DNA from: a virus
IMG/VR virus record: IMGVR_UViG_3300035670_000065
Coordinates: 47,993 to 111,992 of that record
Strand: one strand, 5' to 3'
Length of the DNA: 64,000 bases
Shown: positions 1-64,000 of the stretch, piece after piece
How positions within the stretch are numbered: position 1 is the first letter of the stretch
Layout of the letters: every line of letters starts with the position of its first letter
Notes under the pieces: model-generated
Seen by the model: the letters and a program-made list of their open reading frames with translations, nothing else
Databases searched by the model: none
Told to the model about the DNA's origin: nothing
Made by a program: the position numbers and the translations under genes

Positions 1-2587
1 TAGTTACTACACCAGCAGATTCGACACCAGGTAAAGTAGATAGTCCATTGATATCAATCGCTACGATTCTGGCATACGTAGTAGTCGCCGCCATTGATCC
101 GCCTGATGCGGATGGAGTTCCTGAAGGAGTTCCTGGGGTGGTTAGTGCAACTATTGTGACACCGTTGGTAATGGAAGTACCTGCTCCCAATAAAGAGGCT
201 GACCCAGTAGTTCCAGATAGTGTAAATCTTGTAGTATTATTAGTTGATAAAGCTATTTGACCTGCTTGCTCTGTAGTAAGCACTAGGGTTCCAGTACCTT
301 TATGGCGTATTCCGGAGCCTGCATTAGTTCCGCCATTATCTCTTATTATACGTAAACCATAATCCGTATAAGTTGTATCTCCTATTAGATCTATATAGGA
401 ATTACCACTACCAGTTCTACCATTTCCTAACTCAATTCTACAAGATCCTGTAGATACAGTAGTATCTCCTACAAATAACTGTCCGGAGCTTACAGTAACG
501 GTGCCTGCCGAGTCAATCCGCATACGTTCAGTTAATGTATTTGTCGCGCCAGCGGTGTAGAACCGCATATTTGACAGGTAGGCACCTTCTACATAACTAC
601 GAATGGAGCCTAGGTAGTTTGCTCCTATAGCAACCATGTCCACGGCGGCGTAATCACTAACATCACCACCCATAACATCAATGGTTATAGCCGCGTTATC
701 CGCTCCAGCCACTCCATCTCTTACATGAAGCTTAGATAGAGGAGCGCTGGCACCTCCTAAAGACATTCTCTGTGTTGAAGTAATTCTCATCGCTTCAGTC
801 GGACTACTCGCACCGTCAGCCGTGGTGCTGAATGCAAGATACGTCGGCATCTCCGTAGTGGTTGGAGTGCTTTCGCAGTAGGCAGTGATGTATGCGCCAT
901 CGCGCATGATTGGGGTACCACCATCAACACCTGAGAATGTTAGTCGTCCAAGAATGTCTCCCGTCTGGACTGTGCCGCCCGTGTAAGTATCGACCGTCGT
1001 TGCGCGGTTGCGGGCAAGAAACAACATTGGGTTATTCGTTGCACTGTTGGCGAAGATGCCAATAGATGATGAAGATGCACTAGAACTGGCTGAGTTGACT
1101 TGCAGTTGAGGAATAAGACCAGCACCGCCACCTTGCGACGATCCCGGTACAGTTGCGCCCACTACAGTTCTTCCGTTCGCATCAATCACAAACGGCGTAC
1201 TATCCGGCGAAGCACTATCCTCCACCACAAACGCATTACCTGTGCCGGTGTTCGTCACCGTCAGCGCAGCACTGGCACTGTTGCTCAATATCGTCGTCGC
1301 GCCTTTGATCGCGTGGGTGTCGGTGGCTTCAGCGTCACCTATAGTTGCATTTCCAGTTATTACTACATCATTAAATACATTACTACCAGATACTGAACCT
1401 AGAGATACAGTCCATAAGGCATAGGTACCGGAACCTGCTATAATAGTTACATCTATAGTTAAGGATCCAGTACCACTATTATAAGCGGTTACTACGCCTG
1501 CCATCCTAGTGGAAGGTACTGTAGTATATGCAATAACTAGGTCCATACCTACTACTATTGCTTTACCTGTTTGAATAGTTAATGTTTTAGAACCTGTCCC
1601 TATAGTTAAACTAGTAGTACTAGTAGCATTAGTACCGGGGGCATTTAAAGCCGTTAGTGCAGAGGCTGCAGCATTAGTGGCGTGTGTACCTGCTGTAGTA
1701 GCTGAATTAGCTGCCGCAGTAGCGGAGTTAGAAGCATTAGTAGCGTGAGTAGAAGCAGTACTAGCCCAGTTAGAAGCTGTAGTTGCTGAGTTAGCTGCAT
1801 TAGTAGCATGAGTAGAAGCAGTACTAGCCCAATTAGAAGCTGTAGTTGCTGAGTTAGCTGCATTAGTTGCTTGGGTAGTAGCAGTACTAGCTTGATTTGT
1901 AGCTGTAGTAGCTGAATTAGCTGCATTAGTTGCTTGAGTGGATGCTGTCGTGGCTGAATTAGCTGCCGCAGTAGCGGAGTTAGAAGCATTAGTAGCGTGA
2001 GTAGAAGCAGTACTAGCCCAATTAGCTGCAGTAGTAGCTGAGTTAGCTGCATTAGTAGCGTGAGTAGAAGCAGTACTAGCCCAGTTAGAAGCTGTAGTTG
2101 CTGAGTTAGCTGCATTAGTTGCTTGGGTAGTAGCAGTACTAGCTTGATTTGTAGCTGTAGTAGCTGAGTTAGATGCCGCAGTAGCTGAATTAGAAGCATT
2201 AGTAGCATGAGTAGAAGCAGTACTAGCCCAATTAGCTGCAGTAGTAGCCGAGTTGCTAGCACTGGTGGCATAGTTGGAAGCTGTTGTAGCCCAATTAGAA
2301 GCTGTTGTAACAGATGCTGCTGCAGAAGTTGCTGCAGAAGTAGACTGTACAGCTACCCATGCTGACCCGTTCCAAACTCTCATTTCTGGAGTTACAGTAT
2401 TCCAATAAATAGCTCCCGTAACTAAAGCAGCTCCTTCATTATCTAAAGTAGGGTTTGCCGCTTTACTACCTAAATATTTTTTATTAAAGTCTGTTAACCC
2501 AGTACTAACTCCAGTAATTTCTGAAGTAGTGGCTAAGGTATTAAGTACATCTATGTAGTCCAGTTGTCCAGGATAAAAAGTGCTCAT
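1..2587 (-). CDS. L-shaped (lateral) tail fibre, runs off the left edge of the window
   Basis: ATG at 2587 reads MSTFYPGQLDYIDVLNTL...KYLGSKAANPTLDNEGAALVTGAIYWNT; the same frame is open at position 2. Ala/Thr/Ser/Asn heptad repeats and ERMRI-type fibre motifs. Missing from the ORF track because no stop codon falls in the window. Confidence 0.85.
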   Translation of the reverse strand, partial: MSTFYPGQLDYIDVLNTLATTSEITGVSTGLTDFNKKYLGSKAANPTLDNEGAALVTGAIYWNTVTPEMRVWNGSAWVAVQSTSAATSAAASVTTASNWATTASNYATSASNSATTAANWASTASTHATNASNSATAASNSATTATNQASTATTQATNAANSATTASNWASTASTHATNAANSATTAANWASTASTHATNASNSATAAANSATTASTQATNAANSATTATNQASTATTQATNAANSATTASNWASTASTHATNAANSATTASNWASTASTHATNASNSATAAANSATTAGTHATNAAASALTALNAPGTNATSTTSLTIGTGSKTLTIQTGKAIVVGMDLVIAYTTVPSTRMAGVVTAYNSGTGSLTIDVTIIAGSGTYALWTVSLGSVSGSNVFNDVVITGNATIGDAEATDTHAIKGATTILSNSASAALTVTNTGTGNAFVVEDSASPDSTPFVIDANGRTVVGATVPGSSQGGGAGLIPQLQVNSASSSASSSSIGIFANSATNNPMLFLARNRATTVDTYTGGTVQTGDILGRLTFSGVDGGTPIMRDGAYITAYCESTPTTTEMPTYLAFSTTADGASSPTEAMRITSTQRMSLGGASAPLSKLHVRDGVAGADNAAITIDVMGGDVSDYAAVDMVAIGANYLGSIRSYVEGAYLSNMRFYTAGATNTLTERMRIDSAGTVTVSSGQLFVGDTTVSTGSCRIELGNGRTGSGNSYIDLIGDTTYTDYGLRIIRDNGGTNAGSGIRHKGTGTLVLTTEQAGQIALSTNNTTRFTLSGTTGSASLLGAGTSITNGVTIVALTTPGTPSGTPSASGGSMAATTTYARIVAIDINGLSTLPGVESAGVVT
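1670..2300 (-). repeat. Tandem 21-nt/63-nt coding repeats (ATTASNWASTASTHATNAANS-type heptads) in the tail fibre
   Basis: Recurring gtagaagcagtactagccca and gctgaattagctgc units; boundaries approximate. Confidence 0.85.
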
Positions 2588-2590
2588 CTT

Positions 2591-3511
2591 TTAAATCTCC
2601 TCAATATCTATCGTGGAACTATACATTTCGTATATAGGATGAGTTACTCCCGGCAACTGAGATAGCTTTCCATATATTTGGTGGGTTTGTTCCTTGGCCC
2701 AATCTGTGCTATTATCAGGAAATAGACTAATAAATAAAGGTTTAGACAACCCATTACCTTTTAATATTCTCATCATCTCTAACCTATCTGACGCATCTAG
2801 CCACTGTAGGTCGAAAGATAAACTATTATAACTAGTATTTCGGACGGTTACTAAATTACCAGACTCACTTCTAACGTGGGAGCTTAGATCTTTGATAGTA
2901 TTAGATAGACCGAAACTTGTATTAAATTTAGGTGACCAATGTCTGCCTATAATCAATCGGGAAGCTTCTATGTACTGTGCGGAGTTACTTGTATCTTCTA
3001 TTTCAATTGATAGAGATGTAACTGCTAGTCCTACAGCTGTAGAGGGTAGCCAAACTCTAGCATACGTTCCACCTCCATAAGAATAACTATTGACCCCTAG
3101 TGGTACAGAACCCCAGTTCCATAAACCTAACTGCTGGTAAGGACAGGCATTTATAGCACCTGTATCAAAGACTGTGGTAGCGCCTGTAGTACTAATTGTA
3201 GGTACAGCCGTTGTTCCAGTATGTGTTGGCGTTGTTCCTGTGTATCCTCGAACTCTAATAGTAGCTACTGAAGATAGATTACAGAAGGGTATAATTATAC
3301 CAGTTAGGGTCTGAGAAGGGAAACTCACTATTAAGTTCGCCTTCGCAGTGTCAGTAGTGCCAGTAGTTAGAGATCTCCACACCAGCGATTTAGCATCTAG
3401 CTTAAGATTAGTTACTACTACCTGGGCCGATGCCGTGCTAGATGGTGTCATAGTGGTAGTGCTAGCATCTACCAGATTTTCGTATATAATTCTTAAGTTA
3501 TTAGATGCCAT
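2591..3511 (-). CDS. Virion tail-tip/baseplate structural protein
   Basis: 306 aa, Thr/Ser-rich, located in the tail module between fibre genes. Confidence 0.55.
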   Translation of the reverse strand: MASNNLRIIYENLVDASTTTMTPSSTASAQVVVTNLKLDAKSLVWRSLTTGTTDTAKANLIVSFPSQTLTGIIIPFCNLSSVATIRVRGYTGTTPTHTGTTAVPTISTTGATTVFDTGAINACPYQQLGLWNWGSVPLGVNSYSYGGGTYARVWLPSTAVGLAVTSLSIEIEDTSNSAQYIEASRLIIGRHWSPKFNTSFGLSNTIKDLSSHVRSESGNLVTVRNTSYNSLSFDLQWLDASDRLEMMRILKGNGLSKPLFISLFPDNSTDWAKEQTHQIYGKLSQLPGVTHPIYEMYSSTIDIEEI

Positions 3512-3520
3512 TTTTACTCC

Positions 3521-3844
3521 TTATTGTTGAGCTCTAAGCGCATCTCGTGCTGTGGCCGCTTGCATATACAGACTATATAAAATTACGTATAGTTCTGTAT
3601 GTGTACAGGTTGTACCTAAAGGTGCTCCTGTTTCTGGATTGAGTAGGTCAATTGATCCATTTTCTGCATCAAAATCTAGTATGCAGGAATCGTTGCCTAA
3701 TCTAGCTAGATTGCTATCAATTAGGGTCACTATTTCCTCTTCGAAAATAGCTACAGGCAATCTACCGTAGTTATTCTTTATAGTTACTGTCTTACATCTT
3801 TGCCACTTAGTACCAGATACTGCAGATTCGTTATAATTTGCCAT
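3521..3844 (-). CDS. Hypothetical tail-associated protein
   Basis: 107 aa, tightly packed in the tail operon. Confidence 0.55.
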   Translation of the reverse strand: MANYNESAVSGTKWQRCKTVTIKNNYGRLPVAIFEEEIVTLIDSNLARLGNDSCILDFDAENGSIDLLNPETGAPLGTTCTHTELYVILYSLYMQAATARDALRAQQ

Positions 3845-3847
3845 AAT

Positions 3848-5710
3848 TTAACCACATAAATAAATACAACCTATCATCTTAACTTCAGTGGGAGAACTAA
3901 ATACTAAGTTCTCTCGTGCTTTTGCCACTGTGTATCCTCGAACAATATCATCAGACTGTTTCATACCTTTTCCAGGTATTGAGGATGCAGTAATTAAATC
4001 ACCTATTTCAATATTACCGTTTTCCCCACATACATTAACCTGTCCTTCTCCCAAAGCATTTATAGCCACTAAGCTATAGTTATTTTTAATAGTATCATAT
4101 TCCGGAATGGGGGTAGGTGCATCTGTGTAGTCTGACTTTATGATGTTAGTAAATACAGCAGGAGTGTACCCAGTAGCTAGTAACTTAGGTATGCTAGCAA
4201 TAACTCCTACGGTACCTTTCTGATTTGGGGATGTAGTTAGTGTTACGCGACATATAATATTTGAAACACCTTTTTTATACACTACTTCAGAGTCTACTAC
4301 AATATCCCCTGTTTCTACAATATCAGATAATGCTAGTAGGGCATCGTGCGCTCCAGTAAATGGTCCATAGTTAGTACCACCACCCTCAGCATAAAAATCA
4401 AAACCATTAGCAGCACCTATTAGACCACCTGTAGACGTTCCACCGTACCTCGTACCTCTAATAGCATGTGCGCTTGCCCCTGCATTATTGGAGGTACCTA
4501 ATATAGCTACATCATTTCCATTATTATCCCCTTTGATGCCAATGGCTCCCGAGGAGTACCCATACACACCAAAAGAGCTGCCTGTGCCATATACACCGTA
4601 AGATCCTCCTGCCCCATAGAGCCCATAGGAGGAGGCGTAGCCGTAGACCCCATAAGTACCTGTAGCTACGTTAGCATAGCTACCGGATGAACCAGTAAAA
4701 TTACCTGCAGTACTACTAGTATTATATCCAATTACTGGAGCTACTGAACCACTCCAGCCTAGCGCAGCGTATGCTCCAGCAAAGGAGAGACTTTCTACAT
4801 ACATTCCTTTTACGGTTGCCTGTAGATTAGTACCATCCCAACGTAGATAGTTAGTAGAACTTCCTATAGAGAACTTGTACGCTCCGCCACTATACCCTAG
4901 ATAGTATCCCGTTCCAGTAGCATAATCTGTCTGGCCCCCCTTCATGTGTCCAGAAGTACCTACAGTTAGAGCACCTGAAACATTTAAAGCTCCAGTATCT
5001 ACAGTAAGAGCGCTTAAAGCACCTACCTTAAAAGTTGCTAGGTAAGAGGGGCTTACCCAAGTATATGATCCGGAAAGTACAGTTCCATCAGCTATGAATA
5101 GCCATTCACTGCTGGATAGGGCTCCTGAAGGTGGTAAAGTATACCAAGTTGTATACCCTGTAGCATTTCCTGCTGTAGGAGCACCTATAGGTACTGCTGG
5201 TGCGGCGGGTAAAGAACCACCACTTTGTATTTTGTAAGCTTTTACGGCTGTTGCACCTGTAGCTCCAGCGGTCCCTGTAGGGCCTGTGGGCCCTTGAACT
5301 CCTGTAGGACCAGTATTACCAGTCTCGCTGTAAGGTACAAACATAGTACCGAATGAACTGAGTATACCTGTCTGTGCCGCAGTAGCTTTATAGTGAACTA
5401 CAGCACCACTACCCTTCTGAGTAAGATAAGTAGCCGAAGATATAACTGCGGTTGCTACAGCGGTCCCAGTGCTAGTAGATATCTGAGTATACGTTCCCTC
5501 GGACCCAGTAGGGCTATAGTAAAACGTAATCAGTGGTGAAGTCATACCAGTGACTGTAGCCGTAAGTGTAATGTTAGCTGGAGTATATCCACCACCATCA
5601 GCTAGCTTAGTCATAGTACCGGAACTAGATGTTAAGGCTACAGCGCTACTTGCTAACCTGTTAGCCGCTGCGTGCAACTTTAGGTCTCTATCGTTAACAA
5701 TGGTTGCCAT
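3848..5710 (-). CDS. Central/straight tail fibre with a collagen-like segment and a C-terminal intramolecular chaperone-like domain
   Basis: GPTGVQGPTGPTG collagen repeat; GVYG repeats; FTGAH...GEGQVNVCGENGNIEIGDLITASSIPGKGMKQ C-terminus. Confidence 0.7.
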   Translation of the reverse strand: MATIVNDRDLKLHAAANRLASSAVALTSSSGTMTKLADGGGYTPANITLTATVTGMTSPLITFYYSPTGSEGTYTQISTSTGTAVATAVISSATYLTQKGSGAVVHYKATAAQTGILSSFGTMFVPYSETGNTGPTGVQGPTGPTGTAGATGATAVKAYKIQSGGSLPAAPAVPIGAPTAGNATGYTTWYTLPPSGALSSSEWLFIADGTVLSGSYTWVSPSYLATFKVGALSALTVDTGALNVSGALTVGTSGHMKGGQTDYATGTGYYLGYSGGAYKFSIGSSTNYLRWDGTNLQATVKGMYVESLSFAGAYAALGWSGSVAPVIGYNTSSTAGNFTGSSGSYANVATGTYGVYGYASSYGLYGAGGSYGVYGTGSSFGVYGYSSGAIGIKGDNNGNDVAILGTSNNAGASAHAIRGTRYGGTSTGGLIGAANGFDFYAEGGGTNYGPFTGAHDALLALSDIVETGDIVVDSEVVYKKGVSNIICRVTLTTSPNQKGTVGVIASIPKLLATGYTPAVFTNIIKSDYTDAPTPIPEYDTIKNNYSLVAINALGEGQVNVCGENGNIEIGDLITASSIPGKGMKQSDDIVRGYTVAKARENLVFSSPTEVKMIGCIYLCG

Positions 5711-7287
5711 TATACAAGTACCTCTACGTCTATTGTGCTATCTAACCAACTAGGTGCTAAACTAATAACTTGCCCTGTAAGTCCATTGGTAAGTCCGAAT
5801 CTAGGATACTTCAAGCTAACTTGTTGACCTAATTTTAAGCCTAGTAACTTAGAAGTACCAGTTAGGGAGTATACGTTGTGCTGCTGCCTATAGTACGTCA
5901 TTATTCTATCAGCTTCTGCAGTAGCATCCGTACCTTTTACTAGCAAAGTATTCTTTTGCTCAGGGTCTATATTTAAGCCATATAGTGCTTTTACGCCTGT
6001 GCCATCCGTTGCAGTTTTTGTTAAGTATTCTGTTGCGTAATCTGTTTTGTGATCCTCAGGAATTGCTGTTAGTAGATCACTTTGCACTGTCCAGTTCTTA
6101 CAGTACCCAATTGTGCATGTGGCACGAACTGGTACACGTTGGGATAAGTTAAAGGATCCTTGAATTATATCATTATCAGTTATTTCTGTAATATCTGAAT
6201 TGACAAACGGTACACCATACTTAAGAAGCTGTAACTTACCTTCCTTAGACATTACCAATTGCGCGCCTACGCTGGCCGCTAGTTCTGAACAGATTGAAAA
6301 GACTGATTCTGACCCAGTAACTTGAACGCCGGTTGGTTGAGTATTAGCCGTTGAAAATGCTAAAAGGTTTGGCAGATCTAAATCTGAGGCTGTAAACCTT
6401 TGGTAAGAGTTGCCGTACTCTTTAACTAATAACGCAATTATTTGTGCAATATTATTAGAGTATGTACTATCCGTAGCACCAGTAGTTAAGTTAATTGACT
6501 TCTGTACTCCTTGAACCGACATTGTAATAGTGCCTGCTGGAGTATATGCCAACTTAAACTTACCACTAGGGGCTGTATAAGTAATACCTGATAGTAGGTC
6601 TCCGGGCCCGTCTTTATCTGTATAAAGTGGAACTCCATTATCTCTAACTTCTATAATACGTTCTGAGTTATCTCTACAGAACATATACTCTAGCTGAGCT
6701 GGATCTACGTATAGAGGTTCTATATTATGAACTTCTCCAAATACTAAAGGTTTAATAGTATCTTGATTAGTTTGTCCGTCTGCCCAGGTTCCATAAGTAC
6801 CTAACTTATCTTCAGTTATAGGGGAATTTAGTTTCTGTAGTTTATCAATAAAACGAATATTTAATAAGCTACGTTTCTTTGAGTCTATATCAGCAATAAT
6901 ACCGCTAAATATTAGTTTGAACTTTGTTTTAAAATCTGCTAAATCTGTGGAGACCCAGAAAGGGTCTCCCAAATATATATTAATGGATTTATTAACCCAT
7001 AGGTACTTTGTATTATCTAACCAATCATCCAATTCTCCATTAGGGTTTAGGATCTCTACATCTCCATAGGACAGCGACGAATCGCTGTCCGATATGGATT
7101 CTGAAAACTTAATCCTATTTCCTAGAACTGGATTAAAACTAACTAGAGAGTCTTCCGTTAGGTAACCAGTGGATGAAAGATACAACGTTTCGCTAGCCCA
7201 TCCGCCACTGTACTTTGAGATAACTACCTCAATAAATAAAGCTTTTATTGCTTTAGGGTCTTCCAACCACGATTGTGAATAAGACAT
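5710..7287 (-). CDS. Baseplate hub/tail-tip protein
   Basis: 525 aa directly downstream of the tape measure; KPLVFGEVHNIEP motif typical of siphophage tail-tip proteins. Confidence 0.65.
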   Translation of the reverse strand: MSYSQSWLEDPKAIKALFIEVVISKYSGGWASETLYLSSTGYLTEDSLVSFNPVLGNRIKFSESISDSDSSLSYGDVEILNPNGELDDWLDNTKYLWVNKSINIYLGDPFWVSTDLADFKTKFKLIFSGIIADIDSKKRSLLNIRFIDKLQKLNSPITEDKLGTYGTWADGQTNQDTIKPLVFGEVHNIEPLYVDPAQLEYMFCRDNSERIIEVRDNGVPLYTDKDGPGDLLSGITYTAPSGKFKLAYTPAGTITMSVQGVQKSINLTTGATDSTYSNNIAQIIALLVKEYGNSYQRFTASDLDLPNLLAFSTANTQPTGVQVTGSESVFSICSELAASVGAQLVMSKEGKLQLLKYGVPFVNSDITEITDNDIIQGSFNLSQRVPVRATCTIGYCKNWTVQSDLLTAIPEDHKTDYATEYLTKTATDGTGVKALYGLNIDPEQKNTLLVKGTDATAEADRIMTYYRQQHNVYSLTGTSKLLGLKLGQQVSLKYPRFGLTNGLTGQVISLAPSWLDSTIDVEVLV

Positions 7288-10200
7288 TAAACCATCCTAA
7301 CTTTTGATCTATCGGCCCAAACTACCTCTGAAACTGCAGTATCTACAGCCTCTGCGACAGCCTCTGCCATTCTATTAGACGAATCATACGTTGAAGTTAT
7401 TAGGCTTCCAGTATGCTTAATCTGCTCTTCTCTCATTCTCTTAACTTCTTCACGAAGATACTTAAGTTCCTGCAACAGTTCGGTATTGTTAGTAGATAAC
7501 ATTCCCATAGTCTGTCCAGCTGGATAAACTCGTGCAGGTGTCGCGAAGTCGACCAACTCAGGACCCTCTTCACCCACTAGAGACATACCACTAGCTAGAC
7601 CACCTCTGGCGTACTGTCTAAATACTTCACCATTCTGTGAGGCTGAATGGGCAAACACACCCTTAATATTAGATAGACCTACTGCTCCTGTCTGCAACTG
7701 GGTTAACCAATAATCATACCCGGCCTGTTCTGGTGCTCTACCTAGACCCTTATAGTATAGGTCGTTTACTATTTCTTTATAGGCTTCGTTGTTAAACGCC
7801 TTAGTAATAGTAGTAGTATCTAAGGCACCTGAAGACAGCTGACCCATCCAGTAATCCATACCAGTGGATTCACCTTTACGCCCTAAGGTATCTTTATATA
7901 AGCCGCTAACTAGATCGTTATAGATATTGGGCTGAGTGTATGATCCTCCTGCTGCTCCTGATCCAGCAGCTATTGCAGCTCCTAGGGTATTTTTAACAGC
8001 ATCCATTGCAATACCTAATTGAGCTGTTAATTGTGCTGTTGTCTGAGTATTAGTAGCAATGATACCTAGAGCATCTAACTGCAGTTGCTCTACGTCTGCC
8101 TGTGCACTTAGAGAAATTGCCGTACTGTCTAGCATCTGTAGTACACTATTGAAGTCTTGTGTATACTGTGCTGAACTAGCAAATAGACCTCTTGAAGCTT
8201 CTAAGAACTTATCACTAACTTCTGGTAGCTTGTCGATTGCTGCTTGTTGGGCAGTTTTCTCTGCTTCCGTTGATCCTCTTGTAAGGGCTGCAATTACTGT
8301 AGCTTCGTACTGAGACTTAGCTTCGCCGTACTTTTGGGTCGGAGTTAGTGTAGAACTATCACTTAGCAGTAATGACTTCTTGTAGTCTCTTAGAGCTTTT
8401 ACGTTATCTCTTAGAACTTTAACTGATTCAGTGTAGGTATCGTTTAGCTTTTCTTGAATCTCTTTCGCATCTTCTAAAGCGTATATATACTCTAGGATAG
8501 GTTTGAACTGTTCGCTGGTTCCTGACAGTTCTTGCTCTCTGGAAATAGCGTTAGCCTGACTCTCTCTGCCTGTTAAGTTATATATGCGTTGCTCTAGGGT
8601 CAACTTCTGATTGTTTAGTGCGAGCTGTTGTTGAGCTACCAGAGCTTTTCTGAACGTACCTATTAGCTTCTCTGTTTCTGAAGTTAGTTGGCCGATATCC
8701 TCAAAGAACTTGGTAAACGCGGCGGTCTGCTTATCTATATCTACTAAAGCTTTCTGAGCTGCGGTACTAGTTATCTCAAATATTCTATCAGTAATCTCTG
8801 TAACTTTATTATCAGCTGCGCGCTTATTTTGAGCTTTGTATAGAGCTAGTTGAGCAGCCGCATAAGTTGAAGTTGAAGAGGTAACTTGTTCTAGCGTTGC
8901 TCCTACTTCTAGTAACTTCGCTGTGTAGTCCTCTACCTTATCATTAACTTCGGCTTGTTGTCTCTCCCAAGTTGATAGTCCTAGACGGGCTAACTCTCTC
9001 TCAGCTTTCTTTGTATCTTCAGCCAGCTGCTTTAGTATGTCGGCCAGTTTCTTGGCTGAATCTTCTGCGTCTTTTTTGGAGTCTTTTTCTGCGTCCTTAC
9101 GTAGCTGAATATCTCGTACGCCAAAATCTGGCATATCTATATTAAATCCACTACTTAAGCTTGCTATAAGATTTTTCCACTCAGGGCTACTTAATAAGGT
9201 TTTAAATACCGTAGATAGCTTAGTAATTTGCTCTTGTGCAGTTGTAATCATACCTGCCACCGATATATTGGAAGCCAGTTTTACAACGCCCTCACCAATT
9301 ACTACATTCTTCATTAGAGGAGTTACAACGGTATTCATAATGATGGAACCTACTTGACTAGCAAAAGTATTGGCTAATCCAATACTTAAACTATCTGCTA
9401 GATAAGTGCCTAATTCCTTACCTACATTTTTTCCATCCTTAAAGGAATCCATTATGTTATCTTGCATTCCACTTATTGAGATTCCGAAAAGTTCGGCCTT
9501 CTTAGCGCCATCTTCTAGTTTCCACAGGCTTTCATATGCTGCAATATTCGCTGAACTTAAGTCTTCTGTCGCTAGTATGTTAGCTCTTGTGCTAGTAGTT
9601 AGAGCCTCCTGAGCCTGGAACTGATCTAACATTCCTCCAGATACTTCCTGTATCGCCACATTAGTGTCAAACAGTAATTGTGCTCTAGCCTCTTCAGCGG
9701 ATGCTACTGCCTCAAATGCGGGCATTACATCAAGTAGGGAGTTTAGTAGATCTATTCCGGCTTGTCCCGTTGTAGAAAGTGACTCAGATACCGTAGTAAA
9801 TGCGCTCTTAAATTCTGCTTTAGTTTTAGGTACTTGTAATCCAAAGTCCTTTAATTGTTTACCAAGTCCAGGTATTGCGTCACCTAGAGCATTATCCTTA
9901 CCACTAGCTGCTCTAGTATCTTGGAAGGTATTGAAGAGTCTGAATCTTACAGGGTCAAGTTTTTCAGTCTCAGTCAAGAAGTTGTCTGTATAGAACTCCA
10001 TCTTTTCAGTGAAGGATTCTAACCCACCTGCTCCTTTAACTAGAGAATCTTGTAGCTTGATTACTTGATAAACAAAAGCTTCTGCGTCATTTGCACCGGT
10101 TCTAGTAGCGTCGGCGAGTTCTTTTTCAGCATCCGCTAATTCTTTAGCGGCACTCTGAACCTCCTTACTAGAGGACGTTAACATGTTATTTGCTAGTACT

Positions 10201-13200
10201 TCCTTATACGCTTCTTTTTCCTTAGTTGTAGCAGCTCGGGTATTATATACTGGGTCGGAATCTGCACTTCCTTGACTGACAAGGTCCTTTACCAGATAAG
10301 AATCTACTTTATCTTTTATTATCCCATCTAGCTTTGATTTGGCTGAGGCTACTTTATCTTGAGCTAATCCTATAGAAGCACTATTGACAACCGGATTTGC
10401 AATAGTGGGGCCAAACTGAGGAGTCTTAGGATTTAGAAATCCCAGTACTCTTTCCCCTCTATTATATTTATCCAGTAACTCTTGGGAATCTAGGAAATTA
10501 ATACCTGCTTGCTCGAAGGATAGTGTTACAGTACGTAGTTGGCCAGCTAATCTTATGAATGTTTCTCCGAGCCCCTCACCTACTTGTTGGAAGGCTTCAA
10601 TCCACGGAGTGGCTTTAGTTATTAAGCTATCAAATGCCTTACTAAATACACCTTGTAGAGCATCTGCAATTTCATCCCCTTTTAGTCCCTGTAAAGAGAC
10701 TCTTAGATCAATAGGTACATCCTCTAAAGATTTCATTATAGGGTCAATAGCTTGGATAGTGTATCCTAGGGTACTGAGCCCTTCAGATATTGAGGTATCC
10801 ATTTCCTTGAATACTAGGGATAACTGTTTAGGGACTTCCCCAGTTACCTTCTTAATATTTTCAGAGATGCTAGTACCACTGTCTGCTCCAAAACCTAAAA
10901 ATCCCGAATCTTGCCAATGTGTGGCTACTGTCTCGTACTCATTAACTATTGCAGTTACATTCTTAATTGCGGAACTGGTACCTTTAATTATTAGACCTTT
11001 ATCTACAATTTCTGTAGAACTAGAAGAGCTTCCAAATATTAAGCTGGCTAATCCACCTCCGCCTCCGCCACTCTTTCCTTCTACAGTTCCGAATGATGAA
11101 GTTTTACTTAGGATATTAGTACTTCTAGCAATTCCTCCTGCCATCTCTGCAATATTAACATCGACGCTTCTTAAGGCGCGTAGCATAGACTGGTTGTAAT
11201 CTAGCATTTCAAAGCTATGTTCTGCTAGAATTTCAATACCTGAACGGATTGAGTCAGACTTGGCTGTAGAGTCACCTAGTACAGATCCTGTGCCTTGTTT
11301 TTCTTGTCTTTCTTCGGCGGTAATTCCGGTTGGGATGGATACTGAAGCACTACTACCACCACCTAGGCTAGACATAATTGCTAACATAGCGGCTACGGCC
11401 GCAAATCCTAGGGGTCCCATAGTACTAAACATGGAGGCTGCTCCGGCGGCTGTTTTTACAGGTATACTAGCAGCATGCGCTGCTGTTACAGCCCCTTCTA
11501 CAGCTACTTCTGCAGTTCCTCCGGCTATTATAGCAGAAATTTTAGATCCTAATAAACTTATCTCTTTAGTAAATTCTACCACCATCATGGCCATTTTAGC
11601 CATATGCATAGTTTTCTCTATACCATCAAGTACTTTGTAAGCTACTGTCTTTTCAGAGAACATCTTCTTGAAAGCGCCAGCACCTGTACCTATTACATCT
11701 AATTGGTTCTTTAGAGAGTCTTTTTGATACTTCTTCTCTATTTTAGCGTCGGCCTCATAGAACTCTTTAGTATCAGCTCCATACTCCTTCAATGCTTTTA
11801 ATTTTTGATCTATAAGATTTTTATCTAGGCCTTCTTGCTTAGAAGTAAAGTCCGTTAAAGCCTTAACGCCTTTAGACAGTCCATCAGCAATTGAATCCCC
11901 TACGTCGCCAAATACTGCAGACAGAGATCTACCGAATTCCTCTGTATCTTTTAGGAGTGCGGAAATTCCTGCCATTTCTTCTTTATACTTGGCTGCTGCA
12001 TCTGCTCCGGCGTTGGTTGCGTCATTAACAGCAATAGTACTATCTCTTACAGCATTTTGTTGTAGTACTAGTGCAACAAGTAGGTCTACCTGTTTCTGTC
12101 TTGAAGCATTTAAGTCATCTATTAGTGCAGTATTTGGTTCTGAACTGTCTTTGGCAGCCTGTATACTAGCATCAATATTGGATATTTTTCCTTGTACCCC
12201 TGTCTGTGCTTCTTTATCTGCTAAGGCTTGTTTTTCTAGTTCTAAGGCTTGTTTTCTTTGTGAGGCTTCTGCTTCAATTCTATTTAAGCTCTTTACATGC
12301 TCAAGTTCTGTTATAGCCCCCAATTCTTTTAGCCTATCTAGCTGGGAGGTTGCATTAGACTCTTGTGCTTGTGTTAGGTTCTCTAAGTTAGTCTTATCTT
12401 TTAGGCTATTCTGATCTTTAATACTGGCTATTTTTGCTTCGTTAGTAAATGCTACTTCTGCGGCAGCACCTGCTTTCTCTATGTATGCAAATCTAGCCTG
12501 TTCAATTTTCTCATCAAATCCCTTATTACTCTGGGCCTTTAAACCTTCCTGCTGAGCTATAAGCTTTTTATTTCCTTTAGAACGACTTATTAGCTCTTCA
12601 AATTTTGCAGCTTCAGCGACCTGTTCAGTAGCTAACTTGCTAATCTCTAGGTCTCGTTGTTGGGCGTCTATAGCTAGTTTAGCCGAAATAGATTTATTAG
12701 CGTAAATACCCTCTTCCTTAATAAGGAAGTCTAGTCTTTTTGCCTCATTATCTAGTTCTTCTTTCTTTAACGCTAAAGATTTTTGGGTCTGCTTTAGGGC
12801 CTCTGCTCGTATTTCTCTCTGATTAGTTAGGGAGGCTTCTTGAGACTTAAGAGCTGCTGCATACTTTTGCTCATCTCGAGCCATTAAAGCCCCTTGCGCT
12901 CCAGATAAGTTGTCGTCACCTTTTAAGCTTTTTCCATCTGCAGTGCCTGCTTGTACTGCTTTAAGCTTACCTTCTGAAACCTTTAGACTATCAATTAGAT
13001 CTACTAGTTTTTTGGCCGTTGGATCTTCTTGACCAGGTTTTAAGGCATCTGGATTATCTTTAAGTTTTAGAGCAAGTTGGTTAACTGCAATTAATCTTTC
13101 ATTTGATAACTTTAGACCCTCTTGGGATAGTAATAATTTAAATCTGCTATCTATAGCCTGCTGCTCAATACCTATTTCTTGCTGTGCAATGGCCCCTCTG

Positions 13201-16094
13201 GCTTTAACAGCCTCAGTTCCTTCAGCACCTGATAGAATAGCTTTAGATAACCCTAAAGAAGCTTTAGCTTTAGCCCTCTCCATGCCTGCTTCCATTTCAA
13301 CTAAGGAGGCTCTTATTCCTTCTAGCAGACTAGCTTTTAGGGATTCTTTTAACTTTTCTTGCTCAGTTTTTAAGTCCTTTATTCTGTTAGTAACTCCAAT
13401 TATTGCAGTACCATATAAACTCATCTGACGGGATTGTTCCTCAGTTATGCCTTCGCCTGCTTGCATAGCGTAGTTAATTTCATCCCGTAGTTTAGCTTCT
13501 TCTTTCTGAAATTTAGCTTTATCTTCGGAGTACTTTTTCTCTAAATTAGCTATCTCCTCAATTGCCGGTCTCATGGCTAAGAGTTTCTGTTGCTCCCCTT
13601 CGGGCAGTAGCTTTAAGGTTCCCGTATCAGAGATAATTTTAGTTAAGGAGGCCATACCCTCTTCAGCGGTTGTTATACCAGTAACCAGTTCTTGGAAACC
13701 TTTAGCAGAAGTTTGAGCAATTTTAGCTACAGGATCTGACACGGCTAGAGAATTAACATACGTGTCATATTCTTTAGTGGCTGCGGTTAGACTCTCGAAA
13801 CCTGATTTGATTTTAGAAATAGGGTTATTAATGTCATTACTAGCTTCTTGCCAAGCTTTGCCAATTTGTTTAGCAGCTTCCGGAGCTTTGTCCATTAAGT
13901 CATTTAAAGCAGCTTCTAGCAGCTTAGGGTCACCCAGCAACAATTTAGGGTCAAGGCCGGCTTTTGTTAGCTTGCTATTTAACCTATCTTTAACATCGGA
14001 ACTATCAATTAACTTAATACCTTCAGTTAAAGATTTTGATAAACTTTTCGCAATATCATTTTTAGCACTACCTCCAAATAGTCCCTTAACCCAGTCTTTA
14101 GCCTTATCCCACCCAGAAGCTTCGTCTAAGGTCTTAGCAAAAGATTTACCTGTTTTATTAATAGAGTCACTTAACTCATTAAAGGCCTGAGCTTTAGCAG
14201 ATATGGATTCTACTCCTATACGCTCTAAGGGGTCTTTTTCAGCTATAAAAGATAGGGTTCTCTGGGCTCCTTCTGCTGCGGAATCCAGGGTTTTTAAGTC
14301 CTCTGAAAATTCTTCGGCAGCTTTTCCATTTTTAGAGAAAAGTTTATCAAGCCCTGCAAGTGCTATGGCTCCTATAGCTATCACCATAAATATCTGGTTA
14401 ATAGCGGCACTTAGTAGCTCTACCCCTACCATAGCCAATCTTGCCGCGGCACCTAGTCTAATATACGCCGCCCCTAGCATTCCTATTCTGGCTCCACCTT
14501 CTCCTACGGCGGCATTGTGTCTAGCAATGTCTGCTCCTATCTCTTTCCAGGCATATTTGATGCCACCAGTTTCCGCATTTTCTACTACGGAGTTACTAAT
14601 ACGGCGAGATCCTGCACGTCTAGTTAGTCTATCAGCATTTCTCTGTCTTAAATCTAGTTCACGGTCTGGAGCATCACTTCTACCTTCTGCAGCTTCTGCA
14701 GCTTGTTGAGCCGCAGTTACGGCCCTTATTTCCCCCTGTAAAGCAATGTACGCTAATCTCTTGTCATTTAGGGACTTAAGGGCTGCCTCATTCGCCAGTT
14801 TTTCGGCTCCGCTACTTTGTTGTACTTTAGCAGACATATTTGTAATAGCAGTATCTATGGCAGATAGTTTTTTACCTGTCTCTGCCGCAGCTAGTCCAAG
14901 ATCTTTGGCCCCTCCTGCTATTGCATAAAATGTGGCGCTTTTCTTACCAAATAATTTGTTCTCTTCCATTAGCTGTACGGCTTTAACTCTCGAAGCTTCT
15001 GCAACTTTGTCGTATTCCGCAGCTTCAACACCATACTTATTAGATTTAAACTCAGCTAAACTAGTATTAATGCGCTTTGCTCTGGCTTCTGCCTCGTCTG
15101 CTGCGGCTGCTAATCCCCCTCTCCATTGAGAGAGGGCAGGGATGGCCTTACTTAGAAGCATTCCAGCTATTCCAGCCATTGCAGCCCCTAAAGCTACTGG
15201 AGATTCACCCAGTATTTTAGCAATGGGTCCTAAAACTTTATTTATTAACTGTCCACCAGCTATTGCTAAGTTGGTAAATGTTGCCAGCAATTTCTGATAC
15301 GGGTTAGCGTCTATATTAATAGATCCAAACTTCTTCTCACCCTGTTCAAGTACTGCAATAGCAAAAGACTGGCGTTTTTCAAATTCTGTTAACTGTGTAG
15401 CTGTCTTTCCTAGGGTTATAGCATAGTCTCTGGCTGCGCGGTCTACCTTAACCATAATGCCTAGTTCGTCTAGTAATTCTGGCTCAATTTTAGTAATACC
15501 ACGGGATAGGCGACTAAGAGCATCTCCCATATCACGACCTAGTGCCTGTGATGCAGTTTTTGCAATCTTAGTCATACGTTCCATCTGTTGACTTGTAAGA
15601 CCTGCTGCGTTGCCCTGAGCTACCGCAGCCATACTTTCCTTCATATTTACTGCGCCATCACTGATCTCAGACATGCGTTTAGCAAGAGTACCAAGATTCT
15701 TTCCACTAGCTGCGCCTAGCTGATTTAAGCCCTCTACCATGTTTGTAACGTCTGCGGCTTTGCTAAGAGCATTGAACGCGGCACTAACGGCGAAGATATT
15801 GGCGGCGAATGTAGCATAGACGTGCACAAGCCCGCCTAAGCCTTGGGCTTGGCGTGCGAAGTCTCGGGATCCTCCACGTTCCATACTACCAGCAGTTCCA
15901 CGTCCTAAGCCTTCGGCTGTAGGACCATCTTGGGGCCTGGCTGCGCGTGCAGCGCTGGTTTGCGAAGCTGGTCGAATATTATTAGCAATATTCTGCGCTC
16001 TACTTAGTTCTCTGTTTAACCCCTGGGCATCTCTTGTAGCTTGTGAGATGTCAGTATTAAGGTTAAGACGCATATTAATAGTATTACTCGTCAT
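7287..16094 (-). CDS. Tape measure protein (T5 pb2-like)
   Basis: 2935 aa, helical and Ala/Lys-rich; N-terminus RDFARQAQGLGGLVHVYATFAANIFA...ELLDELGI is T5 pb2-like; C-terminal YARGG...LVGEEGPELV. Confidence 0.93.
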   Translation of the reverse strand: MTSNTINMRLNLNTDISQATRDAQGLNRELSRAQNIANNIRPASQTSAARAARPQDGPTAEGLGRGTAGSMERGGSRDFARQAQGLGGLVHVYATFAANIFAVSAAFNALSKAADVTNMVEGLNQLGAASGKNLGTLAKRMSEISDGAVNMKESMAAVAQGNAAGLTSQQMERMTKIAKTASQALGRDMGDALSRLSRGITKIEPELLDELGIMVKVDRAARDYAITLGKTATQLTEFEKRQSFAIAVLEQGEKKFGSINIDANPYQKLLATFTNLAIAGGQLINKVLGPIAKILGESPVALGAAMAGIAGMLLSKAIPALSQWRGGLAAAADEAEARAKRINTSLAEFKSNKYGVEAAEYDKVAEASRVKAVQLMEENKLFGKKSATFYAIAGGAKDLGLAAAETGKKLSAIDTAITNMSAKVQQSSGAEKLANEAALKSLNDKRLAYIALQGEIRAVTAAQQAAEAAEGRSDAPDRELDLRQRNADRLTRRAGSRRISNSVVENAETGGIKYAWKEIGADIARHNAAVGEGGARIGMLGAAYIRLGAAARLAMVGVELLSAAINQIFMVIAIGAIALAGLDKLFSKNGKAAEEFSEDLKTLDSAAEGAQRTLSFIAEKDPLERIGVESISAKAQAFNELSDSINKTGKSFAKTLDEASGWDKAKDWVKGLFGGSAKNDIAKSLSKSLTEGIKLIDSSDVKDRLNSKLTKAGLDPKLLLGDPKLLEAALNDLMDKAPEAAKQIGKAWQEASNDINNPISKIKSGFESLTAATKEYDTYVNSLAVSDPVAKIAQTSAKGFQELVTGITTAEEGMASLTKIISDTGTLKLLPEGEQQKLLAMRPAIEEIANLEKKYSEDKAKFQKEEAKLRDEINYAMQAGEGITEEQSRQMSLYGTAIIGVTNRIKDLKTEQEKLKESLKASLLEGIRASLVEMEAGMERAKAKASLGLSKAILSGAEGTEAVKARGAIAQQEIGIEQQAIDSRFKLLLSQEGLKLSNERLIAVNQLALKLKDNPDALKPGQEDPTAKKLVDLIDSLKVSEGKLKAVQAGTADGKSLKGDDNLSGAQGALMARDEQKYAAALKSQEASLTNQREIRAEALKQTQKSLALKKEELDNEAKRLDFLIKEEGIYANKSISAKLAIDAQQRDLEISKLATEQVAEAAKFEELISRSKGNKKLIAQQEGLKAQSNKGFDEKIEQARFAYIEKAGAAAEVAFTNEAKIASIKDQNSLKDKTNLENLTQAQESNATSQLDRLKELGAITELEHVKSLNRIEAEASQRKQALELEKQALADKEAQTGVQGKISNIDASIQAAKDSSEPNTALIDDLNASRQKQVDLLVALVLQQNAVRDSTIAVNDATNAGADAAAKYKEEMAGISALLKDTEEFGRSLSAVFGDVGDSIADGLSKGVKALTDFTSKQEGLDKNLIDQKLKALKEYGADTKEFYEADAKIEKKYQKDSLKNQLDVIGTGAGAFKKMFSEKTVAYKVLDGIEKTMHMAKMAMMVVEFTKEISLLGSKISAIIAGGTAEVAVEGAVTAAHAASIPVKTAAGAASMFSTMGPLGFAAVAAMLAIMSSLGGGSSASVSIPTGITAEERQEKQGTGSVLGDSTAKSDSIRSGIEILAEHSFEMLDYNQSMLRALRSVDVNIAEMAGGIARSTNILSKTSSFGTVEGKSGGGGGGLASLIFGSSSSSTEIVDKGLIIKGTSSAIKNVTAIVNEYETVATHWQDSGFLGFGADSGTSISENIKKVTGEVPKQLSLVFKEMDTSISEGLSTLGYTIQAIDPIMKSLEDVPIDLRVSLQGLKGDEIADALQGVFSKAFDSLITKATPWIEAFQQVGEGLGETFIRLAGQLRTVTLSFEQAGINFLDSQELLDKYNRGERVLGFLNPKTPQFGPTIANPVVNSASIGLAQDKVASAKSKLDGIIKDKVDSYLVKDLVSQGSADSDPVYNTRAATTKEKEAYKEVLANNMLTSSSKEVQSAAKELADAEKELADATRTGANDAEAFVYQVIKLQDSLVKGAGGLESFTEKMEFYTDNFLTETEKLDPVRFRLFNTFQDTRAASGKDNALGDAIPGLGKQLKDFGLQVPKTKAEFKSAFTTVSESLSTTGQAGIDLLNSLLDVMPAFEAVASAEEARAQLLFDTNVAIQEVSGGMLDQFQAQEALTTSTRANILATEDLSSANIAAYESLWKLEDGAKKAELFGISISGMQDNIMDSFKDGKNVGKELGTYLADSLSIGLANTFASQVGSIIMNTVVTPLMKNVVIGEGVVKLASNISVAGMITTAQEQITKLSTVFKTLLSSPEWKNLIASLSSGFNIDMPDFGVRDIQLRKDAEKDSKKDAEDSAKKLADILKQLAEDTKKAERELARLGLSTWERQQAEVNDKVEDYTAKLLEVGATLEQVTSSTSTYAAAQLALYKAQNKRAADNKVTEITDRIFEITSTAAQKALVDIDKQTAAFTKFFEDIGQLTSETEKLIGTFRKALVAQQQLALNNQKLTLEQRIYNLTGRESQANAISREQELSGTSEQFKPILEYIYALEDAKEIQEKLNDTYTESVKVLRDNVKALRDYKKSLLLSDSSTLTPTQKYGEAKSQYEATVIAALTRGSTEAEKTAQQAAIDKLPEVSDKFLEASRGLFASSAQYTQDFNSVLQMLDSTAISLSAQADVEQLQLDALGIIATNTQTTAQLTAQLGIAMDAVKNTLGAAIAAGSGAAGGSYTQPNIYNDLVSGLYKDTLGRKGESTGMDYWMGQLSSGALDTTTITKAFNNEAYKEIVNDLYYKGLGRAPEQAGYDYWLTQLQTGAVGLSNIKGVFAHSASQNGEVFRQYARGGLASGMSLVGEEGPELVDFATPARVYPAGQTMGMLSTNNTELLQELKYLREEVKRMREEQIKHTGSLITSTYDSSNRMAEAVAEAVDTAVSEVVWADRSKVRMV

Positions 16095-16208
16095 GTGTTA
16101 CCTCGCACGAATTTTTGCATATAATTTCAATTGTCCTATTATACCACTACACATACCCTATGTCAAGGATAAAATTTTTTGAGCATTAGCAATAAAAAAG
16201 GCCACCAA

Positions 16209-16517
16209 TTACTTGGTAGCCTTTTGTTTGTGCTTTGCATTTAGTATTTCACTTCGCTGTCTATCAAGAAGATTTAGTATGAAGTATATAGTTTTTGGAT
16301 CCTCTATACCTACGATATTAAATACATCCGATACACCTGCCATGACTTTACCCATGTAGACACCGTTCATATCATCCCAATTATCTTGGAGCATGTTATA
16401 AACAGTCATTGCCTCCTGGACCTCGTCTGGTAAATCAGCGTATTCAAGCGGAATTTCCTCATCTATAGGGTCAGTACCCATCATTTCACACATTTCAAAG
16501 TACTGATCTTTGGTCAT
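16209..16517 (-). CDS. Tail assembly chaperone, C-terminal (-1 frameshift) part
   Basis: Lies between the upstream chaperone and the tape measure; its frame stays open upstream to the slippery site at 16583-16589. Confidence 0.75.
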   Translation of the reverse strand: MTKDQYFEMCEMMGTDPIDEEIPLEYADLPDEVQEAMTVYNMLQDNWDDMNGVYMGKVMAGVSDVFNIVGIEDPKTIYFILNLLDRQRSEILNAKHKQKATK

Positions 16518-16546
16518 TCCTGCCTGACTATTCTGATAGAAGGACT

Positions 16547-16978
16547 TTATTTGGTCGTTGACTTTGTCCCACTGGGCAGCTGAAAATTTGATAGTTCGGT
16601 CACCGTTTCGCTAACGAAAGAGTCAAAGTTAGAACTAGCCTTCATTAGATACAATGCGTTTTCACGAGAGTATCCTAGGAAATCATCTGGCTTTTGTCCA
16701 GATACATCCACAGGGGCTAACTGTTCTAAGTAAGAAAACTTTAGGCCTTCCCAGCCGCGGATACAACTATCAACATATAGTTGTAGGAATAGATCATCAT
16801 TCAGCGACTCTACTGGTTGACGATTTTTATACTCCAGTTTTGTGGCCTTTTTTCTAATTTTCATTAGTTCTTCACGAGAAAGGAAGGATAGTTTTAGTTT
16901 GAAATCCTGCATTCCAGGATATTCTACTTCCACTTCTTTAGTAGGAACTAGGAGGCTCTTAAGACTGATTTCTGACAT
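16547..16978 (-). CDS. Tail assembly chaperone
   Basis: 143 aa downstream of the major tail gene; T5-like synteny. Confidence 0.8.
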   Translation of the reverse strand: MSEISLKSLLVPTKEVEVEYPGMQDFKLKLSFLSREELMKIRKKATKLEYKNRQPVESLNDDLFLQLYVDSCIRGWEGLKFSYLEQLAPVDVSGQKPDDFLGYSRENALYLMKASSNFDSFVSETVTELSNFQLPSGTKSTTK

Positions 16979-17047
16979 TTAGTGTTACCTTATTATAGTT
17001 ATAGAAAAAAGAGGGTGGGCAAGCTTAAAACCCACCCCCGTAAAACA

Positions 17048-18508
17048 TTAAGCTGAGTAGTAACGAGCCGTTAAGTCGTTAGTGTTCTCAATATCGAACG
17101 TACCAGTAGTATTAGCAGTATCTGTACCTTGTGCGTTGAAGGTGATCGTTGTAGCAACAACGTCAGCAATATCAACAGAAGGAATACCGATCATAGCACC
17201 AGGCATATCTAGCTCAACACGAGTAGGAGCTGTAGATCCACCAATTTGGAAACCTAAAGCATACTTAGTGTCAGTTGCAGTTGCGGAAGCAGTTAGAAGA
17301 TCCTTTAGAAGAGTAGCTGTTTGAGGTTTATTCTCAAAAGTACCTGTTCTTAAGTATGCATTCATACTACCAGAGATAGAACGTGCACCTGTGTAGTATC
17401 CGATAGGAACGTTTAGGGTTCCGATATTGTTAGGTGTAATATAGTTAATGTTGTTAGCAATAGTAATATTACCACCAGTTAGAACGACAGAGTAGGCTGT
17501 ACCATCAGTACCGCTATTTTTACTTACTAGAGTTACGGTTGATAACTTGTTTGTAATATAGTTAGCTGTAGTAATCTTACCTGTAGCTGTTCCTGTTAGA
17601 CCACCAGAGAATACTGGATCTTGATCTGTACTTAGGGCAGCATTAGTAGCTAGCTGATTCAGTTTAGTACCTTTAGCTGTCCAATTGATCATTGCGATAG
17701 CATCTAGACCGAAATCAATCTGAGCCTGATCTAGTGCGCAGTTATCAATAGTATAAGTTGAGCCATCTACTACGAAGATAAACCCTAGGGTTTGTAGTTG
17801 ATTACGTCCTGATACTGCTGAAGTAACTTGACCGTACGACGTTGTGATACCAGTAGCGGTTGGGTACTCTACCCATGCTGCCTCAGTAAATTTAACTGAC
17901 GCGCTGGCGGTCACACCTGTGAATCCTGTACCTAGACCAACTGCTGGAGCTGTTAGATACTCGAAAACAATTGCGCTAGCGGTATTACTAACAATCTTAG
18001 CAGGAGCGTTAGCTTCTTTAGGAGCTGCAGTACCTGTTAGACCACTAATATTGTAGATCTTGCCTACAGTTAGTGTAGTGGCCATCGAAGTACCGGTTAA
18101 GGTAGCTGTAGGGGTGGCTGTAGTTGTGCGTGAAAGCGCGTGGCCTGTTCCGCCAACTGTAACACCTGTATCACCGATCGCTACAGAACCTAGTAGGGCG
18201 TTCCATAGAACACGCTCTTCGGCGGTAGCTTGGTTAGTTGCTAAACGTGGACGAATGTATGTTGAGAAAGTAATATCCACAGGGTTAAGAGCAGTATTGA
18301 ACGCACGCTGTCCACGGATAGGCGTTGTACCTGCTTCATTGATCTGGATATTAGTTGTATTCGTTGCCTGTGAGAACTTAAAACCATCAAGAACCTGAAC
18401 TTCAAAGGTATTTGCAGTTGTAAGACCAGTAGTAATTACTGCACCTGTGGCAGTATTAACGTTCGTAGTAACGAATACTCTAGAATTTCTTGCTAAATTA
18501 TAGGCCAT
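17048..18508 (-). CDS. Major tail tube protein (T5 pb6-like)
   Basis: NLARNSRVFV...FEVQVLDGFKFSQ...FNTALNPVDITFSTYIRP and YITNKLS motifs. Confidence 0.9.
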   Translation of the reverse strand: MAYNLARNSRVFVTTNVNTATGAVITTGLTTANTFEVQVLDGFKFSQATNTTNIQINEAGTTPIRGQRAFNTALNPVDITFSTYIRPRLATNQATAEERVLWNALLGSVAIGDTGVTVGGTGHALSRTTTATPTATLTGTSMATTLTVGKIYNISGLTGTAAPKEANAPAKIVSNTASAIVFEYLTAPAVGLGTGFTGVTASASVKFTEAAWVEYPTATGITTSYGQVTSAVSGRNQLQTLGFIFVVDGSTYTIDNCALDQAQIDFGLDAIAMINWTAKGTKLNQLATNAALSTDQDPVFSGGLTGTATGKITTANYITNKLSTVTLVSKNSGTDGTAYSVVLTGGNITIANNINYITPNNIGTLNVPIGYYTGARSISGSMNAYLRTGTFENKPQTATLLKDLLTASATATDTKYALGFQIGGSTAPTRVELDMPGAMIGIPSVDIADVVATTITFNAQGTDTANTTGTFDIENTNDLTARYYSA

Positions 18509-18573
18509 ATTTATTCCTCGATATGGTTATTGTACCTACTAACACTATAACTAGACATTTATCTGTTGTTGTG

Positions 18574-19017
18574 CTAGGACAGTACGGGGTACTGGACAGT
18601 AATGTTAACTTCACCCACTCCGTATGGCTCTAACAGTCCTTCATCTGTTACGATTGAATTGATTAGTATTTCAGTCGTTTGAGCTCCGGCGGTTTCAGTA
18701 TCATACACTAAAGTCCGGTTTGCGTCGATTACCTTCTCTACATCTTCTAGAAGGTTCTCTAGTTCGATTGCAGGGTCTTCACCCTTAACATAAAGCTTAA
18801 GAGATATTCCTAGAAAGCCCCATTTGAAGCCTCCAGGGTGATAGTCTCTGGATTCTGATCCGGTTGACATATAAACGGCGGGGAAATCCATAACTTCGTC
18901 CCAAAATTTCAATTTAGGGTATGCATTACCATATATATTAGTAGTATATGGTGCCTCACCGTTTATTAACTTTAACTTCTCTGCTAGAGCCTTGGCAATA
19001 GATGTTCTTACGCTCAT
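18574..19017 (-). CDS. Tail terminator protein
   Basis: RTSIAKALAEKL...KFWDEV.DFP...TDEGLLEPYGVGE, T5-like; synteny. Confidence 0.85.
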   Translation of the reverse strand: MSVRTSIAKALAEKLKLINGEAPYTTNIYGNAYPKLKFWDEVMDFPAVYMSTGSESRDYHPGGFKWGFLGISLKLYVKGEDPAIELENLLEDVEKVIDANRTLVYDTETAGAQTTEILINSIVTDEGLLEPYGVGEVNITVQYPVLS

Positions 19018-19020
19018 AGT

Positions 19021-19662
19021 CTAAGTTACCTCGAAATAATTACTTTTTCGTAAATTTTCCTCGGGCGTAAGGTATTGCAAATTGAAAATATTATGCAAGC
19101 CACTAACTAGAGGGTGGTTTATAGGTACTATATGATCTATATGTACCCCTTTTGGTCTGTTATTATAGAAGTCTGCTAAACCTTCCTGACCAAATAGCGT
19201 AGTCTGAGATTGTACTTTAACTCTCCTACGCTGCTTTTTATTATAATAGTAAGCCTTGTTTTTAGAATAGTGTGCTTTACAATACTCTCTATGATATTGA
19301 ACATCCCTTGTTTCTTTAGAGCATTCTTTGCAAGTATACCTAATTCCTTTAGTATTCACGTTAGTTTTACTAAAGTTTTCTAGTTCTTTTATCTGATTGC
19401 AAATAGTGCAACACGCTTTACCTACCTGCTCAAGTAACGCTAGTCTTAACGTTCTATTACCAATACAGTTTAACTGGGGATAGCAAGGTAAGTATTCTTT
19501 TAACCTATTCCGGACAACTATTCTACCGATTTCATAGAATTCTGCAATATTATTAATAGTTTCCAAAGTTAATACTGCATCACAGAACTCAGATATAGGA
19601 ATGGATAGGTTATTACGTTTATTTAAAATGAAAGTTTTGGTGTTAAATAATTGCTCTATCAT
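19021..19662 (-). CDS. HNH homing endonuclease
   Basis: CxxC pairs plus HIDHIVPINHPLVSGLHNIFNLQYLTPEENLRKSN. Confidence 0.85.
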   Translation of the reverse strand: MIEQLFNTKTFILNKRNNLSIPISEFCDAVLTLETINNIAEFYEIGRIVVRNRLKEYLPCYPQLNCIGNRTLRLALLEQVGKACCTICNQIKELENFSKTNVNTKGIRYTCKECSKETRDVQYHREYCKAHYSKNKAYYYNKKQRRRVKVQSQTTLFGQEGLADFYNNRPKGVHIDHIVPINHPLVSGLHNIFNLQYLTPEENLRKSNYFEVT

Positions 19663-21575
19663 ATAGATACTGATCTTAGCCTATTTCCTACGATTGTTGA
19701 GGCAATCTCTCTAATAGACTTAGAAATTAGGGTTTTTGGGTTTCTCTTTTCGGATCCTTGTAAGAATCCAGGTTGGAATGTTTGATACGGGTTCTTCATA
19801 TAAGAGTAGAAAGCGGTAATCATACCTGCTCTAGACTCTGAAAGACGCTCTACTTTAGCAGACTCTGCAAAACGCCCTGTTCTATTTACTAGGGCGGGTT
19901 TCTTCATATTTCGCTTAATTTGGTCGGCTAGTTGTGAATTAAGTAGGGTCTGTAAATGTACTAGATTCGTGGGTCTGACTGCTGAAGAGCTTGAACTAGT
20001 ACCTACCTTTACGGTGTGCTCTCTAGTTTTTGAAGGCTTCGTTTTCGAAGGCTTGATAGACGTCTTAGTCTTACTACTCCGTACACTATCGATAGCTTTT
20101 TTAACACTATCAATAGCTTCCTGAATACTATTATTCTTCGTATTCTTAGTAACTTTAGGAGTTACAGTATTTCCAGGATTAATAATGTTTTTACCAGTCT
20201 TTATAATACTAGCAACATTTAGCTGTATAAACTCAAGAATACTGGGGCTGCCTCGGGCACCTAGAAGCTCTTGCCCTGTTTTTACACTATTAAGAGTTTT
20301 AATTAAATGTGCTCGTAATTCCTGAGTAATCGTGGTGTCTCTCACTACCTTTCTAATCATCCATCTCGACTGAATCATTGCTGCCCTTAGGCTATCTAAT
20401 ACCTTACTTAGGCGTTTATCTTGTTCTAATTTGTTTAGCTCTGCGTATACTGCGTCATAAAGATCTTTTTGTATTAAGTCCTTCAACATCTCTTCATATG
20501 TAGCAGCTACCGCTTCTTTGTACTCCTTAGTTCTTATATTAGATATAACTTTTTGTACCTCTTGCTTAGCATCTTGCTCAGCTTTTTGTCTAAAATCTCG
20601 TAGTTTAAAGGATACTATATTATTTACATCTTTTTCTATTTTGGAGATGGCCTCACCTATTGCACGAACCTGAGCTCCGGCTTTATTATTTAAAGTACTA
20701 AATTGTAATTCAATAGTAGCGCTTGGGGAGGTAGCTGAGGTCATATTTTTTCTAGCTATGGCCCACAGTTCACTGGTTACAGACAGGTTAGAAGTTAACT
20801 CGTCTAAAGAGATCACGGACTTCATGATACCATCTGTAATACTATCTACACTAGCACTTAGGGAGCCCGTAACTCTATTTAAATAGGCATCGCGAGAGTT
20901 ATTATAGTCCGCCCCCAGTAGGTTTCTTAATCTTAGGGTTAGTACTCCTGCTAAGTGGCCTGCCTGTAGGTTTACATTAATAAAGTCTATTACAGATATA
21001 CCGCTGGTATTTTTATAGTTGCTTTCTGAAGGATGTGTTTCCTTAAGGTACTGTATTACCAGTACTCTTAGTTGGGAGTGATTTAAGTTTTTAAATACTG
21101 CTTCAGTATCATATAGCCGAGCCTCCGTTTTTCTCCCATCTAATTTTAAATCTAATACTTTATTGGCGGTTCCTGTGGCTTCCTTATTTCTGGGGTAGTA
21201 ATTTTTCTTCTCAACTAACCACTTAGAGAAGGTAGGTTTAGAAATATCTGCATCTACCATCCGGAAGTTCTCAAGTAGTGAGGCGGCTCTTTCAGCAATC
21301 TTTAGTAATTCAGGTGAGTCTGCGATAGATACCTCAGAGCCTTTTGTTGTTTGTACATAAAATGTATTAGATTTATCCTTAAACTGTTTGGCCAAGATAC
21401 TAAAGGCATCTATACTAATGACTCCAGTATTTCCTTGAGACCCCTTCTCTAGTGCAGGTCTGAGTACATCCTTAGCATCTAAAGATTTGGTTAAGTCTCT
21501 TCTATTTTGTACGGCTAGGATTACATTTTCTAAAATTCTTTTACCAAGTACAGAAGTAAACTCATTAACGCTCAT
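19659..21575 (-). CDS. Tail completion/neck protein with a long N-terminal extension
   Basis: C-terminal LVNRTGRFAES...YSYMKNPYQTF...RNPKTLISKSIREIA resembles T5-like tail completion proteins; synteny. Confidence 0.7.
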   Translation of the reverse strand: MSVNEFTSVLGKRILENVILAVQNRRDLTKSLDAKDVLRPALEKGSQGNTGVISIDAFSILAKQFKDKSNTFYVQTTKGSEVSIADSPELLKIAERAASLLENFRMVDADISKPTFSKWLVEKKNYYPRNKEATGTANKVLDLKLDGRKTEARLYDTEAVFKNLNHSQLRVLVIQYLKETHPSESNYKNTSGISVIDFINVNLQAGHLAGVLTLRLRNLLGADYNNSRDAYLNRVTGSLSASVDSITDGIMKSVISLDELTSNLSVTSELWAIARKNMTSATSPSATIELQFSTLNNKAGAQVRAIGEAISKIEKDVNNIVSFKLRDFRQKAEQDAKQEVQKVISNIRTKEYKEAVAATYEEMLKDLIQKDLYDAVYAELNKLEQDKRLSKVLDSLRAAMIQSRWMIRKVVRDTTITQELRAHLIKTLNSVKTGQELLGARGSPSILEFIQLNVASIIKTGKNIINPGNTVTPKVTKNTKNNSIQEAIDSVKKAIDSVRSSKTKTSIKPSKTKPSKTREHTVKVGTSSSSSAVRPTNLVHLQTLLNSQLADQIKRNMKKPALVNRTGRFAESAKVERLSESRAGMITAFYSYMKNPYQTFQPGFLQGSEKRNPKTLISKSIREIASTIVGNRLRSVSI

Positions 21576-22144
21576 GACACATCCGCTAAATATAACTCCA
21601 ACACGCGCTGGATATGGGAAGGTAATGTATTCTTGGTAATGTACTCGATCTGTACAGTATTAGATCCAGCATCTCGCTGTGACTTAACTGACATATCTGA
21701 CTTCAGATAATAAGTAATTAGATCAAGACAAGCGACCTTAATATCCTCTGGCAGTGTTTCGTATCCAGCCGTGTACACAACGCGATAGGCATTCAGTTGC
21801 TGTGGTATAATCTCCCAGTTAAGAAAGTCTATATAGCCATCTTCTAAGTTAACTACATAATCTGTGAATTCTACTAAAGCGGTATAAGTAGCACCATAAT
21901 CTGAACTATACTCAACTGAGGAGATAGCTAGTACTGGGAACTCTTTTAAGTAGACACGTGCTGAACCGCTAGCGAATACATCCGTCTTAGCGTCATTAAC
22001 GTAATCTACAAAGGTTCTACGACAAGTACTTTTAACTAATGCAGAGGCTTTAGGGATAATAGATTTAATAGCATTATCTTGCGTAGCACTAGTAATTCCT
22101 ATGTAGCTCTTATATTCTGCTAATGTAACGAGATCTGTTGCCAT
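21572..22144 (-). CDS. Head-tail adaptor/head completion protein
   Basis: LVTLAEYKSYIG...YTAGYETLPEDIKVACLDL; follows the capsid gene. Confidence 0.85.
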   Translation of the reverse strand: MATDLVTLAEYKSYIGITSATQDNAIKSIIPKASALVKSTCRRTFVDYVNDAKTDVFASGSARVYLKEFPVLAISSVEYSSDYGATYTALVEFTDYVVNLEDGYIDFLNWEIIPQQLNAYRVVYTAGYETLPEDIKVACLDLITYYLKSDMSVKSQRDAGSNTVQIEYITKNTLPSHIQRVLELYLADVS

Positions 22145-22192
22145 TTATTACTCCTTATATTCTTCTATGTAGACTTGTTAGAATCCACATAG

Positions 22193-22220
22193 AAGAAGAG
22201 GGACCGAAGTCCCTCTTCGA
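22193..22220 (-). terminator. Intrinsic terminator after the capsid gene
   Basis: gaagagggac-cgaa-gtccctcttc hairpin (UUCG loop on the minus strand). Confidence 0.65.
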
Positions 22221-22227
22221 AGCTATA

Positions 22228-24156
22228 TTAGCTCCACTTAAATGTGCTAACTCCTAGACCATTGGTCGTAGAGATTTGTGTCATACCAGTACGTAGGGAA
22301 GCTACGAATACCTTACGCTGAGTTTCAACTAGATCTTGCGTATCGAAACGTAGACCACGCTGATTACCAACGATGAAGTTACCTGGAGCAAGACAGATTG
22401 CACCGATGTTTGTAGTAGCAGTATTTGCGCCACCAGCCTTAGTTGGGAATGCATCGCTAACTAGAATAGGTGTATTACCTACTGAACCAACTTGTCCAGT
22501 TAATAGCGTAGCAACAGCGCCTACCTTGTCAACTGTCTGGAATAGGGTGTCATCTAGAAGATCGTAATAGATCTCTGTAGAAACAACGAATACTAGCTCA
22601 GAAGGATCAAGACCCCAAGCACCTAGGTCCTTACGTAGTGCACGTAGGTTAGCAATAGATGCAGCACCTGTGTTAGTTGCTTGAACTGCTGCAGTCGCAT
22701 CATAGATAGCAACGCCTTTAACAGGGTCAGCACCAGAACCAGCACCTAGTAGGAATGCCTTATCGACAGCCTTAGCAACACGACGAACCATTGCATCACG
22801 TACGATAGGAAGAATAGCGATTAGAGAATCTTCATCTTCTTCGTAGTTTAGGTACTCGTTAGTCGCTACTTTATATGCGCTTAGAGTAATTTCTGAGAAT
22901 GGGTGAGTTTGTGTAGCACCTGGAGAAGCAGTAGTACCAAATGATGAATTAGCCATCCAAGTAGCAAATCCAGCTTCTGGATTTACAGGGATCTTCATCA
23001 CGTTAGTATTCATGCTTAGGTTACGGAATAGAGGAGCCATAACTAGACGACGGCGAATCTCGTTTTCCATATTTAGAGAAACTTCGGTTTCCCAAGTAGA
23101 AGAGTTGTCAGGCTGGTGAGGAGAAATACGAGCCTTTTCTAGAAGTGCATGACCGTACTTGGTAGCTTCTACGCTCTTGTTCATGATCTTAGCAGCTAGA
23201 ACAGCTAGTTCTTTTTCTTTGTAAGAGATGCCGTCGCCGGAAGTCTTATCGCTGAAATTCATCTTGCTCTTCTGAATAGCTTCTAGTTCTTTAGCTTTTT
23301 CAGCAATAGCAGACTCTAGACCTTCTAGGGCTTTCTTTGAGCTATCTGATTGCTCGTTTAGGCGCTTTTCAACTTCGGCTAGAAGCTTTTCTGCACCGGA
23401 CTCACGTACTTCGATGGCTGCCTTAACAGCTGCATCAATTTCTGCCTTGCGCTTAACTTCAGCTTCAGCAGCAGCTTTTTCAGCTTTTTGCTTGTCTTCC
23501 ATAGCTTTAGTAGCTGCAGCAGCTGCATCAGTAGCAGCCTTGGCAAGTAGTTGTTCAAGTTCTTTTGGATCCATATTCCATTCCTTTTTAATATCCGTAG
23601 CTTGAGGCGATGGAGGCGTAGACTCTTTAGTCTCTTTACTCTTTGCCACAAACTGGTTTTTAAATTTACTATAATCCTCGTCATTTTCGAATGACTTAGA
23701 AAGACTAAACGTACTATCTTGATTACACGGTACTGATACTACTGAAATTTCTAGAAGTTCAAGCTCTTTTATTACGAAGAGATCAGTTACTGAATCATAA
23801 ACAGCATCTTTGACGATAAATCCTACGCTAAAGGCTGTAAGGACTTCGTCTTTTATTAGGTTGTATACCTCTTCCGCTGCGGAAGAAATACGAGCTTTAA
23901 TCCAAAGACCCTTCTCATCAATCCTATGATCAACCATTCTACCGATAGGGTCGTCATGGTCATGATAAGCTAAAATGATAGGATTCTTTAGATAGTTGTT
24001 TAAGGCCTCATTCCATGCGGGCATTGGAATTACGTCTCCGGAACGATCTACTGCAGTTGTATTTGCATACCCCTCAATATAGATCGAGCCTCCAGATTCA
24101 TCATCTCCGGCTGCCTTCTTGAAATACTGGTTTAAGTATAATATCTTATTTTCCAT
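22228..24156 (-). CDS. Prohead protease fused in frame to an HK97-fold major capsid protein
   Basis: N-terminal IEGYAN...DRSGD...HDHDDPIG...AFSVGF...LLEISVVSVPCN protease; coiled-coil scaffold domain; T5 pb8-like capsid. Confidence 0.92.
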   Translation of the reverse strand: MENKILYLNQYFKKAAGDDESGGSIYIEGYANTTAVDRSGDVIPMPAWNEALNNYLKNPIILAYHDHDDPIGRMVDHRIDEKGLWIKARISSAAEEVYNLIKDEVLTAFSVGFIVKDAVYDSVTDLFVIKELELLEISVVSVPCNQDSTFSLSKSFENDEDYSKFKNQFVAKSKETKESTPPSPQATDIKKEWNMDPKELEQLLAKAATDAAAAATKAMEDKQKAEKAAAEAEVKRKAEIDAAVKAAIEVRESGAEKLLAEVEKRLNEQSDSSKKALEGLESAIAEKAKELEAIQKSKMNFSDKTSGDGISYKEKELAVLAAKIMNKSVEATKYGHALLEKARISPHQPDNSSTWETEVSLNMENEIRRRLVMAPLFRNLSMNTNVMKIPVNPEAGFATWMANSSFGTTASPGATQTHPFSEITLSAYKVATNEYLNYEEDEDSLIAILPIVRDAMVRRVAKAVDKAFLLGAGSGADPVKGVAIYDATAAVQATNTGAASIANLRALRKDLGAWGLDPSELVFVVSTEIYYDLLDDTLFQTVDKVGAVATLLTGQVGSVGNTPILVSDAFPTKAGGANTATTNIGAICLAPGNFIVGNQRGLRFDTQDLVETQRKVFVASLRTGMTQISTTNGLGVSTFKWS

Positions 24157-24164
24157 AAGACTCC

Positions 24165-25358
24165 TTACTTCTCCGGATCTTTCGGTTTAGGGCCCGTAGC
24201 GGGTCGTCCACCTTGGTCTGGGTTTGTAGCAGAGCCTGCTATATTTGCCGGTACTCTTATTTCATCCTGACCCGAAATTGCAGCATAGCGTAGCTCTGCT
24301 CGGGCTTCGTTCGGGGTAATCACTCCACCGTTTACTAACGAAACATGATATGTAGCTATGTCTTTTATATCGGGTTGAAGGGCGGATACTGTAGAAGTAA
24401 CGACCTCAACATCGTAACCAAAGAAGCGTTCCATTGCTGACGTATAACGCTTCACAATAGGTACCACTGTCTCTAGATAAAATAGTCTTAGATTTGGAGA
24501 GATATTGGCATTATTTCCACCGTAGATCAGAACTTCCGGTACGCCTAATGCTAATAGAATCTTAATGTCATGGGTCTTGATAGAGTTATCAAAGTCCATA
24601 TCTTTAAAATTTGTGTCTCCGATGCTTTTTAGTTTTAAGCCAGAATCTAGGATCATGGGACGCTTAGCCCCGTTTTTGACGGAGTACTTAGTCATCCATC
24701 CTTGAATTGTGCGATCTTTCGCAATCTGGCTTAGAGTATTTTCTGTTTCGATAACGATACCTGCAATGGCGCCGTTATCGAAAAACTGTTCTTGGAAGGT
24801 TTGCATCTTATACATAATCTTAACAGATCTATCTGCTGCCATTAGGCGACTAGATCCTCTATATACTGAGGAACTGCTAAGATCTTTAATATGTATAATT
24901 TCGCTTGCTTTAAAATCGGTTTGGCCATTGTAAGTATACTTACTTACAAAGGTCTTAGTATCTGGTGTGACTGTAACATTTGCTGCTGGTAGATGGTATA
25001 AAAACACTCCATCGTAGTACAGGAAGATATTACCTTCTAATATAAAATCTGTGAATATATGAGTTCTAAACTCTTGAGCAGATTGGTAAGGGTTAGGGCG
25101 GAAGTTCAGTAAATTAATTAATGCCTTCTGCTTTACACCTACTACTACGCCTTCAATAGTCTTGTCCTTAACATCGAAATCCAGGCTTGCACACGCTGAA
25201 ACAATTAAGTTAGTACCGCGGTTAACGGCTTCCAACTTATCGAATGCTTGAGCATATGTAATACTAGCATCTGTGCCAATGAACATTCCTTCGGCTTGGG
25301 CTATCTGCTCCTGTGCTGGGTTCGCTTTACGAAACCAGTTTATAGGATTCCAGTTCAT
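24165..25358 (-). CDS. Portal protein
   Basis: HK97-type portal (LLNFRPNPYQ, GVITPNEAR), 397 aa. Confidence 0.92.
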   Translation of the reverse strand: MNWNPINWFRKANPAQEQIAQAEGMFIGTDASITYAQAFDKLEAVNRGTNLIVSACASLDFDVKDKTIEGVVVGVKQKALINLLNFRPNPYQSAQEFRTHIFTDFILEGNIFLYYDGVFLYHLPAANVTVTPDTKTFVSKYTYNGQTDFKASEIIHIKDLSSSSVYRGSSRLMAADRSVKIMYKMQTFQEQFFDNGAIAGIVIETENTLSQIAKDRTIQGWMTKYSVKNGAKRPMILDSGLKLKSIGDTNFKDMDFDNSIKTHDIKILLALGVPEVLIYGGNNANISPNLRLFYLETVVPIVKRYTSAMERFFGYDVEVVTSTVSALQPDIKDIATYHVSLVNGGVITPNEARAELRYAAISGQDEIRVPANIAGSATNPDQGGRPATGPKPKDPEK

Positions 25359-25366
25359 GTTGTTCC

Positions 25367-25786
25367 TTAGTAGAACGAGCTAAACATTCCTTTTGGCTTG
25401 TCGTCAACAAGTCCTAAAGCTTTAGCTTTTTGCTTCTCTATCCAACGACACTGTTTATCTGACGTATGAAGTGCGGGCGCTTTTCCAAATACGCGATGTA
25501 ATGCAACGTGATGTTTATTACAAAGTGTAAACACTAAATCGTAGATCTCAGAACGATGGGCGTCAATGAACTGATCTCGGATGGCTAATACTGCTTCGTC
25601 ACTACTAATATCGTGGTTATGCTCTTTAGCCCACTTTTCAAGCAGTAGGGTCAATGAGTTCGTATGGTGCAATTCTAGGTCAACTGCAGAGGAACAAATA
25701 AAGCAAGCGCTCTGTTTCTCGTATGCTGCCTTCGCACCGTCTCGGATCCATTTGACAGCCACCCGCTTATTAGTATTTACAGCCAT
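25367..25786 (-). CDS. HNH endonuclease (T5 nicking endonuclease-like)
   Basis: CFIC...LELHH...TLCNKHH..LH..FG; T5 position between portal and terminase. Confidence 0.8.
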   Translation of the reverse strand: MAVNTNKRVAVKWIRDGAKAAYEKQSACFICSSAVDLELHHTNSLTLLLEKWAKEHNHDISSDEAVLAIRDQFIDAHRSEIYDLVFTLCNKHHVALHRVFGKAPALHTSDKQCRWIEKQKAKALGLVDDKPKGMFSSFY

Positions 25787-25904
25787 TCATTTTTCCTACT
25801 TCAGTTTATTTTTAACTATTATACCCCCGGAGCTAGCCAATGTCAAGAATAAAATTTTTCATGCTCTATAGATACAAAAAAGCCCGCACAAGGCGGGCTG
25901 ATTG

Positions 25905-26456
25905 TTACCAGTTAAAAATGCGGGCTAGTAGCCCTCGGTTCTTGACCCTAGAAAGCTCTTTTAATAGGTGTTCTTCTTTTTCTGCTAATTTATGAAACTC
26001 TACTGCAAGTTCCTTGAACGCCTGGGCATTTTTAATTACCTTCATTTCGGCAATATGGTCTAGTTCCTGCTGTTCTAGTTCTTGCTCTAAAAGAGCTATC
26101 TTATCTTGGTTTATTTTATTTCCATCTAGCATATTAGCAACTGAGTATTTTAGTAGGGGCAGGTGCCATTCCTGCAGGTTAGGGTCGAAGTCTTCCCTAG
26201 TAGTGTTTAGGATCTCATCCGACCAATAGTTATGAATGAATATAGGCTCTACTAAACTAAGGTGATCTGCATGGCACTCGAAAAGAACTTCACCCTCAGG
26301 ATGCCCCTGCCTATCAAATTCAGCTTGCATAGCTTTAGCAGCTTTGCCTTCAGTCATCTTCTTAAAATGCTCTTTCCAACGACGTACTATGTCGTTGGAT
26401 TTGCCTATGTAGTAACGCCCACTCTTGAAGGTGAGTTTATATATTCCGCTAGTCAT
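25905..26456 (-). CDS. GIY-YIG endonuclease-domain protein with a coiled-coil tail
   Basis: SGIYKL...YYIGKS.DI.RRWKEH. Confidence 0.75.
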   Translation of the reverse strand: MTSGIYKLTFKSGRYYIGKSNDIVRRWKEHFKKMTEGKAAKAMQAEFDRQGHPEGEVLFECHADHLSLVEPIFIHNYWSDEILNTTREDFDPNLQEWHLPLLKYSVANMLDGNKINQDKIALLEQELEQQELDHIAEMKVIKNAQAFKELAVEFHKLAEKEEHLLKELSRVKNRGLLARIFNW

Positions 26457-26667
26457 TTATCTTGTTCCATGCTTCAATTAGTATATCTTCGTAGTCTTCA
26501 TAGTAGTGAGGATCGCAGTCCATCCTAAGAGAGGCTCCACATTTCTGACCTAAAGTGTCGGAGCATTGCACACTCATAGATTGCCAAGCCCATCCATAAC
26601 ACTCTGACGCAGCTCCTCCATAATCAACTGAAGCAGGAGATCCACATTGTTTGCAGTTCTTAATCAT
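26449..26667 (-). CDS. Small Cys-rich (Lar-like zinc ribbon) protein
   Basis: CKQCG...QC...C...AWN pattern. Confidence 0.5.
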   Translation of the reverse strand: MIKNCKQCGSPASVDYGGAASECYGWAWQSMSVQCSDTLGQKCGASLRMDCDPHYYEDYEDILIEAWNKIND

Positions 26668-27977
26668 ATTGTAAAGGTATAAAGTGCGTATCTAAGGGCA
26701 TCCGCTATGTGCGACGCCGAGTTGTGAATAGGTTTCTCGCGTTGTAGAGCTTCGTTAGGATCCCATTGGTATTGGTCTAGAGAATCTAAAGTATGAATAC
26801 ATTTATGTAGCACTTTTAAACGACCCTGTTGTACTAGGGTCTGAACGTACGCGATTCCTTCTAGAACTGCCTTGTTTGCTTTAATTGTAGCTATATCATA
26901 GTTGTAAGCTAAGTCAGCTCCGAACTGAGCTGCAGCAGAGTCGATGAAGATCGTCTCTACATCATGCCGTCTAATGATTTCGCGCAGTTCTTTAGCGTGT
27001 TGTGCGGTTGTTTTTTCAGCTTCTAAATAGTCCTCGATAACACAGAACCAGTCTTCTTCCACGTTGTAAGCTATAACTACGAAAGCAGTAGGGTCTTTGT
27101 ACCCTGGATCTAGGCCGCCAAATATCTCGTACTTACCTTCTGGTAGTTCTTCAATTATGTGCTCGGCTTCTAAAGTATAGATTTGACCTTCGAAGCTGTT
27201 GAATGACGCTTCGTATTCTTGCTCGAATTCAGCCTTGGACATGGTCAGCCGCGCTTCGGCAACGTCAGCTTCGCTCATCCTAGAATTCTCTCGCCAGTCG
27301 GCGTGGATCGAGATCCATTCTTTCATGTCTGGAGATACGCCGCGGTTAAAGAACTGGCTAAACCAGTTTTTCTTACCTCGAGGCGTCGAAATGAATATAG
27401 CTTTCGAACCTGGTCTATCTAGGGTCGGACGCAACGACACATTAAAAGCAGCCTCACCGTCGCTACTCAGAGCAGCCTCATCAAAGATAATCAAGTTGTA
27501 GGATCTTCCCACACAAGAATCCACCATTGACACGCTACCCATGCGAATTGTACTACCGTTTGATAGCTCTAGTACGCGTTCTTTAAGGTTATCTCGCTCC
27601 AATTCTAGGTCGAACTGCCGTATGAGTTTACGTTGTAGCTCGAACGAGATCGTCGACAAAGCATAGTTAGGTGACATAATCAGCACGTTCTGGTTTGGCA
27701 CTAGAGCGACCATTTGACCGATGATGTTCGCGGCAAAAGTTTTGCCCAGACGACGCGAAAGTGCTGCGCAAACGAATCTGTACTGAGGGTCATTAACTGC
27801 GTTAATTAATGCAATTTGGGGTGCGTTCAAGTCATCAAAGACTGTACGTGGCTCTGCACTAGTAACAGGACTAGGAAGAAGTTTCATATAAGAATCAATA
27901 GGAAGCTTAATAAACCGCTTGTCCCCAAAGTTAATCAAGTGAGTAGTTGTTACACCCGGTCTACTAACTTTAAGCAT
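26664..27977 (-). CDS. terL: Terminase large subunit
   Basis: Walker A SRRLGKT, Walker B IIFDEAA, ISTPRG coupling motif, GLDPG and HIADALRY nuclease motifs. Confidence 0.95.
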   Translation of the reverse strand: MLKVSRPGVTTTHLINFGDKRFIKLPIDSYMKLLPSPVTSAEPRTVFDDLNAPQIALINAVNDPQYRFVCAALSRRLGKTFAANIIGQMVALVPNQNVLIMSPNYALSTISFELQRKLIRQFDLELERDNLKERVLELSNGSTIRMGSVSMVDSCVGRSYNLIIFDEAALSSDGEAAFNVSLRPTLDRPGSKAIFISTPRGKKNWFSQFFNRGVSPDMKEWISIHADWRENSRMSEADVAEARLTMSKAEFEQEYEASFNSFEGQIYTLEAEHIIEELPEGKYEIFGGLDPGYKDPTAFVVIAYNVEEDWFCVIEDYLEAEKTTAQHAKELREIIRRHDVETIFIDSAAAQFGADLAYNYDIATIKANKAVLEGIAYVQTLVQQGRLKVLHKCIHTLDSLDQYQWDPNEALQREKPIHNSASHIADALRYALYTFTI

Positions 27978-29190
27978 AAACTAACTCACGTAAATCTTTC
28001 TCAACGCAGTCAAATACATATTCCCACGATTGAGGATTATCATATATTTCAACGTCATTATACCACACACTACGTCGTACACCATTACCCCATCTAAAGT
28101 CAGTCTCCTTATACGGCTGCAATACCCAAGTTCTAGCCCCAAGAGACCCAGCTAAATGAACTACAGATGTATCTACCGAAATTACGAGATCAAGTCCGTT
28201 AATACACTCCGCCGTATCAGTCCACGAGCCAATGTCCAACGAACGCACATACGGAGGAACGATAGCACCGGGCGCCAGACTATATAAGTTGCAAAAATTA
28301 GCAAGCCGCTTAAAACGCCCCACACTAGTGCTACGATACCTATCATTAGCATGAGTAGGAGAGCCAGCCCATACAATACCAACATTGAAGCCCGGACCAA
28401 TATCTCTAACACTGAATTTACCACGTAACCAATCTCCACTAGGAATATCACTAAAACACTCGCCTAAACTACAAATAGGGTAGGCCACTAAATCAGACGA
28501 CGAAATATCCACCGCATCCCGCACACACTCATAATCGCTAAAAAGTACCTCTAAAGAAGGGTGGCATTGGACGAATACTCGCTCAAACTTTTCAGCTAAT
28601 AATGACAAGTACCTACCAAACATAATATTATCCCCAATACCTTGTTCGGTTAAAACTACTATATCCTTACCAGGACTAACACGATCCCAGTAGTTCAGTC
28701 CTTCCCGTGTATTCTTTAGCTTAATAGGAGGATTCTTTAGGAACCTAGCACGGTACTCCTCCCAAGCTGGTGGAAATACATCGAGCTTTCCAGAACTAGC
28801 TTGACGTAAAAGAGCAGTAGATAGATTCCAATGCGCTTCCCAGAAATCTCCCTTGCGCATGATAGCCTTCATGTACGTATCTACAGCACGAGTATCGTCC
28901 CCATACATATAGTACGCTAGACCTAAATTGTTGAGAGCGTGCAAATCGGTTCCGCTATTAGGGTCTAGGAAAGGGACTTTATCTTCTAAAGCCAGTTTAT
29001 AGCAGCGTATCATATCTTTGTCTTGGCCTAATGCTTTATAGCAGTTGCCAATATTTACATACGCTTCTTTACATGGATACTCCGCTAATACTTTTTTAAG
29101 CATTGGAAGTGCCCTTTTCACGTTACCTTTAGTTAGGTACTCTGTTGCCTTATTATAGTCTAAGGTTATTTTAGTTAAGTTTTCTATCAT
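27970..29190 (-). CDS. TPR-repeat protein fused to a GT-B (GT9/heptosyltransferase-like) glycosyltransferase domain
   Basis: AYVNIGNCYKALG and ALNNLGLAYY TPRs; EQGIGDNIMFGRY, VGIVWAGSPTH.ND..R, LDLVISVDTSVVHLAGSLG, DFRW. Confidence 0.85.
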   Translation of the reverse strand: MIENLTKITLDYNKATEYLTKGNVKRALPMLKKVLAEYPCKEAYVNIGNCYKALGQDKDMIRCYKLALEDKVPFLDPNSGTDLHALNNLGLAYYMYGDDTRAVDTYMKAIMRKGDFWEAHWNLSTALLRQASSGKLDVFPPAWEEYRARFLKNPPIKLKNTREGLNYWDRVSPGKDIVVLTEQGIGDNIMFGRYLSLLAEKFERVFVQCHPSLEVLFSDYECVRDAVDISSSDLVAYPICSLGECFSDIPSGDWLRGKFSVRDIGPGFNVGIVWAGSPTHANDRYRSTSVGRFKRLANFCNLYSLAPGAIVPPYVRSLDIGSWTDTAECINGLDLVISVDTSVVHLAGSLGARTWVLQPYKETDFRWGNGVRRSVWYNDVEIYDNPQSWEYVFDCVEKDLRELVYA

Positions 29191-29663
29191 TCTTTCGGCG
29201 CTAAAAGTTTTGCTATAAGGCTACCATACTTGGTGCCGTCCCCGCCAAACTCATTCATTTGAACATTTACCTGAGTCTGGACTTTGTTTCCTTGTTTTAT
29301 CTTCTCTAATTGAATCTCCCGGTCTAAGATATCCATTGACATCTTGTGAGACATCTGTAGTAAATCTGCGATATCCTTTGACGATCCGACCTCAGCCTCA
29401 TCTAACTCTTCAAGCTTTTTCTGGATGAGTAAATCCATGACTTGTCGCATTCTAAAGCGATTGTTGAACCCTATGTCAGCGAACACGGAATTAATGTACG
29501 CTCGCACTTCAGGGCGCTCTAGGATCTCTGCGATGTGATCTTTAGGGTAACCTAAAGCATCTGATACTTTTTGGATCGAATTACATCCAAGATATTCATT
29601 TGCGACCTCTAACCCCTCAGGGGAGATCTGTACTGCTTGGGCTGGAGAGGCTACTGGTAACAT
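29187..29663 (-). CDS. terS: Terminase small subunit (T5-like)
   Basis: ISPEGLEVANEYL...SSKDIADLL...YGSLIAKL, T5-like; upstream of terL. Confidence 0.85.
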   Translation of the reverse strand: MLPVASPAQAVQISPEGLEVANEYLGCNSIQKVSDALGYPKDHIAEILERPEVRAYINSVFADIGFNNRFRMRQVMDLLIQKKLEELDEAEVGSSKDIADLLQMSHKMSMDILDREIQLEKIKQGNKVQTQVNVQMNEFGGDGTKYGSLIAKLLAPKE

Positions 29664-29692
29664 AATAGGATAAAAGTTGTGGCAATGATGAT

Positions 29693-29721
29693 ATTATAGC
29701 AGGTTTAGGGAATGTTGTCAA
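29693..29721 (-). promoter_or_regulatory. sigma70-type promoter for the terminase/late operon
   Basis: Minus strand TTGACA-17-TATAAT; similar promoters near 16137-16166 and 25817-25846. Confidence 0.7.
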
Positions 29722-30265
29722 GTGTGAAAATTTTGGATGGGTGTGGACACGATGCTACACCTTAGGGTCGATAGCGAAAAAACCAAAATATTTTCTCTGC
29801 GTGCTACACTTGTTACACCTTAGGGTCAGTCGAAAAATCTCATAATATTTTCTCTGGGGGTGGGCCCTGCTGTTGTAGGAAAACAACAAGTCTACTAACC
29901 CCCTCTATTATAGCACACTTCCTTCTCACGTGTCAAATCAAATTTTCTTATGTATATAATAAACTTTCCTTATATGCCTGGAGCATACCCTGGCCCTGTT
30001 ACAATTTGTTACAATTAGATGCTTGCATTGCGATGCGAATCGGAGCATAATAGCTTCATTGGATGACTAACGAGGTAACACGAAATGACACAGAAACTGT
30101 TTAACGCATACGCAACAAAGCATGGCATCTTCACCGCTATCTCGTTGTTCCATGTGCTCACGCAAGACAAGGCTCTCATCAAGAATTTGGTTACAGAATT
30201 TCGCACTTGATTTTGTTGTTTAACTGATTTATAATAGATTCTTACACACTACGAAAGGAAACAAA

Positions 30266-30610
30266 ATGACTACCAAAACCGTGAATTACACTCCTGAGCA
30301 AACTGCTGCCGTTGTTGCTGATTACCAAGCAGGCGTGAGCGTTGAGCAAATTGCTGTTGCTGTGGGCAAGAGCGTGCGAAGCGTGGTTGCGAAACTGTCA
30401 CGTGAGGGCGTATATGCCAAGAAGGTATATACTACGAAGAACGGTGATGCCGTTGTCAAGAAGGACGCACTAGCGTCTGAGCTGATGCTGTTGGTCGGTC
30501 TGACCGAGGCCGAGGCCGATAGCTTGGCTAAGGCTAACAAGACAGCGTTGGCTAAGATCGTGGCCGTTGTCAAGGCTAACGTGGTGAGCGATGCTAATGA
30601 CGTAAGCTAA
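30266..30610 (+). CDS. T5 A2/D3-like DNA-binding protein, paralogue 1
   Basis: NYTPEQTA...IAVAVGKSVRSVVAKLSREGVY HTH-like motif. Confidence 0.7.
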   Translation: MTTKTVNYTPEQTAAVVADYQAGVSVEQIAVAVGKSVRSVVAKLSREGVYAKKVYTTKNGDAVVKKDALASELMLLVGLTEAEADSLAKANKTALAKIVAVVKANVVSDANDVS

Positions 30611-30673
30611 TAGCATAACATTATGCCGATGGCGTAAGCTGTCGGCATAATGTTAGCATTATGTGAAGCGAAT

Positions 30674-30743
30674 AAAAAAGGCCTTATAAATCAAGGACTT
30701 AGGCCAGGGGCCTGGCTAACCTATTGATTTATAAGGCTTTTTT
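30674..30743. repeat. 70-bp palindromic element, copy 1 of 5 (inverted pair of IHF-consensus sites)
   Basis: AATCAAGGACTTA-15-TAACCTATTGATT flanked by A/T tracts. Confidence 0.85.
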
Positions 30744-31302
30744 GGGTGTTGTAAAAATACCACAGGCGCGCCATTATACCACATCCCCCTAGGGATGTCA
30801 AATAGAATGTTTTTATAATCAGCATAAGGTGAGCTTATATGCTGTTAGCATACTAGCCTATGCTAACAGCATAATGACACGAGCATACCCTGGCCGATTC
30901 CTGTTACATCTTGTTACAATTAGGCGCTTGCATTTCCTGGGCGATGAGAGCATAATACATTCATTGGATAAATGAATGAAAGGAAACAAAATGTTCGGAA
31001 GCACTTTTAACAGCAATTACATCATCGCGATGATGGACGTTTATTTCGAATCCGTAGAAGATACTAATCTCGGAATGGAAGAAACTGTTTATATTCTTTT
31101 TAGCATGGGATGCGAGATCTAATCATGTTTAACATTATTCTTACCGATACTTATAACGACTATTCAAAGACGGTTTTCCGTTCTAATTCGCGTGAAATGG
31201 CAATTCAGATTCGCGATGAAATGAATCGCTTGAATGCTGAGGCTGCCCGCTTGACTGGTCGCGCTATCCGTTATGCTTATTCGATTCTTCAGGTAAAATA
31301 AA

Positions 31303-31686
31303 ATGGCTAAATATGATACCGTTAAATTGCAGCGCATCGCGGAAACGTGGGCGATGGAATGGTGGAAGGCTGCGCGTAAAATATGGGGTGATAATATCGG
31401 CGCAATGCCTGCAATTAGAATGAATCCGCGTTTAACTGCTACGGGCGGGCGTGCATTCCTAGATCATAACTATTGCGATTTTTCATGTTATCTCATGGAA
31501 CGGGAACCGGACTATTATAAATCAAATACTATTCCGCATGAATTGGCGCATCATATTGCATGGCGTTTATATAAAGATAATGGACACGGCAAGGCATGGA
31601 AGGACGTTTCTAAAATGTTATATGGCGATGATAATCGCTGTCACTCCATGGGAACAAAATACCATCATCAAAAGGCGGGTAAATAA
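31303..31686 (+). CDS. SprT-like zinc metalloprotease
   Basis: RLTATGGRA...IPHELAH...HGKAWK. Confidence 0.8.
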   Translation: MAKYDTVKLQRIAETWAMEWWKAARKIWGDNIGAMPAIRMNPRLTATGGRAFLDHNYCDFSCYLMEREPDYYKSNTIPHELAHHIAWRLYKDNGHGKAWKDVSKMLYGDDNRCHSMGTKYHHQKAGK

Positions 31687-31791
31687 TATGCTTGGGCTAA
31701 TAATGTTTATTTCAATTATGATACTTATCAATGCCGTATTATTGGAAATATATTACGACGATGACTAGGCAAGGAACGTGCCAGGAGCAAT

Positions 31792-31865
31792 AAGAAAAAG
31801 GCCTTTAGAATCAAGGACTTACGGGGGCCCTGGCCTAAGCCTTTGATTTATAAGGCTTTTTTCTT
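31792..31865. repeat. Palindromic IHF-pair element, copy 2
   Basis: AATCAAGGACTTA-14-TAAGCCTTTGATT. Confidence 0.85.
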
Positions 31866-32106
31866 GCACTTGTCATTATGAAATGTTTTTATGGGCACAT
31901 AAGCGCAGCTTATGGGGTGCGCCAAAATTATACCACACTATTTGACCACGGTCAAATCAAATGTTTTTATGAAGGGCATAAGCCTGGCTTATGATGCTTG
32001 TTACAATTTGTTACAATTCCTGGGCGATTATTTTCAAAAAACGCTTGCATTCTTTTCTGGAAGGACTATAATTCTCTACATGGACACAACGAAAGGAAAC
32101 AGCAAG

Positions 32107-32571
32107 ATGATTAAAAAGGTTGAAATTTTCGACATGGATGGCACGATTGTTGATTCGACGCATCGCTATCGGACAATGCCATGTGGCACGAAAATTGATT
32201 TGCAATTCTGGCGTGATAATCAAGATAAGGCAATGGATGATAAACTGTTGCCGCTTGCGGATTACTATAAGGAATGCTTGGCAAATCCTAATGTTTATGT
32301 TATTATTGCGACTGCGCGTGTATTAAATGAACCGGATTATAAATTTATTAACGAAATTCTCGGAAAACCAGATTATATTATTTCTCGCAAACCCGATTCT
32401 AACATTTCTGGCGGGTTGCTTAAAATAAATGGATTGGCTAAATTCTTTAATCTTCGCAATTTCAAAAACGCAACATTCACTTTTTATGAGGATAATGTAA
32501 GCTACTTAAAAGCGGTTTGCGATAAATTCAATATAAACGGCGTATATTGTCCGTCGAAACAGGGGCACTAA
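32107..32571 (+). CDS. HAD-family phosphatase (PNK 3'-phosphatase/nucleotidase-like)
   Basis: IFDMDGT motif I, ATAR motif II, FYEDN motif IV; ATG at 32107 after an AAGGA RBS. Confidence 0.8.
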   Translation: MIKKVEIFDMDGTIVDSTHRYRTMPCGTKIDLQFWRDNQDKAMDDKLLPLADYYKECLANPNVYVIIATARVLNEPDYKFINEILGKPDYIISRKPDSNISGGLLKINGLAKFFNLRNFKNATFTFYEDNVSYLKAVCDKFNINGVYCPSKQGH

Positions 32572-32719
32572 AATGATAGAAAAGATTTTCAATTTTGTAT
32601 CAATAATCGTTATTTTTCTGTTTATTACGATTGTTCCCTATGCTTGCACTACTAAAATAGTTAATCTGTAATTAAACGCGATAATCCGGCGATTCCGGTA
32701 TTAAATAAAGGGTAATAAA

Positions 32720-33415
32720 ATGAGCAAAAAACAATTTTTTCTAATCGTTGATACTGAAACCACAATTACAGATAAGGTTTTTGATTTTGGCGCAATTGTT
32801 GCAGATCGCAATGGTAATATCGTGGCGCAATGCGCGGTTATCGTTTCGGATTTTATGGGCGATGAATTGTTTTATGATGCAAAAGATAATGGTTTTTGGG
32901 GTAAAAAGGCTGCCGTTGAACGTAAAATTAAATATGATGCAATGGTTAAATCCGGTGCTCGGATGGTTGCATCTGCTAATGCTGTGAATCGTTGGCTTGA
33001 AAAAGTTGCTGCAAAATATAATCCTACTCTCACGGCTTATAATCTTGCATTTGATCGCAATAAATGCGCGAATACTGGAATTGATTTAACCATGTTCTCG
33101 AATTCTTTTTGTTTGTGGCATTTGTCTTGCGCGGTATTTGCTAAGACTAAGGGTTATCGTCAATTTGTTTTGAATAATCATTATTTTGGTAATCGTACCG
33201 ATAAGGGCAATATGACTTATAAAACAAATGCTGAAGTTATGGCGCATTATGTTATCGGACAATTTAGCGAAGAACCGCATACAGCATTAGAAGACGCACA
33301 ATTTTATGAATTGCCAATTTTGGTTTCTATTCTAAAGAAACGCGATTATAAAGATAAAATCGGTCAAGCTTATAATTGGAAAGATTACCAATTAAAAGAT
33401 AATTTCACGGCTTAA
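32720..33415 (+). CDS. DEDDh 3'-5' exonuclease
   Basis: IVDTET, AYNLAFD, HTALEDA. Confidence 0.85.
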   Translation: MSKKQFFLIVDTETTITDKVFDFGAIVADRNGNIVAQCAVIVSDFMGDELFYDAKDNGFWGKKAAVERKIKYDAMVKSGARMVASANAVNRWLEKVAAKYNPTLTAYNLAFDRNKCANTGIDLTMFSNSFCLWHLSCAVFAKTKGYRQFVLNNHYFGNRTDKGNMTYKTNAEVMAHYVIGQFSEEPHTALEDAQFYELPILVSILKKRDYKDKIGQAYNWKDYQLKDNFTA

Positions 33416-33503
33416 TAAGCCGTTATAATAGCCGGATTATATCCGGCTATTATTTCGCCCAGGCCTGTTACAATTTGTTACAATTTTTCTATGCTCCCAG
33501 CAT

Positions 33504-33575
33504 CGAAAAAACCCTTTAAAATCAAGGACTTAGGCCAGGGCCTGGCTAACTCATTGATTTTAAAGGCTTTTTTCG
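33504..33575. repeat. Palindromic IHF-pair element, copy 3
   Basis: AATCAAGGACTTA-14-TAACTCATTGATT. Confidence 0.85.
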
Positions 33576-33828
33576 GGTGGTGGCTGGCACGGTTATTGCT
33601 CTGTTACATCTTGTTACAATTCCTGGGGCGTATCATGCAAAAAATGCTTGACTTCGCTATCCGTGGGCGTATAATTCACTACATGGACAAACAACAAGGA
33701 AACAGCAAAATGAACAACGACAAAATTTATATCTACAACCGCGAATGGAAATGCGTGAATAATGCACTGGCTGCGTTTATTCTAATAAAGGTTTCGGGTT
33801 ACACTCTCATGGCTAAAGGTAAATAATA

Positions 33829-34038
33829 ATGATTAAATGGATTGGAACAATTGCGGGAATTATCGGTTCCCTATTGGTTGCGATGAATAACGGTTTGCAG
33901 TTTATCGGATATTCTGCTTTCCTGATTGGTGCGGTATCGTGGCTAATCGCTTCTATTCAAAATAAGGATAAAGCGGGAATCGCACAATGGGGATTTTTTA
34001 CTGCCGTAAATATTATGGGGATTATAAATTATGTTTGA
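33829..34038 (+). CDS. Small membrane protein
   Basis: 69 aa with about three hydrophobic segments. Confidence 0.55.
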   Translation: MIKWIGTIAGIIGSLLVAMNNGLQFIGYSAFLIGAVSWLIASIQNKDKAGIAQWGFFTAVNIMGIINYV

Positions 34039-34151
34039 TTTGGTCGATGAAATGATGGGGGAAGAATTGGTTGATTTTGAAACTTTGGAATCTGCCGGAT
34101 TAGAAGATTCTTATTGCGGGGATACTGTTCCCGCTGCACAAAAGGCATATT

Positions 34152-34496
34152 ATGATGATGAACAATAAAGAATTAGAGGTTTTAGATTTTGCTTATGACT
34201 TCTGCAATATGATGAAATGGGAATTACCAATCGAACGCGTTAGAATAACCAAAATGATGCGTTATAAGGGATTATGCACAAATGACGGCGAGCGCATTTA
34301 TCTGGTATTATCCGAAACGACTAACGAAGATAATAAAGACTTTTTCGCTACGCTAATTCATGAGTTAATCCATGCGAAATTGATTATGACAAAGCACTGG
34401 AAAAAGGCGCATAAACATGGTAAATTGTTTAAGCGAATAGCTAAGAAAATCGAAAAGAAAACAAATGGATTTTATACTGTAAAGGAAATAATATAA
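34152..34496 (+). CDS. SprT-like zinc metalloprotease (second copy)
   Basis: TLIHELIH...HGKLFK. Confidence 0.75.
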   Translation: MMMNNKELEVLDFAYDFCNMMKWELPIERVRITKMMRYKGLCTNDGERIYLVLSETTNEDNKDFFATLIHELIHAKLIMTKHWKKAHKHGKLFKRIAKKIEKKTNGFYTVKEII

Positions 34497-34519
34497 CCGC
34501 CGAAAGGCGGTTTTTTATT
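34495..34519 (+). terminator. Intrinsic terminator
   Basis: aaccgcc-gaaa-ggcggtt plus T-tract; an identical hairpin lies at about 35624-35648. Confidence 0.8.
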
Positions 34520-34579
34520 GCCATATAATCCAGGCTGGCACGATTCTTGCGCCGAAATTTTCGTGCCAGGCAGGGCCAG

Positions 34580-34649
34580 AAAAAAGCCTTTAAAATCAAG
34601 GACTTAGGCGGGCCCCTGGCGTAAGTCATTGATTACAAAGGGAATTTTT
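34580..34649. repeat. Palindromic IHF-pair element, copy 4
   Basis: AATCAAGGACTTA-15-TAAGTCATTGATT. Confidence 0.8.
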
Positions 34650-34901
34650 AGGTGCTCGTCATAATATGCCTGGAGGATGCTTTAGGTTTCAAGTAATGAT
34701 GGAGGCATTATGCACATGGGATACTTGACATTTCAAATAAGACCTGGGCATCCTGTTCTGTTACATCCTGTTACACTTCCTGGCGCACAATGTTGAAAAA
34801 ACGCTTGCAATATTTTTGGAAGGGCGTATAATTCTTTACATCGGATGATGAACTGACCTAGCGAAACCCGATACTCTCAATCAGGTCAAGGAGAATCAAA
34901 A

Positions 34902-35258
34902 ATGGCTGCTAAAACGACTGTTGCGAACTACTCGGACGATCAAGTTGCCCGCATCGAACAAGCTGCGGTTGCGGCTGGTGGCAAAATCAATGCCGCTGTT
35001 GCTGAAATGCTTGCGGTTGAAATGGCGAAATCGGTTCGCTCACTGGTTGCGAAAGCCTCGCGTATGGGCCTCTACGCTGCGAAAACCTACGTTCGCAAGG
35101 ATGATACTCCGGTTCAGAAAAAGGATGAGTTTGCGACTGCGATTGGTAACATTCTTCGTCTGAGCGAAGCTGATACCGACTCGCTTGCGAAAGCTAATCG
35201 CAAGGGGCTGCAGGCGATATTTAACGCCCTTGCGAATTCAACTCCGATTGACGGCTAA
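34902..35258 (+). CDS. T5 A2/D3-like DNA-binding protein, paralogue 2
   Basis: NYSDDQ...KSVRSLVAKASRMGLY...KKD...DSLAKAN; clearly paralogous to 30266. Confidence 0.7.
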   Translation: MAAKTTVANYSDDQVARIEQAAVAAGGKINAAVAEMLAVEMAKSVRSLVAKASRMGLYAAKTYVRKDDTPVQKKDEFATAIGNILRLSEADTDSLAKANRKGLQAIFNALANSTPIDG

Positions 35259-35731
35259 TCGGTAAAAGGTTTGCCGGATTACCTTGGAAATCCGGCTTAT
35301 TCTAATAAGGGATTATATTATGATGCGACTGACTCTTGATTATTCTGATTTTGGCGTCGATTCGATTGTAGATAGCGAATCGGTTATTGTTGAGAAACTC
35401 GAAAAGAAACTCGAAGATGAATTCTGTAATTGGGATATTGATATGGCTTTTGATTGGGATACTCTGCAACTCGATCACGTTAATGGTTATATTGAAATCG
35501 GGTTTTCCGAATTTAACTAAGGGGATACAATGAGCGAATATGATACCTATATGATGATTGAAGAATACGTCTGGTTTATTCAATTTATACTCCAGATGCT
35601 AGGATTAGATATTGAATTCTTTTAACCGCCGAAAGGCGGTTTTTATTTGTCTGGGCAACTCTTATATAAGACATAAGAACTCTTATATAAGACCTGTCTT
35701 ATGTCTTATATAAGACCCAGGAGCCTCACTA

Positions 35732-35807
35732 ACGAAAAAAGCCTTTAAAATCAAGGACTTAGCCCAGGGCCCCCATAACCTATTGATTTGTCAAGACTAT
35801 TTTTCGT
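35732..35807. repeat. Palindromic IHF-pair element, copy 5
   Basis: AATCAAGGACTTA-14-TAACCTATTGATT. Confidence 0.8.
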
Positions 35808-36865
35808 AACCACCGGCCTCGGCGTGGAAGTGAGCACTCACTCCCGACCCTAAATTGTAGCAAGTTTCGTGCCACCGAAAAGAGGATAAACCTGTCCCAA
35901 TTTAGGGTCAATGTGTTGCGTGGAACCAACAGGTGTATGTTTCACGCAACACCGGAGGTGAGCACTCACTTCGCACCTGGCGCGGTGCGCCCCAGTGCAA
36001 AAACTTCAAGTGCAAAATCTCCATGGTTCTGCGCCCATTATAGCAAGTGCAAAACCTCTGTGTCAAGATCAAATTTTTAAGCCCTGACCCTAAATTGAGC
36101 AAATACCTCCAGCCACAGCCCGCCTGCGCCGGCCGCCGCAAGTGCAAAAACTTCAGTGTGGCCGCTGCAACTTAGGGTCAGGGCTGTCAAGATTATTTTT
36201 TAAGAGCCACCTGCGCCCATTATACTCCGGCACCTCCCCAATTGTCAAGACAGGATTTCTGACCCTAAATTGGGCAAAGTCGAGCAGATTCGAGTAAAAG
36301 CGAGCATATTTGAGCAATTTGATGCAATTTGCGTTAATTTAGGGTCAGGACGTAGCAAATTGGACCACCAATAAAAAATCGGGGGTAGGCTACTTTGTAA
36401 GCAGTTACAACCTGCGTAATTTCCGTCTTGATTTAGAATCCTGGTCAGCGTATAATACTAATCATTGGGAGAGAAAAATATCTTCCTGGTGTCAGAGAAG
36501 AAAAATTGAACTTGAAGAACGATGATTAAGCGTTTATAATATGTAAATGATGTGAGAGAAAGGGAACGATATGAATGATGAACAAGTCACATCGCTTTGG
36601 TACGATACGACTGAAACCTGGGGTGTTACCGTAGATGAAGCACAATTCGTGACATTGCAAGATACCTTAGTAGCTTTCGACTTACTTGAAGATTTTGAGT
36701 TTTGAAAATTTGATGTTGATTCAGTAACTGAGACGCTTTATAATACTTACATAGGGTGATGAAACAGACTGACCCTAAATTGAACGAACTGTAACAGACT
36801 GACCCTAAGTTGAACAAACTATAGCAAACTTTTATATCACTAACCAGTCCAAGGAGACTCTAATT

Positions 36866-37165
36866 ATGACCACCAAGACCGTGAACTACACCCCCGAAAT
36901 GACTGCCGCTGTTATTGATGCTTACAAGAACGGTGATACCGTCGAAGCAATCGCTGTTGCAACCGGTAAGTCCGTCCGTTCCATCGTTGCAAAGCTGTCC
37001 CGCGAAGGTGTCTACGCAGCGAAAGCGAAGACTGCGGGTGCTGTAAAGGGTGCTACCAAAACCGAGCTGGTTGCTCAGATTGCTGAAAAGCACGGTGTCG
37101 AAGCTGACGCACTTGCTGGACTCGAAAAGGTAAACAAGGACGTATTGCTTATCCTGTGTTCCTGA
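36866..37165 (+). CDS. T5 A2/D3-like DNA-binding protein, paralogue 3
   Basis: MTTKTVNYTPE...GKSVRSIVAKLSREGVY, N-terminus nearly identical to 30266. Confidence 0.7.
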   Translation: MTTKTVNYTPEMTAAVIDAYKNGDTVEAIAVATGKSVRSIVAKLSREGVYAAKAKTAGAVKGATKTELVAQIAEKHGVEADALAGLEKVNKDVLLILCS

Positions 37166-37305
37166 CCCTCCTGGGTTGACCCTAAATTGCAGCAAGCAGT
37201 AGCTCCAGATCGAAAGGTCTGGAGCTTTTTTATTATTGTATAAAAAGACAAAGAGCTCTTATTTTGCATAATAAAAAAGGGAGCCGATTTCTCAGCCCCC
37301 TTAAC

Positions 37306-37638
37306 TTAAATCTTCTCCCGCAGCGACTTCTCAATTAAAATCAATGCAGTTTTCGTTACCTTCTCCATCGACTCTAATAAATCAATATTCAAATCCAATA
37401 GAGTAGCGATGCGTTGGATATATTCTTCTTTACGAACAGGGGGTTCCCCCCGTTTATTTAAGTACTCTTTCTTTTTATAAATTCCTAGAGAACTCAGCTT
37501 AGCGATAATTGACCTAGGTGGAATTTGCTCATTCACTTGTTCAGATACCCAGTCTGCTATTTGCTCAATACTTTTTCCAGACTTATAGTCTGATACAACT
37601 TGATTAGTTATCTCTATAGTGTATTTCATATTACTCAT
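37306..37638 (-). CDS. T5 A2/D3-like protein, paralogue 4
   Basis: RSIIAKLSSLGIYKKKEY...SMEKVTKTAL. Confidence 0.6.
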   Translation of the reverse strand: MSNMKYTIEITNQVVSDYKSGKSIEQIADWVSEQVNEQIPPRSIIAKLSSLGIYKKKEYLNKRGEPPVRKEEYIQRIATLLDLNIDLLESMEKVTKTALILIEKSLREKI

Positions 37639-38398
37639 CCCAAGGTAGTCTTGTGCCAGTCTTTGCTGGAGCTAAGTCTGAACTAATTAAGGATTTAGGT
37701 GTCTCATCCCAATTACTCGGATTTAGTACCATATACTCATGTCTAAAACTAGGATGAGCTAACCAAACTTGGGTTAACATAATCTTAGCTAACCTAGGAA
37801 GCTTATCAAACTCATCAATCCCAGTAACTGTAATACTTGTAACACTAACAGGATTCTTAACCGTTCCTGCTTTATCACCAGTTTTAACAGTCGACCCTAA
37901 CTTGCGTAATTCTAGTAACTCATCAGGAGTATAGCTAGGGGGATTACAGGTCATTGCAGAGTATAAATCCTTATCAGTAACAGTTTGAACATTAATCCAA
38001 GTGCTGTAAGGAATACTTTGATACTTCTTAAATGCAGCTAGGAATAAAGGAACTAAAGCACTAAAAGGAATCATGTCATCTGATGTAGCTTTAACTCCCG
38101 TAGGAATAATTGTTCCTCTAGGAGTAGACATCAAATAGAACAACAAACCCTTCAACCAATCTGACCCTAAATCGCAGCTAGCTAAAGCATTCTTGATTGT
38201 TAGTACTGCGTCATTCTTACCATTACTATCTTTCACTGCCTTCCAATTACCAATGTATGCTAAAGCTTGGGGTAAAGCCCAGGTGCTGTATTTAGCAAAA
38301 GCCTTGCGTTGATCAGTACCATCTGGACCATCTTCATAAACCAGTTGAAACGGTACACTCTTCAAATCCTTCTTACTTAGGGTAAATATCTTATTCAT
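37631..38398 (-). CDS. T5 D2-like protein
   Basis: WALPQ and SALVPLFLAAFKKYQ.IPYSTW motifs recalled from T5-like D2; adjacent to a D3-like gene. Confidence 0.55.
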   Translation of the reverse strand: MNKIFTLSKKDLKSVPFQLVYEDGPDGTDQRKAFAKYSTWALPQALAYIGNWKAVKDSNGKNDAVLTIKNALASCDLGSDWLKGLLFYLMSTPRGTIIPTGVKATSDDMIPFSALVPLFLAAFKKYQSIPYSTWINVQTVTDKDLYSAMTCNPPSYTPDELLELRKLGSTVKTGDKAGTVKNPVSVTSITVTGIDEFDKLPRLAKIMLTQVWLAHPSFRHEYMVLNPSNWDETPKSLISSDLAPAKTGTRLPWDE

Positions 38399-38719
38399 TT
38401 TAGTCTCGGTGGATGCGGAATTTTCAGCAGTTTGCTATATCCGCTTAATTTAGGTAAAAAACGTGAAAAAACATGCATTACAAAAAATTAAAACACTTTC
38501 CCCAATTTATCAAGTTGGGTTAAGCTTACAGCGGGTCGTCAGCAGATTTAGGAGAATGTCTAGTGGACCGTACTCCCGAAATTGATCTTTACGTTTTGGG
38601 AATTCGCAAAAGAACATTTCGGGGGTCCACAGAATTCTACAAATCTGCAACACCCTTAAATTAGAACTCTTTAGTTCAATTTATATAATATTATAGCATA
38701 CATAATCATTTGTTGCAAG

Positions 38720-39805
38720 TCAATTTTTTTCATCCCCATAAGCTAGAGATAATATTTCTGATTTAGTGGCTAAGGACCAGCCTTTAGTTGACTTTTGATC
38801 TCCTTTAATTACTAGAGAAAGGGACTGTTTTAGCAGGCTATGAGTTGCTGCGAATGCAGATACTCCTCTTTCGTATATTCTATAGAGTTTATTGTCCGGA
38901 GATTTAATCGTGGCTATTTGCTTAGCAGGCTGTAGATACCAACCCTCATATATCTTTAAATACCCATTTAGAAGCTGCTTGACCCTAGTCTGTTCTAGGT
39001 TGTGAGACTGGCAGAATTGCTTAACATCTAGAACCTCTGTCTTTTTGCCATCTTTATATAGGTAGATAGATTCTATAAACTTATGTCTTTTCCGGTCTAT
39101 TCTATCTATGACTAGGAACGCTTTAGGATGTTCCTCTCTTAGATAGTGATGGGACCTACCTGCTAGAATGGATCTAATAGTATCTTCAGCAACTCCCGTG
39201 GATTCTTCAATCTCTCTAACTAACAATTTAGGGTCTTGAAGAAGCTCTAGTACCTTTAGGATCTGTTCTTCTGTGAATTTTGCTCTCTGATGTGAGTGTC
39301 CTTGTTTACGACGAGAAGTCTGCAATATCTTTAGGAACTCTTCGGGGAACTCCTCCTGAATCCAGGTATGAGTTCTGCCTGCTTTAATATTATATAGCTG
39401 CCCTTCACTAATACCTGTTATTTTCTCTATATCTTTAAGAGATAATTCCGGATCTTGCAAAAGAGGTAGAGCCTGTATAATCTGTTCTTTACTGTATTTA
39501 GCTCTAGGGTGCTCTGTACCTCCTCTAAATATATCTACTTCCGCAATATTGAGACCTTGATTAATAGAGTTTAACCTATCAATCCAGTAAGCTTCTCTAG
39601 AGTTGAGATCAATTATCCTACATTCTTCTATAATTTCTAAATTGGGTAGCCCACACATTTCATACGCTTCATTCAACTTAGGGTTATAATGCCCCTGTTC
39701 AAAAGAATACTTATGTGCTTTAAACCTTGCTTCTATATTTCTAGACTGCCCAACATAGGGCCAATCTTCCAACCCTTCAAACACTAACTTGTAAATACCT
39801 ATCAT
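38720..39805 (-). CDS. GIY-YIG homing endonuclease with repeated HTH-like domains
   Basis: IGIYKL...YVGQSRNIEARF; duplicated H.RAK(Y/F)..EQI...L.LLQDP.L repeat. Confidence 0.85.
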   Translation of the reverse strand: MIGIYKLVFEGLEDWPYVGQSRNIEARFKAHKYSFEQGHYNPKLNEAYEMCGLPNLEIIEECRIIDLNSREAYWIDRLNSINQGLNIAEVDIFRGGTEHPRAKYSKEQIIQALPLLQDPELSLKDIEKITGISEGQLYNIKAGRTHTWIQEEFPEEFLKILQTSRRKQGHSHQRAKFTEEQILKVLELLQDPKLLVREIEESTGVAEDTIRSILAGRSHHYLREEHPKAFLVIDRIDRKRHKFIESIYLYKDGKKTEVLDVKQFCQSHNLEQTRVKQLLNGYLKIYEGWYLQPAKQIATIKSPDNKLYRIYERGVSAFAATHSLLKQSLSLVIKGDQKSTKGWSLATKSEILSLAYGDEKN

Positions 39806-40377
39806 TTTTGTACCTTCTTTGTGATATTAACTTTTGGCAATAATAAATTATACTATATTTAGGGTAAAATGTCAAGTATAAAATTTCTTTTGGTGCTTGG
39901 TTAATAAAAATTGACTTGAAAATTATTGTGTGTTAGTGTATAATAATATTTTAGTGGGGAGATTTATGTTTGATCGAGAGTACGTTACTGCGTTAGAAGA
40001 TATAATTATGGACGAACTATTGCCTATGTATATTGTAGGTTGTAGATCTGTTGGTCGTGACCCTAAATCTAACCTAATTTTAGAGAAACTAATGACTGCT
40101 AGGATGAACCGGAGAGAAACACCTTGGATACTAAAGAAAAGCGAGTAATATACAAATATAATGTTGGTCGTAGCGTGCCTGTTGGAATGAATGATGTAGT
40201 TGTACAGGCTAATAAAGACTACCTATGGATATGGCATAAAGGTGGCGAAGAAGGAATGAGCCTAGAAACTGAGGTAGTTGGTACTGGCTGGGACTTAGAA
40301 GAATACGGAGAAGAATGGTTCCATATTCAAACCGTAGAAGAACAGCAGTACGTTTGGCATATTCTAGGACGTTATGT

Positions 40378-40686
40378 ATGAATGGAGAACCTATTATGAT
40401 GTCTACAGTGTTACATACAGCAAAGCAAACAGATTTCGAACAAAGACTAAGTATAGAACTAGGCAACTTAAAGAATATGCTTCTATCTAAGAACAAAGCT
40501 TATGGCAATAGTGCATTAGAACCTGTACGTATATTTGCTCGTTCGGATAAACTTGAGCAACTTAGGGTCAGGATAGATGATAAACTGAATCGTTTGAAGC
40601 AAGGCCTACCAGACGACGAAGATGTAGTATTAGACTTAATAGGCTATTTAATCTTATATAGGATCGCAAAAAATGCGCATTTATAA
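40378..40686 (+). CDS. Nucleotide-modification-associated domain (DUF1599-like) protein
   Basis: LLSKNKAYGNS...VRIDDKLNR...DLIGY. Confidence 0.65.
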   Translation: MNGEPIMMSTVLHTAKQTDFEQRLSIELGNLKNMLLSKNKAYGNSALEPVRIFARSDKLEQLRVRIDDKLNRLKQGLPDDEDVVLDLIGYLILYRIAKNAHL

Positions 40687-41391
40687 AACGGTTCAGACCT
40701 TCGTAGTCACATATGAAGTACGAGAAGAGGAAAACCATAGGTTCCTGGATATGTTAGCAGACCAGGACGATCTGTCTGAGTTTGAGGTAGAACAGACTTA
40801 CATCGGAGAGCAGATAGTTCATGCAGAATCCGATTGAGCCTGCGGACGAAGAAGTAGTCTTTGCTCCGGAGGACGAACCGATTGAGTTAGGTGGGATAGC
40901 TGATAAGCCTCCCGTGCCTCATATGGTTAAGCACGTTATGGAAGTGCTGGCACAGAGCGCAGAAGCTTCTTATTTAGTATGGCTAAAGCTCAGCCTAAAG
41001 TACGGCAGTATGCAGAAAGTAGTATGACTGAACTTACTGAAATACTGTACAGAACTAACAGGTCTATTTCTAGCGCTTGTGAAGAACTATCAGCTGTCTT
41101 TGCTATGGAAGACTTAGAAGACCTGGAACAATGCAGCCACTGCAACGTATGGTGGCACGACTATGAACTAATACCTGATCAAGACGATAACCAGGTGTGT
41201 AAATTTTGTGGAACTTATTATGGCTTATAATATATCAATAGAGAAAAAAGAATTAGATGGGCTTCTCAACTACTTGTTAGACGCCCCGACCCGAAGTGGT
41301 ATGTACCCTATAGTTGTTGCAATTTTGGGTCAGGTGGAAGCACAGAACGCTAAAGCTAAGGCAGAAGCTGACCCTATGCCCCGGCCTGAGA

Positions 41392-41970
41392 ATGACTAAG
41401 ACTCTCCTTAGCCTATTTGATTTTAGTGGGCGGTGGAGTCGACCCTACGTTGAGGCAGGTTGGGATGTGTACCAGGTAGACATAAAGCTGGGGATTGATA
41501 TACTTAGCTTAGAACCGTGTGATCTACCCCCTAAGATAGATGGAATACTAGCGGCTCCTCCTTGCACAGACTTTGCCGGGAGTGGCGCACAATACTGGAA
41601 AGCGAAAGACTTAGATGGAAGAACAGAACATTCACTCGCGCTTCTTGACAAAACCCTTAGTCTGGTACGGCACTATGAACCAGTATTCTGGGCCTTGGAA
41701 AATCCGGTGGGTAGACTCCCTACACTACGTCCAGAAATCGGAAAGCCCTGGTACTTCAACCCAAATGAGTTCGCAGGATGGCTTGAAGGAGAATGTTACA
41801 CCAAGCGAACCGGTCTTTGGGGAGTATTCAATAAACCCGAAAAACTGGCCCTTCCCGTCTCAGGAACCTCCCCAATAATGTCATTAGGAGGGAAATCTGA
41901 GAGAACGAAAGAACTACGATCAATGACCCCATTAGGATTTGCATATGCTTTCTACAATTCGAACCACTGA
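41392..41970 (+). CDS. DNA cytosine-C5 methyltransferase-like protein
   Basis: LSLFDFSG motif I, APPCTDF catalytic PC, ALENP motif VI. Confidence 0.8.
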   Translation: MTKTLLSLFDFSGRWSRPYVEAGWDVYQVDIKLGIDILSLEPCDLPPKIDGILAAPPCTDFAGSGAQYWKAKDLDGRTEHSLALLDKTLSLVRHYEPVFWALENPVGRLPTLRPEIGKPWYFNPNEFAGWLEGECYTKRTGLWGVFNKPEKLALPVSGTSPIMSLGGKSERTKELRSMTPLGFAYAFYNSNH

Positions 41971-42838
41971 AGCCTCATTAGAATTTACACAAGCTACAGT
42001 TGATGAAACTATTACAGCTGGGTTACTAAAAAGCTGGACCACCTGCGATAAAGACGGGCATATATTAGCAGTAATGTGGGCAGATCCTTTATTTATGTAC
42101 CAAATGGGAAACGAACTATGAACTACTACATTACATATAAGAACGGAAGAATCGACGCTAAGTTTGCGTACCGTAGCAGCTTGAACTATTATCTATTAGA
42201 GAACCGTGATGCAGTATACCGTGAATTCAGTGCCTGAAGAGTTTGTTACAAGCTTGAACGTAAATACCACTATTGATACTTATGACCCCCATGGCCAGTA
42301 CATACTACGAGCTGCTTGGGATATGTTTAACAACTGGCGTAGGCAATGGCATTATAGAGACCTAACAGAAAAAGAACAGCTAAAACTATATGAACGACTC
42401 ACAGGTATCACAATCATTGGGCATCCAGAATTTCGATCTTGAATCGGAAGCCGATCCTTGCTATAATATTATTTCTGTGATCGGGGGAAAAGTAATGATT
42501 AAAGACATCATTCGTTTCATCATGAAATCTGAAGGCGTATCGGCTAAAGAAGCTATCGAGATTTGGGAAGAAGAACTGAAAGTTTGCGACAACGATTGGG
42601 AAGAAGCTCTTTACAACTTTGGAATGGAACTGGACTACGCGCTATGAAAATCGAACTGCACGCTTCAACCCGTTGGGCTAACTGTTCTGTGAATGCTGTG
42701 ATTGACACCTGGGAAGACTTGGGTGTGTCTGATGAAGAATGGGATAATATGCCGGACGTAGACCGTCAGTATATGTTACAGGATTGTGCTTTGGATATGG
42801 TTGGTTTTAGCTTTGCTGCCAACTATTAAAATTTGAAC

Positions 42839-42867
42839 TTGACCCTAAGCCGTAACAATGCTATAAT
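42839..42867 (+). promoter_or_regulatory. T5-type strong early promoter (representative of about 15 copies between 36.4 and 61.6 kb)
   Basis: TTGACC-17-TATAAT with an A/T UP element; same form at 47907-47935 and 57870-57898. Confidence 0.8.
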
Positions 42868-43083
42868 ATTATTTCTGAGTGAGTGAAAGGGAAAGAAATG
42901 CTTAACATCATCTTGATTTACACTCATCCAATTCATGGCCGTTGCTATCTATGGTCGGCGGGAGAAATGCAGTATAGCCTGGGTACGGTTAGCACAACCT
43001 ACTGTAAGTTTGATGGATACACTCTAGATGAAGTTAAGGCTAGAGTGGAAGCAAAAGGATTTGCCCTGGTAGTTTAACACAAT

Positions 43084-43159
43084 GCCCTCTTAGCGTAGTG
43101 GACGACGCAGCGCTCTTCTAAAGCGTTATACGGGGGTTCGATTCCCTCAGAGGGTGCCA
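43084..43159 (+). tRNA. tRNA-Arg(TCT)
   Basis: Cloverleaf, anticodon loop CTTCTAA, CCA end. Confidence 0.9.
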
Positions 43160-43283
43160 TAAATGCGATTATTAGAAGCTTGTAAATTTGTATGTGAATT
43201 TTATAGTATAGATATCGAAACTTGTCGTAATCTATACTGGGACGAAGTACTTGCTTATCTAAATATTTTGAATTGGAAAGATA

Positions 43284-43610
43284 ATGTACACACCAGATCG
43301 TTGGGTAATTTTGACGTTGCGTCATCCTGAGTATGCCCCGTTCTCTAGGGTGTTTGCAGGTTGGTACGGCGGATATACTGGATCGGACTCATGGAAGATG
43401 AACTCCGGTATTAAAGGCTGGATGCAGCATAAAGATTACTTCGAATTTGATGGGGCTAGTGGTAGCGTGTACCGTTGCTACAAGAACGCTCATGGAATGT
43501 CTGCTTACATGGGGTCTGTTTTAGCTAACTTCCAGGATCAACTGGCAGCGCAAGGTGGACAGCTCGTGATTGAAGATGAACATAATCTAGAAGGAATTAT
43601 ACTATGCTAG
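43284..43610 (+). CDS. Conserved phage hypothetical protein
   Basis: YTPDRWVIL...GWYGGY.GSDSWKMNSG motif common in large phages. Confidence 0.6.
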   Translation: MYTPDRWVILTLRHPEYAPFSRVFAGWYGGYTGSDSWKMNSGIKGWMQHKDYFEFDGASGSVYRCYKNAHGMSAYMGSVLANFQDQLAAQGGQLVIEDEHNLEGIILC

Positions 43611-43754
43611 AAGCTAGGGAGCATTTTGAATCTTGGTATCAAAGAGTTTATTGGGACTTTCGAAATCATGGAGTTAGGTATGACAAAGAAAAAGACCAAT
43701 ATAACCACTATGATGTAGATTTGGCATATAATTCATTTATGGAAGGATGGAATT

Positions 43755-43889
43755 ATGTTAGTGAAACCGCGTGACCCGTTTGCCAAGGCGGTTCGTACCG
43801 ACCCTATGTTTAGGCAACGTGTAGTAAAGAGCAAAAAGTGCTTCAAGCGGCATGAAAAGCATCGGACTGACCGTGCCCAAACAGCTTGA
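43755..43889 (+). CDS. ArfA-like (alternative ribosome rescue factor A) peptide, 44 aa
   Basis: MLVKPRDPFAKAVRTDPMFRQRVVKSKKCFKRHEKHRTDRAQTA versus ArfA core DPLFRQRVEKNKK...RKGKH; RBS upstream. Confidence 0.6.
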   Translation: MLVKPRDPFAKAVRTDPMFRQRVVKSKKCFKRHEKHRTDRAQTA

Positions 43890-44704
43890 AGATCGTCGGA
43901 TTGAAAAATTAGAGTATCGACTAGACCAGGCTCACCGTGTGATTCGGGAACTTCTCGGTGCTCTAACTTGCCCGTCTGAGGAACTTAGAATGTTGGTTCA
44001 CGATGTAGCTAAAGAATACATGGAGGAAGTATATGACAGAATGGGACGAGACGGAACACTTCCTGCCTCACGGAATGGGGGCGAGGGAGTTGTGGATGAC
44101 GGAAGAACAGAAGTACCAGTACTTTGATCGTGCTTTAGGGCATTTGATTGGTACGATCATGACGACTCCTCGCAGTGTATTAGAGGAAGTCATGGAAGAA
44201 AAAGTATCAGACAGGTTGGTAGAACAGTTTGAGGAGTATATGACCCAGGGTGACCTGGTTACAGAGTGTAACTGCTGTGGCTGGTGGCAGAACGATCACG
44301 ATGGCATTCATGGCGACTTGTGTTGGCGTTGTGCTGAAGACGAAGAAGATTTTGATCTTGAAGACGAAGCCTAATTGCTTTATAATATTACTTGTTGTGT
44401 GAGAAAAAGAGTTTCAACCCTAACCTAAAAAGGCAAAATAATGGCTAAGACTTATACGTTTGTGTGTTATGATAACGAAGATAAATGTACGACTGAAGTA
44501 ACTTTTAAGACCGATAATGACTGTTGGGATGGCTTTGATGGCCCAATGTCCAAGTTCTTTGACTTCCTGAAGGGCTGCGGTTTCGTGTTCGATATTAACT
44601 CTGAGATCGGAGTTATGGATGACGATGGTGATTTTCGCAGTTCAGTGAATCAACATTTTTGATCTTGAATTGACCGCTTAAACCCTGTATAATATTACTT
44701 ATAC

Positions 44705-45000
44705 GATGAGGGAACGCAGCCGACACCGACAAATAAATATCGCCACTATGTGCACAATATTGTCGAGTACGTCCTAGAGCAAGTACCCATTATCAGTACC
44801 ATGAGTTGAGGCTCTCAGAAAAGCCCCTAATATCATGAGTTTACGCTGTCTCAGAAAACAGGATGAGGGAGGCATCTCAATAGACAAGGCCCTTAGTGCT
44901 ACTAATTTCTAGCTAGGTCGATTGGTTACCTATCTGCGTTCGCAAACCCAGCGAAAACCAATGTGTTGCGGGGGTACGGGCTTCACCATACGAAGCCCCT
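44705..45000 (+). ncRNA. Structured non-coding RNA with tandem H-type pseudoknots
   Basis: Own promoter; closing helix GAACGCAG(44712)/CTGCGTTC(44934); repeated TGAG...CTCAGAAA units; boundaries approximate. Confidence 0.6.
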
Positions 45001-45813
45001 TTAGTAAGCATCAACTTGTAGGACTTTACCAGTGCTTCGGTATACGGGACAGCCAAAGATGATGCTTTCTAAAGGAGGTAGTTATGACACACTTTGCTAT
45101 TATATGTAAGGATACCTGGAAAGTTCTAGGGTACATTCCTGCCGTTAATCATAATCAAGCTACGGTAATGGGACAAATTGTATATCATAAAAATATTGTT
45201 GCAGTACTTCCGGAGGATAACTGTGCAACTTCAGACTAATGATTTGGATCAACTAGAGTTCGAGTGGGATATGTCAATGCTTCATGCCCAACTGGACATT
45301 TTGAATGCCGTTCGTAGAGAAATGCCTGAGGATCAAAGAGGTATAGTTGAGCGTTACATGGTTGAAATCGAGGACGAAATTGCCGGAATGACTATAGGTG
45401 AAGAAATTCTGACTTGATTTTGTTTTGTGTTCGGCGTATAATATTATTTCTGGGTTGAAGAACACTTCAATGAAAGGCAAGTTCTTTCAAGCGTTTAATC
45501 TTCACCCCAGAGTATTTAAGGTAGTTCACTTGGTGTTTCTAGACTCCTCAAATTGGGGAGATGAAAACTTAATATATGGTAAACATCTACCCCATGTACC
45601 AAGTACACTACCTTAAATGCTTTTAAGTAAAGCTAGCAGCAAGACTGTACCTTAGCAATAGTTCATTCGAGAAGGGGTAATGGCCTTCAGCTACCTAGGG
45701 AGCGCATACAGTCCCAAGTGTGAGACTCGCTCTGACTGATTCGAACAGATCAAGAGATAATAACTAAGGTGAAACACGAGTACTTAGTAGCTTTTCTTAA
45801 AAGTAAGTAATTC

Positions 45814-45903
45814 CGGGAGTGCAAGTAAGGTAGGTTGGACCTACGCAGCGCTGTAAACGCTGTCCTTCTAGGCACGAGGTTCGATTCCGTCCATTCCCGA
45901 CCA
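45814..45903 (+). tRNA. tRNA-Tyr(GTA), atypical
   Basis: CAGCG-CTGTAAA-CGCTG anticodon arm, long variable arm, CCA; extra nucleotides before the D-arm and an irregular T-stem. Confidence 0.7.
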
Positions 45904-45910
45904 AGTTTAT

Positions 45911-45987
45911 GGAGCTATCGTCTAACTGGTTAGGACATCACCCTTTCAAGGTGGGAACGTGGGGTTCGAATCCCCCTAGCTCTACCA
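45911..45987 (+). tRNA. tRNA-Glu(TTC)
   Basis: Cloverleaf, loop CTTTCAA, CCA. Confidence 0.92.
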
Positions 45988-46499
45988 AATAGAAGTAGAA
46001 CAGTGGCACACCTGGCGACGTGCGAAGCCACCGCATGAAGTAGCCGCTACCATCGAAACATTTAGAAAATTTGGGTAAATCCGACGACTCTAGTTGTTTT
46101 AGAGGCCTAACGTCCGCCAGACGCGGTAACTGGCTTAGTATCCTAAAATGTATTAACTGACCCTAAGTTGCGAAACGCGGAGACTGAGTGGAATCAGTCT
46201 AGCAAACCCAATACGGTGGGAAGATGAAAAAATTCAGGATTCACGACGACGCCCGAACCTACGAGATTCCACTCTGGTATACGGCCTAATAGTGACGAGC
46301 AACAAGTAATCTTACAGTTAATACTTTTTAGTATATTAAGGAGTTATTATGATACAGATAGCAATGTGGCCTGATGGCACATGGTGTGAACTTGAGGACA
46401 TAGAAGCGTACTTGCACTTCATGTCAGATGACTACGAAATTAAACAAGTTACTACACTAAAGTATTACGAATTATGCTTTGGTGATTAAGAAGGTATTT

Positions 46500-46585
46500 G
46501 GGGCGGTGGCGTAACCCGGTAGCCGCGCTGGTCTTAGAAACCAGTTCCGAAAGGAGTGAGAGTTCGATTCTCTCCTGCCCCACCA
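46500..46585 (+). tRNA. tRNA-Leu(TAG)
   Basis: Loop CTTAGAA, long variable arm, CCA. Confidence 0.92.
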
Positions 46586-46607
46586 GATAAGCAGTTCAAG
46601 ATATAGA

Positions 46608-46690
46608 GCCACCGTGGAGAAATTGGTATACTCACAAAACTTAAAATTTTGCGCTTCGGCATGCCGGTTCGATCCCGGCCGGTGGTACCA
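46608..46690 (+). tRNA. tRNA-Leu(TAA)
   Basis: Loop CTTAAAA, long variable arm, CCA. Confidence 0.92.
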
Positions 46691-46928
46691 AATACTATGG
46701 AGCTAAAATGAAAATCAGAGTAGAAAGAGATACATCGTATAGCTATTATCTTTTAGATGCCGAGTATCTAGCTATTATTGATCCAGATAGTTACTACAAT
46801 ACGATTACGGTTTCTGATGAGTTTGTAGCTAAGTACAGAGCATTACAAAAGTTAAATAACGAAATGCAAGATGCGCTAAAGGCGATACACGATGAAAGTT
46901 TCCGCACGGTATACAAGGCAATCTAAAT

Positions 46929-47003
46929 GCTCCGGAAGCTTAACGGTCAAGCGATGTCCTCATAAGACAGGGAAAGCTGGTTCAACTCCAGTCCGGAGCA
47001 CCA
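46929..47003 (+). tRNA. tRNA-Met/Ile2(CAT)
   Basis: Loop CTCATAA, CCA. Confidence 0.88.
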
Positions 47004-47004
47004 C

Positions 47005-47079
47005 GGGTTGCAAGCTTTAATGGTGAAGCATACGGCTCTTACCCGTAAGAACACGGATCGTTACCGTGGCAACCCACCA
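47005..47079 (+). tRNA. tRNA-Lys(CTT)
   Basis: TACGG-CTCTTAC-CCGTA; T-loop ATCGTTA; CCA. Confidence 0.85.
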
Positions 47080-47149
47080 AATTTTAATCTTGAATTGTAG
47101 TAAGATTCTTGCTATAATATTATTTCTGAATTGATGAAAGAAGAATACT

Positions 47150-47671
47150 ATGGCAAACATCTTTTTTGCTAGCGATCACCATCTAACTCATACAAACATA
47201 CTCACTTTTAAGCGCTCAGATGGAAGTCCTCTTAGGGATTTCCCTAATATCACCGAACACGATGAGTACATCATTGCTCAACACAATAACCGTGTTCGTG
47301 ATTGCGACAAGACCTACTTTCTAGGTGACGTGGTCATGAGCCACAAGAATCTTCACCTCCTGGGTAGGCTGAATGGAGAGAAGGTTCTAATTAAGGGCAA
47401 CCATGATTGTGCTAAGCTAAGTCAGTACGAGCCTTACTTCAAGGATATTCGTGGCAGCCACCAGTTTAGCGGTATTATCATGACTCATATCCCTATTCAT
47501 CCAGAGAGTCTGGCTAGATGGGGCGTCAATATTCATGGCCACCTACACTACCATCGTGTTCCAGATCAGTACGGTAATCCGGACAAACGATACTTTAATG
47601 TTAGTATGGAATGTCTAGACGACTATACACCGATCAGTCTTGAGGAAATAAAATCTAGACTTGATCTCTGA
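47150..47671 (+). CDS. Calcineurin-like metallophosphoesterase
   Basis: SDHH, LGDV, GNHD, HGHLH. Confidence 0.88.
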   Translation: MANIFFASDHHLTHTNILTFKRSDGSPLRDFPNITEHDEYIIAQHNNRVRDCDKTYFLGDVVMSHKNLHLLGRLNGEKVLIKGNHDCAKLSQYEPYFKDIRGSHQFSGIIMTHIPIHPESLARWGVNIHGHLHYHRVPDQYGNPDKRYFNVSMECLDDYTPISLEEIKSRLDL

Positions 47672-47941
47672 GTTAAAACAGCGTATAATATCTTTATTGA
47701 ATGGGAGAACACTATGAACGAAACGACACTAGAAATTGTGAGACTTTTGAATGATGTTGGCCTGTTCCCCGGAGAGACTGTATTAGTAGAGATCAATGAC
47801 CTGGTTCAATCCACGCTTGATGAAGCGTACAGTGATGGATACCTCGAAGCACAAGCTGAGTTTGATGTACCGGAAGAATACGAGTACGACTACTAAAAAT
47901 TCAGACTTGACCCTAAACTGAAATTGCTTTATAATAGTTAT

Positions 47942-49210
47942 ATACACTGAGGAAAACGAATAGCGATAATTGACGAATTATCTACTCGGGCGCAAACGGC
48001 GGGTGACGCGTCCTGATATAATCTGATCTCCGCTGCGGACAGTTAGCTACTGACTCCAAAATTGATCCCTAAAGTGTATACATATGGTGGTAGAGACAAC
48101 GAAACTCTCCAACGCTTCTAGGTAAGTGCTTGCAGAACGCTACGGCGTCAATATTCTGCATAAACCTAGTACCCTACTGATGAGCTAGTGAAACTCTAGC
48201 GAAACGGCAGACAATCTAGCGAATAGGTGCGGAGAGGCTTCAATCCAATCCCCTACATAGCGGTCTGTTCGTATAGGTAAAATCAAGAAGTGTGGAACTG
48301 TCAAGCCACTAGCGGAGAAGTCAACGCTCTCCAATATACTGCTAGCGCTAGCTATGACGCAGTTGACCCAAGCTGTAGGGGGACTATAATTCTAAATGAC
48401 CCGTAATAAAGCATTATTGGATATCTACATAGTGCTTACGGAACAATATAGAATCTTGGTAAAACGGGTTACTTTAGACGACCTGGGAACAGAATAAGTC
48501 CACAACTTAGACCGTGTTAAGTATAAAATACGTTTAGTGGTGGTAGTGCGAGGCTATTGTTAAACGGATTGCTAAGATCCGGCCACTTAAATAAATCCAG
48601 CGCGAGTGCAGCGTTCCAACGATAGAAAGCATCAACGGTAATAGTTGGATTATCTGGTACTAAGGTGAGTATGTAAGGGAGCCAGTAGAAGTCTGATGAA
48701 CGAGGGTCGCCTCACCCCCTGCATAAAGGCCGATTGAGAATCGACCACCTAAAAGTCCAAGGACACAAGTGACTATAAATATAGTGTTAGTGCGACATTG
48801 CCCTGTTTAAGCACTTAAATCCTAGAAACTGGCAAAGGGGTATCCGCCCTATGTATAACTGGATAGGCCGTGCCTACAAGCCGAATGTAACTGGAGACTG
48901 CCTAGGCCACCCGTGCCTCGATCGCAAACGGTAGGGATACAGGCCAACCCCGGAGTGAAGAGTTTTCCACTAACTTGGTTTCTTCTTCAATCTACCTCCG
49001 CCTCAACGGTAAATCAGCTGTAGATAGCTCGTAAATCCGTATGAAAGATATTGTTAGCGGTGTTTCCTCGATTCTTCCGTAAAAGTAACGAAGTGTAGCC
49101 TGACGCTGGCTATGAGTCCCGTAAAGACAGTACGTTGTGATATGAGCCTGACCAAATCACAGAAATCTCGTGGTTAGGACTCAAAGCCTCCTGTGTAAGG
49201 AGGCTTTGTT
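47942..49210 (+). ncRNA. Candidate giant structured non-coding RNA (about 1.27 kb)
   Basis: No ORF of 60 aa or more in any frame from 47897 to 49304; promoter 47907-47935; terminator 49183-49214; many hairpins. Confidence 0.6.
48170..48279 (+). ncRNA. Type I hammerhead ribozyme
   Basis: CTGATGA(48177)-GCTAG/CTAGC stem II-GAAA(48201)-stem III CGGCAGAC/GTCTGTTCG-GTA cleavage triplet (48271-48273)-TAGG pairing with CCTA (stem I). Confidence 0.8.
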
Positions 49211-49214
49211 TTCT
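49183..49214 (+). terminator. Intrinsic terminator
   Basis: AAAGCCTCCT/AGGAGGCTTT hairpin plus T-rich tail. Confidence 0.7.
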
Positions 49215-49725
49215 GTAGGTTCTTGTAGGTGGACATAGGTCGTTGAGATACACGACTGAGAATGTCGAATCCTTTAGAATCTACAGAAAACAAAAGGAGA
49301 GTATATGATCCGAGAATTTCAGCAAACATTAGAATCACAACTAAAGACATTTGACCCTAGGGATGTAACGGATTTAGCACATTTCAAGTCCCTACGTTTC
49401 GACGGTAAGCAAGGCTGCCGTCGTTACATCGTTGAGCATCCGTTTCCGGATGTAATGTCGATGATGCTGCATAAGATTGCTGTAGCTTATCTAAAAGATA
49501 GTAAACAATATACTGCGTCAGAACTAGCGAGGTACTAAAATGAACCTAATAAACTGCGAAAACTGTGGAGTTGTTCTAAATAAGAAAGCGGTACACTTTG
49601 CACACGATATATGGAATGAAAACGGCGAATTAGACGAGGACTTTGGAACATATAGTTTCAAAGAGGAAATGATGGTTGCCTACGTCAGATGCCCTGTCTG
49701 TAACGAAAAAGTATTGGACGAATAA

Positions 49726-50475
49726 ATGTTAGTTAAACTTCTGTCAGACCTACACATTCATAATAACAACCCGTTCCGTTATACGGATCACGGAGAGTAT
49801 GTTTGCGTTCTAGCAGGAGATATTAGCGAAGGTATGCATGGTGTGGAGTGGGCGTTAGCTTGTATTCCAGACCACATTAAAGTGCTGTATGTTCCTGGGA
49901 ACCATGAGTACTATGGTCAGATTTACCAGGTGCTAAATGCACGTTTTGCTCACCATAATAAGAGAGGTACTCATGTAACTGTGCTGCAGGAGCAGTCTGT
50001 TACGATTGGTGACATTGAGTTTGTAGGCACGACCCTATGGTCAGACTTTGCGTTGTATGATAACCCTTCAAGGCACGCTATCTACTGGAAGAACGGCCTA
50101 AACGACTCCAGGTGGATTTGGCGGGAAGAAGGCGGTGGGATTGGCCCACAAGACTTCCTAGACTGGAATGCAAGGTCACTCGCGTTTCTGCGTTCAGTTG
50201 CAGAGACCCCCAAAGATAAGACAAGAGTTCTTATCACTCACTACTGTCCAGATCTTTCGGTGGCGCCCAGGTACCGAAACGATGAGCTAACCCCTGGTTT
50301 CGCTACGCATATCCCTGTGGAGACACATGAAACATTCGACTTCCATTTTCACGGCCATACCCATGATAGTATGAAATATGAGTACCCATTCGGTACTAAG
50401 GTATTCTGTAATCCTAAGGGTTACGGTATGGAGAACGTATCGGGATTTAATCAGGAGCTAGTACTGGATATTTAG
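49726..50475 (+). CDS. Metallophosphoesterase
   Basis: SDLH, AGDI, PGNHEYY, HGHTH. Confidence 0.88.
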   Translation: MLVKLLSDLHIHNNNPFRYTDHGEYVCVLAGDISEGMHGVEWALACIPDHIKVLYVPGNHEYYGQIYQVLNARFAHHNKRGTHVTVLQEQSVTIGDIEFVGTTLWSDFALYDNPSRHAIYWKNGLNDSRWIWREEGGGIGPQDFLDWNARSLAFLRSVAETPKDKTRVLITHYCPDLSVAPRYRNDELTPGFATHIPVETHETFDFHFHGHTHDSMKYEYPFGTKVFCNPKGYGMENVSGFNQELVLDI

Positions 50476-50488
50476 AAAAGGAGTCCTT

Positions 50489-51067
50489 ATGGAACCTAGA
50501 TCTAGCTACTACTACGATGGCAAAGTTTTCCGCCTTAGAAGCAAATGGAACAAAAGATTCAGATTATTTTTAATGTTAGTATGTTTTCTAGGATTAAGTG
50601 GATATTCTAAGGATATTTCTGATGGTGAAGTAGTACCACAGAAACACGCTTTAGAGTCTCACGTTCTAGAAGAAAATCCCAAAGTATCAATCAACGACGC
50701 AAAGAGTATAGTTAACGCAGTTATTAAATGGGGGACTGAGTTTAGTATCGACCCTAAATTGTTACTAGCTATAGCTAAAGTGGAAAGTAACTATAACAAA
50801 CACGCTATATCGCCTTCTGGTGCTTATGGACTAATGCAGGTTATTCCTGTGTGGCATAAAGATAAGATTAAGAAGGCTAAAGAAGAACTTGGAAATCCTG
50901 AGGTCTTCGATATTCACACTAATATATATCTAGGTGCTAGTGTGCTTAGAGAGTGTTATAACAAGAACCCTGGACTCAGTAAGGCGCTTTTGTGTTATGC
51001 TGGCCAAACGCCAGGGTATGATAAGAAAGTGTTAGCAGCATATAGGGCTTTAAAAATATTCACTTGA
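50489..51067 (+). CDS. Lytic transglycosylase (SLT domain) with a signal/TM segment
   Basis: LLAIAKVESNY...AIS.SGAYGLMQV...NIYLG...Y. Confidence 0.88.
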   Translation: MEPRSSYYYDGKVFRLRSKWNKRFRLFLMLVCFLGLSGYSKDISDGEVVPQKHALESHVLEENPKVSINDAKSIVNAVIKWGTEFSIDPKLLLAIAKVESNYNKHAISPSGAYGLMQVIPVWHKDKIKKAKEELGNPEVFDIHTNIYLGASVLRECYNKNPGLSKALLCYAGQTPGYDKKVLAAYRALKIFT

Positions 51068-51429
51068 TTTTTCTTTTTGTTCCGTGTATAATATTATTTA
51101 TCAACTGGAGAAAACATCATGGCAGGGTATAGTAAAGAATTGATTGTAGGTGCTTACCTACACAAGTTCATTCATTCCGGTCTAGTGGATATTGATACTC
51201 TTGTGGTTTTAGAAGATAATGCTAATCGCTTCTACGATAAGGTAGGTAAAGATGAATTCAGAAAATACGCCGATGTTACACCCGATAGAATTAGAGAATT
51301 CCGGTGTAGTGTATAGATTTGTATATTCTGACGGATTCTCTAGACTTCGGACATTTCCTTCAGACGAAGAAGCTAGATGGTTTGCTCATAACGAAGGAGA
51401 CCATCTAATGACATATATTAAGATTTAAT

Positions 51430-51503
51430 TGCGGGTTTGTGGCGGCACGACTAGAGTCTCATAAGCTCATAGGAAGGGAGTTCGACTCTCCTGCCCGCAA
51501 CCA
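51430..51503 (+). tRNA. tRNA-Met(CAT), possibly initiator-like, short D-arm
   Basis: Loop CTCATAA, acceptor TGCGGGT/GCCCGCA, CCA. Confidence 0.75.
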
Positions 51504-51505
51504 GT

Positions 51506-51581
51506 TGGCAAGTAGCTCAGTGGTAGTAGCCGTGCACTGTTAATGCACTGGTCGTAGGTTCGATCCCTACCTTGCCAGCCA
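51506..51581 (+). tRNA. tRNA-Asn(GTT)
   Basis: Loop CTGTTAA, CCA. Confidence 0.92.
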
Positions 51582-51744
51582 CCAAATTAAAGCGGATACT
51601 AAAGATGTATGACGTTCTGCCTCCACAGACCCCAAACGATCATACCTCCCAACTAAGAGGGAAACAACGTTCCTTGGACAAGGTTACCAACTATCGGTGT
51701 AAAAAGTCTTAGTCTGCTTTAATTTGTAAACTAAAGTACTTTGT

Positions 51745-51820
51745 CTAGGTATATTGTCAGCCTGGCCAGACGGCCGCCCTTGGAAGGCGGAGGACGGTGG
51801 TTCAAATCCACCTACCTAGA
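51745..51820 (+). tRNA. tRNA-Pro(TGG), no encoded CCA
   Basis: CCGCC-CTTGGAA-GGCGG, T-loop TTCAAAT. Confidence 0.8.
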
Positions 51821-51834
51821 CAAAGTACTTTTAA

Positions 51835-51910
51835 GGGGGATGATTGAGCTGAAGTTCTTGGATGCTTTGCAAGCATTTGCCGCAGGGTTTGATTCCCTGA
51901 TCCTCCACCA
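51835..51910 (+). tRNA. tRNA-Ala(TGC), atypical D-arm
   Basis: Loop TTTGCAA, G3-U70 pair, CCA. Confidence 0.8.
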
Positions 51911-51964
51911 CCAACAACACCCGTCACACTTCCTGCATAGCATAGTGCTCCAACGATGGGTTAT

Positions 51965-52040
51965 CCCGTTCAAGCTAATCTGGTGAAAGCGACTGGTTGA
52001 AGCCCAGTAGAGCGAAGCTCGAAACTTCGGAACGGGGCCA
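51965..52040 (+). tRNA. tRNA-Phe(GAA)
   Basis: ACTGG-TTGAAGC-CCAGT, CCA. Confidence 0.85.
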
Positions 52041-52047
52041 GAACAAC

Positions 52048-52132
52048 TACGGTGTCGCATAGCGGCGATTGCAGCAGCCTCCAAATCTGTCGGAGAAATC
52101 CCCCGGGGGTTCGAGTCCCTCCACCGTAGCCA
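52048..52132 (+). tRNA. tRNA-Trp(CCA) with a long variable arm
   Basis: Loop CTCCAAA; GGA-GAAA-TCC variable stem; CCA. Confidence 0.8.
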
Positions 52133-52142
52133 ACAAATTTTG

Positions 52143-52315
52143 TTAAATTAACTGTTGCGTAGTAATGCGTTACTTCACATACTATGAGCCTATAGATCCC
52201 GCAATTGAAGGGGATTTCTGGGGTTAGAAGATGACGAAGCTAACCCGACATTTGTCCGTTGCGCACGTCCGTAAGGCGGCAAAGAACGTACTACGACCTT
52301 TCTCAGTTAATTTAA
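52143..52315 (+). ncRNA. Y-RNA-like RNA 1
   Basis: Terminal stem TTAAATTAACTG/CAGTTAATTTAA, GTTGCG...TTACTTC, CTTTCT loop; upstream of Ro60. Confidence 0.75.
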
Positions 52316-52426
52316 TTAAGTTTGTTGCGTAAGTATAGAGATACTTCATGGATGAAAATTTGACTTCTAATCAAAACTTGTGGGTTCAAACCCCACTTTC
52401 TCTATCTAACTATTCTCAAACTTAAT
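52315..52426 (+). ncRNA. Y-RNA-like RNA 2 (anticodon-arm plus T-arm cargo)
   Basis: ATTAAGTTTG/CAAACTTAAT stem, GTTGCG...AGAGATACTTC, TTTGA-CTTCTAA-TCAAA and GTGGG-TTCAAAC-CCCAC. Confidence 0.78.
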
Positions 52427-52432
52427 AGTATT

Positions 52433-52521
52433 TTATTGCTGCGATATAAAGAGTTACTTCCTGCCAGCTTTACTAGGATAATCGAGGGATTACCCGAACT
52501 CTCTATAATTTTTCTCAATAA
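52433..52521 (+). ncRNA. Y-RNA-like RNA 3
   Basis: TTATTG/CAATAA stem, GCTGCG...AGAGTTACTTC...AACTCT...TTCTC. Confidence 0.7.
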
Positions 52522-52528
52522 CCCTAAT

Positions 52529-52598
52529 TTTTTCGTTGCGTTTTATACAGTTACTTCATTTAGCGGAAATAAACACTGTATATACCCTTTCTCGGAAA
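52529..52598 (+). ncRNA. Y-RNA-like RNA 4 (minimal)
   Basis: GTTGCG-TATACAG-TTACTTC...CTGTATA...CTTTCTC, ends 9 nt before the Ro60 ATG. Confidence 0.7.
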
Positions 52599-52607
52599 CC
52601 CTAAAAA

Positions 52608-54173
52608 ATGTCAAGACTAAATCAAAAAATTACACAACCTCAAGTTGAAATCGCTGTGTCTGCTAATGGAAACGTACAAGTTGCCAAAAGTGCAGCCCAG
52701 GTTTTCTTCGAGACCCTAGTGGGTCATATGTACGGAAAAGATCGCTTCTATACCTCTAACGAGGATATTTGTAAGCGTCTTAGCGTAGATATTAGCAAAC
52801 TGGTACGGGCTGGAAAGTCCGACTACGTTGCTAATGTAATTCTGTATGCTCGTGAACAGGCAATGATGCGGTCTATGCCTATTCTGGCTACAGTCTATTT
52901 TGCCAAAGCACTTCGTGAAACCGGAGTTGCCTTTCCACAACTGCGTCGTCTGGTATCTTCGGTCATCCAACGAGCTGATCAGATTACTGACACCTACGCA
53001 GTCGCCCTGGAGGTTTTCGGTGGAAAAAACAAAGTGCCGATGGCTCTCAAGCGTGGTGTAGCGGACGCAATGAACAAGTTTACCGAATACCATTTCGGTA
53101 AATATAACCGTGCAGCCGGTGTCACATTCAAAGATGTGGTGCGTATCGTACATCCAGAACCAAAGGATGAGAACCAAAGCGTCGTGTTCAAGAAAATTCT
53201 TGAAGATAACCTCGCTGTGCCATATACATGGGAAACTGAACTCTCCATGAACGGTCAACTTCCGAAAGAAGTTCAAAAGTCAAAGGCTCAAATTTGGGCT
53301 GAGCTCGTTAAATCCGGCAAACTCGGATATATGGCACTACTTCGCAACCTTCGTAACATTATTCAGTCAGGAGCTGACGTTACGGATGAGGTGGCGAAAC
53401 GGATTTCTGATCCAGAACAAGTCTCGCGTTCTAAGCAGCTTCCCTTCTCGTTCATCAAGGCTTTTGATGCCGTTAAGGATGCTCCCACTCAGTTGAAATG
53501 GGCGGTTAGTGAAGCTCTTGATGCATCCTGCGCGAATATTCCTTCGCTAGGTAAGAACGTGTGGATCATTGTCGATGGTTCCGGCTCTATGCTGGGTGGG
53601 CAGATGTACAGGGCTGCCCCTCTGTATGAGACGCTTGGAGATTCCCCGTTCCAGACCGCTGCCGTGTTCTGCGCGGCTCTGGTGAAATCTAGTAAGGAAG
53701 CGACTAATATCGCGGTTTCCATCTTTAGCGACAACGCTCAGATGGTTGATCTTAATCCTCGTGATACAGCTACGTCCATCGTGGACAAGCTCACGAAGAT
53801 GGTACAGGGTGGTGGAACTAATCTACAGGCAGCCCTGAATCTAAAATCCAAGCTAGGTTTCGAGCCAGATACAGTAGTAATCCTTTCAGACATGGAAGTA
53901 AACTCCTTGTCGACTGGGGATTCCAGCTATCGTGGTTATACTTATAACCATTACCGCGATTCTACTGTAGCAAACATCGCTAAGATGTTTGATAAGACCA
54001 CTCAAAAAGTGGCGGTAAACCTAGCTAGTGGTGTGTCGACACCTGTTCCAAAAGAACATGGATTTATCCAACTGGCAGGATTTAGTGAGCGAATCTTCGC
54101 CCTACTTCCTGAACTGCGGAATAGTGAGAAAACAGTCGAAAGATTGTTTAGTCAGCCGTTCCAGCCAGTTTAA
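52608..54173 (+). CDS. rsr: Ro60/Rsr-like TROVE plus vWA RNA-binding protein
   Basis: YARE...MRSMP, IQRAD, YHFGKYN, HPEP, YTWETELS, LGYMALLRNLRNI, SKQLPF; vWA MIDAS VDGSGSM, GGGTNL, ILSDM. Confidence 0.92.
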   Translation: MSRLNQKITQPQVEIAVSANGNVQVAKSAAQVFFETLVGHMYGKDRFYTSNEDICKRLSVDISKLVRAGKSDYVANVILYAREQAMMRSMPILATVYFAKALRETGVAFPQLRRLVSSVIQRADQITDTYAVALEVFGGKNKVPMALKRGVADAMNKFTEYHFGKYNRAAGVTFKDVVRIVHPEPKDENQSVVFKKILEDNLAVPYTWETELSMNGQLPKEVQKSKAQIWAELVKSGKLGYMALLRNLRNIIQSGADVTDEVAKRISDPEQVSRSKQLPFSFIKAFDAVKDAPTQLKWAVSEALDASCANIPSLGKNVWIIVDGSGSMLGGQMYRAAPLYETLGDSPFQTAAVFCAALVKSSKEATNIAVSIFSDNAQMVDLNPRDTATSIVDKLTKMVQGGGTNLQAALNLKSKLGFEPDTVVILSDMEVNSLSTGDSSYRGYTYNHYRDSTVANIAKMFDKTTQKVAVNLASGVSTPVPKEHGFIQLAGFSERIFALLPELRNSEKTVERLFSQPFQPV

Positions 54174-54178
54174 GACTT

Positions 54179-54212
54179 AAGGGCGCGTTAGCAATAACGT
54201 GCCCTTTTTCTT
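54179..54212 (+). terminator. Intrinsic terminator after Ro60
   Basis: AAGGGCGCGTTA-GCAA-TAACGTGCCCTT plus T-tract. Confidence 0.8.
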
Positions 54213-54279
54213 TCTTGATTTCATTCGGTTAAAGGCGTATAATATCTTTATTGAGTGAGATTTGGAAAGAGAATATAAA

Positions 54280-54735
54280 GTGAATATATTTATACTTGAT
54301 AACGATGTAGAGCAATCTGCTAAGTATCACTGTGATCAGCACGTTAATAAAATGATCCTAGAGGCGGCGCAAATTATATGCACGGTACGTGCATTAAAAG
54401 GCGCGAAAGACAGTCCGTATAAAGCTACTCATCCTAAGCATCCTTGCACTATTTGGGCAGGTAGAACGCTAAAGAATTACTTGTATGTTCTAGATTATGC
54501 CCACTATCTTAATGAAGAAGCTAAGTCTAGGTACAAGAAGAAAGTTAATCACAAGTCGTGGGACGTTCTACAAGAACTAACATTCCCTGACTTTGATCTG
54601 ATAGAGCGAACTGAATTCGCTAGAGCAATGCCGGAACAATTTAAGCGTATTCCAGATACAGTAGAAGCGTATCGTGAATACTACAAGACAAAAGAATTCG
54701 CAACTTGGAAAACAGGAAAACCCGAATGGCTTTAA
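54280..54735 (+). CDS. Pyrimidine-dimer DNA glycosylase (DenV-related) family protein
   Basis: NIFILD...A.YHCDQHVNKMILEAAQ...YKATH.KHPC..W...AYREYY. Confidence 0.75.
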   Translation: MNIFILDNDVEQSAKYHCDQHVNKMILEAAQIICTVRALKGAKDSPYKATHPKHPCTIWAGRTLKNYLYVLDYAHYLNEEAKSRYKKKVNHKSWDVLQELTFPDFDLIERTEFARAMPEQFKRIPDTVEAYREYYKTKEFATWKTGKPEWL

Positions 54736-55023
54736 TGACCCTAGAGTTTCAGCTAAATGGTGGTAAGAAGATTAACCTTACCTATCAGGAAGCGGAACTA
54801 ATGTATAAAGATTTGCAACGTATTTTTGGACAGCCTCAGGTACACTTTAGACCACCTACAGTCCCCGATAGTTATCCAAGAGGATACCCTAAAGAAGTCC
54901 CGGGGACTTGGTGTGGTAGTAATCCAGTAGATAATGCCGTAGCACATACAGCAGCACCTGGAGTACATTATAGGGATAACCATTTTCAAACACAAAAAGA
55001 AGCATTAGCAGAGATTAGGTTAA

Positions 55024-55809
55024 ATGGCGAAGCGCACTAATATTGAGGAACTTCCAGGGTTTCACTATCTAGTACATGGTCGACACGGTGTATTTCTAGC
55101 TAATAAGAATGATATATATGTAGGTGGGGCACTTATCACTTATGGTGAGTTTAGCGAGTTAGAGACGGACACTTTTAAGCGTTTCGTAGATAAAGAAACC
55201 ACAGTAATTGAGATTGGTGCTAATATTGGTGCACACACTGTATGGTTGGCTAAGAATGCTAAACGAGTAATTGCTATTGAGCCTCAACCTTTCATTTTCT
55301 ATACTCTATGTTCTCAAATTGCATTAAATAGCTTACAGAATGTAGAATGTATTAACTCCTGTGTAGGATTTAGTGGAAATGGATTTATTGATATTCCTAG
55401 TCTTGATTATTCTAAGCCAAATAATTTTGGTGGATTGGAAATGTCTGCTCCTTCGGATGAGCGAGTTCGTGTCCGATGTGAAACACTCGATGAGATTGTT
55501 CAATCCAGAAATATAACTGGAAAAGTATTTCTTAAAGTAGATGTAGAGGGAATGGAGGAGCAGGTATTGCGTAGTGGAGCACATTTCATTAGAGATATGC
55601 AACCTGTTATGTATGTAGAAAATGACCGACCAGAAAAATCAGAAGGTCTAGTCTCTTATATTAAGAGCATGGGTTATAAGCTAGAAAGAGACGCTCCTAC
55701 ACTATTTAATCCTAATAACTTCTTTAAGAAGAAAGATAATAAGTTCGTTAATGCACAAGGTAATGCTTTTGCCAGCTTTAACGAAATATGTACCCCAATT
55801 CTGGTGTAG
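55024..55809 (+). CDS. FkbM-family methyltransferase
   Basis: IEIGANIGAH, IEPQ, LKVDVEGME, YVENDR. Confidence 0.88.
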   Translation: MAKRTNIEELPGFHYLVHGRHGVFLANKNDIYVGGALITYGEFSELETDTFKRFVDKETTVIEIGANIGAHTVWLAKNAKRVIAIEPQPFIFYTLCSQIALNSLQNVECINSCVGFSGNGFIDIPSLDYSKPNNFGGLEMSAPSDERVRVRCETLDEIVQSRNITGKVFLKVDVEGMEEQVLRSGAHFIRDMQPVMYVENDRPEKSEGLVSYIKSMGYKLERDAPTLFNPNNFFKKKDNKFVNAQGNAFASFNEICTPILV

Positions 55810-55874
55810 CTCAGCGGTAGAGCAGTGTCTTGATAAGGCATTGGCCACTGGTTCAATCCCAGTCACCAGAACCA
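55800..55874 (+). tRNA. tRNA-Ile(GAT)
   Basis: Loop TTGATAA, CCA. Confidence 0.9.
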
Positions 55875-55879
55875 AACAT

Positions 55880-55968
55880 GGAAGGTTATCTAGCCGGGGA
55901 AGCTAGCCTAGTCTTGAAAACTAGTGGAGCCGCAAGGCCAGGAGTTCGATTCTGCCATCCTTCCGCCA
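55880..55968 (+). tRNA. tRNA-Ser(TGA)
   Basis: Loop CTTGAAA, long variable arm, GCCA end. Confidence 0.85.
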
Positions 55969-56126
55969 AATACTATGAAAACAATATTAATAGTATTATT
56001 TTTGACTGGATGCGTTATACACGTTCCAGTCTACTTCAAAGATGATTCTGGTAAGTGTCACGCTGTGACACCAGAGGGAGTTATGTTTGACGTAGATTGT
56101 GACTTTATACCTAAAAGGAGGTAATC

Positions 56127-56690
56127 ATGTCCCTAGTACTCGGTTTAGACCAAGCCGGTACTCCCCATAGTTGGTTAGATATTGAACACGCAGCCATGCA
56201 CTACGCTAAAGGCCATGTTGCATGGGAGGCTGGAAACAGTTTTGTTACGCTGCACGGGGGTACTAACGCTAGAACCCAAAAGCGTTCTGAACTAAATATC
56301 AATTCAATTATATCGGTAAATGGCGATGATTACTTTAGTAAGAACTATAATTCAACGATATCAATTAGCCGTCGAATGCTCTTTAAGAGAGATAGACATA
56401 TGTGTGCTTACTGTGGAACGGTTTTTCACGATAAATCGTTAGAACTGGAACACGTTATCCCTAAGTCTAAGGGGGGTGCTACAAGCTGGACTAACATAGT
56501 TAGTGCTTGCCGTACTTGCAATGCCAGGAAAGATGATAGAACTCCTGAGCAGGCACATATGCAGTTACTATATGTACCGTATACTCCTAATAGGCATGAG
56601 GCGTTTATTTTAGCAAATCGTAACATCCTAGTAGATCAGATGGCATTTCTACTACAGGGTGTCCCAAAACATTCAAGACTTTTGACATAG
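56127..56690 (+). CDS. HNH endonuclease (bacterial-type)
   Basis: LFKRDRHMCAYCG...EHVIPKSKGG..SWTNIVSACRTCNARK..RTPEQA. Confidence 0.88.
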   Translation: MSLVLGLDQAGTPHSWLDIEHAAMHYAKGHVAWEAGNSFVTLHGGTNARTQKRSELNINSIISVNGDDYFSKNYNSTISISRRMLFKRDRHMCAYCGTVFHDKSLELEHVIPKSKGGATSWTNIVSACRTCNARKDDRTPEQAHMQLLYVPYTPNRHEAFILANRNILVDQMAFLLQGVPKHSRLLT

Positions 56691-56766
56691 GCCAGGTTGA
56701 TCCGAGAGGTTAGGTGACATCCTTACAAGATGTATTATACTGGTTCGAGTCCAGTACCTGGTACCA
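56691..56766 (+). tRNA. tRNA-Val(TAC)
   Basis: Loop CTTACAA, CCA. Confidence 0.9.
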
Positions 56767-56777
56767 TATATATATAT

Positions 56778-57392
56778 ATGAATATACTAGAATTTCTAAA
56801 GTTAGCATTTCTATCCTCAGGGTATAAAATACCTAAAAATACTAAGGGAATTAGTGAGGAAATACTGCTGGAGTTTATAGCCCACGGTATGTCGGTTAGA
56901 AGCGGTGGACTAGGGTATACTTCCGCGGGCGGTATTAATAAGTTTCTAAAGAAATGCTTCCCTGATAAATCTTCCAGTATTTCCTATAGATCATTCCTGC
57001 TAGGAAAAATACGACATAAATTATGTACAAAATGTTTAGTAGTAAAACCTTTTGAAGACTACCATATAAATGGTAGTAATATAGATGGTATAGCTGACTA
57101 TTGTAAAATATGTCAATGCTCTACTAGAAAGGACTACTATAAGAATAATTCTTCTAAAGAGATTACTAATAATAGTGTAAGGGATGGGAGGTTACGCATG
57201 TTGCAAACTCCAAAGTGGGCCGATAATACGAAATTGGCAAAATTCTACAGAGATTGTCCCGAAGGATACCATGTGGACCACATTATACCTTTAAATGGTA
57301 TACTAGTTAGTGGGTTAAATGTACATAATAATTTGCAGTATCTGACAGCCAGAGAAAACCTTTCAAAAAGTAATAAATATACTATAGAATAA
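56778..57392 (+). CDS. HNH homing endonuclease (paralogue of 19021-19662)
   Basis: HVDHIIPLNG.LVSGL....NLQYLTA.ENLSKSN. Confidence 0.85.
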   Translation: MNILEFLKLAFLSSGYKIPKNTKGISEEILLEFIAHGMSVRSGGLGYTSAGGINKFLKKCFPDKSSSISYRSFLLGKIRHKLCTKCLVVKPFEDYHINGSNIDGIADYCKICQCSTRKDYYKNNSSKEITNNSVRDGRLRMLQTPKWADNTKLAKFYRDCPEGYHVDHIIPLNGILVSGLNVHNNLQYLTARENLSKSNKYTIE

Positions 57393-57397
57393 ACAAT

Positions 57398-57471
57398 AGC
57401 TCAGTAGTGTAACGGCAACACCCCGCTCTTTGACAGCGGTATTTCTGGTTCAAATCCAGACTGGGCCACCA
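57398..57471 (+). tRNA. tRNA-Gln(TTG)
   Basis: CCGCT-CTTTGAC-AGCGG, CCA. Confidence 0.88.
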
Positions 57472-57477
57472 AACAAC

Positions 57478-57552
57478 AATGCCGTGGCCGAGAGTATAGG
57501 CAAACGTCTGCAAAACGTTTTCACGTCAGTTAGAATCTGACCGGCATGTCCA
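57478..57552 (+). tRNA. tRNA-Cys(GCA)
   Basis: Loop CTGCAAA, U73, CCA. Confidence 0.85.
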
Positions 57553-57557
57553 AATTT

Positions 57558-57693
57558 AGTTGCTGCGTATAAAAGAGTTACTTCACACTTGTAATGTCGT
57601 GGTCGGTGGTTCGAATCCACCCCGAAGCCGAAAGCTAAGGTAGCTCAGCTGGATAGAGCACGTAACGTCACTCTTTTAGATCCCTTCCCAACT
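57558..57693 (+). ncRNA. Y-RNA-like RNA 5 (YrlA-type permuted tRNA domain)
   Basis: AGTTG/CAACT ends, GCTGCG...AAAAGAGTTACTTC; T-arm GGTGG-TTCGAAT-CCACC precedes D-arm TAGCTCAGCTGGATAGAGC. Confidence 0.82.
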
Positions 57694-57696
57694 TTT

Positions 57697-57772
57697 GGCT
57701 CGTTCGTATAATGGTATATTACGGCGGATTGTCTATCCGTTCATAACAGTTCGATTCTGTTACGAGTCGCCA
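57697..57772 (+). tRNA. tRNA-Asp(GTC)
   Basis: Loop TTGTCTA, GCCA end. Confidence 0.9.
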
Positions 57773-57778
57773 AACAAT

Positions 57779-57852
57779 GCGTGCATAGTTTAGAGGTAAA
57801 ATCATTGGCTTCCACCCAATAGTCCTCGGTTCGATCCCGAGTGCCCGCACCA
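57779..57852 (+). tRNA. tRNA-Gly(TCC)
   Basis: Loop CTTCCAC, CCA. Confidence 0.9.
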
Positions 57853-57919
57853 GTTACAAAATTTTAATCTTGACCCTAAAGCTAAAACGGCTTATAATAT
57901 ATCTTTAAGTGAGAGAACA

Positions 57920-58087
57920 ATGACCGCGAAGATAATAGAATTTGACCCTAAACCGCAGAAACCTCAGAAGTGTTCGTTCTGTGGCACGTCTAAAAGTAAA
58001 GCCACTAGAATGATACAATCCTCAACCGGAAAGTGTATCTGTGATAAGTGTCTAGCTAAAGTAAAGGCATTATCTGATGCGAATTGA
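57920..58087 (+). CDS. Stand-alone ClpX-type C4 zinc finger, 55 aa
   Basis: MTAKIIEFDPKPQKPQKCSFCGTSKSKATRMIQSSTGKCICDKCLAKVKALSDAN; first gene after promoter 57870. Confidence 0.7.
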   Translation: MTAKIIEFDPKPQKPQKCSFCGTSKSKATRMIQSSTGKCICDKCLAKVKALSDAN

Positions 58088-59162
58088 AGACCCTAAGCTG
58101 TATCCGCTAGAAGCCTTTTTAGATTGGATTCCAGATGCGGGAATCAGTATTACAAAAGAAGTACTAACAAACATTGCCACGTTTTTTAACCTGGGCGGAG
58201 TTATCTGCGAAACCCATGACGAAGTTGTAGATTGTTTAGAATACTTGCGTAAGTGGTACAATATCATAGAACTAGAAGCAAATAATCACGAACTAATACT
58301 AAGGAAAGCAAATGGCCTCTAAATCACGCTCAGCCCATCAAGGCAACCTGTACAAGTCCTACAAAGCTGCAAACCGTTACGAAACTAACCGTAAGCGTAA
58401 GCTGACTCGTCTTGCCAAAGAGCAACCAAACAACGAGCAGATCGCTCAAGCAATGAAGAACATTCATTACCGCCGTAAGACTCCTAAGGCTGCACAGTGG
58501 TCTAAACAGGAGAAGGCTTGGGCACAGATGAAGAAGGACTTCTCTAAGCCGAACTTTGGTTCTCAGCGTAAGATGACTGAGAAAGAGATGTTCAAGCTGC
58601 GTGCGCGAGCGCACGACGGTGAAGGGAATTCGGTGTGGAATTTTTAATCGGATATGCCTTATTTGCCCTAACTACAGCACTCACGTCAGCAATATTACTA
58701 ATGAGGCCAGTCCTTAAAGACTTAGAGCGTGAGGAGCCACTAAACACTATGATCGAGTATAAGTTCATTACTTATCTGACTTTCGGGGTTATCTCCATTC
58801 TAGTGGCTCCTATTATGTTTCTAGCTTGCATTGTGCCAGACAAAAATAACACATTTCGAGATACCCTAGCCAAATCACTGCGAGACTAAAATGAAAATCA
58901 TGTCCTTCACCTATACTAAAGCTAATGGTAATAAGAGTTTCCGTACTGTCGCGGCTCTGTCTGAGCCAAGTGAGAATGTTTTTGGAATTGATATTACTGA
59001 GTTGGAAGATGAGCGTCAAGGACAGTTTCTCTACGAATTGGAAATGTTAGTAGAGAAGCGTAAGATGGAAATGGAAAAGCTGATGGCAGACTTTGATATT
59101 AAGTCTAATTACCGTAGCTTTAAGCCAAGCGGCATGAGCGATATTCATGTAGATGTATAATT

Positions 59163-59254
59163 GGAAGGTTCCCATAATTGGTATTGGAGCGGTTTGCTAA
59201 ACCGTCGGTCTGCTAACCACAGGCTTGTGGGTTCGAGTCCCACACCTTCCGCCA
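59163..59254 (+). tRNA. tRNA-Ser(GCT)
   Basis: Loop TTGCTAA, long variable arm, GCCA end. Confidence 0.92.
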
Positions 59255-59900
59255 CTAAGGAGATTGTTATGCGAATGTAGATAACTTTACAGGAGTATAA
59301 TATGTCTAGAACTTTTAGAAAACAGCCATACACCTGGCGTAGTACAGATCCTTTGTTTGACTGGACGTGTTGCGAGGACGAGGTAGTATGGGAAGATGTA
59401 GAATATGCTTTTATTAACAGAGACTTTGGTCAGTGGTCACGTTACACTTACTATACTGTTAAGTACAAAGCAGATAGCAAAACAGGGAAGAGACTGTTAG
59501 CGCGTAGCAAGATGGACAAGGTTATTACCTTCAAAGAGCCAGGACCCTCGTGGTTTCGTAACCTTTTTGAAGAGCGTCCTCTGCGTCGTAATAGCAAACG
59601 TGAACTTCAGAAGTTCATGTACGATGAAGGCTACGAACCTATCATAGATTCTATCCCGCGCAAAAAGATTTACTGGACATGAACAGCTACACTCGATAAC
59701 CGATAAGAAGCCGGAGTTTCCGGAACTACTGGTGGAAGGCCGAGGAAGTAGGGCTGGCGTTGATTCAATCTCATTCATGTTCATCCTATTCAAGCTAGAA
59801 CAAAACGAGAACGGGATGCGAACCCTAGATATCGACAAAACTAGCCCCTGTCGCAAGGGAACGGTGGACTACCCTGATAAAGTGGCTGCCGTGAAACTAA

Positions 59901-60125
59901 TTCGGTGATGGCAAAGTAAAAGTATTCAAGACACGGGTTCGACTCCCGTCATTTCCAAGACTACGGGAATGTAACGGCTTCGATTGGGTATGACTAGCAA
60001 TGCCGGAGAATCGTCAGCTAAGACGTAAAAACAACGCATAATAAATGCAAACGATGAAAGATATAGCCTAGCTGCTTAAGTTAGGCGAAGGTTTCGGGAC
60101 TGTCCCTTCTTACCAATACAGTCCC
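59901..60125 (+). ncRNA. ssrA: Circularly permuted (two-piece) tmRNA, tag ANDERYSLAA
   Basis: T-arm plus 3' acceptor CATTTCC-A (59950-59957) precede 5' acceptor GGGAATG (59965-59971; G3-U70); tag ORF 60047-60079; 5' boundary approximate. Confidence 0.88.
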
Positions 60126-60513
60126 ATTTTGTTACTATCTTACTCGCCACTTAAGCTAATATATGCGGAGTTTCGTCGACAATAACCTTCCGCGGGTAAT
60201 CAGGAGCACCTGACTTGGGTAGGGTAGTATCAAAATATAAACGGAGTAAATATGGAAAAACTATTAGAGAAGTATGTTGAAAACGAAACTAAAATAGCTA
60301 CCATTAATGGACTCCTAATTGCAGAAGCAATGTGTGCTAGGAAGCTCCAAGAAGTTTACAGTAGAGATATTTTAGATATTATGGGCGACATTGCCGCAGC
60401 TATAGAGGACATTAAAAATGCTTAAGAAATTACTGAAATGGATTGTCACGTTAGAAAGTCCATCTCACAAAAGATTTGCAGAACTAATGTTTCTGACTAA
60501 AAAATAAACTAAT

Positions 60514-60588
60514 GCTACGCTAGCTCAGAGGTAGAGCTCTCGCCTTGTAAGCGAGGGGTCGTCTGTTCGATTCAGACGCGTAGCACCA
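60514..60588 (+). tRNA. tRNA-Thr(TGT)
   Basis: Loop CTTGTAA, CCA. Confidence 0.92.
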
Positions 60589-60589
60589 T

Positions 60590-60665
60590 ATCCCATGAAG
60601 TGTAATGAATTTGCACGCGACGCTACGGACGTTGAAGAACGGTTTGATTCCGGCATGGGGTGCCA
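60590..60665 (+). tRNA. tRNA-Arg(ACG), atypical 8-bp acceptor and short T-stem
   Basis: CGACG-CTACGGA-CGTTG; ATCCCATG/CATGGGGT; CCA. Confidence 0.75.
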
Positions 60666-60671
60666 AACAAC

Positions 60672-60745
60672 GGGGGTAAAGCTTTAAGGTGAAGCAACTG
60701 GCTTTTAACCAGTAGAAGAAGGGCCACTACCTTCTACCCCTACCA
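60672..60745 (+). tRNA. tRNA-Lys(TTT) with a non-canonical T-loop
   Basis: ACTGG-CTTTTAA-CCAGT; T-arm GAAGG-GCCACTA-CCTTC; CCA. Confidence 0.82.
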
Positions 60746-60836
60746 AGATTAGGTAACTGACTCCCGTACAGAGTTGGTGAGGCGCAGAGGACTGCAAGTA
60801 CAGCCAACGGGTTCGAATCCCGTCCTATTAAACAAC

Positions 60837-60912
60837 GCGTGCTTAGCTCAGCTGGTAGAGCGGAACGTTGCCAACGTTCAGGTCGCAGGTTCGAACCCTG
60901 TAGCCCGCGCCA
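60837..60912 (+). tRNA. tRNA-Gly(GCC)
   Basis: Loop TTGCCAA, CCA. Confidence 0.92.
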
Positions 60913-60918
60913 AGTTTA

Positions 60919-61022
60919 ATACGTTGCGTTGTTTAGAGATACTTCATAGGTTCGAATCCCATACCCGGGGCCACTATCCCGGGTCGCCGTTGGTGGCACA
61001 CTCTAACAAATTTTCCTCGTAT
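60919..61022 (+). ncRNA. Y-RNA-like RNA 6 (YrlA-type)
   Basis: ATACG/CGTAT ends, GTTGCG...AGAGATACTTC, T-loop GGTTCGAATCC, closed acceptor CCCGGG/CCCGGG, D-like arm GCC-GTTGGT-GGC. Confidence 0.8.
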
Positions 61023-61029
61023 ATTTAAC

Positions 61030-61497
61030 ATGAAAATACTATTTCTAGATATTGATGGAGTATTAAATAATACTGCCACGTTTATTCACAATAGGCAGAT
61101 GCAAAAGAAGTACGTTGGTTACTCTCATCGTCATTTTGATGAGATAGACCCTAAATTGCTAGCACTTGTAAGACACATATGTGAAGAAACTGGTGCAAAG
61201 ATAGTAATTAGCTCCAGTTGGAGAATTCTTCATACAATGGGTCAAATAATAGAAGTGTTTGAAGCCCAGGGCTGGAAGAACCCACCAGTTATTGATATGA
61301 CTGGACGTTCTGATAATGGATTCAGAGGGCAGGAAGTATACAATTGGATAGAAGGTTGCGAATCCTTAACTGGATATGCTATCCTAGATGACGATGGAGA
61401 CTTCTTTCCTAATCAGCCTTTGTTTAGAACAGATACTAGAATTGGTCTGACTTTCCCAATTGCTGAAGAAGTAATAAAGCATCTACGGTGTTGCTAG
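61030..61497 (+). CDS. HAD-domain protein of the Swiss-Army-knife RNA-repair type
   Basis: ILFLDIDGVLN, IVISSSWR, RGQEV..W, YAILDD, GLT. Confidence 0.82.
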   Translation: MKILFLDIDGVLNNTATFIHNRQMQKKYVGYSHRHFDEIDPKLLALVRHICEETGAKIVISSSWRILHTMGQIIEVFEAQGWKNPPVIDMTGRSDNGFRGQEVYNWIEGCESLTGYAILDDDGDFFPNQPLFRTDTRIGLTFPIAEEVIKHLRCC

Positions 61498-61560
61498 TGT
61501 AGTGGCTGCACGATTGTCTGTGAAACAATCAGAGAGGGTTCGATTCCCCGCTTCACCCCA
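61487..61560 (+). tRNA. tRNA-His(GTG)
   Basis: Loop CTGTGAA, G-1:C73, CCA. Confidence 0.85.
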
Positions 61561-61894
61561 AAAGATTAAAAATTTCTGACTTGATTTTATTCATCGTTGA
61601 GAGTATAATATTATTTATGGCTGAGAGAGATCCGATTAACCCACGAAAGTTTAGAATCTGGGATACCGCAATTCTGCATGAGGCCATGACCGATGCAGTC
61701 GAAATTAAGCATCAACTAGAATCAATTTGTATTAAAGAAGACACTCCTATCAATGAGATCAAACCTACCCTAATTAATAGCAGAATGCTTTATGTATTAG
61801 CTTCCTCATATGTAGAATCTTATGAAAAGCTAATCGCAGAGAATCTGCTGCATATTGGTAGTAAAATTGATAAACTTAAACCCACAATTCACTA

Positions 61895-62584
61895 ATGATA
61901 GGTATATACGCACTTAGATGGGAGGATGAAGATCTTACCTATATAGGTCAATCAAAAGATATTGAAAGAAGATTTGACGAGCATATGCATAGTATGCTTA
62001 AGGGGAAGCACTCCAATATACGAGTGCAAGAAGCATACAATAAGTATGGGCCTCCTATCTTCGCAATTTTGGAAGAGTGCCCTATTGAGAACTTAAATAC
62101 TTCAGAACTTTATTGGTTCAAAGAATTTAATGCAAAATTAAACATTGCTTATCCAGGAAATTACAATATATTACCTTGGGAGCACGCTAATGCTAAATAC
62201 AGTAAATTACAGATTCTGTTGGTTTTTAGGTACTTATCCTTAAGTAGGTTTCATAGTACCGATGAAATTTCGCAGTTGACTGGAGTACTTAAAGATAGTA
62301 TAATATCTATACTTTCTGGGAAATCGCACTTATGGCTAAAAGAAACATATCCGTATGTATATAATCGTATGTTGTCTATTAGACATATTAGGAATGTTGA
62401 AGCCAGTATTAAAGGTAAGTTAGTTCACTCAGTAATACTAATTTCTCCAGAGGGTAAAGAGGTACCTGTAAATAATATAACCGCGTTTGCGAAAGCTAAT
62501 AACTTAGATCAAGCGTGTTTATCAAAAGTTGTAAACAAAGATAGAAAGACCCATAAAGGGTGGAAATTAAAAACTTTTAACTAA
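61895..62584 (+). CDS. GIY-YIG homing endonuclease (related to 38720-39805)
   Basis: IGIYAL...YIGQSKDIERRF; HANAKYSK; C-terminal HKGW. Confidence 0.85.
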   Translation: MIGIYALRWEDEDLTYIGQSKDIERRFDEHMHSMLKGKHSNIRVQEAYNKYGPPIFAILEECPIENLNTSELYWFKEFNAKLNIAYPGNYNILPWEHANAKYSKLQILLVFRYLSLSRFHSTDEISQLTGVLKDSIISILSGKSHLWLKETYPYVYNRMLSIRHIRNVEASIKGKLVHSVILISPEGKEVPVNNITAFAKANNLDQACLSKVVNKDRKTHKGWKLKTFN

Positions 62585-62602
62585 AAAGAAGGATACAAAA
62601 TA

Positions 62603-62968
62603 ATGGCCGCTTGGACAGATGAAGATAAGCAAAAGGTAATCGCAGCGTATAAAGCAGCTAACCCTACTCTCGAGAACTCAACTGAAATTATCAAAGGCAT
62701 TGCCGAGGACATGGATCAATCCCCTAATGGGATTCGTATGATCCTAGTGCAAGCTCAAGTATATGTAAAGAAAGAAGCCGCTAAGGGCGGAGACACTAAG
62801 AAAGAAGGCTCCGGCGAAGGCACAAAGCGTGTTAGCAAGGAGTCCCAAATTGCCGCACTTCGCGCGGAAATCGAAAACATTGGAGCAAACGTAGACGACG
62901 AAATTCTGGAGAAGCTTACTGGTAAGGCTGCTGCTTATTTCGTAACGGTGCTCAAGCACGTTAAGTAA
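62603..62968 (+). CDS. Conserved T5-like hypothetical protein (A2-related HTH)
   Basis: WTDEDK...SPNGIRMILVQAQVYVKK...KLTGKAAAYF. Confidence 0.6.
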   Translation: MAAWTDEDKQKVIAAYKAANPTLENSTEIIKGIAEDMDQSPNGIRMILVQAQVYVKKEAAKGGDTKKEGSGEGTKRVSKESQIAALRAEIENIGANVDDEILEKLTGKAAAYFVTVLKHVK

Positions 62969-63287
62969 AGTAAAAGGCAGCCATAGTGCTGCCTTTTTTC
63001 ATTGGAGAATATATGCCTGCATATCCTACGAAATGGTACATTAGTTGGATTAGCTTCTTTGATAATGAGCTGCACATGGACGAGTGTTACGCGGTAAGTC
63101 ACGAACACGCCCTAAAGCAAGCCTACGCTAGACTTACAGATACCGAGTACGAAGAAGAATGTAATGTAGATGTTAGACAGGCTGCTTTCGACTGTGATGG
63201 AATGATAGCTGCATTTAGTGATAACTATACTACATCATTACAGCAAGAAAACAGGGAACTTCTTAGAGAACTAAAAAGGACACAGTA

Positions 63288-63890
63288 ATGGCTCGTAAAC
63301 GCGCAGGTAGTGATGAGGAACGCCTTGATGACGCTTCTATGGAGCGCGTTATCGGCTACCTAAAAGAAAAGGGCGCTACTAAGAAGGCCGCTTGCCAGAT
63401 GCTCAACATTAGTTACAATACTACACGTCTGGATAAGCTGATCGAAGGGCATCTTAAGCGTAAAGAGGATGAGGCACGTCGGAGAGCAGAGAAACGTGGA
63501 AAACCAGCAACTAAAGAAGAAGTCAGTTACGTTATCACAGAGTACTTGTCAGGCAATACGCTCGAAAGTATTTCTAGGTCTATTTACCGTGGCACAACCT
63601 TTGTGCACAACATCCTACGTGAGTACGCGGTTCCTGAGAGAAACACCTCAGTGGATTACTTCCGCCCGCGTCTCATCCCCGATGACGCAGTTCGTTCAGA
63701 GTTCTCTCTCGGAGAGCTTGTCTACTCTGCGAGATATGATACACTGGCAAATATCGTGTCGGAAATTCCACACAGAGATGGTAAAGTCTATCGCGTATGG
63801 CTAAAGGGTGATTGGCAGCAGTACGCTGCACAACCAGCCTGGGAGCTGGCATCTTTAGCTAAACTGAGAGAAGAAGGAATAACAGTATGA
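63288..63890 (+). CDS. Conserved T5-like hypothetical protein (HTH)
   Basis: GATKKAACQMLNISYNTTRL...AAQPAWELASL. Confidence 0.6.
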   Translation: MARKRAGSDEERLDDASMERVIGYLKEKGATKKAACQMLNISYNTTRLDKLIEGHLKRKEDEARRRAEKRGKPATKEEVSYVITEYLSGNTLESISRSIYRGTTFVHNILREYAVPERNTSVDYFRPRLIPDDAVRSEFSLGELVYSARYDTLANIVSEIPHRDGKVYRVWLKGDWQQYAAQPAWELASLAKLREEGITV

Positions 63891-64000
63891 TGTTTAATTA
63901 CTGTATAGGCAGATACTACAAGGAAGAATCAGAGTGGCATCAGAAACAATTTGGAGATCTGATATCTCCTTATAGCTTCTTTAATAGAGACATACAGTAT

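Follow-up and report, generated by a model that had tools for sequence, protein, structure and literature searches.

Promoter-early stem-loops (PeSLs) are composite terminator/promoter motifs of T4-type phages (PMC2839356, PMC4122927). In phage T5, the first-step-transfer DNA contains untranslated repeat regions and an injection stop signal (AY543070 annotation; 10.1101/866236), and Davison proposed that DnaA boxes in the iss region arrest injection (10.1101/866236). The PeSL promoter-terminator cassettes are the closest published analogue of the module described here. In both, small early-gene cassettes are bordered by repeated short composite units of a stem-loop and a sigma70 early promoter; copies within one genome resemble each other, and relatives differ in cassette content. 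However, the present lineage is T5-like rather than T4-like, and its module is larger (about 250-400 bp), contains IHF-type, sigma54-type, and direct-repeat words, and has, opposite the stem-loop and firing towards it, a strong antisense promoter whose discriminator is GGCGC. The T5 first-step-transfer DNA resembles the region in its map position, where the late genes end on one side and the tRNA/early block follows on the other, its dmp gene, its strong sigma70 promoters, and a large non-coding block of direct and inverted repeats at the inner edge; in addition, a role for host DNA-binding protein sites (DnaA boxes) has already been proposed in T5. Unlike in T5, no A1/A2 and no terminal repeat were found, and the paired DnaA-box arrangement is missing from the region. 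With PeSL cassettes and the repeat-rich iss region as close precedents, the first-pass annotation's proposal of a candidate undescribed system is not supported as to kind.

Two bacterial arrangements offer further comparisons. IHF-assisted sigma54 (-24/-12) promoters include Pu, nifH, glnHp2, and pspA, and here, too, a TGGCAC-N5-TTGC box adjoins IHF consensus sites. However, the IHF site lies just 26 nt from the box, no activator site or activator gene is recognisable, most boxes have no gene to transcribe, and boxes form tandem or inverted arrays in relatives of the phage. In E. coli, RIP/RIB-type extragenic palindromes resemble the phage palindromes in being repeated, in containing an IHF consensus, and in lying at transcription-unit 3' ends. 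They differ in belonging to the host chromosome and in being assembled from REP sequences around one central IHF site, and the two are unrelated in sequence.

Architecture of the early-gene region

Within the window (the whole 64-kb stretch analysed, part of a 111,992-bp viral genome record), the first-pass annotation had recognized an intergenic DNA tiled with host-protein sites of unrelated classes. Repeat-family analysis of this genome indicates that these motif words are instead pieces of one composite promoter/terminator module at cassette boundaries. The hairpin, direct repeat, and promoters recur in fixed order in each intergenic block (repeat families D1-D8): a gene is followed by a 70-bp palindrome, a leftward promoter (TATAAT..GGCGC), TGTTACA x2 with a rightward promoter, and the next gene. 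Promoter scanning and RNA folding confirmed the promoters and terminator-like hairpins. The clustering itself is non-random, as that annotation had noticed: boxes, repeats, and palindromes are concentrated in 29664-36450 (counts over 111,992 bp, both strands), and sigma54-type boxes, direct repeats, and IHF-type sites are all above chance relative to shuffled sequence and the rest of the genome. Five to six small early-gene cassettes are bounded by the module, and we estimate a probability of about 0.55 that this is where an uncultured T5-related phage has its early, T5 pre-early-like genes, organized as such cassettes with composite control modules.

The left border is terS, encoding the terminase small subunit (29187-29663, minus strand; phrog_3802, E 9.6e-39), which closes the leftward late/structural block, with TerL, portal, and head genes further left. 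The first intergenic block (29664-30265) contains two perfect leftward promoters, two 58-bp direct repeats with GACCCTAAGGTGTA, TGTTACA x2, rightward promoters, and a 41-codon ORF. It is followed by the first of four paralogous small HTH proteins (30266-30610, plus strand); paralogue alignment placed the others at 34902-35258 (plus), 36866-37165 (plus), and 37306-37638 (minus). A SprT-like metalloprotease-family gene (31303-31686, plus strand) has a second copy at 34152-34496 (PF10263, E 1.2e-11 and 3.7e-10). A HAD-type phosphatase gene (32107-32571, plus strand) is homologous to the T5 pre-early gene dmp (BLASTP against T5 Dmp, 35% identity over 96 aa, E 8e-16). A 231-aa protein without assigned function (32720-33415, plus strand; phrog_20187, E 4.5e-18; phrog_192, E 0.0018) has weak similarity to a DnaQ-like exonuclease and 51-66% identity to its counterparts in relatives. 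Toward the inner edge, an 825-bp repeat-rich non-coding block (35626-36450) carries three copies of TCTTATATAAGA, palindrome 5, two of GTGAGCACTCAC, a sigma54-type box, six of GACCCTAAATTG in alternating orientation, four of CAAGTGCAAAA, and two perfect leftward promoters.

Promoters, terminator-like palindromes, and upstream elements

Leftward promoters matching TTGACA-N17/18-TATAAT at 12/12 positions lie at 29721, 29936, 30801, 36066, and 36248, and one at 31955 matches at 11/12. Antisense sigma70 promoters without a gene behind them are present, as first reported: only those at 29721-29693 and 29936-29907 face a gene (terS). The promoter at 30773-30801 (TTGACA-17-TATAAT, then GGCGCGCC) fires into palindrome 1, giving a predicted RNA of about 100 nt without an ORF, and that at 31927-31955 (TTGACC-17-TATAAT, then TTTGGCGC) fires into palindrome 2. 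The remaining two (36066-36037 and 36248-36219) lie in the 825-bp block. In palindrome 1 (30675-30744), a pair of inverted WATCAA-N4-TTR sites lies between an A-run and a T-run, and the element folds into a long hairpin (-34.7 kcal/mol, z -4.9). Palindromes 2 (31794-31863; -34.8 kcal/mol) and 3 (33505-33574; -35.8 kcal/mol, z -5.9) fold comparably, the right outer arm of palindrome 4 (34579-34648) is degraded, and palindrome 5 occupies 35734-35803.

All six genome-wide GTTACA-N4-GTTACA sites lie in the region and on the plus strand (0.01 expected in the 64-kb window from dinucleotide shuffles). The copy at 30902-30918 precedes the -35 of a rightward promoter by 6 nt; motif search located the others at 29997 (29997-30013), 31999, 33466, 33602, and 34759, always at a fixed distance from the -35. 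Only 8 of 80 protein-selected relatives carry this repeat, and sister phages have other upstream sequences at the same place. It is therefore a subclade-specific upstream promoter element and weak evidence for OmpR/RstA, to which the first-pass annotation had assigned it. The SlmA-like site also loses its earlier reading, being the core of a longer 20-bp palindrome found behind leftward promoters in relatives. The GTGAGCACTCAC palindrome has two copies genome-wide, both in the region (35830 and 35958).

Taken together, the 70-bp A-run/palindrome/T-run element would serve as a two-way terminator and insulator, and the near-perfect leftward sigma70 promoter with its GC-rich discriminator (TATAAT-N0-3-GGCGC) would fire straight into it, yielding only a short non-coding RNA. 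Short palindromes would form the third part of each module, and the rightward promoter, with TGTTACA x2 just upstream of its -35, would drive the next cassette. The supposed host-factor sites would then be recurring sequence words of a module that may set early transcription and insulation. The module may also be a point of homologous exchange between cassettes, like PeSLs in T4-type phages: metagenome contigs link one palindrome to another, reflecting different cassette orders in co-occurring relatives, and these joins only hint at recombination there. The subclade-specific words TGTTACA, GACCCTAAATTG, and GTGAGCACTCAC may be read by phage proteins, with the four HTH paralogues as obvious candidates; we infer this link, and TGTTACA x2 is absent from most HTH-bearing relatives. 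IHF-type and sigma54-type words may additionally recruit host IHF and sigma54 RNA polymerase.

Conservation in related phages

The module and its repetition are conserved across a large metagenomic clade: the dense sites are kept in relatives, and dozens of related metagenomic phage contigs share the architecture. Synteny (terL-terS, followed by HTH, SprT, dmp, and the 231-aa gene) extends to about 25 IMG/VR contigs, at 50-75% protein identity, and these carry the same words. L087, a relative picked by protein only, keeps the layout but has another hairpin sequence: the hairpin follows a gene, and after it come the leftward GGCGC promoter and then the rightward promoter, ahead of the next gene. 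Among the 80 loci used for promoter and repeat counts, which were chosen by protein, 72 contain the TATAAT..GGCGC promoter (255 copies).

IHF-type and sigma54-type sites

The IHF consensus WATCAANNNNTTR occurs 15 times genome-wide (111,992 bp, both strands), with 10 sites in 29664-36450, all inside the five 70-bp palindromes; the 64-kb window holds 12, versus 4.5 expected from dinucleotide shuffles. In relatives, the IHF-type pairs are conserved exactly at the IHF consensus positions. The arms are invariant and symmetric at WATCAA and TTR only, pairing is seen in 50% of N4-column cells with covariation no better than in shuffles, and in L044 and L083 the word persists as direct repeats rather than hairpins; the arms therefore look like a protein site with the IHF consensus and not merely a terminator. 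An A-run lies 8-9 nt upstream of WATCAA, as at the lambda H' site.

TGGCAC-N5-TTGC has four sites genome-wide (111,992 bp, both strands), all within the region, against 0.09 expected in the 64-kb window (dinucleotide shuffles). For TGGCACGTTCCTTGC (31769-31783, minus strand), the closest IHF-type site in palindrome 2 is 26 nt away, and TGGCACGGTTATTGC (33585-33599, plus strand) is 26 nt from palindrome 3. Both boxes are directed away from their palindromes, the latter towards TGTTACA x2 (33602) and the promoter at 33648-33675. TGGCACGATTCTTGC (plus) with its inverted near-copy TGGCACGAAAATTTC (minus) at 34536-34574 is immediately left of palindrome 4, and the last box (35860-35874, minus strand) is in the 825-bp block. 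Across relatives the box is enriched 10-38x; TTGC follows TGGCAC at exactly N5 in 21/142 cases (0.55 expected) and, in independently chosen loci, in 13/324 (1.3 expected). The extended-consensus flanks are also present (C before and G after TGGCAC, T after TTGC). Plain promoter/terminator function leaves this spacing excess unexplained.

Since the conserved positions of the IHF-type and sigma54-type boxes are exactly those that these host proteins read, host binding is plausible at both. A less favored reading is that these are real host-factor sites, with the palindromes acting as paired high-affinity IHF sites and the boxes binding sigma54 RNA polymerase, whose closed complexes are stable even without an activator. 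Such sites could bend, insulate, or block DNA at cassette borders, give rise to antisense transcription that depends on an activator, or sequester sigma54 as the copies build up. Besides the enriched boxes with their flanks, the A-run, and conservation limited to IHF consensus positions in inverted and direct arrangements alike, this would fit the mirror-image 26-nt placement of two boxes, the tandem and inverted box arrays of five relatives (L006, L035, L074, L099, and L153), and a gene-content search in which the phage encoded no IHF/HU, sigma54, or sigma54 activator. However, three of the four boxes are directed into a terminator or run antisense to genes, no activator gene was found in the phage, tandem boxes 18 bp apart cannot all hold polymerase, the spacer GATTC, conserved across subclades, is not a sigma54 requirement, and sister subclades have hairpins at the same place without the IHF word. 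The original interpretation is partly supported as a whole, with possible host-protein sites limited to the IHF-type and sigma54-type boxes.

Genome position and candidate phage-encoded regulators

It is unlikely that the region is first-step-transfer DNA whose sites hold, pause, or protect the entering DNA, in parallel with Davison's proposal for T5. The label of first-injected DNA, given at first pass, derives solely from likeness to T5 in position (late-gene end, block, tRNA/early genes) and the dmp homologue, both of which stand. The 825-bp block is analogous in position to T5 iss/Repeat Region 3 (10.1101/866236), and exact Logan contigs within ~30.5-35.7 kb have 1.6-2.1x flank depth, but the excess is uneven and co-occurring relatives with a shared block could explain it. 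No terminal repeat or physical end was found, nor, in a search without positive control, were A1/A2 homologues. The record is linear and has no repeats at its ends, in relatives of 98-128 kb the block is present once and away from contig ends, the T5 LTR lacks all of these motif classes, and the sites here recur at each cassette border, not at a single stop point.

The HTH paralogues (39-59% identity by alignment) belong to a very widespread, highly conserved family with >4000 homologous clusters in metagenomes, and the protein model shows a pair of three-helix bundles, weakly similar to bipartite HTH domains whose targets are two adjacent half-sites. That these or other phage regulators use every word as an operator, the IHF-like and sigma54-like words included, with the likeness to host consensus sequences being coincidental, seems improbable: four paralogues among the sites, the predicted fold, upstream elements varying between subclades, and the conserved box spacer, suggesting a more specific reader, speak for it, but coincidence with two host consensus sequences at every informative position is unlikely, Foldseek matches are all above E 0.1, and Pfam and PHROG matches to DNA-binding families are weak. 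Within the modular early block favored here, the last rightward unit (36716-37240, plus strand) comprises a promoter, a leader with two tandem GACCCTAARTTG sites, HTH paralogue 3, a further GACCCTAAATTG, and, at 37201-37226, a terminator; elsewhere, GACCCTAARTTG overlaps the -35 of three promoters.

Genomic context of the early region

The record is linear, estimated to be complete (111,992 bp) and of subsurface metagenome origin; the window covers its final 64 kb. Genes encoding tail, head, portal, TerL and TerS proteins lie on the minus strand to the left of the early-gene block at 29664-36450, a few leftward genes, including one for a homing endonuclease, lie to its right, and beyond these extends a block in rightward orientation that contains 20 tRNA genes plus one tmRNA-like gene; no tRNA genes were detected within the region itself. 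TerL shares 47% identity with T5-like siphoviruses. At the DNA level, megablast and blastn against 50,697 phage records returned no match to the region, and a search of IMG/VR through the terS locus returned no relative. The tmRNA-like gene (59868-60170), located amid the 20 phage tRNA genes, is predicted by ARAGORN to encode the tag peptide ANDERYSLAA, and the style of this tag suggests a proteobacterial host. The homing-endonuclease-like gene (361 aa, 38720-39805) has its own perfect promoter at 39847 and lies between the early cassettes and the tRNA block; T5, too, has an HNH gene, inside its pre-early repeat regions. In addition, the tail region contains a single ORF of 2935 aa (7287-16094).

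A composite module repeated at each intergenic block

Each intergenic block of the region displays the same arrangement: the end of a rightward gene is followed by a 70-bp element (starting at 30675, 31794, 33505, 34579, and 35734; palindromes 1-5), a leftward sigma70 promoter in which TATAAT precedes GGCGC (the GGCGC promoter), short palindromes, two copies of TGTTACA, and then a rightward promoter and RBS leading into the next gene. Because repeat analysis and the sequence itself reveal an identical order at each block, these sites are parts of one module, and not the several unrelated classes described in the first-pass annotation. The enrichment noted there was borne out by comparison with shuffled sequence and the rest of the genome, as the sigma54-type box, the direct repeat, and the IHF-type word all occur above chance. 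All four TGGCAC-N5-TTGC boxes of the genome fall in the region (0.09 expected from window shuffles), as do all six GTTACA-N4-GTTACA direct repeats, every one of them exact and with a 10-bp period (0.01 expected). The IHF-type word WATCAANNNNTTR is present in 10 exact copies forming five inverted pairs, which represent 10 of the 15 copies in the genome, and shuffling predicts 4.5 copies for the 64-kb window. Both copies of the GTGAGCACTCAC palindrome in the whole genome are also located here. Antisense sigma70 promoters were likewise recovered, with five leftward promoters matching the consensus at 12 of 12 positions and one at 11 of 12, and only the two adjoining terS face a gene.

In the 70-bp element, two inverted WATCAA-N4-TTR words stand between an A-run and a T-run. 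Long hairpins (-31 to -36 kcal/mol, z -3.4 to -5.9) are predicted for four of the five copies, the fifth being degraded; across all five (-16 to -36 kcal/mol), the hairpins adjoin consensus promoters in a fixed order. Modules are spaced 1074-1711 bp apart, with one to four small ORFs between units. The genes between them are all small and encode two SprT-like proteins, dmp, a 231-aa protein, two of the phage's four helix-turn-helix (HTH) paralogues, and several tiny products. The predicted RNAs of the leftward promoters are only ~100-130 nt long and end in the hairpin, except for those of two promoters in the 825-bp non-coding block (35626-36450), which are predicted to reach ~300-480 nt. Interpretation of the palindromes as long RNA hairpins is not established because covariation was no better than in shuffles, although a terminator shape remains, and Rfam searches of the palindromes yielded only sub-threshold matches to plastid 3'UTRs. 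An integron attC-like reading of the TTAGGC/GCCTAA words was rejected because these words lie at the apex rather than the ends and an integrase is lacking, as was a CsrA-decoy reading of CAAGGAC, since the promoters transcribe the other strand.

Conservation in relatives and comparison with PeSL

Scanning IMG/VR for the 21-nt promoter word identified ~25 true relatives, which carry the same words as the region. Their proteins share 50-75% identity with those of this phage, and the gene order is common to them, running from terL through terS to the HTH, SprT, dmp, and 231-aa genes. One relative (L012) harbors four palindromes bearing the identical left arm, and three others (L006, L035, and L074) contain tandem and inverted TGGCACGAATYTTGC arrays adjoining GTGAGTGCTCAC. 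A further 80 loci were taken by homology to the HTH protein, which avoids motif-based selection, and 72 of these possess the TATAAT..GGCGC promoter in a total of 255 copies, with the promoter spacer also kept in many of them. The locus L087 shows the same layout of gene, hairpin, leftward promoter, rightward promoter, and next gene, with a hairpin sequence unrelated to that of this genome. Many of the 80 loci have a leftward promoter that forms a palindrome of its own (CCAAAATTATA-N3-TATAATTTTGG; e.g., L087:4395-4440), so that TATAAT appears on both strands; the spacer of this palindromic form is conserved among distant contigs.

The closest published concept is the promoter-early stem-loop (PeSL) of T4-type phages, a composite of terminator and promoter that delimits mobile early cassettes (PMC2839356, PMC4122927). 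Like PeSL, the units described here join a stem-loop terminator to an early sigma70 promoter in one repeated unit and flank small early-gene cassettes; unlike the T4-type myoviruses that carry PeSL, the present lineage is T5-like, as judged from its TerL. The region is a T5-lineage variant of PeSL with an added antisense promoter and IHF-type and sigma54-type words. Composite promoter/terminator cassettes would thereby extend to a very abundant, uncultured lineage related to T5, where they would organise the early region, in a module that includes an unusually conserved antisense promoter with only a short hairpin RNA as its predicted product. A further trait of PeSL, that indels and replacements between relatives break within the units, is only hinted at here. 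Cassette content differs between relatives, and contigs of the source metagenomes join one palindrome directly to another (30702>33541, 31821>34578, and 35763>34577), and co-occurring relatives with other cassette orders or contents are therefore present. The depth of one palindrome-joined form is close to that of the main genome.

IHF-type words and sigma54-type boxes

The IHF-type word and the sigma54-type box resist a plain promoter/terminator reading, and both match the respective consensus at every informative position. When nine palindromes from two genomes are aligned, the columns of WATCAA and TTR show no variation and complete symmetry. Only 50% of the cells in the N4 columns are paired, and compensatory changes do not exceed their frequency in shuffles. 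N4 also varies in three relatives (L044, L051, and L083), two of which (L044 and L083) contain the same word with varied N4 as direct, non-hairpin repeats. Invariant WATCAA/TTR with a free N4 is what would be expected of a protein site, here a putative one with the IHF consensus. Sister subclades possess hairpins without the IHF-type word at the same place, so the word is an addition to the module and not its essence.

Among distinct occurrences of TGGCAC, the sigma54-type arrangement, with TTGC after a spacer of exactly N5, accounts for 21 of 142 in the genome and motif-selected relatives (0.55 expected) and for 13 of 324 in the protein-selected loci (1.3 expected), a preference of 10-38x for this spacing in relatives. 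The flanks of the boxes fit the extended sigma54 consensus, and two boxes lie in mirror image exactly 26 nt outside the IHF-type word (repeat I1). Against function as sigma54 promoters, three of the four boxes have nothing to transcribe: the box at 34536 (+) faces palindrome 4, and those at 31769 and 35860 (both on the minus strand) are antisense or face palindrome 5. The box at 33585 (+) is alone in facing a gene, and a sigma70 promoter already serves that gene. Profile searches of the genome (PF00158, PF04552, and PF00216) detected no gene for an activator, sigma54, or IHF/HU, which also argues against promoter function, although a host-encoded activator could still serve the boxes. Furthermore, polymerase cannot occupy all of the tandem boxes that stand 18 bp apart, and the spacer GATTC is kept across subclades, neither of which is in keeping with ordinary promoters.

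The landing pad proposed in the first-pass annotation is a hypothetical mechanism; action of a host factor at the IHF-type and sigma54-type words is plausible from their conservation. A bolder reading, to which we assign a probability of somewhat under one in five, is that a large, uncultured T5-like clade keeps arrays of real docking sites for IHF and sigma54-polymerase at the borders of its earliest cassettes, either as roadblocks/insulators or as a decoy for the sigma54 holoenzyme. Such sites would not be ordinary promoters, and a decoy would blunt sigma54-dependent stress responses of the host; they might also act in a pause of DNA entry, if the block is the first-entering DNA. Our search found no published account in which sigma54-type boxes recur in the early regions of virulent phages, and host binding, if confirmed, would point to a novel means by which phages exploit or neutralise IHF and the sigma54 machinery.

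Comparison with the first-step-transfer DNA of T5

The order of late genes, early block, and tRNA/early genes resembles T5 with a collapsed terminal repeat. The region, which had been regarded as probable first-injected DNA, recalls the T5 LTR/iss by its position, by a gene homologous to the pre-early dmp of T5 (35% identity, E 8e-16), and by a repeat-rich non-coding block at its inner edge. In T5, DnaA boxes of the iss region have been proposed by Davison to arrest injection (10.1101/866236). However, the T5 LTR lacks every motif class seen in the region. No match to A1 or A2 was obtained in the genome, in a search that could miss distant homologues because it had no positive control. A terminal repeat of the T5 type would be present twice, at both physical ends. 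Depth within ~30.5-35.7 kb, estimated from exact assembled contigs of the source runs, is 1.6-2.1x that of the flanks but uneven. The excess is ambiguous: such contigs do not resolve starts, ends or true copy number, and relatives that share the block co-occur in these runs. The record and its near-complete relatives carry the early block as a single internal copy, and in a DTR-flagged 124-kb relative dmp is matched weakly, with 30% identity, at 34 kb and away from the ends. Taken together, these observations make first-injected DNA a reasonable analogy, not a finding. If host binding were confirmed, the region would offer a concrete test of the T5-derived idea that host-protein sites in first-entering DNA matter.

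Subclade-specific words and HTH paralogues

While the IHF-type and sigma54-type words proposed in the first-pass annotation as host-factor sites stay plausible, the OmpR/RstA-type repeat fared less well. A repeat read by a host regulator of the OmpR/RstA type would be expected to be retained in phages that share the promoter layout, yet two copies of TGTTACA occur in only 8 of the 80 protein-selected loci, and others present different AT-rich, AAAAATACAACATAGG-type words at this position, which makes the repeat a subclade-specific upstream promoter element. Two of the six GTTACA-N4-GTTACA copies also fit the OmpR/RstA-type consensus TACATNTNGTTACA. The SlmA consensus is the 12-bp palindrome GTGAGTACTCAC, to which the region contains two 11/12 matches; in relatives from several subclades, a 20-bp palindrome, CGAAGTGAGCACTCACTTCG, located behind GGCGC promoters has the SlmA-like palindrome as its core. 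The HTH paralogues of the phage are candidate readers of TGTTACA, GACCCTAAATTG, and GTGAGCACTCAC. In one relative (L011:4898-5007), the unit of the TGTTACA repeat forms an iteron-like tandem array, 11.5 copies of the 10-bp TGTTACATCT, ~300 nt upstream of terS.

The HTH protein (~110 aa) is encoded by four paralogues at 30266-30610, 34902-35258, and 36866-37165 on the plus strand and 37306-37638 on the minus strand. Its family comprises >4000 metagenome clusters, many of which are at least 70% identical to this copy, while TerL identity in the relatives examined (58-70%) is below many of these matches. Apart from PF26822 on one match, the family has no assigned Pfam family. The structural model predicts two three-helix bundles, for which PDB sequence-profile and Foldseek searches returned nothing significant.

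The 8-mer GACCCTAA occurs 36 times in 112 kb against ~3.4 expected and may serve a regulator of the phage as its operator. It is mostly co-oriented with local transcription, most clearly in the second half of the window, whereas four of the five copies before that half, and a few inside it, run against local transcription. Copies are located at 29762, 29820, 36771-36808, 42841, 47909, and 57872, among others. The 8-mer overlaps the -35 element (TTGACC) of three tRNA-block promoters, and it also stands as tandem copies within the leader of HTH paralogue 3 (36866-37165) and occurs upstream of terS, with several further copies being intragenic.

What the first reader, a model, noticed from the sequence alone, without database searches (positions are those of the whole stretch)
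43084..61560. Integrated translation-rescue and RNA-repair island
Within 18.5 kb: tRNAs for all 20 amino acids, tmRNA, an ArfA-like peptide, Ro60 plus six Y-like RNAs, an RNA-repair-type HAD directly after Y unit 6, two metallophosphoesterases and a ClpX zinc finger. Inference: a layered counter-measure to host defences that cut tRNA/mRNA (replace tRNAs, decoy nucleases, heal ends, free stalled ribosomes). No RNA ligase (RtcB/Rnl) is visible in this window.
Basis: inference. Interest (0 to 1): 0.72.

Follow-up and report, generated by a model that had tools for sequence, protein, structure and literature searches.

The report
Phage tRNA, ribosome-rescue and Ro60 region
The early arm of an uncultured 112-kb phage does hold about 26 tRNA genes, a two-piece tmRNA, a short ArfA-like ribosome-rescue peptide and a Ro60 protein with six partner RNAs, but it reads as a lineage-specific collection of known phage translation-support parts, not one integrated RNA-repair machine.

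Summary
All eight listed components are present at the stated coordinates. There are about 26 tRNA genes: 18 amino acids are firm, and Ala and Tyr rest on sub-threshold candidates. The others are a permuted tmRNA, a 44-aa ArfA homologue, Ro60 (TROVE+vWA), six RNAs sharing one covarying handle, a HAD_SAK_2 protein, two metallophosphoesterases and a stand-alone ClpX zinc finger. The whole 112-kb genome has no RtcB, Rnl1/Rnl2, polynucleotide-kinase-type kinase, CCA enzyme, SmpB or release factor, so it cannot repair RNA by itself.

Among 48 other Ro60-bearing viral records the parts assort unevenly. Handle RNAs (28 of 46 loci, mostly within 1 kb upstream of Ro60), tRNAs (26/48) and tmRNA (10-11/48) travel with Ro60. 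HAD (2/48), ArfA (3/48) and the ClpX finger (0/48) do not.

The counter-defence idea is already published for large phages (Iyer et al. 2021). What is new here:
- Phage ArfA-like peptides are a real family that includes Pfam DUF7230 of Acinetobacter T4-like phages.
- The Ro60-linked handle RNA family is absent from Rfam.

This scan has already found phage Ro60 with Y-like RNA arrays, in two cases beside a tmRNA, on other DNA.

The parts
43084..43159 (+). tRNA-Arg(tct)
   Evidence: ARAGORN default, Rfam tRNA 59.3 bits
43755..43889 (+). 44-aa ArfA homologue with its own stop codon. The KGKGS segment is replaced by KKCFKRHEKH.
   Evidence: Pfam ArfA 25.0 bits, E 1.3e-5. 67% identical ORF in L004. 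Profile of phage peptides hits PDB ArfA at E 0.0017. 126 of its 150 nearest relatives are Pfam ArfA.
45824..47079 (+). tRNA cluster: Tyr(gta) candidate 45824-45898 (weak), Glu 45911-45987, Leu(tag) 46500-46585, Leu(taa) 46608-46690, Met 46929-47003, Lys(ctt) 47005-47079
   Evidence: The Tyr candidate aligns to a default-threshold tRNA-Tyr in L004.
47150..47671 (+). Metallophosphoesterase 2 (173 aa)
   Evidence: phrog_547 153.7 bits. DHH, GD, GNHD and GHLH motifs. No Pfam hit.
47936..49210 (+). About 1.27-kb ORF-free RNA between promoter 47907-47935 and terminator 49182-49208, with a hammerhead-like core at 48170-48279
   Evidence: No ORF of 40 aa or more on the + strand. Promoter and terminator. 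72-86% nucleotide identity to L004. Core conserved, with stem II covariation. No Rfam match.
49726..50475 (+). Metallophosphoesterase 1 (249 aa)
   Evidence: Pfam Metallophos 26.5 bits; phrog_1649 140.4 bits
51430..52132 (+). tRNA cluster: Met-2 51430-51503, Asn 51506-51581, Pro 51745-51821, Ala(tgc) 51835-51910, Phe 51965-52040, Trp 52048-52132
   Evidence: Met-2 and Ala appear only at the relaxed threshold. Ala has G3:U70 and an encoded CCA.
52150..52597 (+). Four tandem handle (Y-like) RNAs A-D: 52150-52308, 52320-52421, 52434-52520, 52531-52597. They end 11 nt before the Ro60 start codon.
   Evidence: Covariance model R1 58.5-64.9 bits. Cognate arms pair at -9.9 against -5.2 kcal/mol for non-cognate arms. 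Family covariation.
52608..54173 (+). Ro60 homologue (TROVE + vWA), followed by terminator 54179-54206
   Evidence: Pfam TROVE 88.7 bits, VWA_2 41.6 bits. phrog_850. Terminator.
55800..57552 (+). tRNAs Ile 55800-55874, Ser(tga) 55880-55968, Val 56691-56766, Gln 57398-57471, Cys 57478-57552, interleaved with two HNH endonuclease genes (56127-56690, 56730-57392)
57558..57693 (+). Handle RNA unit E, with a permuted tRNA-like cargo (T arm, closed acceptor-like stem, D arm)
   Evidence: R1 59 bits. Rfam YrlA 32 bits, below the gathering score of 69. Orthologue in L055 with a compensatory T-stem change.
57697..57852 (+). tRNA-Asp(gtc) and tRNA-Gly(tcc)
57920..58087 (+). Stand-alone ClpX-type C4 zinc finger (55 aa), first gene after promoter 57870-57898
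   Evidence: PF06689 38.8-39.3 bits against a cut-off of 27. Promoter.
59163..59254 (+). tRNA-Ser(gct)
59860..60170 (+). Circularly permuted (two-piece) tmRNA, tag ANDERYSLAA
   Evidence: ARAGORN. RF04321 93.7 bits, RF01850 84.1 bits.
60514..60912 (+). tRNAs Thr 60514-60588, Arg(acg) 60590-60665, Lys(ttt) 60672-60745, Gly(gcc) 60837-60912
   Evidence: An Arg(acg) orthologue passes default ARAGORN in L056.
60919..61022 (+). Handle RNA unit F
   Evidence: R1 60.4 bits; orthologue L004:18797-18901 at 69.3 bits
61030..61497 (+). Stand-alone HAD_SAK_2 phosphatase-type protein (155 aa) with an intact DIDGV motif
   Evidence: PF18143 89.5 bits; sequence; phrog_1818
61487..61559 (+). tRNA-His(gtg)

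Best explanation
This is the early-transcribed RNA-gene arm of an uncultured siphovirus of about 112 kb, probably with a beta- or gammaproteobacterial host. It is a translation-support region, not an RNA-repair system.

Shown by homology and comparison:
- About 26 tRNA genes.
- A two-piece tmRNA.
- A truncated ArfA homologue.
- An operon-like unit in which a tRNA cluster runs into four tandem handle RNAs, Ro60 and a terminator, plus two dispersed handle RNAs.

Inferred mechanism:
- Strong sigma-70-type promoters express the arm early in infection.
- The tRNAs top up or replace host tRNAs.
- The tmRNA (with host SmpB) and the ArfA-like peptide (with host RF2) free ribosomes stalled on broken or stop-less mRNAs.
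- The six handle RNAs each load Ro60 through the shared two-helix handle and present a different cargo. One cargo is a YrlA-like tRNA mimic. The resulting particles would tether Ro60 to host RNA enzymes such as PNPase, or gate it, as shown for Deinococcus Rsr and Thermus phage phiLo.

The HAD, the two metallophosphoesterases and the ClpX finger are independent lineage-specific additions with unassigned targets. End-healing is only one possibility for the phosphoesterases. Whether the pressure behind all this is host RNA-cutting defence or ordinary infection stress cannot be decided from sequence.
For: All component identities are established.

Sixteen of 17 strong promoter-like sites lie on the + strand, and terminators follow Ro60 and the large RNA.

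The handle family (search, tally): 112 hits, all on the Ro60 strand. Outside the training sources there are 66 hits at E<=0.01 in 28 of 46 loci, 52 of them within 1 kb upstream of Ro60. 14 of 14 pairs covary, and 91.9% of cells are paired against 59.7% in shuffles.

tRNAs lie within 10 kb of Ro60 in 26 of 48 loci. A tmRNA above the gathering score occurs in 10-11 of 48 records, and in all six near-complete records of the closest Ro60 clade. The published baseline is 2.3% of phages (PMC9004378).

ArfA homology. All three ArfA-positive relatives also have a tmRNA.

The genome lacks SmpB, an RF-1 domain, ligases, a kinase and a CCA enzyme, so it depends on host partners.

Published precedent: phage Ro60 plus upstream Yrl RNAs bind host PNPase (PMC12135203).
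Against: There are no expression, binding or activity data; the phage is known only from metagenomes.

Five of the 26 tRNAs fail default thresholds.

The ArfA-like peptide lacks the KGKGS segment that the jumbo-phage homologues keep, so it could be inactive or inhibitory.

The handle RNAs fail the Rfam YrlA threshold, and five of the six lack a full tRNA-like module.

Confidence: 0.6

Rival explanations
1. One reading: one integrated, layered counter-defence island. tRNAs replace cut host tRNAs, handle RNAs act as decoys for anticodon nucleases, HAD and the metallophosphoesterases heal cut ends for a host ligase, and tmRNA plus ArfA clear the resulting stalled ribosomes.
For: - The same logic is proposed for jumbo phages, naming TROVE proteins, stand-alone SAK-type HAD and calcineurin-like phosphatases (PMC7824862).
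- Units B and E carry 7-nt loops identical to those of the phage tRNA-Arg(UCU) and tRNA-Thr(UGU).
- HAD follows unit F with 7 nt between them.
- The whole order is conserved in L004.
Against: - No ligase, kinase or CCA enzyme in the genome. A 3'-phosphatase would also destroy the end that host RtcB needs (established RtcB chemistry).
- HAD 2/48, ArfA 3/48 and ClpX finger 0/48 among Ro60 phages.
- HAD_SAK_2 sits beside thymidylate synthase/DHFR in P10VF and NAD/nucleotide genes in KVP40.
- Synteny with L004 reflects close descent (76% Ro60 identity).
- Loop identity is expected by chance for roughly one in three arbitrary anticodons, given 26 tRNAs.
Confidence: 0.2
2. Housekeeping only. The tRNAs match phage codon use and compensate for host tRNA turnover late in infection. 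Ro60 with its RNAs is quality control for the phage's own densely packed, polycistronic tRNA precursors. The other genes are unrelated accessory genes gathered in a recombination-prone region seeded by homing endonucleases.
For: - Three homing endonucleases lie inside the stretch, and gene content differs from L004 exactly at such insertions: the FkbM methyltransferase, the second HNH, the GIY-YIG and the ClpX finger are absent there.
- The Ro60 operon is read through from a tRNA cluster.
- Ro60 binds misfolded small RNAs in animals (background in PMC4201824).
Against: - It does not explain two separate ribosome-rescue factors.
- It does not explain the recurrence of tmRNA in every near-complete member of the Ro60 clade.
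- It does not explain six different cargoes on one handle.
Confidence: 0.2
3. Host take-over by interference. The KGKGS-less ArfA-like peptide and the free ClpX zinc finger act as dominant-negative blockers of host ribosome rescue and of SspB/ClpX-dependent degradation, while the phage tmRNA retargets tagging.
For: - The peptide lacks the KGKGS segment kept by jumbo-phage homologues.
- The zinc finger has no AAA+ module and opens the transcription unit that contains the tmRNA.
- The tag keeps the AANDxxY and LAA determinants of the E. coli tag (plus established knowledge of SspB and ClpX recognition).
- A phage tmRNA-like RNA that inhibits host tmRNA is on record (phage DS6A, cited in PMC11915505).
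Against: - The region that aligns to the RF2-contacting part of ArfA, and a basic tail, are conserved.
- The ClpX finger is absent from the closest relative and from all 48 Ro60 phages, so it is not part of a conserved design.
Confidence: 0.12

Closest known systems
Phage RNA-repair and ribosome-rescue gene sets of large phages (Iyer, Anantharaman, Krishnan, Burroughs, Aravind 2021, PMC7824862, section 3.4.9; Burroughs and Aravind 2016 as cited there)
   Same: Many tRNAs, a TROVE/Ro protein with a tRNA-like RNA partner, a stand-alone 'Swiss army knife' HAD and calcineurin-like phosphoesterases, all read as answers to host attack on the translation apparatus.
   Different: - No RtcB or ATP-grasp RNA ligase, no polynucleotide kinase, no RlaP or CCA enzyme, although these normally accompany the end-healing enzymes. 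A peptidyl-tRNA hydrolase was not searched for.
- Rescue is by tmRNA plus an ArfA-like peptide, which that survey does not mention.
- The genome is 112 kb, not jumbo.
Ro60 with Y RNAs in phages and bacteria: Thermus phage phiLo Ro60 with Yrl1 and Yrl2 (PMC12135203); mycobacteriophage and bacterial YrlA (Chen et al. 2014, PMC4201824; Rfam RF02553); the Deinococcus Rsr-Yrn1-PNPase machine
   Same: - RNA genes lie directly upstream of Ro60 on the same strand.
- A long stem formed by the 5' and 3' ends is interrupted by an asymmetric internal loop.
- The layout of stem 1, a 5-nt UGC-containing loop, a 7-bp stem 2 and then a module parallels the YrlA consensus.
- One unit carries T and D arms in YrlA order.
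   Different: - Six units per genome, and up to five per locus in other phages.
- A different conserved box: YUGCGUA and UACUUCA in place of GNCGAA.
- Best YrlA score 32 bits against a gathering score of 69.
- Most cargoes are not tRNA mimics.
E. coli ArfA (PF03889; ribosome complexes 5MGP, 5U4I, 5H5U)
   Same: The conserved A..(L/V)..DP(L/M)FRQRV.K.KK core and a basic tail.
   Different: - 44 aa with its own stop codon, rather than a product of an RNase III-cut non-stop mRNA.
- The KGKGS segment is missing.
- It is encoded by a phage. Related peptides in Acinetobacter T4-like phages are filed as Pfam DUF7230.
Phage-encoded two-piece tmRNA (OM43 phage Melnitz and 53 two-piece forms among 402 tmRNA-bearing phages; Buchholz et al. 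2022, PMC9004378)
   Same: A permuted gene form in an early region, with no phage SmpB found in this genome.
   Different: Betaproteobacterial-type sequence (RF01850 84.1 bits) with an E. coli-like tag. No glutamine riboswitch was detected.
Salmonella rsr-yrlBA-rtcBA RNA-repair operon (Hughes et al. 2020, PMC7790460, listed but not read)
   Same: Ro60 and Y-like RNAs in one transcription unit, linked to tRNA damage.
   Different: No RtcB or RtcA here. Only 6-7 of 48 Ro60 phage records have RtcB, adjacent to Ro60 in two nearly identical records, one of them classed as a provirus.

Membership tests
Ro60 / TROVE (PF05731) | TROVE (HEAT-repeat ring) domain above the Pfam cut-off | tested here: met
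   88.7 bits against 23
Ro60 / TROVE (PF05731) | C-terminal vWA domain | tested here: met
   VWA_2 41.6 bits against 27; the Ro60-specific vWA model gives 20.9 bits, below 27.7
Ro60 / TROVE (PF05731) | Equivalog of bacterial Rsr (NCBIfam NF041674) | tested here: not met
   31.4 bits against a cut-off of 900: a divergent phage branch, not an Rsr orthologue
YrlA Y RNA (Rfam RF02553) | Score at or above the gathering score of 69 bits | tested here: not met
   Unit E 32 bits; the other five units have no hit at E<=1
YrlA Y RNA (Rfam RF02553) | Encoded within 4 kb of Ro60 (criterion of Chen et al. 2014) | tested here: met
   Units A-D lie 11-458 nt upstream and unit E 3.4 kb downstream. Unit F, at 6.7 kb, is outside.
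YrlA Y RNA (Rfam RF02553) | tRNA-like module with T and D arms | tested here: inconclusive
   Present in unit E. Unit B has a T arm and an anticodon-like arm. Units A, C, D and F do not.
YrlA Y RNA (Rfam RF02553) | 5' GNCGAAN0-1G Ro-binding motif | tested here: not met
   The six units have YUGCG(U/A) at that position. One distant phage unit (L029) has GCGAA there.
Phage Ro60-linked handle RNA (defined here, model R1) | Two covarying helices around an asymmetric loop plus a UACUUC box, on the Ro60 strand | tested here: met
   Six of six units at 58-65 bits. Family covariation 0.812 against 0.200 in shuffles (on an alignment fitted to the model).
ArfA (PF03889) | Score at or above the Pfam cut-off of 25.5 bits | tested here: inconclusive
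   25.0 bits, E 1.3e-5. The jumbo-phage homologue scores 35.6 bits.
ArfA (PF03889) | Nearest relatives are ArfA | tested here: met
   126 of the 150 best profile hits match Pfam ArfA. E. coli ArfA chains are the top six PDB hits.
ArfA (PF03889) | KGKGS segment that lies in the mRNA channel | tested here: not met
   Replaced by KKCFKRHEKH, with a 3-residue gap in the alignment
ArfA (PF03889) | RF2-dependent release on non-stop ribosomes | not testable with these tools
   Needs an in vitro release assay
Permuted tmRNA (RF04321) | Gathering score and a tag reading frame ending in a degron | tested here: met
   93.7 bits against 47; tag ANDERYSLAA
Permuted tmRNA (RF04321) | SmpB partner encoded alongside | tested here: not met
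   No PF01668 match in the genome; it must use host SmpB
HAD_SAK_2 (PF18143) | Domain score and the DxDx(T/V) nucleophile motif | tested here: met
   89.5 bits; DIDGV at residues 7-11
End-healing and sealing RNA repair (T4 Pnkp+Rnl type, or RtcB type) | An RNA ligase | tested here: not met
   No RtcB, Rnl1 or Rnl2 in six-frame searches of the whole genome; the controls gave matches for RtcB and Rnl2 and only weakly for Rnl1
End-healing and sealing RNA repair (T4 Pnkp+Rnl type, or RtcB type) | A polynucleotide 5'-kinase | tested here: not met
   No AAA_33 match
ClpX | N-terminal C4 zinc finger plus an AAA+ unfoldase module | tested here: not met
   Zinc finger only, 55 aa: a domain homologue, not a ClpX

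The most novel reading that the evidence does not exclude
Short, stop-codon-terminated ArfA-like peptides are a widespread and so far undescribed class of phage-encoded ribosome-rescue factors or rescue blockers. They occur in this phage, its relatives, two 345-360-kb jumbo phages and, as Pfam DUF7230, 42 Acinetobacter T4-like phages. In this lineage they work together with a phage tmRNA and with Ro60 particles. The six interchangeable cargo RNAs of those particles would direct one ring protein to different host RNA enzymes or damaged tRNAs, giving the phage a programmable RNA-surveillance and rescue kit against RNA-cutting defences.
Probability: 0.25. Interest if true: 0.75.

Novelty: new variant of a known kind. 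Interest (0 to 1): 0.5.

Why it matters
The role of Ro60 and Y RNAs outside animals is still unclear. Whether phage tRNA regions exist for codon supply or for defence evasion is also debated.

This genome offers a compact natural combination: full tRNA coverage or nearly so, two independent ribosome-rescue factors, and one Ro60 with six different partner RNAs. It has no repair ligase of its own. That separates 'rescue and surveillance' from 'repair', and it predicts dependence on host SmpB, RF2 and possibly PNPase or RtcB.

Two by-products are directly usable:
- A covariance model (R1) of a Ro60-linked handle RNA family that is absent from Rfam and recurs in most phage Ro60 loci examined.
- A functional lead for Pfam DUF7230 (ArfA-like), which can be tested in cultured Acinetobacter phages.

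Tried and rejected
**Searches that led nowhere**
- Megablast of 15 kb against 50,697 phage records found only tRNA-sized matches, so there is no cultured near relative.
I used the search for related loci instead.
- The word-indexed protein search with the 44-aa peptide returned only itself.
- tblastn with the jumbo-phage ArfA peptide found nothing in cultured phages.
- Pfam and NCBIfam give no name to the 173-aa phosphoesterase; PHROGs and motifs do.
- PDB sequence search gives nothing for the HAD.
- My strict regular-expression descriptor for the handle found only three of the six units and had about 1.5 chance hits per shuffled genome. The covariance model replaced it.
- MAFFT put five units one column out of register at the 3' end, so the pair counts were made on the model-fitted alignment, with that caveat.

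**Readings considered and rejected**
- A self-sufficient RNA-repair system: no ligase or kinase.
- A T5-like classification from genome size alone: the structural module has a fused protease-capsid gene and a 2,935-aa tape-measure-sized gene, and it was not pursued further.
- The second 'tRNA-Arg(tct)' as a true tRNA: it sits inside handle unit B.
- Anticodon-loop identity as evidence of baiting: chance is sufficient.

The host could not be identified.

Full report
**What the window is.** The window is bases 47,993-111,992 of a 111,992-bp IMG/VR virus record that CheckV rates complete. Bases 1-30,000 of the window carry a siphovirus structural module on the minus strand: terminase, portal, a fused protease-capsid gene, a major tail protein and a 2,935-aa ORF. 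From about 30 kb onward the genes run on the plus strand. The flagged 18.5 kb lies in this arm. It holds 17 strong sigma-70-like sites (at least 10 of 12 positions matching), and 16 of them are on the plus strand, most with a 17-nt spacer and a perfect TATAAT. Clear terminators follow Ro60 and a large non-coding RNA. I read it as an early region transcribed by host polymerase. No cultured phage is close at the DNA level.

**Check of the observation: tRNAs.**
- ARAGORN at default settings tRNAs covering 17 amino acids, plus a permuted tmRNA.
- Rfam adds a tRNA-Met (46929-47000, 52.8 bits) and a tRNA-Lys(ttt) (60672-60742, 47.9 bits).
- At a relaxed threshold five more cloverleaves appear inside the tRNA clusters. 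These are Ala(tgc), with G3:U70 and an encoded CCA, a second Met, Ser(tga), Arg(acg) and a poor Tyr(gta).
- Orthologues of Ala, Ser(tga), Lys(ttt), Tyr and Arg(acg) pass the default threshold in related contigs. The Tyr candidate aligns base for base with the relative's tRNA-Tyr but has weak D and T stems.
- One default call, 'tRNA-Arg(tct)' at 52334-52406, lies inside handle-RNA unit B.
- The count is therefore about 26 tRNA genes. Eighteen amino acids are firm, Ala is probable and Tyr is doubtful.

**Check of the observation: other components.**
- tmRNA: firm, with RF04321 at 93.7 bits and the tag ANDERYSLAA.
- Ro60: firm, with TROVE at 88.7 bits plus vWA.
- HAD_SAK_2: firm at 89.5 bits, with an intact DIDGV motif.
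- Metallophosphoesterases: one is seen by Pfam. The other is seen only by PHROGs (153.7 bits) and by its motifs.
- ClpX zinc finger: a 55-aa stand-alone protein.

**The ArfA-like peptide.**
- The 44-aa ORF scores 25.0 bits on Pfam ArfA, half a bit under the cut-off.
- It is conserved as an ORF in the 76%-Ro60 relative.
- Six-frame searches of 48 Ro60-bearing viral records found further copies in two jumbo phages of 345 and 360 kb. Both keep the canonical KGKGS(Y/F) segment, and one scores 34-36 bits.
- tblastn found weak but consistent matches in 42 Acinetobacter T4-like phages. The 41-aa Acj61 protein belongs to Pfam DUF7230 and aligns along its whole length with the other phage peptides.
- A profile of the five phage peptides hits E. 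coli ArfA chains as the six best PDB matches, at E 0.0017-0.0035.
- A profile of the four permitted peptides found 642 cluster representatives at E<=0.001 among 1.84 billion proteins. Of the best 150, 126 match Pfam ArfA and 14 match DUF7230. A few carry the name ArfA in JGI annotation.
- So the peptide is an ArfA homologue. It has its own stop codon and lacks the KGKGS segment, so its activity cannot be assumed.
- I found no paper on phage-encoded ArfA in the library.
- Acj61 has the peptide but no tmRNA.

**The six Y-like RNAs: structure.**
- All six share one layout. A lower stem of 4-9 bp is followed by a 5' loop YUGCG. Then come an upper stem of 7-10 bp, an invariant UACUUCA and a variable cargo of 20-130 nt. 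The 3' strand of the upper stem, a pyrimidine-rich 3' loop and the 3' strand of the lower stem close the unit.
- Four units stand head to tail and end 11 nt before the Ro60 start codon. One unit lies between tRNA-Cys and tRNA-Asp, and one ends 7 nt before the HAD gene.
- The cognate 5' and 3' arms pair far better than non-cognate ones (-9.9 against -5.2 kcal/mol).
- Relatives with 76% and 87% Ro60 identity carry the same array with different stem sequences.

**The six Y-like RNAs: comparison with other phages.**
- I built a covariance model from 15 units and searched 958 kb on both strands: the window, 48 viral Ro60 loci, one metagenomic relative and two control loci.
- It gave 112 hits, all on the Ro60 strand, none in the controls, and in the window exactly the six units.
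- Outside the training sources there are 66 hits at E<=0.01 in 28 of 46 loci. Of these, 52 lie within 1 kb upstream of Ro60, at one to five copies per locus, with Ro60 identities down to about 25-30%.
- On the resulting alignment 91.9% of cells pair, against 59.7% in shuffles. All 14 pairs show double changes. The covariation score is 0.812, against 0.200 in shuffles and at most 0.149 with slid partners. The alignment is fitted to the model, which favours the structure.
- A simple sequence pattern for the 5' box is 30-fold enriched in the kilobase upstream of Ro60.

**The six Y-like RNAs: relation to YrlA.**
- These RNAs are not captured by Rfam YrlA. The best score is 32 bits for unit E against a gathering score of 69, and 22 bits for a distant phage unit.
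- They carry UGCGUA where YrlA has GNCGAA.
- The helix-loop-helix layout nevertheless parallels the YrlA consensus, and unit E has YrlA-type T and D arms.
- I conclude that the six units are members of a real Ro60-linked RNA family. That they bind Ro60 is an inference from association and from precedent (PMC4201824; PMC12135203).

**Is it an RNA-repair system?** Six-frame profile searches of the whole genome find no RtcB, Rnl1, Rnl2, AAA_33-type kinase, CCA-adding enzyme, SmpB or RF-1 domain. The controls gave matches, weakly for Rnl1. Without a kinase and a ligase, a 3'-phosphatase cannot complete repair. It would also remove the 3'-phosphate that host RtcB needs; that point rests on established RtcB chemistry, not on a test here. 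HAD_SAK_2 homologues occur in 337 cultured phage records. In KVP40 the homologue lies beside a cytidylyltransferase and a helicase. In P10VF it lies beside thymidylate synthase, DHFR and DNA ligase, with no RNA genes near. The Pfam name is therefore a weak guide to function.

**Do the parts travel together?** Among the 48 Ro60-bearing viral records:
- HAD_SAK_2 is in 2.
- ArfA is in 3.
- RtcB is in 6-7, adjacent to Ro60 in two nearly identical records, one classed as a provirus.
- The ClpX finger is in none.
- tRNAs lie within 10 kb of Ro60 in 26 loci, with five or more tRNAs in 12.
- A tmRNA above the gathering score is present in 10-11 records. This includes all six records of the closest Ro60 clade that are at least 65% complete. 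A survey of cultured phages put the baseline at 2.3% (PMC9004378).
- All three ArfA-positive relatives also have a tmRNA.

It is not met for handle RNAs, tRNAs and tmRNA. Genome size and shared descent confound these numbers, and I did not correct for them.

**Mechanism.** The best-supported reading is a translation-support arm that depends on host partners.
- The tRNAs supply decoding capacity.
- The tmRNA (with host SmpB) and the ArfA-like peptide (with host RF2) clear stalled ribosomes.
- Ro60 is loaded by one of six handle RNAs whose cargoes differ, probably to tether or gate the ring toward host RNA enzymes. This has been shown for Deinococcus Rsr with PNPase and for phage phiLo Ro60 with host PNPase.
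- Only the homologies, the RNA family and the associations are shown. Expression, binding and activities are inferred.

The tag keeps the AANDxxY and LAA determinants of the E. coli tag, and the free ClpX finger is the first gene of the unit that contains the tmRNA. That invites a link to SspB/ClpXP. However, the finger is absent even from the nearest relative, so I treat the link as a loose idea.

**Comparison with what is known, and novelty.** The framework of phage tRNAs plus repair and rescue enzymes as an answer to host attack on translation was published for jumbo phages. That work names TROVE proteins with tRNA-like partners, stand-alone SAK-type HAD and calcineurin-like phosphatases (PMC7824862). 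Phage Ro60 with upstream Y-like RNAs is experimentally characterised (PMC12135203). Two-piece phage tmRNAs have been catalogued (PMC9004378). This scan has itself reported phage Ro60 with arrays of Y-like RNAs, in two cases beside a tmRNA, on other DNA.

The island is therefore a new variant of a known kind. Its particular points are the combination of tmRNA and ArfA, the absence of any ligase, six cargo-distinct handle RNAs, and two generalisable by-products: the phage ArfA/DUF7230 family and the handle-RNA model.

**Limits.**
- The host is not identified. The beta-type tmRNA, the ArfA homologue and the tag point to a beta- or gammaproteobacterium only loosely.
- E-values from the home-made model are rough.

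Noticed in passing
window 47936-49210: A 1.27-kb ORF-free RNA with its own promoter and terminator. It is 72-86% identical in relative L004, as well conserved as neighbouring coding sequence, has no Rfam match, and is flanked on both sides by the two metallophosphoesterase genes in both phages.
   Followed up: partly
window 48170-48279: Hammerhead-like core (CUGAUGA, 5-bp stem II, GAAA, long stem III, GUA, 4-bp stem I). The core letters are invariant in L004, while stem II changes from GCUAG/CUAGC to CUGAG/CUCAG. Rfam hammerhead models give no hit at E<=1. Cleavage would leave a 2',3'-cyclic phosphate end next to the genes of phosphoesterases.
   Followed up: partly
L057:2489-2614 (Acinetobacter phage Acj61, GU911519.1 2507-2632) and 41 further Acinetobacter phage records: Pfam DUF7230 (47.3 bits) aligns over its whole length with the phage ArfA-like peptides, and 14 of the 150 nearest relatives of the phage ArfA profile are DUF7230. 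DUF7230 is probably a divergent ArfA branch. Acj61 has no tmRNA.
   Followed up: partly
L053:925-1000 (jumbo phage G006): An ARAGORN tRNA with anticodon CTA (an amber-suppressor type, printed as Pyl) lies about 500 nt from the ArfA-like gene of a 345-kb phage.
   Followed up: no
window 51582-51744: A 163-nt stretch between tRNA-Asn and tRNA-Pro folds into a 15-bp terminal stem enclosing three hairpins (-39 kcal/mol). It has no handle motif and no Rfam match.
   Followed up: no
window 60743-60836: A 94-nt spacer between tRNA-Lys(ttt) and tRNA-Gly(gcc) contains a perfect T-arm-like hairpin. Relaxed ARAGORN on the whole genome reads it as 'tRNA-Pro(agg)'. It may be a tRNA remnant or another tRNA mimic.
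   Followed up: no
window 55024-55809: An FkbM-family methyltransferase with weak TRM5/TYW2 and Taw2 similarity, ending inside tRNA-Ile. It is absent from relative L004. It could be an RNA methyltransferase.
   Followed up: no
window 44663-45083: A 421-nt ORF-free stretch behind a strong promoter (44665-44693), partly conserved in L004 (87-93% over two short blocks). A sister note reads tandem pseudoknots here; I did not examine this.
   Followed up: no
window 56127-56690, 56730-57392, 61895-62584: Two HNH and one GIY-YIG homing-endonuclease genes lie among the tRNA genes. The second HNH and the GIY-YIG are missing in L004, which marks recent insertions.
   Followed up: partly
L004:3324-3480: A sub-threshold group I intron match (RF00028, 37 bits against a gathering score of 50) in the relative's tRNA region. 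It has no counterpart in the window.
   Followed up: no
L036 and L037 (G033, G034): In two nearly identical Ro60 viral records (one classed as a provirus) RtcB starts about 110 nt after Ro60, the bacterial operon arrangement. The handle model gives only a weak hit there (20.5 bits).
   Followed up: no

Follow-up and report, generated by a model that had tools for sequence, protein, structure and literature searches.

The tRNA regions of the phages T4 and T5 encode stable RNAs other than tRNAs (species 1 and 2 in T4), which are transcribed together with the tRNA genes, measure approximately 100-140 nt and are excised by the host tRNA-processing enzymes. Large phage RNAs are represented by the Rfam families GOLLD (Weinberg et al. 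2009) and ROOL (Weinberg et al. 2017, PMC5737381), which count among the least understood RNA classes and for which recent cryo-EM has revealed RNA-only cages (for GOLLD, bioRxiv 10.1101/2024.12.08.627333). Hammerhead ribozymes with a role in processing transcripts of phages and prophages have been described as well (Perreault et al. 2011, PMC3088659).

The locus described here belongs to the complete 112-kb genome of an uncultured T5-like phage; coordinates refer to the 64,000-nt stretch analysed (the window). A preliminary description of it had proposed a possibly new large RNA class in a context resembling that of GOLLD and ROOL, which is a fair reading of a sequence that is noncoding, under selection and without an Rfam family. 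With Rfam 15, nothing relevant was recovered on 47700-49400 at E-values up to 10, and this holds for OLE, HEARO, group I and II introns, RNase P RNA, tmRNA and 6S RNA. The GOLLD model did not match in the window at the gathering score, nor on 47700-49400 or L002:6500-8100 (from the homologue introduced below) at E-values up to 10, and the ROOL model likewise found no match in the window at the gathering score or on these two segments. The RNA is hence unassigned, all the families that had been put forward for comparison (GOLLD, ROOL, OLE, introns and RNase P) being absent, and since no catalogued family matches, we probably have here a large phage RNA that is new. The reading we prefer, to which we give a little better than an even chance, is that the region from 47942 to approximately 49214 would specify a self-processed, multi-domain stable RNA forming a new family of the GOLLD/ROOL kind.

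The transcription unit and its setting

The region lies in a 1408-nt gap (47897-49304) where, as first described, neither strand has an ORF that reaches 60 aa (the longest being 49 aa on the minus and 38 aa on the plus strand); this gap is the largest of its kind in the genome of 111,992 bp. The assignment to a tRNA region also holds: 21 tRNA/tmRNA genes are found at 43-61.6 kb of the window, with the unit situated within this island, and the genome carries T5-like structural genes. It also encodes a tmRNA, Ro60 and phosphoesterases; the flanking phosphoesterases did not match a specific RNA-repair family. Downstream, 49305-51067 codes for proteins of 77 and 61 aa, a metallophosphoesterase and a transglycosylase. 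Within the unit itself ARAGORN detected no tRNA or tmRNA, and a search of the window for paralogues or antisense targets yielded only 12-15-mers at chance level.

The promoter, previously called perfect, is present and retained in L002, the one full-length homologue found (IMG/VR), at 6606-6634 as TTGATT-17-TATAAT, but at 11/12 it is only near-perfect; it is one of 14 plus-strand matches in the window to a strong sigma-70-type pattern. The letters of the window and L002 are identical from ATACACTGAGGAAA onward, and the transcript start would, as placed from the promoter, fall at about 47942. The predicted terminator is borne out by the stability of its stem-loop (-22.6 kcal/mol, z = -5.5), and L002 has another stem sequence of the same shape at this point (-23.8 kcal/mol, z = -5.8). 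Together, these features support a separate noncoding transcription unit on the plus strand (Table 1).

Table 1. Positions of the features of the RNA unit (window coordinates)
Feature	Position	Strand	Details
Sigma-70-type promoter	47907-47935	+	TTGACC-17-TATAAT; 11/12 consensus score
Predicted 5' cleavage product, ~332 nt	47942-48273	+	from promoter and cleavage site; includes whole ribozyme
Hairpin, 7-bp stem, conserved GACG loop	47965-47982	+	window GAUAAUU/AAUUAUC, L002 GCUUAAC/GUUAAGC
42-nt block identical in window and L002	47983-48024	+	GGGCGC/GCGUCC helix, 14-nt loop
Predicted type I hammerhead	48173-48277	+	core and three stems
Hammerhead stem I	48173-76/48274-77	+	CCUA/UAGG, 4 bp; open end formed by flanks
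Hammerhead core CUGAUGA	48177-83	+	C3-U4-G5-A6-N7-G8-A9; identical in L002
Hammerhead stem II	48184-48200	+	GCUAG/CUAGC; hairpin directly between core strands
Hammerhead GAA	48201-03	+	G12-A13-A14, identical in L002; A15.1 next at 48204
Hammerhead stem III	48204-12/48263-72	+	one bulged U; encloses 50-nt branched insert
Predicted self-cleavage site	48273-48274	+	between GUA and U; from H17 position relative to core and stems
Predicted 3' cleavage product, ~940 nt	48274-49214	+	from hammerhead and terminator
Sub-domain	48281-48399	+	closing helix UCA-AGA-GUGUG/CUAUA-UUC-UGA; RNAalifold
Hairpins inside sub-domain	48291-48308, 48314-48332	+
Hairpin backed by third lineage	48410-48436	+	run X6, RNA-library contig
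Variable central region	48470-48800	+	poor alignment with L002; indels of 21, 31, 45 nt
Internal direct repeat, two copies	48857-48917	+	UAACUGGA...UAGGCC...CGUGCCU
3' domain, 278 nt	48901-49178	+	long-range closing helix 48901-03/49176-78 and 48906-10/49170-74
3'-domain helices	48951-62/48982-49000, 49006-09/49037-40, 49096-49112, 49135-49162	+
Pseudoknot helix	48990-95/49020-25	+	AUCUAC/GUAGAU; crosses helix 48951-55/48996-49000
Doubtful second stem of earlier-proposed 3' pseudoknot	49147-54/49171-78	+	CCUGACCA/UGGUUAGG; 8 bp in window
Intrinsic terminator	49182-49214	+	stem-loop 49182-49208; 11-bp GC-rich stem, 5-nt loop, UUUGUUUUCU tail

Random sequence of the same composition often lacks long ORFs too, and this, together with a folding energy at chance level and the occurrence of the unit in two phage genomes only, could be taken to indicate non-functional DNA, whether a spacer, the remains of a decayed gene or a series of small protein genes missing from the annotation. 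Comparison with L002 and other related loci speaks against this. First, the mismatches show no codon periodicity (best phase 0.40, versus 0.60 in the adjacent gene), the indels (1,1,1,1,1,2,2,2,2,2 and longer) are mostly not multiples of three and break any frame, and neither conserved start and stop codons nor a small ORF led by a Shine-Dalgarno sequence is kept between the two. Second, tblastn with all ORFs of 29 related loci revealed no protein similarity and thus no trace of a decayed gene. Third, identity reaches 93% over the 5' 135 nt and 84% over the 3' 182 nt, with identical blocks of up to 42 bases, whereas the neighbouring gene shows 72% identity and about 50% mismatch at third codon positions; set against this near-neutral divergence, the 93% identity of the 5' segment points to strong selection on the unit. 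The conservation of promoter and terminator, and the compensatory changes in helices discussed below, add to this, such that the non-functional alternative is already largely refuted and in our estimation scarcely credible. The pattern of differences instead supports purifying selection accompanied by compensatory base-pair changes.

The unit has a restricted distribution. Distant-mode blastn against 50,697 phage records gave no match to it, four pattern scans of IMG/VR with different conserved blocks returned only the contig of L002, and a scan of GTDB genome contigs returned nothing. A further IMG/VR pattern match (L048) lies inside a 634-aa ORF and was discarded as chance. A metagenome scan with one 20-mer produced six chance matches on unrelated contigs; this 20-mer spans the site of a 1-nt insertion in an abundant environmental variant. 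Outside the source study, diverged copies occur in DNA from freshwater (X5) and in a metatranscriptome library from sediment (X6), where an 86-nt contig is identical over 47992-48077, although a copy in an RNA library is no proof that it is transcribed; the X6 contigs do not cover 48084-48359, a gap that proves nothing. Sixteen other runs with small word shares (X4, X7-X20) do not count here towards habitat or expression. Through the flanking protein (P0001-P0022, 70-92% identity), at least 12 closer relatives come into view. The 5' and 3' domains were absent from 24 more distant relatives by blastn and two covariance models (R1, R2), seven of these genomes being at least 90% complete, which makes the RNA lineage-restricted and dispensable for the phage group.

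The predicted hammerhead ribozyme

The most concrete functional element of the unit is a predicted type I hammerhead, whose catalytic core is complete. Our own type I descriptor matched once in the genome, against 0.003 matches expected per random genome, and this is the only hammerhead found in it. Stem III (ACGG-CAGAC with GUCUG-U-UCGU) starts with the A15.1-U16.1 pair, which is followed by H17 as A48273 (not G). Comparison with L002 shows a compensatory replacement of stem II by CUGAG/CUCAG, with a U.U at 10.1/11.1, and a G.U to G-C change in stem III; stem I is short and invariant, with 5 bp in L002 (ACCUA/UAGGU) versus 4 bp in the window. No significant covariation emerged for the hammerhead block in the column-shuffle alifold test, as the block is nearly invariant. 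The motif remains below the Rfam gathering threshold (Hammerhead_3 only, 16.2 bits versus the 48.5 needed), likely on account of the 50-nt insert in stem III. The three-way junction is the MFE fold in both L002 and the more distant relative L004, whereas in the window it lies 2 kcal/mol above the MFE of an alternative fold; further, a 9-bp alternative pairing (48034-42/48265-73) could block stem III.

Two other occurrences bear on the motif. In L004 a hammerhead fold with U4C, a known hammerhead variant (PMC3088659), occupies the same locus, and L004:2737-2792 is a bona fide Rfam Hammerhead_1 above threshold (38.1 bits). Additionally, a freshwater contig other than the phage carries a near-identical hammerhead core directly after a tRNA. 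If the phage hammerhead cleaves as predicted, then the mature products would be RNAs of about 332 and 940 nt rather than one RNA of 1.27 kb.

At the L004 locus there is only a promoter and a hammerhead-like fold of about 100 nt, placed directly before the metallophosphoesterase gene. This arrangement is what would be expected if the unit were chiefly a long cis-acting leader, with read-through expressing 49305-51067 and the hammerhead and terminator setting the level and 5' end of the mRNA. No phage promoter of the usual type was found between 49215 and 51063, and a long hairpin (49207-49292), kept in L002, joins the tail of the terminator with the ribosome-binding site of the gene that follows, both of which speak for such a role. 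However, the terminator is strong and has been kept by compensatory change, 940 nt of leader would still remain on the downstream mRNA after cleavage, and 1.27 kb of strongly conserved, pseudoknotted domains far exceeds what known leaders need. Hence, we regard a primarily cis-acting function as unlikely.

Conserved domains and the proposed fate of the transcript

The many hairpins noted earlier do not exceed chance by energy: single-sequence MFE z-scores of the 5' and 3' pieces are -0.20 and -0.72, respectively, no better than shuffles, and the structural support comes entirely from the comparison of relatives. The covariation statistics are weak, as they use two full-length sequences, the window and L002, with structures derived from this same pair; read in this light, column-shuffle alifold gives z = -2.3 for the 5' domain (5 double changes versus 0.6 expected) and z = -4.15 for the 3' domain (11 versus 5.0), the observed counts being reached by 0 of 100 shuffles in either case, with the minus strands and a coding control weaker than the plus-strand domains. 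The global MFE pair test is only suggestive, with 19 double changes and 49 broken pairs on the plus strand as compared with 10 and 47 on the minus strand and 4-7 and 33-48 in the gene, and the number of 4-bp covarying helices does not exceed that of shuffles. Of the proposed structured RNA with covariation, what stands is that several hairpins, a pseudoknot and the 3' closing helix keep pairing through changes, although the energy is at the shuffle level.

In the 5' part, the hairpin with the GACG loop has four of its seven pairs changed on both sides between the window and L002, with all pairs kept. Two additional self-contained modules, of 113 and 109 nt, are inserted in this part in L002; a separate 10-bp stem closes the 109-nt one, and insertion 2 includes a T-arm-like hairpin, GGUUCAAAUCC. 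Past the predicted cleavage site, the sub-domain contains a hairpin (48314-18/48328-32) that changes from GGAGA/UCUCC to GAGGA/UCCUC in L002 by two double changes. A promoter-like TTGACC-16-TATAAT (48363-48390) lies in the 3' strand of this sub-domain, and as its spacing is lost in L002 (14 nt, TATAGT), the segment is conserved as RNA. The hairpin next to the sub-domain (48410-48436) differs in X6 by four pairs (A-U to G-C, C-G to U.G, A-U to G.U and U.G to U-A), all kept.

The internal repeat reported previously is confirmed in the window; L002 lacks the first of its copies, and in X6 that copy is replaced. In the 3' domain model, all 49 pairs are kept in both sequences with five double and four single changes, whereas slid controls are 35-50% paired with 0-1 double changes. 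Its pseudoknot helix reads AUCUGA/UCAGAU in L002, i.e., two adjacent double changes with six of six pairs kept. Elsewhere in the domain, X6 exchanges A48969/U48976 for U/A and has U for C48988, with a G.U pair kept. Of the pseudoknot originally proposed for the 3' end, the GUGAU/AUCAC stem, extended to 49135-41/49156-62, is retained with one double and two single changes, but the second stem is doubtful: L002 has a G.A mismatch, and its 3' strand is shared with the closing helix (48901-48910/49170-49178), whose pairs are all intact in both sequences. The two strands of the suggested long-range helix, GAGGAAA (47949) and TTTCCTC (49063), complement each other in the window; L002 lacks the 3' strand, and the helix is not conserved.

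A transcript of this kind could also be a polycistronic precursor of several small stable RNAs like those from the tRNA regions of T4 and T5, with no single large fold and with the hammerhead as one of several processing sites. The best-supported helices are indeed mostly local hairpins, the relatives differ by whole self-contained modules such as the two insertions in L002, the central 330 nt are poorly conserved, the MFE z-scores are not significant, no long-range helix linking the 5' and 3' pieces exceeds shuffles in length, and the freshwater hammerhead core sits right behind a tRNA. Against this, neither tRNA-like ends nor other recognisable processing signals were found inside the unit, the genome has a single hammerhead, a single promoter and a single terminator serve the entire unit, the 3' domain of 278 nt is one closed body with a pseudoknot, and the long-range helices common to the two sequences outnumber those in shuffles about two to one (25 versus 13.5 +/- 4.4). 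A precursor of separate small RNAs is, in our judgement, rather unlikely.

On the preferred reading of a self-processed stable RNA, the host RNA polymerase would transcribe the unit from the strong sigma-70-type promoter to the strong intrinsic terminator, and the primary transcript would fold into several conserved domains. The embedded type I hammerhead would then cut it once, after A48273, to give a 5' piece which includes the ribozyme and terminates in a 2',3'-cyclic phosphate, and a 3' piece with a 5'-OH end, the 3' part of which would be the pseudoknotted domain closed by its long-range helix. Such cleavage could be a maturation step, in that a defined, non-phosphorylated 5' end would resist 5'-end-dependent decay. 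The pieces might act in trans as stable structural RNA, for instance as a scaffold, as a decoy or in assembly, as suspected for GOLLD and ROOL. A bolder proposal, which we consider improbable, is that the unit is the first representative of a new class of ornate phage RNAs of giant size (1.3-1.4 kb), whose two hammerhead-matured pieces stay associated and build a higher-order, RNA-only architecture in the manner of GOLLD and ROOL. Candidate helices for this association are 48124-32/48808-16 and the end-to-end pairing 47951-47960/49205-49214, the latter being kept in the window and L002 at a level indistinguishable from chance.

Comparison with known phage RNAs

A third, unrelated and larger family in a T5-like phage would show that such RNAs have originated repeatedly in phage tRNA islands. 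Its hammerhead would provide structural studies with a construct boundary defined by the ribozyme and would link self-cleavage, with its 5'-OH and cyclic-phosphate ends, testably to RNA stability or RNA-repair functions. If the pieces were to stay associated in such an architecture, this RNA would surpass all other phage RNAs of the kind in size and would be the first of them to contain a ribozyme. Being restricted to one lineage, with modular gains and losses and with a relative that shows nothing but the hammerhead-like fold at this locus, the RNA also lends itself to studying how large RNAs grow.

Like GOLLD, this is a large noncoding RNA encoded by a phage, with a tRNA island nearby and pseudoknots, of which one part is conserved and another variable; the T-arm-like hairpin in L002 recalls the tRNA-like pieces sometimes found inside GOLLD. 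It differs in its length of about 1.27 kb versus about 800 nt, in its predicted hammerhead, and in that both ends are conserved around a variable centre, GOLLD being conserved in its 3' region and less so in its 5' region. Like ROOL, it is a large ornate RNA of the kind found in phages and prophages near tRNA genes without a known protein partner, but its size is more than double, it showed no motifs in common with ROOL, and no Rfam model match was obtained. Its hammerhead resembles the type I family (RF00163) in its complete catalytic core, three stems, open stem I, GUA triplet and phage context, and departs from it in the 50-nt branched insert of stem III and a stem I of only 4-5 bp; further, unlike the phage hammerheads located between protein genes, it is embedded in a large noncoding RNA. 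With the stable RNAs of T4 and T5, finally, it shares a location among the tRNA genes of a large lytic phage; it is set apart from these RNAs by its length of 1.27 kb, its own promoter and terminator, and its predicted self-cleaving site.

The RNA island and its ORF-free transcription unit

The IMG/VR virus record, of which the window represents bases 47993-111992, is complete at 111,992 bp. Because its proteins match the portal, major head, terminase and tail families of PHROG, and its portal is ~41% identical to those of T5-like phages of Pectobacterium, Vibrio and Yersinia, the source virus is, on its encoded proteins, a distant, uncultured T5-like siphovirus. An RNA island at 43-61.6 kb, entirely on the + strand, comprises 20 tRNA genes, a two-piece tmRNA, a Ro60/TROVE gene and many small ORFs, and each unit follows a strong sigma-70-type promoter with the same recurring form; several promoters of this family share an extended -35 motif, CTTGACCCTAAA. 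For the Ro60 protein, relatives from other large phages carry the annotation of Ro-like RNA-binding proteins. The two-piece tmRNA type recurs in most of the relatives' loci, and its beta/alpha-proteobacterial character hints at the host group. A 361-aa ORF on the - strand, at 38720-39805, is a possible homing endonuclease.

As the preliminary description stated, no ORF of at least 60 aa occurs on either strand at 47897-49304; this 1408-nt gap is the largest of the whole genome, the other large gaps containing tRNAs or tmRNA. The promoter that it called perfect is present at 47907-47935 but scores 11/12 (TTGACC-17-TATAAT), and is among 14 + strand matches to that pattern within the window. The terminator was likewise recovered at 49182-49208, as a GC-rich hairpin of 11 bp followed by a U tail (-22.6 kcal/mol, z = -5.5). 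We consider a role of the region as a cis-acting leader for the promoter-less downstream genes (49305-51067) rather improbable. A long AU-rich hairpin (49207-49292) begins in the terminator U tail and ends just short of AAGGAGA, the ribosome-binding site of the gene that follows at 49305. This hairpin is kept with a different sequence (8000-8045) in L002, the relative's locus with a full-length homologue of the RNA, and may serve as an RNase III site or as a translation switch that depends on read-through.

Features of the phage RNA locus and its surroundings (window coordinates unless prefixed)
Feature	Position	Strand	Remarks
361-aa ORF	38720-39805	-	weak GIY-YIG and helix-turn-helix matches
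Near-consensus promoter family	42839, 45414, 47661, 47907, 51064, 54215, 57870, 61581, others	+	(a/t)cTTGA(C/T)…17 nt…TATAATA
Candidate long-range helix	47951-60/49205-14	+	end to end, kept in both window and L002
Hairpin with compensatory change	47965-82	+	four double changes, GACG loop kept
Candidate long-range helix	48034-42/48265-73	+	9 bp, UGCGGACAG with CUGUUCGUA
Helix with compensatory change	48092-48108	+	window vs L002
Candidate long-range helix	48124-32/48808-16	+	kept in both window and L002
Type I hammerhead, predicted	48173-48277	+	stem I CCUA/UAGG, CUGAUGA, 5-bp stem II, GAAA, stem III
Helix with compensatory change	48314-32	+	window vs L002
Helix with compensatory change	48951-62/48982-49000	+	window vs L002
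Pseudoknot helix with compensatory change	48990-95/49020-25	+	crosses helix 48951-55/48996-49000
Helix with compensatory change	49135-62	+	window vs L002
Phage-encoded Ro60	52608-54173	+	TROVE and vWA domains
Two-piece (permuted) tmRNA	59860-60170	+	tag ANDERYSLAA
109-nt insertion	L002:6984-7092		just 5' of hammerhead; self-contained three-way module, 10-bp closing stem

Distribution and selection on the nucleotide sequence

Among 29 IMG/VR relatives collected through the flanking 173-aa phosphoesterase, only the closest, L002 (81% phosphoesterase identity), has a matching ORF-free stretch; four more IMG/VR scans, one GTDB scan and one metagenome scan yielded no further real match. Neither blastn nor two covariance models find the RNA in 24 more distant relatives, of which seven are near-complete. 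ENA and Logan contain closer relatives, with up to 92% identity in the flanking protein. Logan contigs of the source study (X2) include both the window and L002 types, and a freshwater DNA run of a different study (X5) has 48146-48287 unchanged. In a third study, a metatranscriptome library from sediment (X6) has several diverged contigs, which cover 47972-48077, 48379-48591 and 48876-49041, one of them running on into insertion 1 of L002. Such contigs in an RNA library hint at expression but do not prove it.

Mismatches between the window and L002 lack codon periodicity, the best phase reaching 0.40 (over 13 blocks with the phase chosen freely in each) against 0.60 in the neighbouring gene. 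Among the indels, five measure 1 nt and another five 2 nt, a 33-aa ORF at 48396 meets a stop after five codons in L002, no Shine-Dalgarno-led ORF of at least 12 aa is kept between the two, and the region has no protein-level resemblance to any ORF from the 29 related loci. That it is non-functional or small-ORF DNA is very improbable. Identity reaches 93% over the first 135 nt, which include an unbroken 42-nt match, and 84% over the last 182 nt, whereas in the adjacent gene it is 72%, with half of the third positions differing; purifying selection is thus acting on the nucleotide sequence as such. Window and L002 differ mostly by whole modules, L002 carrying insertions of 113 and 109 nt. The latter, a self-contained module, has a flanking ATAAACC direct repeat that makes it look inserted; it contains a tRNA T-arm-like GGUUCAAAUCC.

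Conserved secondary structure

The many hairpins noted earlier do not stand out by folding energy alone (MFE z = -0.20 in 47942-48273 and -0.72 in 48274-49214; a control stretch that contains tRNA scores -2.1). Compensatory changes relative to L002 were found in the helices so marked in the table, in hammerhead stem II and in the terminator. In column shuffles, the 5' domain consensus fold has z = -2.3 with 5 double changes (0.6 expected) and the 3' domain z = -4.15 with 11 (5.0 expected); 0/100 shuffles reach either count, and the minus strands and a coding control are weaker. In a 3' domain model (48901-49178) that includes a pseudoknot and a long-range closing helix, 49/49 pairs are kept in both the window and L002, 5 of them through double and 4 through single changes; slid controls reach 35-50% pairing and 0-1 double changes. 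This covariation derives from two full sequences, the same two from which the structures were built. In an X6 variant, hairpin 48410-48436 is kept through four changed pairs, and A48969/U48976 is swapped to U/A.

Of the 3' pseudoknot proposed previously, stem 1 is supported, but stem 2, 8 bp in the window, is mismatched in L002, its 3' strand better fitting the 3' domain closing helix; the possible 47949/49063 helix is not supported, its partner being absent in L002. Long-range helices of at least 7 bp kept in both number 25, versus 13.5 +/- 4.4 in shuffles, with none exceeding shuffle-derived length.

A predicted hammerhead and the nature of the RNA

The full type I hammerhead descriptor matches the genome once, where a random 112-kb genome would give 0.003 hits. 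Stem III of this site combines 9 bp with a single bulged U and a branched insert of 50 nt; the insert plausibly explains why Rfam hammerhead models miss the site (the type III model scores 16.2 bits). The predicted cut follows 48273, preceded by GUA. L002 has an identical core, with covariation in stem II and G-C in place of a G.U in stem III, but U.U at 10.1/11.1. The three-way junction is the MFE fold of the L002 segment; in the window the hammerhead fold lies 2 kcal/mol above the MFE. The candidate 48034-42/48265-73 helix would pair the 5' domain with the 3' strand of stem III and the cleavage nucleotide, and so compete with stem III. In L002 both of its differences make the pairing stronger (G.U to A-U, G.U to G-C). 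Such a helix may act as a conformational switch blocking the ribozyme, although helices this long also occur in shuffles.

In L004, the locus of a more distant relative, the tRNA region contains a canonical minimal type I hammerhead (2737-2792; Rfam Hammerhead_1, 38.1 bits, passing threshold). Further, between its two phosphoesterase genes, at the locus equivalent to that of the window RNA and directly upstream of a metallophosphoesterase gene, there is only a promoter and a ~100-nt hammerhead fold (L004:6553-6650, equal to L033:1490-1590), with core CCGAAGA (U4C), stem I CGUCU/AGACG and site GUC. The U4C variant retains in vivo activity in a viroid (PMC3088659). Hence, the hammerhead looks like the old core of the locus, around which the window/L002 lineage has large flanking domains. 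In an X5 contig over 48174-48206, a hammerhead stem I, core and stem II almost identical to the window's begin a few bases after the 3' end of a tRNA (…GAGTTCGATTCTC…ACCA), with unrelated sequence beyond; the hammerhead module seems to move between contexts.

We somewhat favor a self-processed, multi-domain stable noncoding RNA with predicted products of ~332 and ~940 nt. Cleavage would provide a 5'-OH end and a defined boundary for the large piece, and the pieces might, conjecturally, play a trans-acting structural role. That the transcript is instead a precursor of several small RNAs is unlikely. Hammerheads processing phage transcripts are already known (PMC3088659).

In line with the suspicion of a new large class, no Rfam family fits the RNA, and the loci of 11 relatives contain neither GOLLD nor ROOL. 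The likeness to these two families drawn in the preliminary description extends to phage tRNA-island context, size, pseudoknots and modular variation (bioRxiv 10.1101/2024.12.08.627333; PMC5737381), but not to membership, as the window RNA does not classify with either; it is probably a new family of the GOLLD/ROOL kind.

Follow-up and report, generated by a model that had tools for sequence, protein, structure and literature searches.

Here, we report that an uncultured T5-like phage carries a large non-coding RNA with a hammerhead motif inside it. On the evidence of sequence comparison, the motif is probably a genuine type I hammerhead ribozyme that self-cleaves and thereby processes the 1.27-kb RNA in which it lies. 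The stretch of DNA analysed, called the window below, is 64,000 nucleotides long and comprises bases 47993–111992 of the 111,992-bp IMG/VR record IMGVR_UViG_3300035670_000065, which is rated complete; positions given without a locus name are those of the window. A siphovirus-type structural module is encoded in the window, and the phage terminase is ~47% identical to the terminases of T5-like Salmonella, Escherichia and Vibrio phages. The large RNA is surrounded by a tRNA island, in which Rfam finds 19 tRNA matches and a permuted tmRNA. The gene for this permuted (two-piece) tmRNA is located at 59860–60134, and such a gene is also present in the same island of most relatives (L003, L006, L007, L009–L014 and L016–L019).

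No ORF of at least 60 amino acids is found on either strand between 47897 and 49304. A promoter and a terminator, the latter being the sole terminator of the region, bracket a unit of ~1.27 kb on the + strand that starts near 47942 and ends near 49212, and the hammerhead lies on the transcribed strand of this ORF-free unit, ~230 nt from the 5' end of the large RNA. The first-pass annotation had described the ribozyme as embedded in a giant RNA, and the single promoter-to-terminator unit supports that description. The features of the unit and of the ribozyme are as follows.

47907–47935, + strand: sigma-70-type promoter of the large RNA, TTGACC-17 nt-TATAAT, 11/12 matches.
47942–48172, + strand: 5' part of the large non-coding RNA, 5' of the ribozyme; ORF-free, conserved in the homologue L002 with compensatory changes.
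48173–48176, + strand: stem I 5' strand, CCUA; from direct reading and the descriptor, covarying across the family.
48177–48183, + strand: core C3–A9, CUGAUGA; from direct reading and the descriptor, the same in L002.
48184–48188 with 48196–48200, + strand: stem II, GCUAG/CUAGC, with loop UGAAACU; five clean pairs.
48201–48204, + strand: core G12, A13 and A14 plus A15.1, GAAA; from direct reading and the descriptor.
48204–48212, + strand: stem III 5' strand, ACGG+CAGAC; covarying across the family, G·U changed to G–C in L002.
48213–48262, + strand: structured 50-nt insert at the tip of stem III, with a compensatory change in its distal hairpin in L002.
48263–48272, + strand: stem III 3' strand, GUCUG, a bulged U and UCGU, ending in U16.1 (48272).
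48273, + strand: A17 of the GUA triplet, assigned by alignment to the independent model R2; predicted cleavage 3' of it.
48274–48277, + strand: stem I 3' strand, UAGG; from the descriptor, covarying across the family.
48274–49212, + strand: 3' part of the large RNA, the predicted ~939-nt 5'-OH product; ORF-free.
49182–49208, + strand: intrinsic terminator of the large RNA, an 11-pair stem followed by a U run.

Rfam 15, applied to 47800–49400 at E values up to 10, gave no GOLLD, ROOL, HEARO, OLE, group I or group II intron or RNase P; its sole match to the large-RNA unit at this threshold was a partial Hammerhead_3 (48166–48210, 16.2 bits, E = 4.7). An internal promoter candidate at 48363–48390 (TTGACC-16-TATAAT) was rejected: L002 has a 14-nt spacer and TATAGT as second hexamer, and the sequence is therefore probably a structural element. 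A small ORF at 48290–48406, 3' of the ribozyme, was also rejected, its frame being broken in L002 by a 2-nt indel. A long, almost perfect hairpin (UUUUCUGUAGGUUCU ... AGAAUCUACAGAAAA) occupies 49207–49292, with the large-RNA terminator on one side and the Shine–Dalgarno sequence of the next ORF (49305) on the other. There is no clear promoter between the terminator and this ORF, and thus the downstream genes may need read-through from the large-RNA promoter.

The motif was read against the type I criteria given in the Methods of Perreault et al. (2011; PMC3088659), namely C3, U4, G5, A6, N7, G8, A9, G12, A13, A14, A15.1, U16.1 and H17. A complete hammerhead core had been proposed at 48170–48279; every element listed in that proposal was located in its place, and we read the whole at 48173–48277 on the + strand. 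All 13 core positions match the published consensus with no mutation, and no mispair lies beside the core, the adjoining pairs being G48184–C48200 (10.1–11.1), U48274–A48176 (1.1–2.1) and A48204–U48272 (15.1–16.1). Stem I has four clean pairs followed by a C·U mismatch and is among the shorter ones of the family, and stem III has nine pairs, including one G·U, together with one bulged U. Loop II fits the family consensus YGAAANU. Our own type I descriptor finds one site on the two strands of the window, and this is 48173–48277; when the whole window was dinucleotide-shuffled 1500 times, it matched three times on the two strands (~0.002 per window), and across 538 kb of real phage loci its only matches were the window site and one Rfam-certified hammerhead.

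Comparison with a homologue of the large RNA provided the first line of evolutionary evidence. We fetched 29 syntenic IMG/VR loci by means of the phosphoesterase gene just upstream (47150–47671), and nhmmer detected the large RNA in only one of them, L002, whose phosphoesterase is 81% identical. The L002 RNA has its own promoter (TTGATT-17-TATAAT) and its own terminator, the stem of which differs in sequence and keeps its pairing, as well as two extra insertions, each closed by a hairpin. The two large RNAs are 69% identical over aligned columns. Their RNAalifold consensus contains 44 compensatory changes, compared with 2–5 in slid controls, a count that is inflated because RNAalifold favours covarying pairs; many of the compensatory changes fall in the conserved 3' part (48274–49212). 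The hammerhead core of L002 is the same as that of the window at every position. Within this lineage of two sequences, the informative changes are two compensatory pairs in stem II, which reads U·U plus CUGAG/CUCAG in L002, and the single G·U to G–C replacement in stem III; the four pairs of stem I are invariant between the copies, with L002 gaining a fifth. The mispair beside the L002 core, U10.1–U11.1, is a reported natural hammerhead variant (PMC3088659), and the earlier mutational work, as cited in that paper, ranks U–U as the best-tolerated mispair at this position. Just 5' of its ribozyme, L002 has a 110-nt insertion (L002:6986–7095). A 10-bp stem (AUUAGUUAGU/ACUAACUAAU) closes the insertion, and GGUUCAAAUCC within it resembles a T arm; Rfam makes no tRNA call there. 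No further homologue of the large RNA was found by blastn against GenBank phages, in the whole records of ten relatives, in four exact-pattern scans of IMG/VR or in two exact-pattern scans of GTDB genomes. One of the IMG/VR scans, with TAGCCTGACGCTGGCTA, gave three matches and a metagenome scan with a GC-rich 20-mer gave 22, all of them random.

The hammerhead itself has many more relatives than the RNA around it. A covariance model of the ribozyme domain of the window and L002, designated R1, weakly matches L004:6550–6652, and BLAST aligns the window with the same module over 27 nt at 89% identity. The module (L004:6557–6645) is hammerhead-shaped and occupies the syntenic place in a related phage, with no large RNA around it: immediately upstream of it are the same phosphoesterase gene and a TTGACT-17-TATAAT promoter, and it forms part of the leader of a homologue of the window metallophosphoesterase at 49726–50475. 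It has the stem II of the window, whereas stems I and III are wholly different in sequence and still paired; its core reads CCGAAGA, that is, U4C. The L004 fold has thus been kept with an altered core, which indicates that the hammerhead fold can persist without the consensus core. Elsewhere in the same related phage, at L004:2737–2792, a compact type I hammerhead lies among tRNA genes; this is the only hammerhead called by Rfam in ~264 kb of related loci (RF00163, 38.1 bits).

From the stem II common to the window and L004 we derived the pattern GAGCTAGNGAAANTCTAGCGAAAC, comprising stem II and GAAAC, which leaves C3–A6, stems I and III, U16.1 and H17 unspecified. Of the 14 IMG/VR stretches that match it, one lies on the L004 contig and 13 lie elsewhere, and all matches on these 13 other viral contigs are type I hammerheads by their sequence features, the irregular ones being one with a U4C core and one with a 2-nt core insert (L075). 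The matched hammerheads have the core CUGA(A/U/C)GA, A or C at H17, 3–6 pairs in stem I and 2–10 contiguous pairs in stem III; in most relatives stem I has five pairs, with an A–U pair where the window has C·U. Other family members have stem III inserts of 30–60 nt in the same place as that of the window. Several contigs bear multiple copies, spaced between genes: eight in L070 (L070:5207–11946), four in L065 (L065:8250–10180), three in L071 (L071:113–1576) and two in L073; this arrangement has been described for phage and prophage hammerheads (PMC3088659). The 34-nt 5' half of the window element is identical at 33/34 positions to L073:1308 and at 32/34 to L067:1625, both of which are compact canonical hammerheads, and the fetched loci of these two contigs encode no protein detectably in common with this phage. 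The putative ribozymes of the subfamily are widespread between the genes of uncultured phages, with a near-constant stem II, GCUAG-YGAAANU-CUAGC, or close variants of it.

Covariance models carried the comparison further. With R1, 22 hammerhead-type sequences were retrieved; the window and L002 account for two of these and other loci for the remaining 20. Model-guided alignments were used because MAFFT could not align stem III segments of such different lengths; the 22-sequence alignment therefore leans toward the structure to which it was fitted, and in it 94.9% of cells pair, 20 of the 26 pairs change on both sides and all three stems covary. This level of pairing was reached in none of 500 shuffles (0/500), and slid controls pair at 25–42%. 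A second model, R2, was built from 18 hammerheads on ten contigs with the window, L002 and L004 left out. Its end-to-end alignment to 48165–48285, in which the extension of stem III counts as inserted sequence, scores 58.2 bits (E 8.6e-16), and its score for L002 is 28.5 bits; the Rfam-certified hammerhead of L004, as a control, reached 30.4 bits. R2 had no other match below E = 1 on the phage genome. At the gathering score Rfam does not call the window hammerhead. It also misses, at the gathering score and at E up to 1, all 13 loci of the relatives (20 clear relatives), and its silence on the window element is thus uninformative. The identification as a hammerhead made in the first-pass annotation is strongly supported by the family model, the covariation and the near-identical relatives, and we regard it as very likely that 48173–48277 belongs to the hammerhead family.

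The positions of the relatives bear on what the element does. In L067 and L073, the module comes directly after a stop codon and 25–45 nt before the next start. On the 238-kb phage contig L066 (6400–7190, minus strand), a hammerhead of the subfamily starts right after the stop codon of an ORF; the next ~490 nt contain no convincing ORF and lead to two tRNA genes, so that the hammerhead heads a non-coding stretch. The usual job of the module, judging from its positions in L067, L073, L004 and L066, would therefore be to split a transcript in two and define a 5' end.

In our proposed scheme, the hammerhead would be transcribed as an internal part of the 1.27-kb structured RNA of the tRNA island, and during transcription three helices would assemble around the CUGAUGA/GAAA core. 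By established hammerhead chemistry, the 2'-OH of A48273 would then attack its own 3' phosphate. In type I hammerheads, the 5' product retains nearly the whole ribozyme after cleavage; the 5' product here, of ~332 nt, would accordingly keep nearly all of it and end in a 2',3'-cyclic phosphate, and the 3' product, of ~939 nt, would begin with a 5'-OH at U48274. Pieces of ~330 and ~935 nt had been predicted for a cut after 48273. The cut would fall between two domains of the large RNA, one of 230 nt on the 5' side and one of 940 nt on the 3' side, and would either separate them or leave a nick. We infer that cleavage takes place in vivo and that it defines the mature ends of both parts; that the hammerhead matures the large RNA is a reasonable reading of its position.

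The suggestion that the resulting ends feed RNA-repair enzymes did not hold up: the complete 112-kb record has no RtcB (PF01139) or RNA ligase (PF09414) domain. The two flanking metallophosphoesterases have generic calcineurin-like domain matches only, to which no RNA-end function is assigned, and a PDB sequence search with them returned no informative match. The neighbouring phosphoesterase has ~18 close relatives of 75–92% identity. The same enzymes flank the L004 module, where the large RNA is absent, and we therefore read them as mere neighbours of a ribozyme-like module. Host enzymes could act on the RNA ends, and nothing here points to such action.

Thermodynamic folding gave a less favourable picture of the element than the comparative data. 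In partition functions of the full-length RNA, stem II forms with a pair probability of 0.84; in such single-sequence calculations, stem I is near 0 and stem III is 0.01 in the window. The local minimum-free-energy fold differs from the hammerhead (z = 0.13), and the centroid fold pairs the stem I 3' strand with a competing upstream ACCUA (48164–48168). When the ribozyme regions of the window and L002 are folded together, RNAalifold returns the exact hammerhead three-way junction. Fast hammerhead cleavage at physiological Mg needs a tertiary contact between stem I and loop II. A candidate pseudoknot of 3–4 bp between loop II and the 3' flank of stem I (UGA/UCA in the window and UGGU/ACCA in L002, with one apparent compensatory change) was rejected, as it was equalled in 45–61% of shuffles.

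These folding results are among the reasons to ask whether the element still cleaves. It may be a relic, derived from an intercistronic phage hammerhead and now retained as a structural three-way junction with poor cleavage or none. Besides the preference of the full-length RNA for other pairings of stems I and III and the competition of ACCUA for the stem I 3' strand, this reading would account for the four-pair stem I with its C·U mismatch in place of the A–U of relatives, and it has a precedent in the syntenic L004 copy, which holds all three helices with a U4C core. In any conserved three-way junction the junction nucleotides tend to be conserved, and the identity of the L002 core is by itself no proof of catalysis. 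Nevertheless, neither copy of the large RNA has lost any core position, and 13 exact core nucleotides would be unexpected without selection for catalysis. Moreover, the window copy scores best under the independent family model, and family members with a stem I of 3–4 pairs exist (L070). We therefore consider a relic unlikely. With the short stem I and its C·U mismatch, the unfavourable folding, the competing ACCUA and the U4C copy in L004 counted against catalysis, our confidence is very high for membership in the hammerhead family and good, at a lower level, for self-cleavage that processes the RNA.

A different possibility takes cleavage for granted and concerns its consequence. Long-range helices could hold the nicked RNA together, giving a two-piece molecule comparable to the tmRNA of the same phage, or cleavage could be switched by ACCUA; in either form, the RNA would depend on the hammerhead for an obligatory step of maturation or control. 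The candidate long-range helices across the cut are the following.

47942–47952 with 49166–49174: candidate long-range helix.
47999–48007 with 48906–48914: candidate long-range helix.
48124–48130 (AAGUGCU) with 48810–48816 (AGCACUU): candidate long-range helix.

The predicted helices across the cut are about as large as chance would produce between segments of 230 and 940 nt, with covariation in hardly any of them; we hold this reading to be distinctly unlikely. If true, it would represent a new class of giant phage RNA with hammerhead maturation or control.

Switching can also be considered apart from such a role, in that an alternative pairing of stem I or the folding of the large RNA might turn cleavage on or off and yield a partial or timed cut. 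Near-copies of the stem I 5' strand stand side by side, AAACCUAG at 48162–48169 and CCCUA at 48172–48176; the upstream copy is the one used in the centroid fold, the two are parted in L002 by the hairpin-closed 110-nt insertion, and there is a published proposal of regulated phage hammerheads (PMC3088659). The alternative helix, however, shows no covariation and shrinks from five pairs in the window to only four in L002, and complementarities this short are expected by chance, as the pseudoknot control illustrates, which leaves a conditional ribozyme very improbable. A chance match to the hammerhead consensus within a structured RNA, which could be argued from ~250,000 windows at ~0.002 chance matches each (hundreds of chance motifs) and from the absence of an Rfam call, is effectively refuted by the 33/34 identity of the 5' half to a canonical hammerhead in L073, whose fetched locus has no protein in common with this phage, by the score of 58 bits under independently built R2, and by the conservation of the motif in L002 with compensatory changes.

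We return to the preferred reading, a cleaving type I hammerhead within a large RNA. The type I hammerheads of phages and prophages (Perreault et al., 2011, PMC3088659; RF00163, clan CL00010) share with it the core, the open-stem-I topology, A or C at H17 and the expected chemistry, with 2',3'-cyclic phosphate and 5'-OH ends. They lie between protein genes, whereas the window element lies inside a 1.27-kb ORF-free structured RNA, and it differs further in its structured 50-nt stem III insert and in having only four stem I pairs. Unlike RF00163 members, it and the whole subfamily found here fall below the Rfam gathering score. In its account of haloviruses HF1 and HF2, the same study places an HHphage variant 13 nt upstream of the helicase start codon, and the 5' end mapped for a transcript there is no more than three nucleotides from the cleavage site (PMC3088659). 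The likeness is that of a phage hammerhead setting a downstream 5' end, which is a prediction in our case, and the L004 copy is likewise in a gene leader. The downstream product of the window element differs in being a non-coding RNA that ends at a terminator, and the HF1/HF2 core is, in that account, a variant needing high salt, whereas the window core is the consensus.

Large ornate phage-associated RNAs of the GOLLD (RF01998) type and ROOL have reportedly been studied by cryo-EM (bioRxiv 10.1101/2024.12.08.627333). The window RNA resembles them in setting only, being large, highly structured, phage-borne and beside tRNA genes; it differs in that no such Rfam family matches it (47800–49400, E up to 10). 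Among titles and abstracts of the literature, no hammerhead was found described inside GOLLD or ROOL RNAs, and no paper was found that covers both hammerhead ribozymes and Demerecviridae. Phage hammerheads are already well known, and the one in the window is notable for its large-RNA setting, its long stem III insert and its membership of a subfamily missed by Rfam.

The ribozyme offers a testable entry into a 1.27-kb phage RNA, with predicted exact ends at 48273/48274 and two defined products. The subfamily that Rfam 15 misses comprises 22 hammerhead-type sequences on 13 distinct contigs including the window, and a new Rfam seed alignment could be built from the hammerhead alignment of the L063–L076 subfamily. 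Because a whole type I subfamily escapes the Rfam models, hammerhead counts in phage genomes are underestimates. Finally, the module of L004 stands directly before a phosphoesterase gene with no large RNA, and the large RNA may therefore have grown or inserted around an ordinary intercistronic ribozyme.
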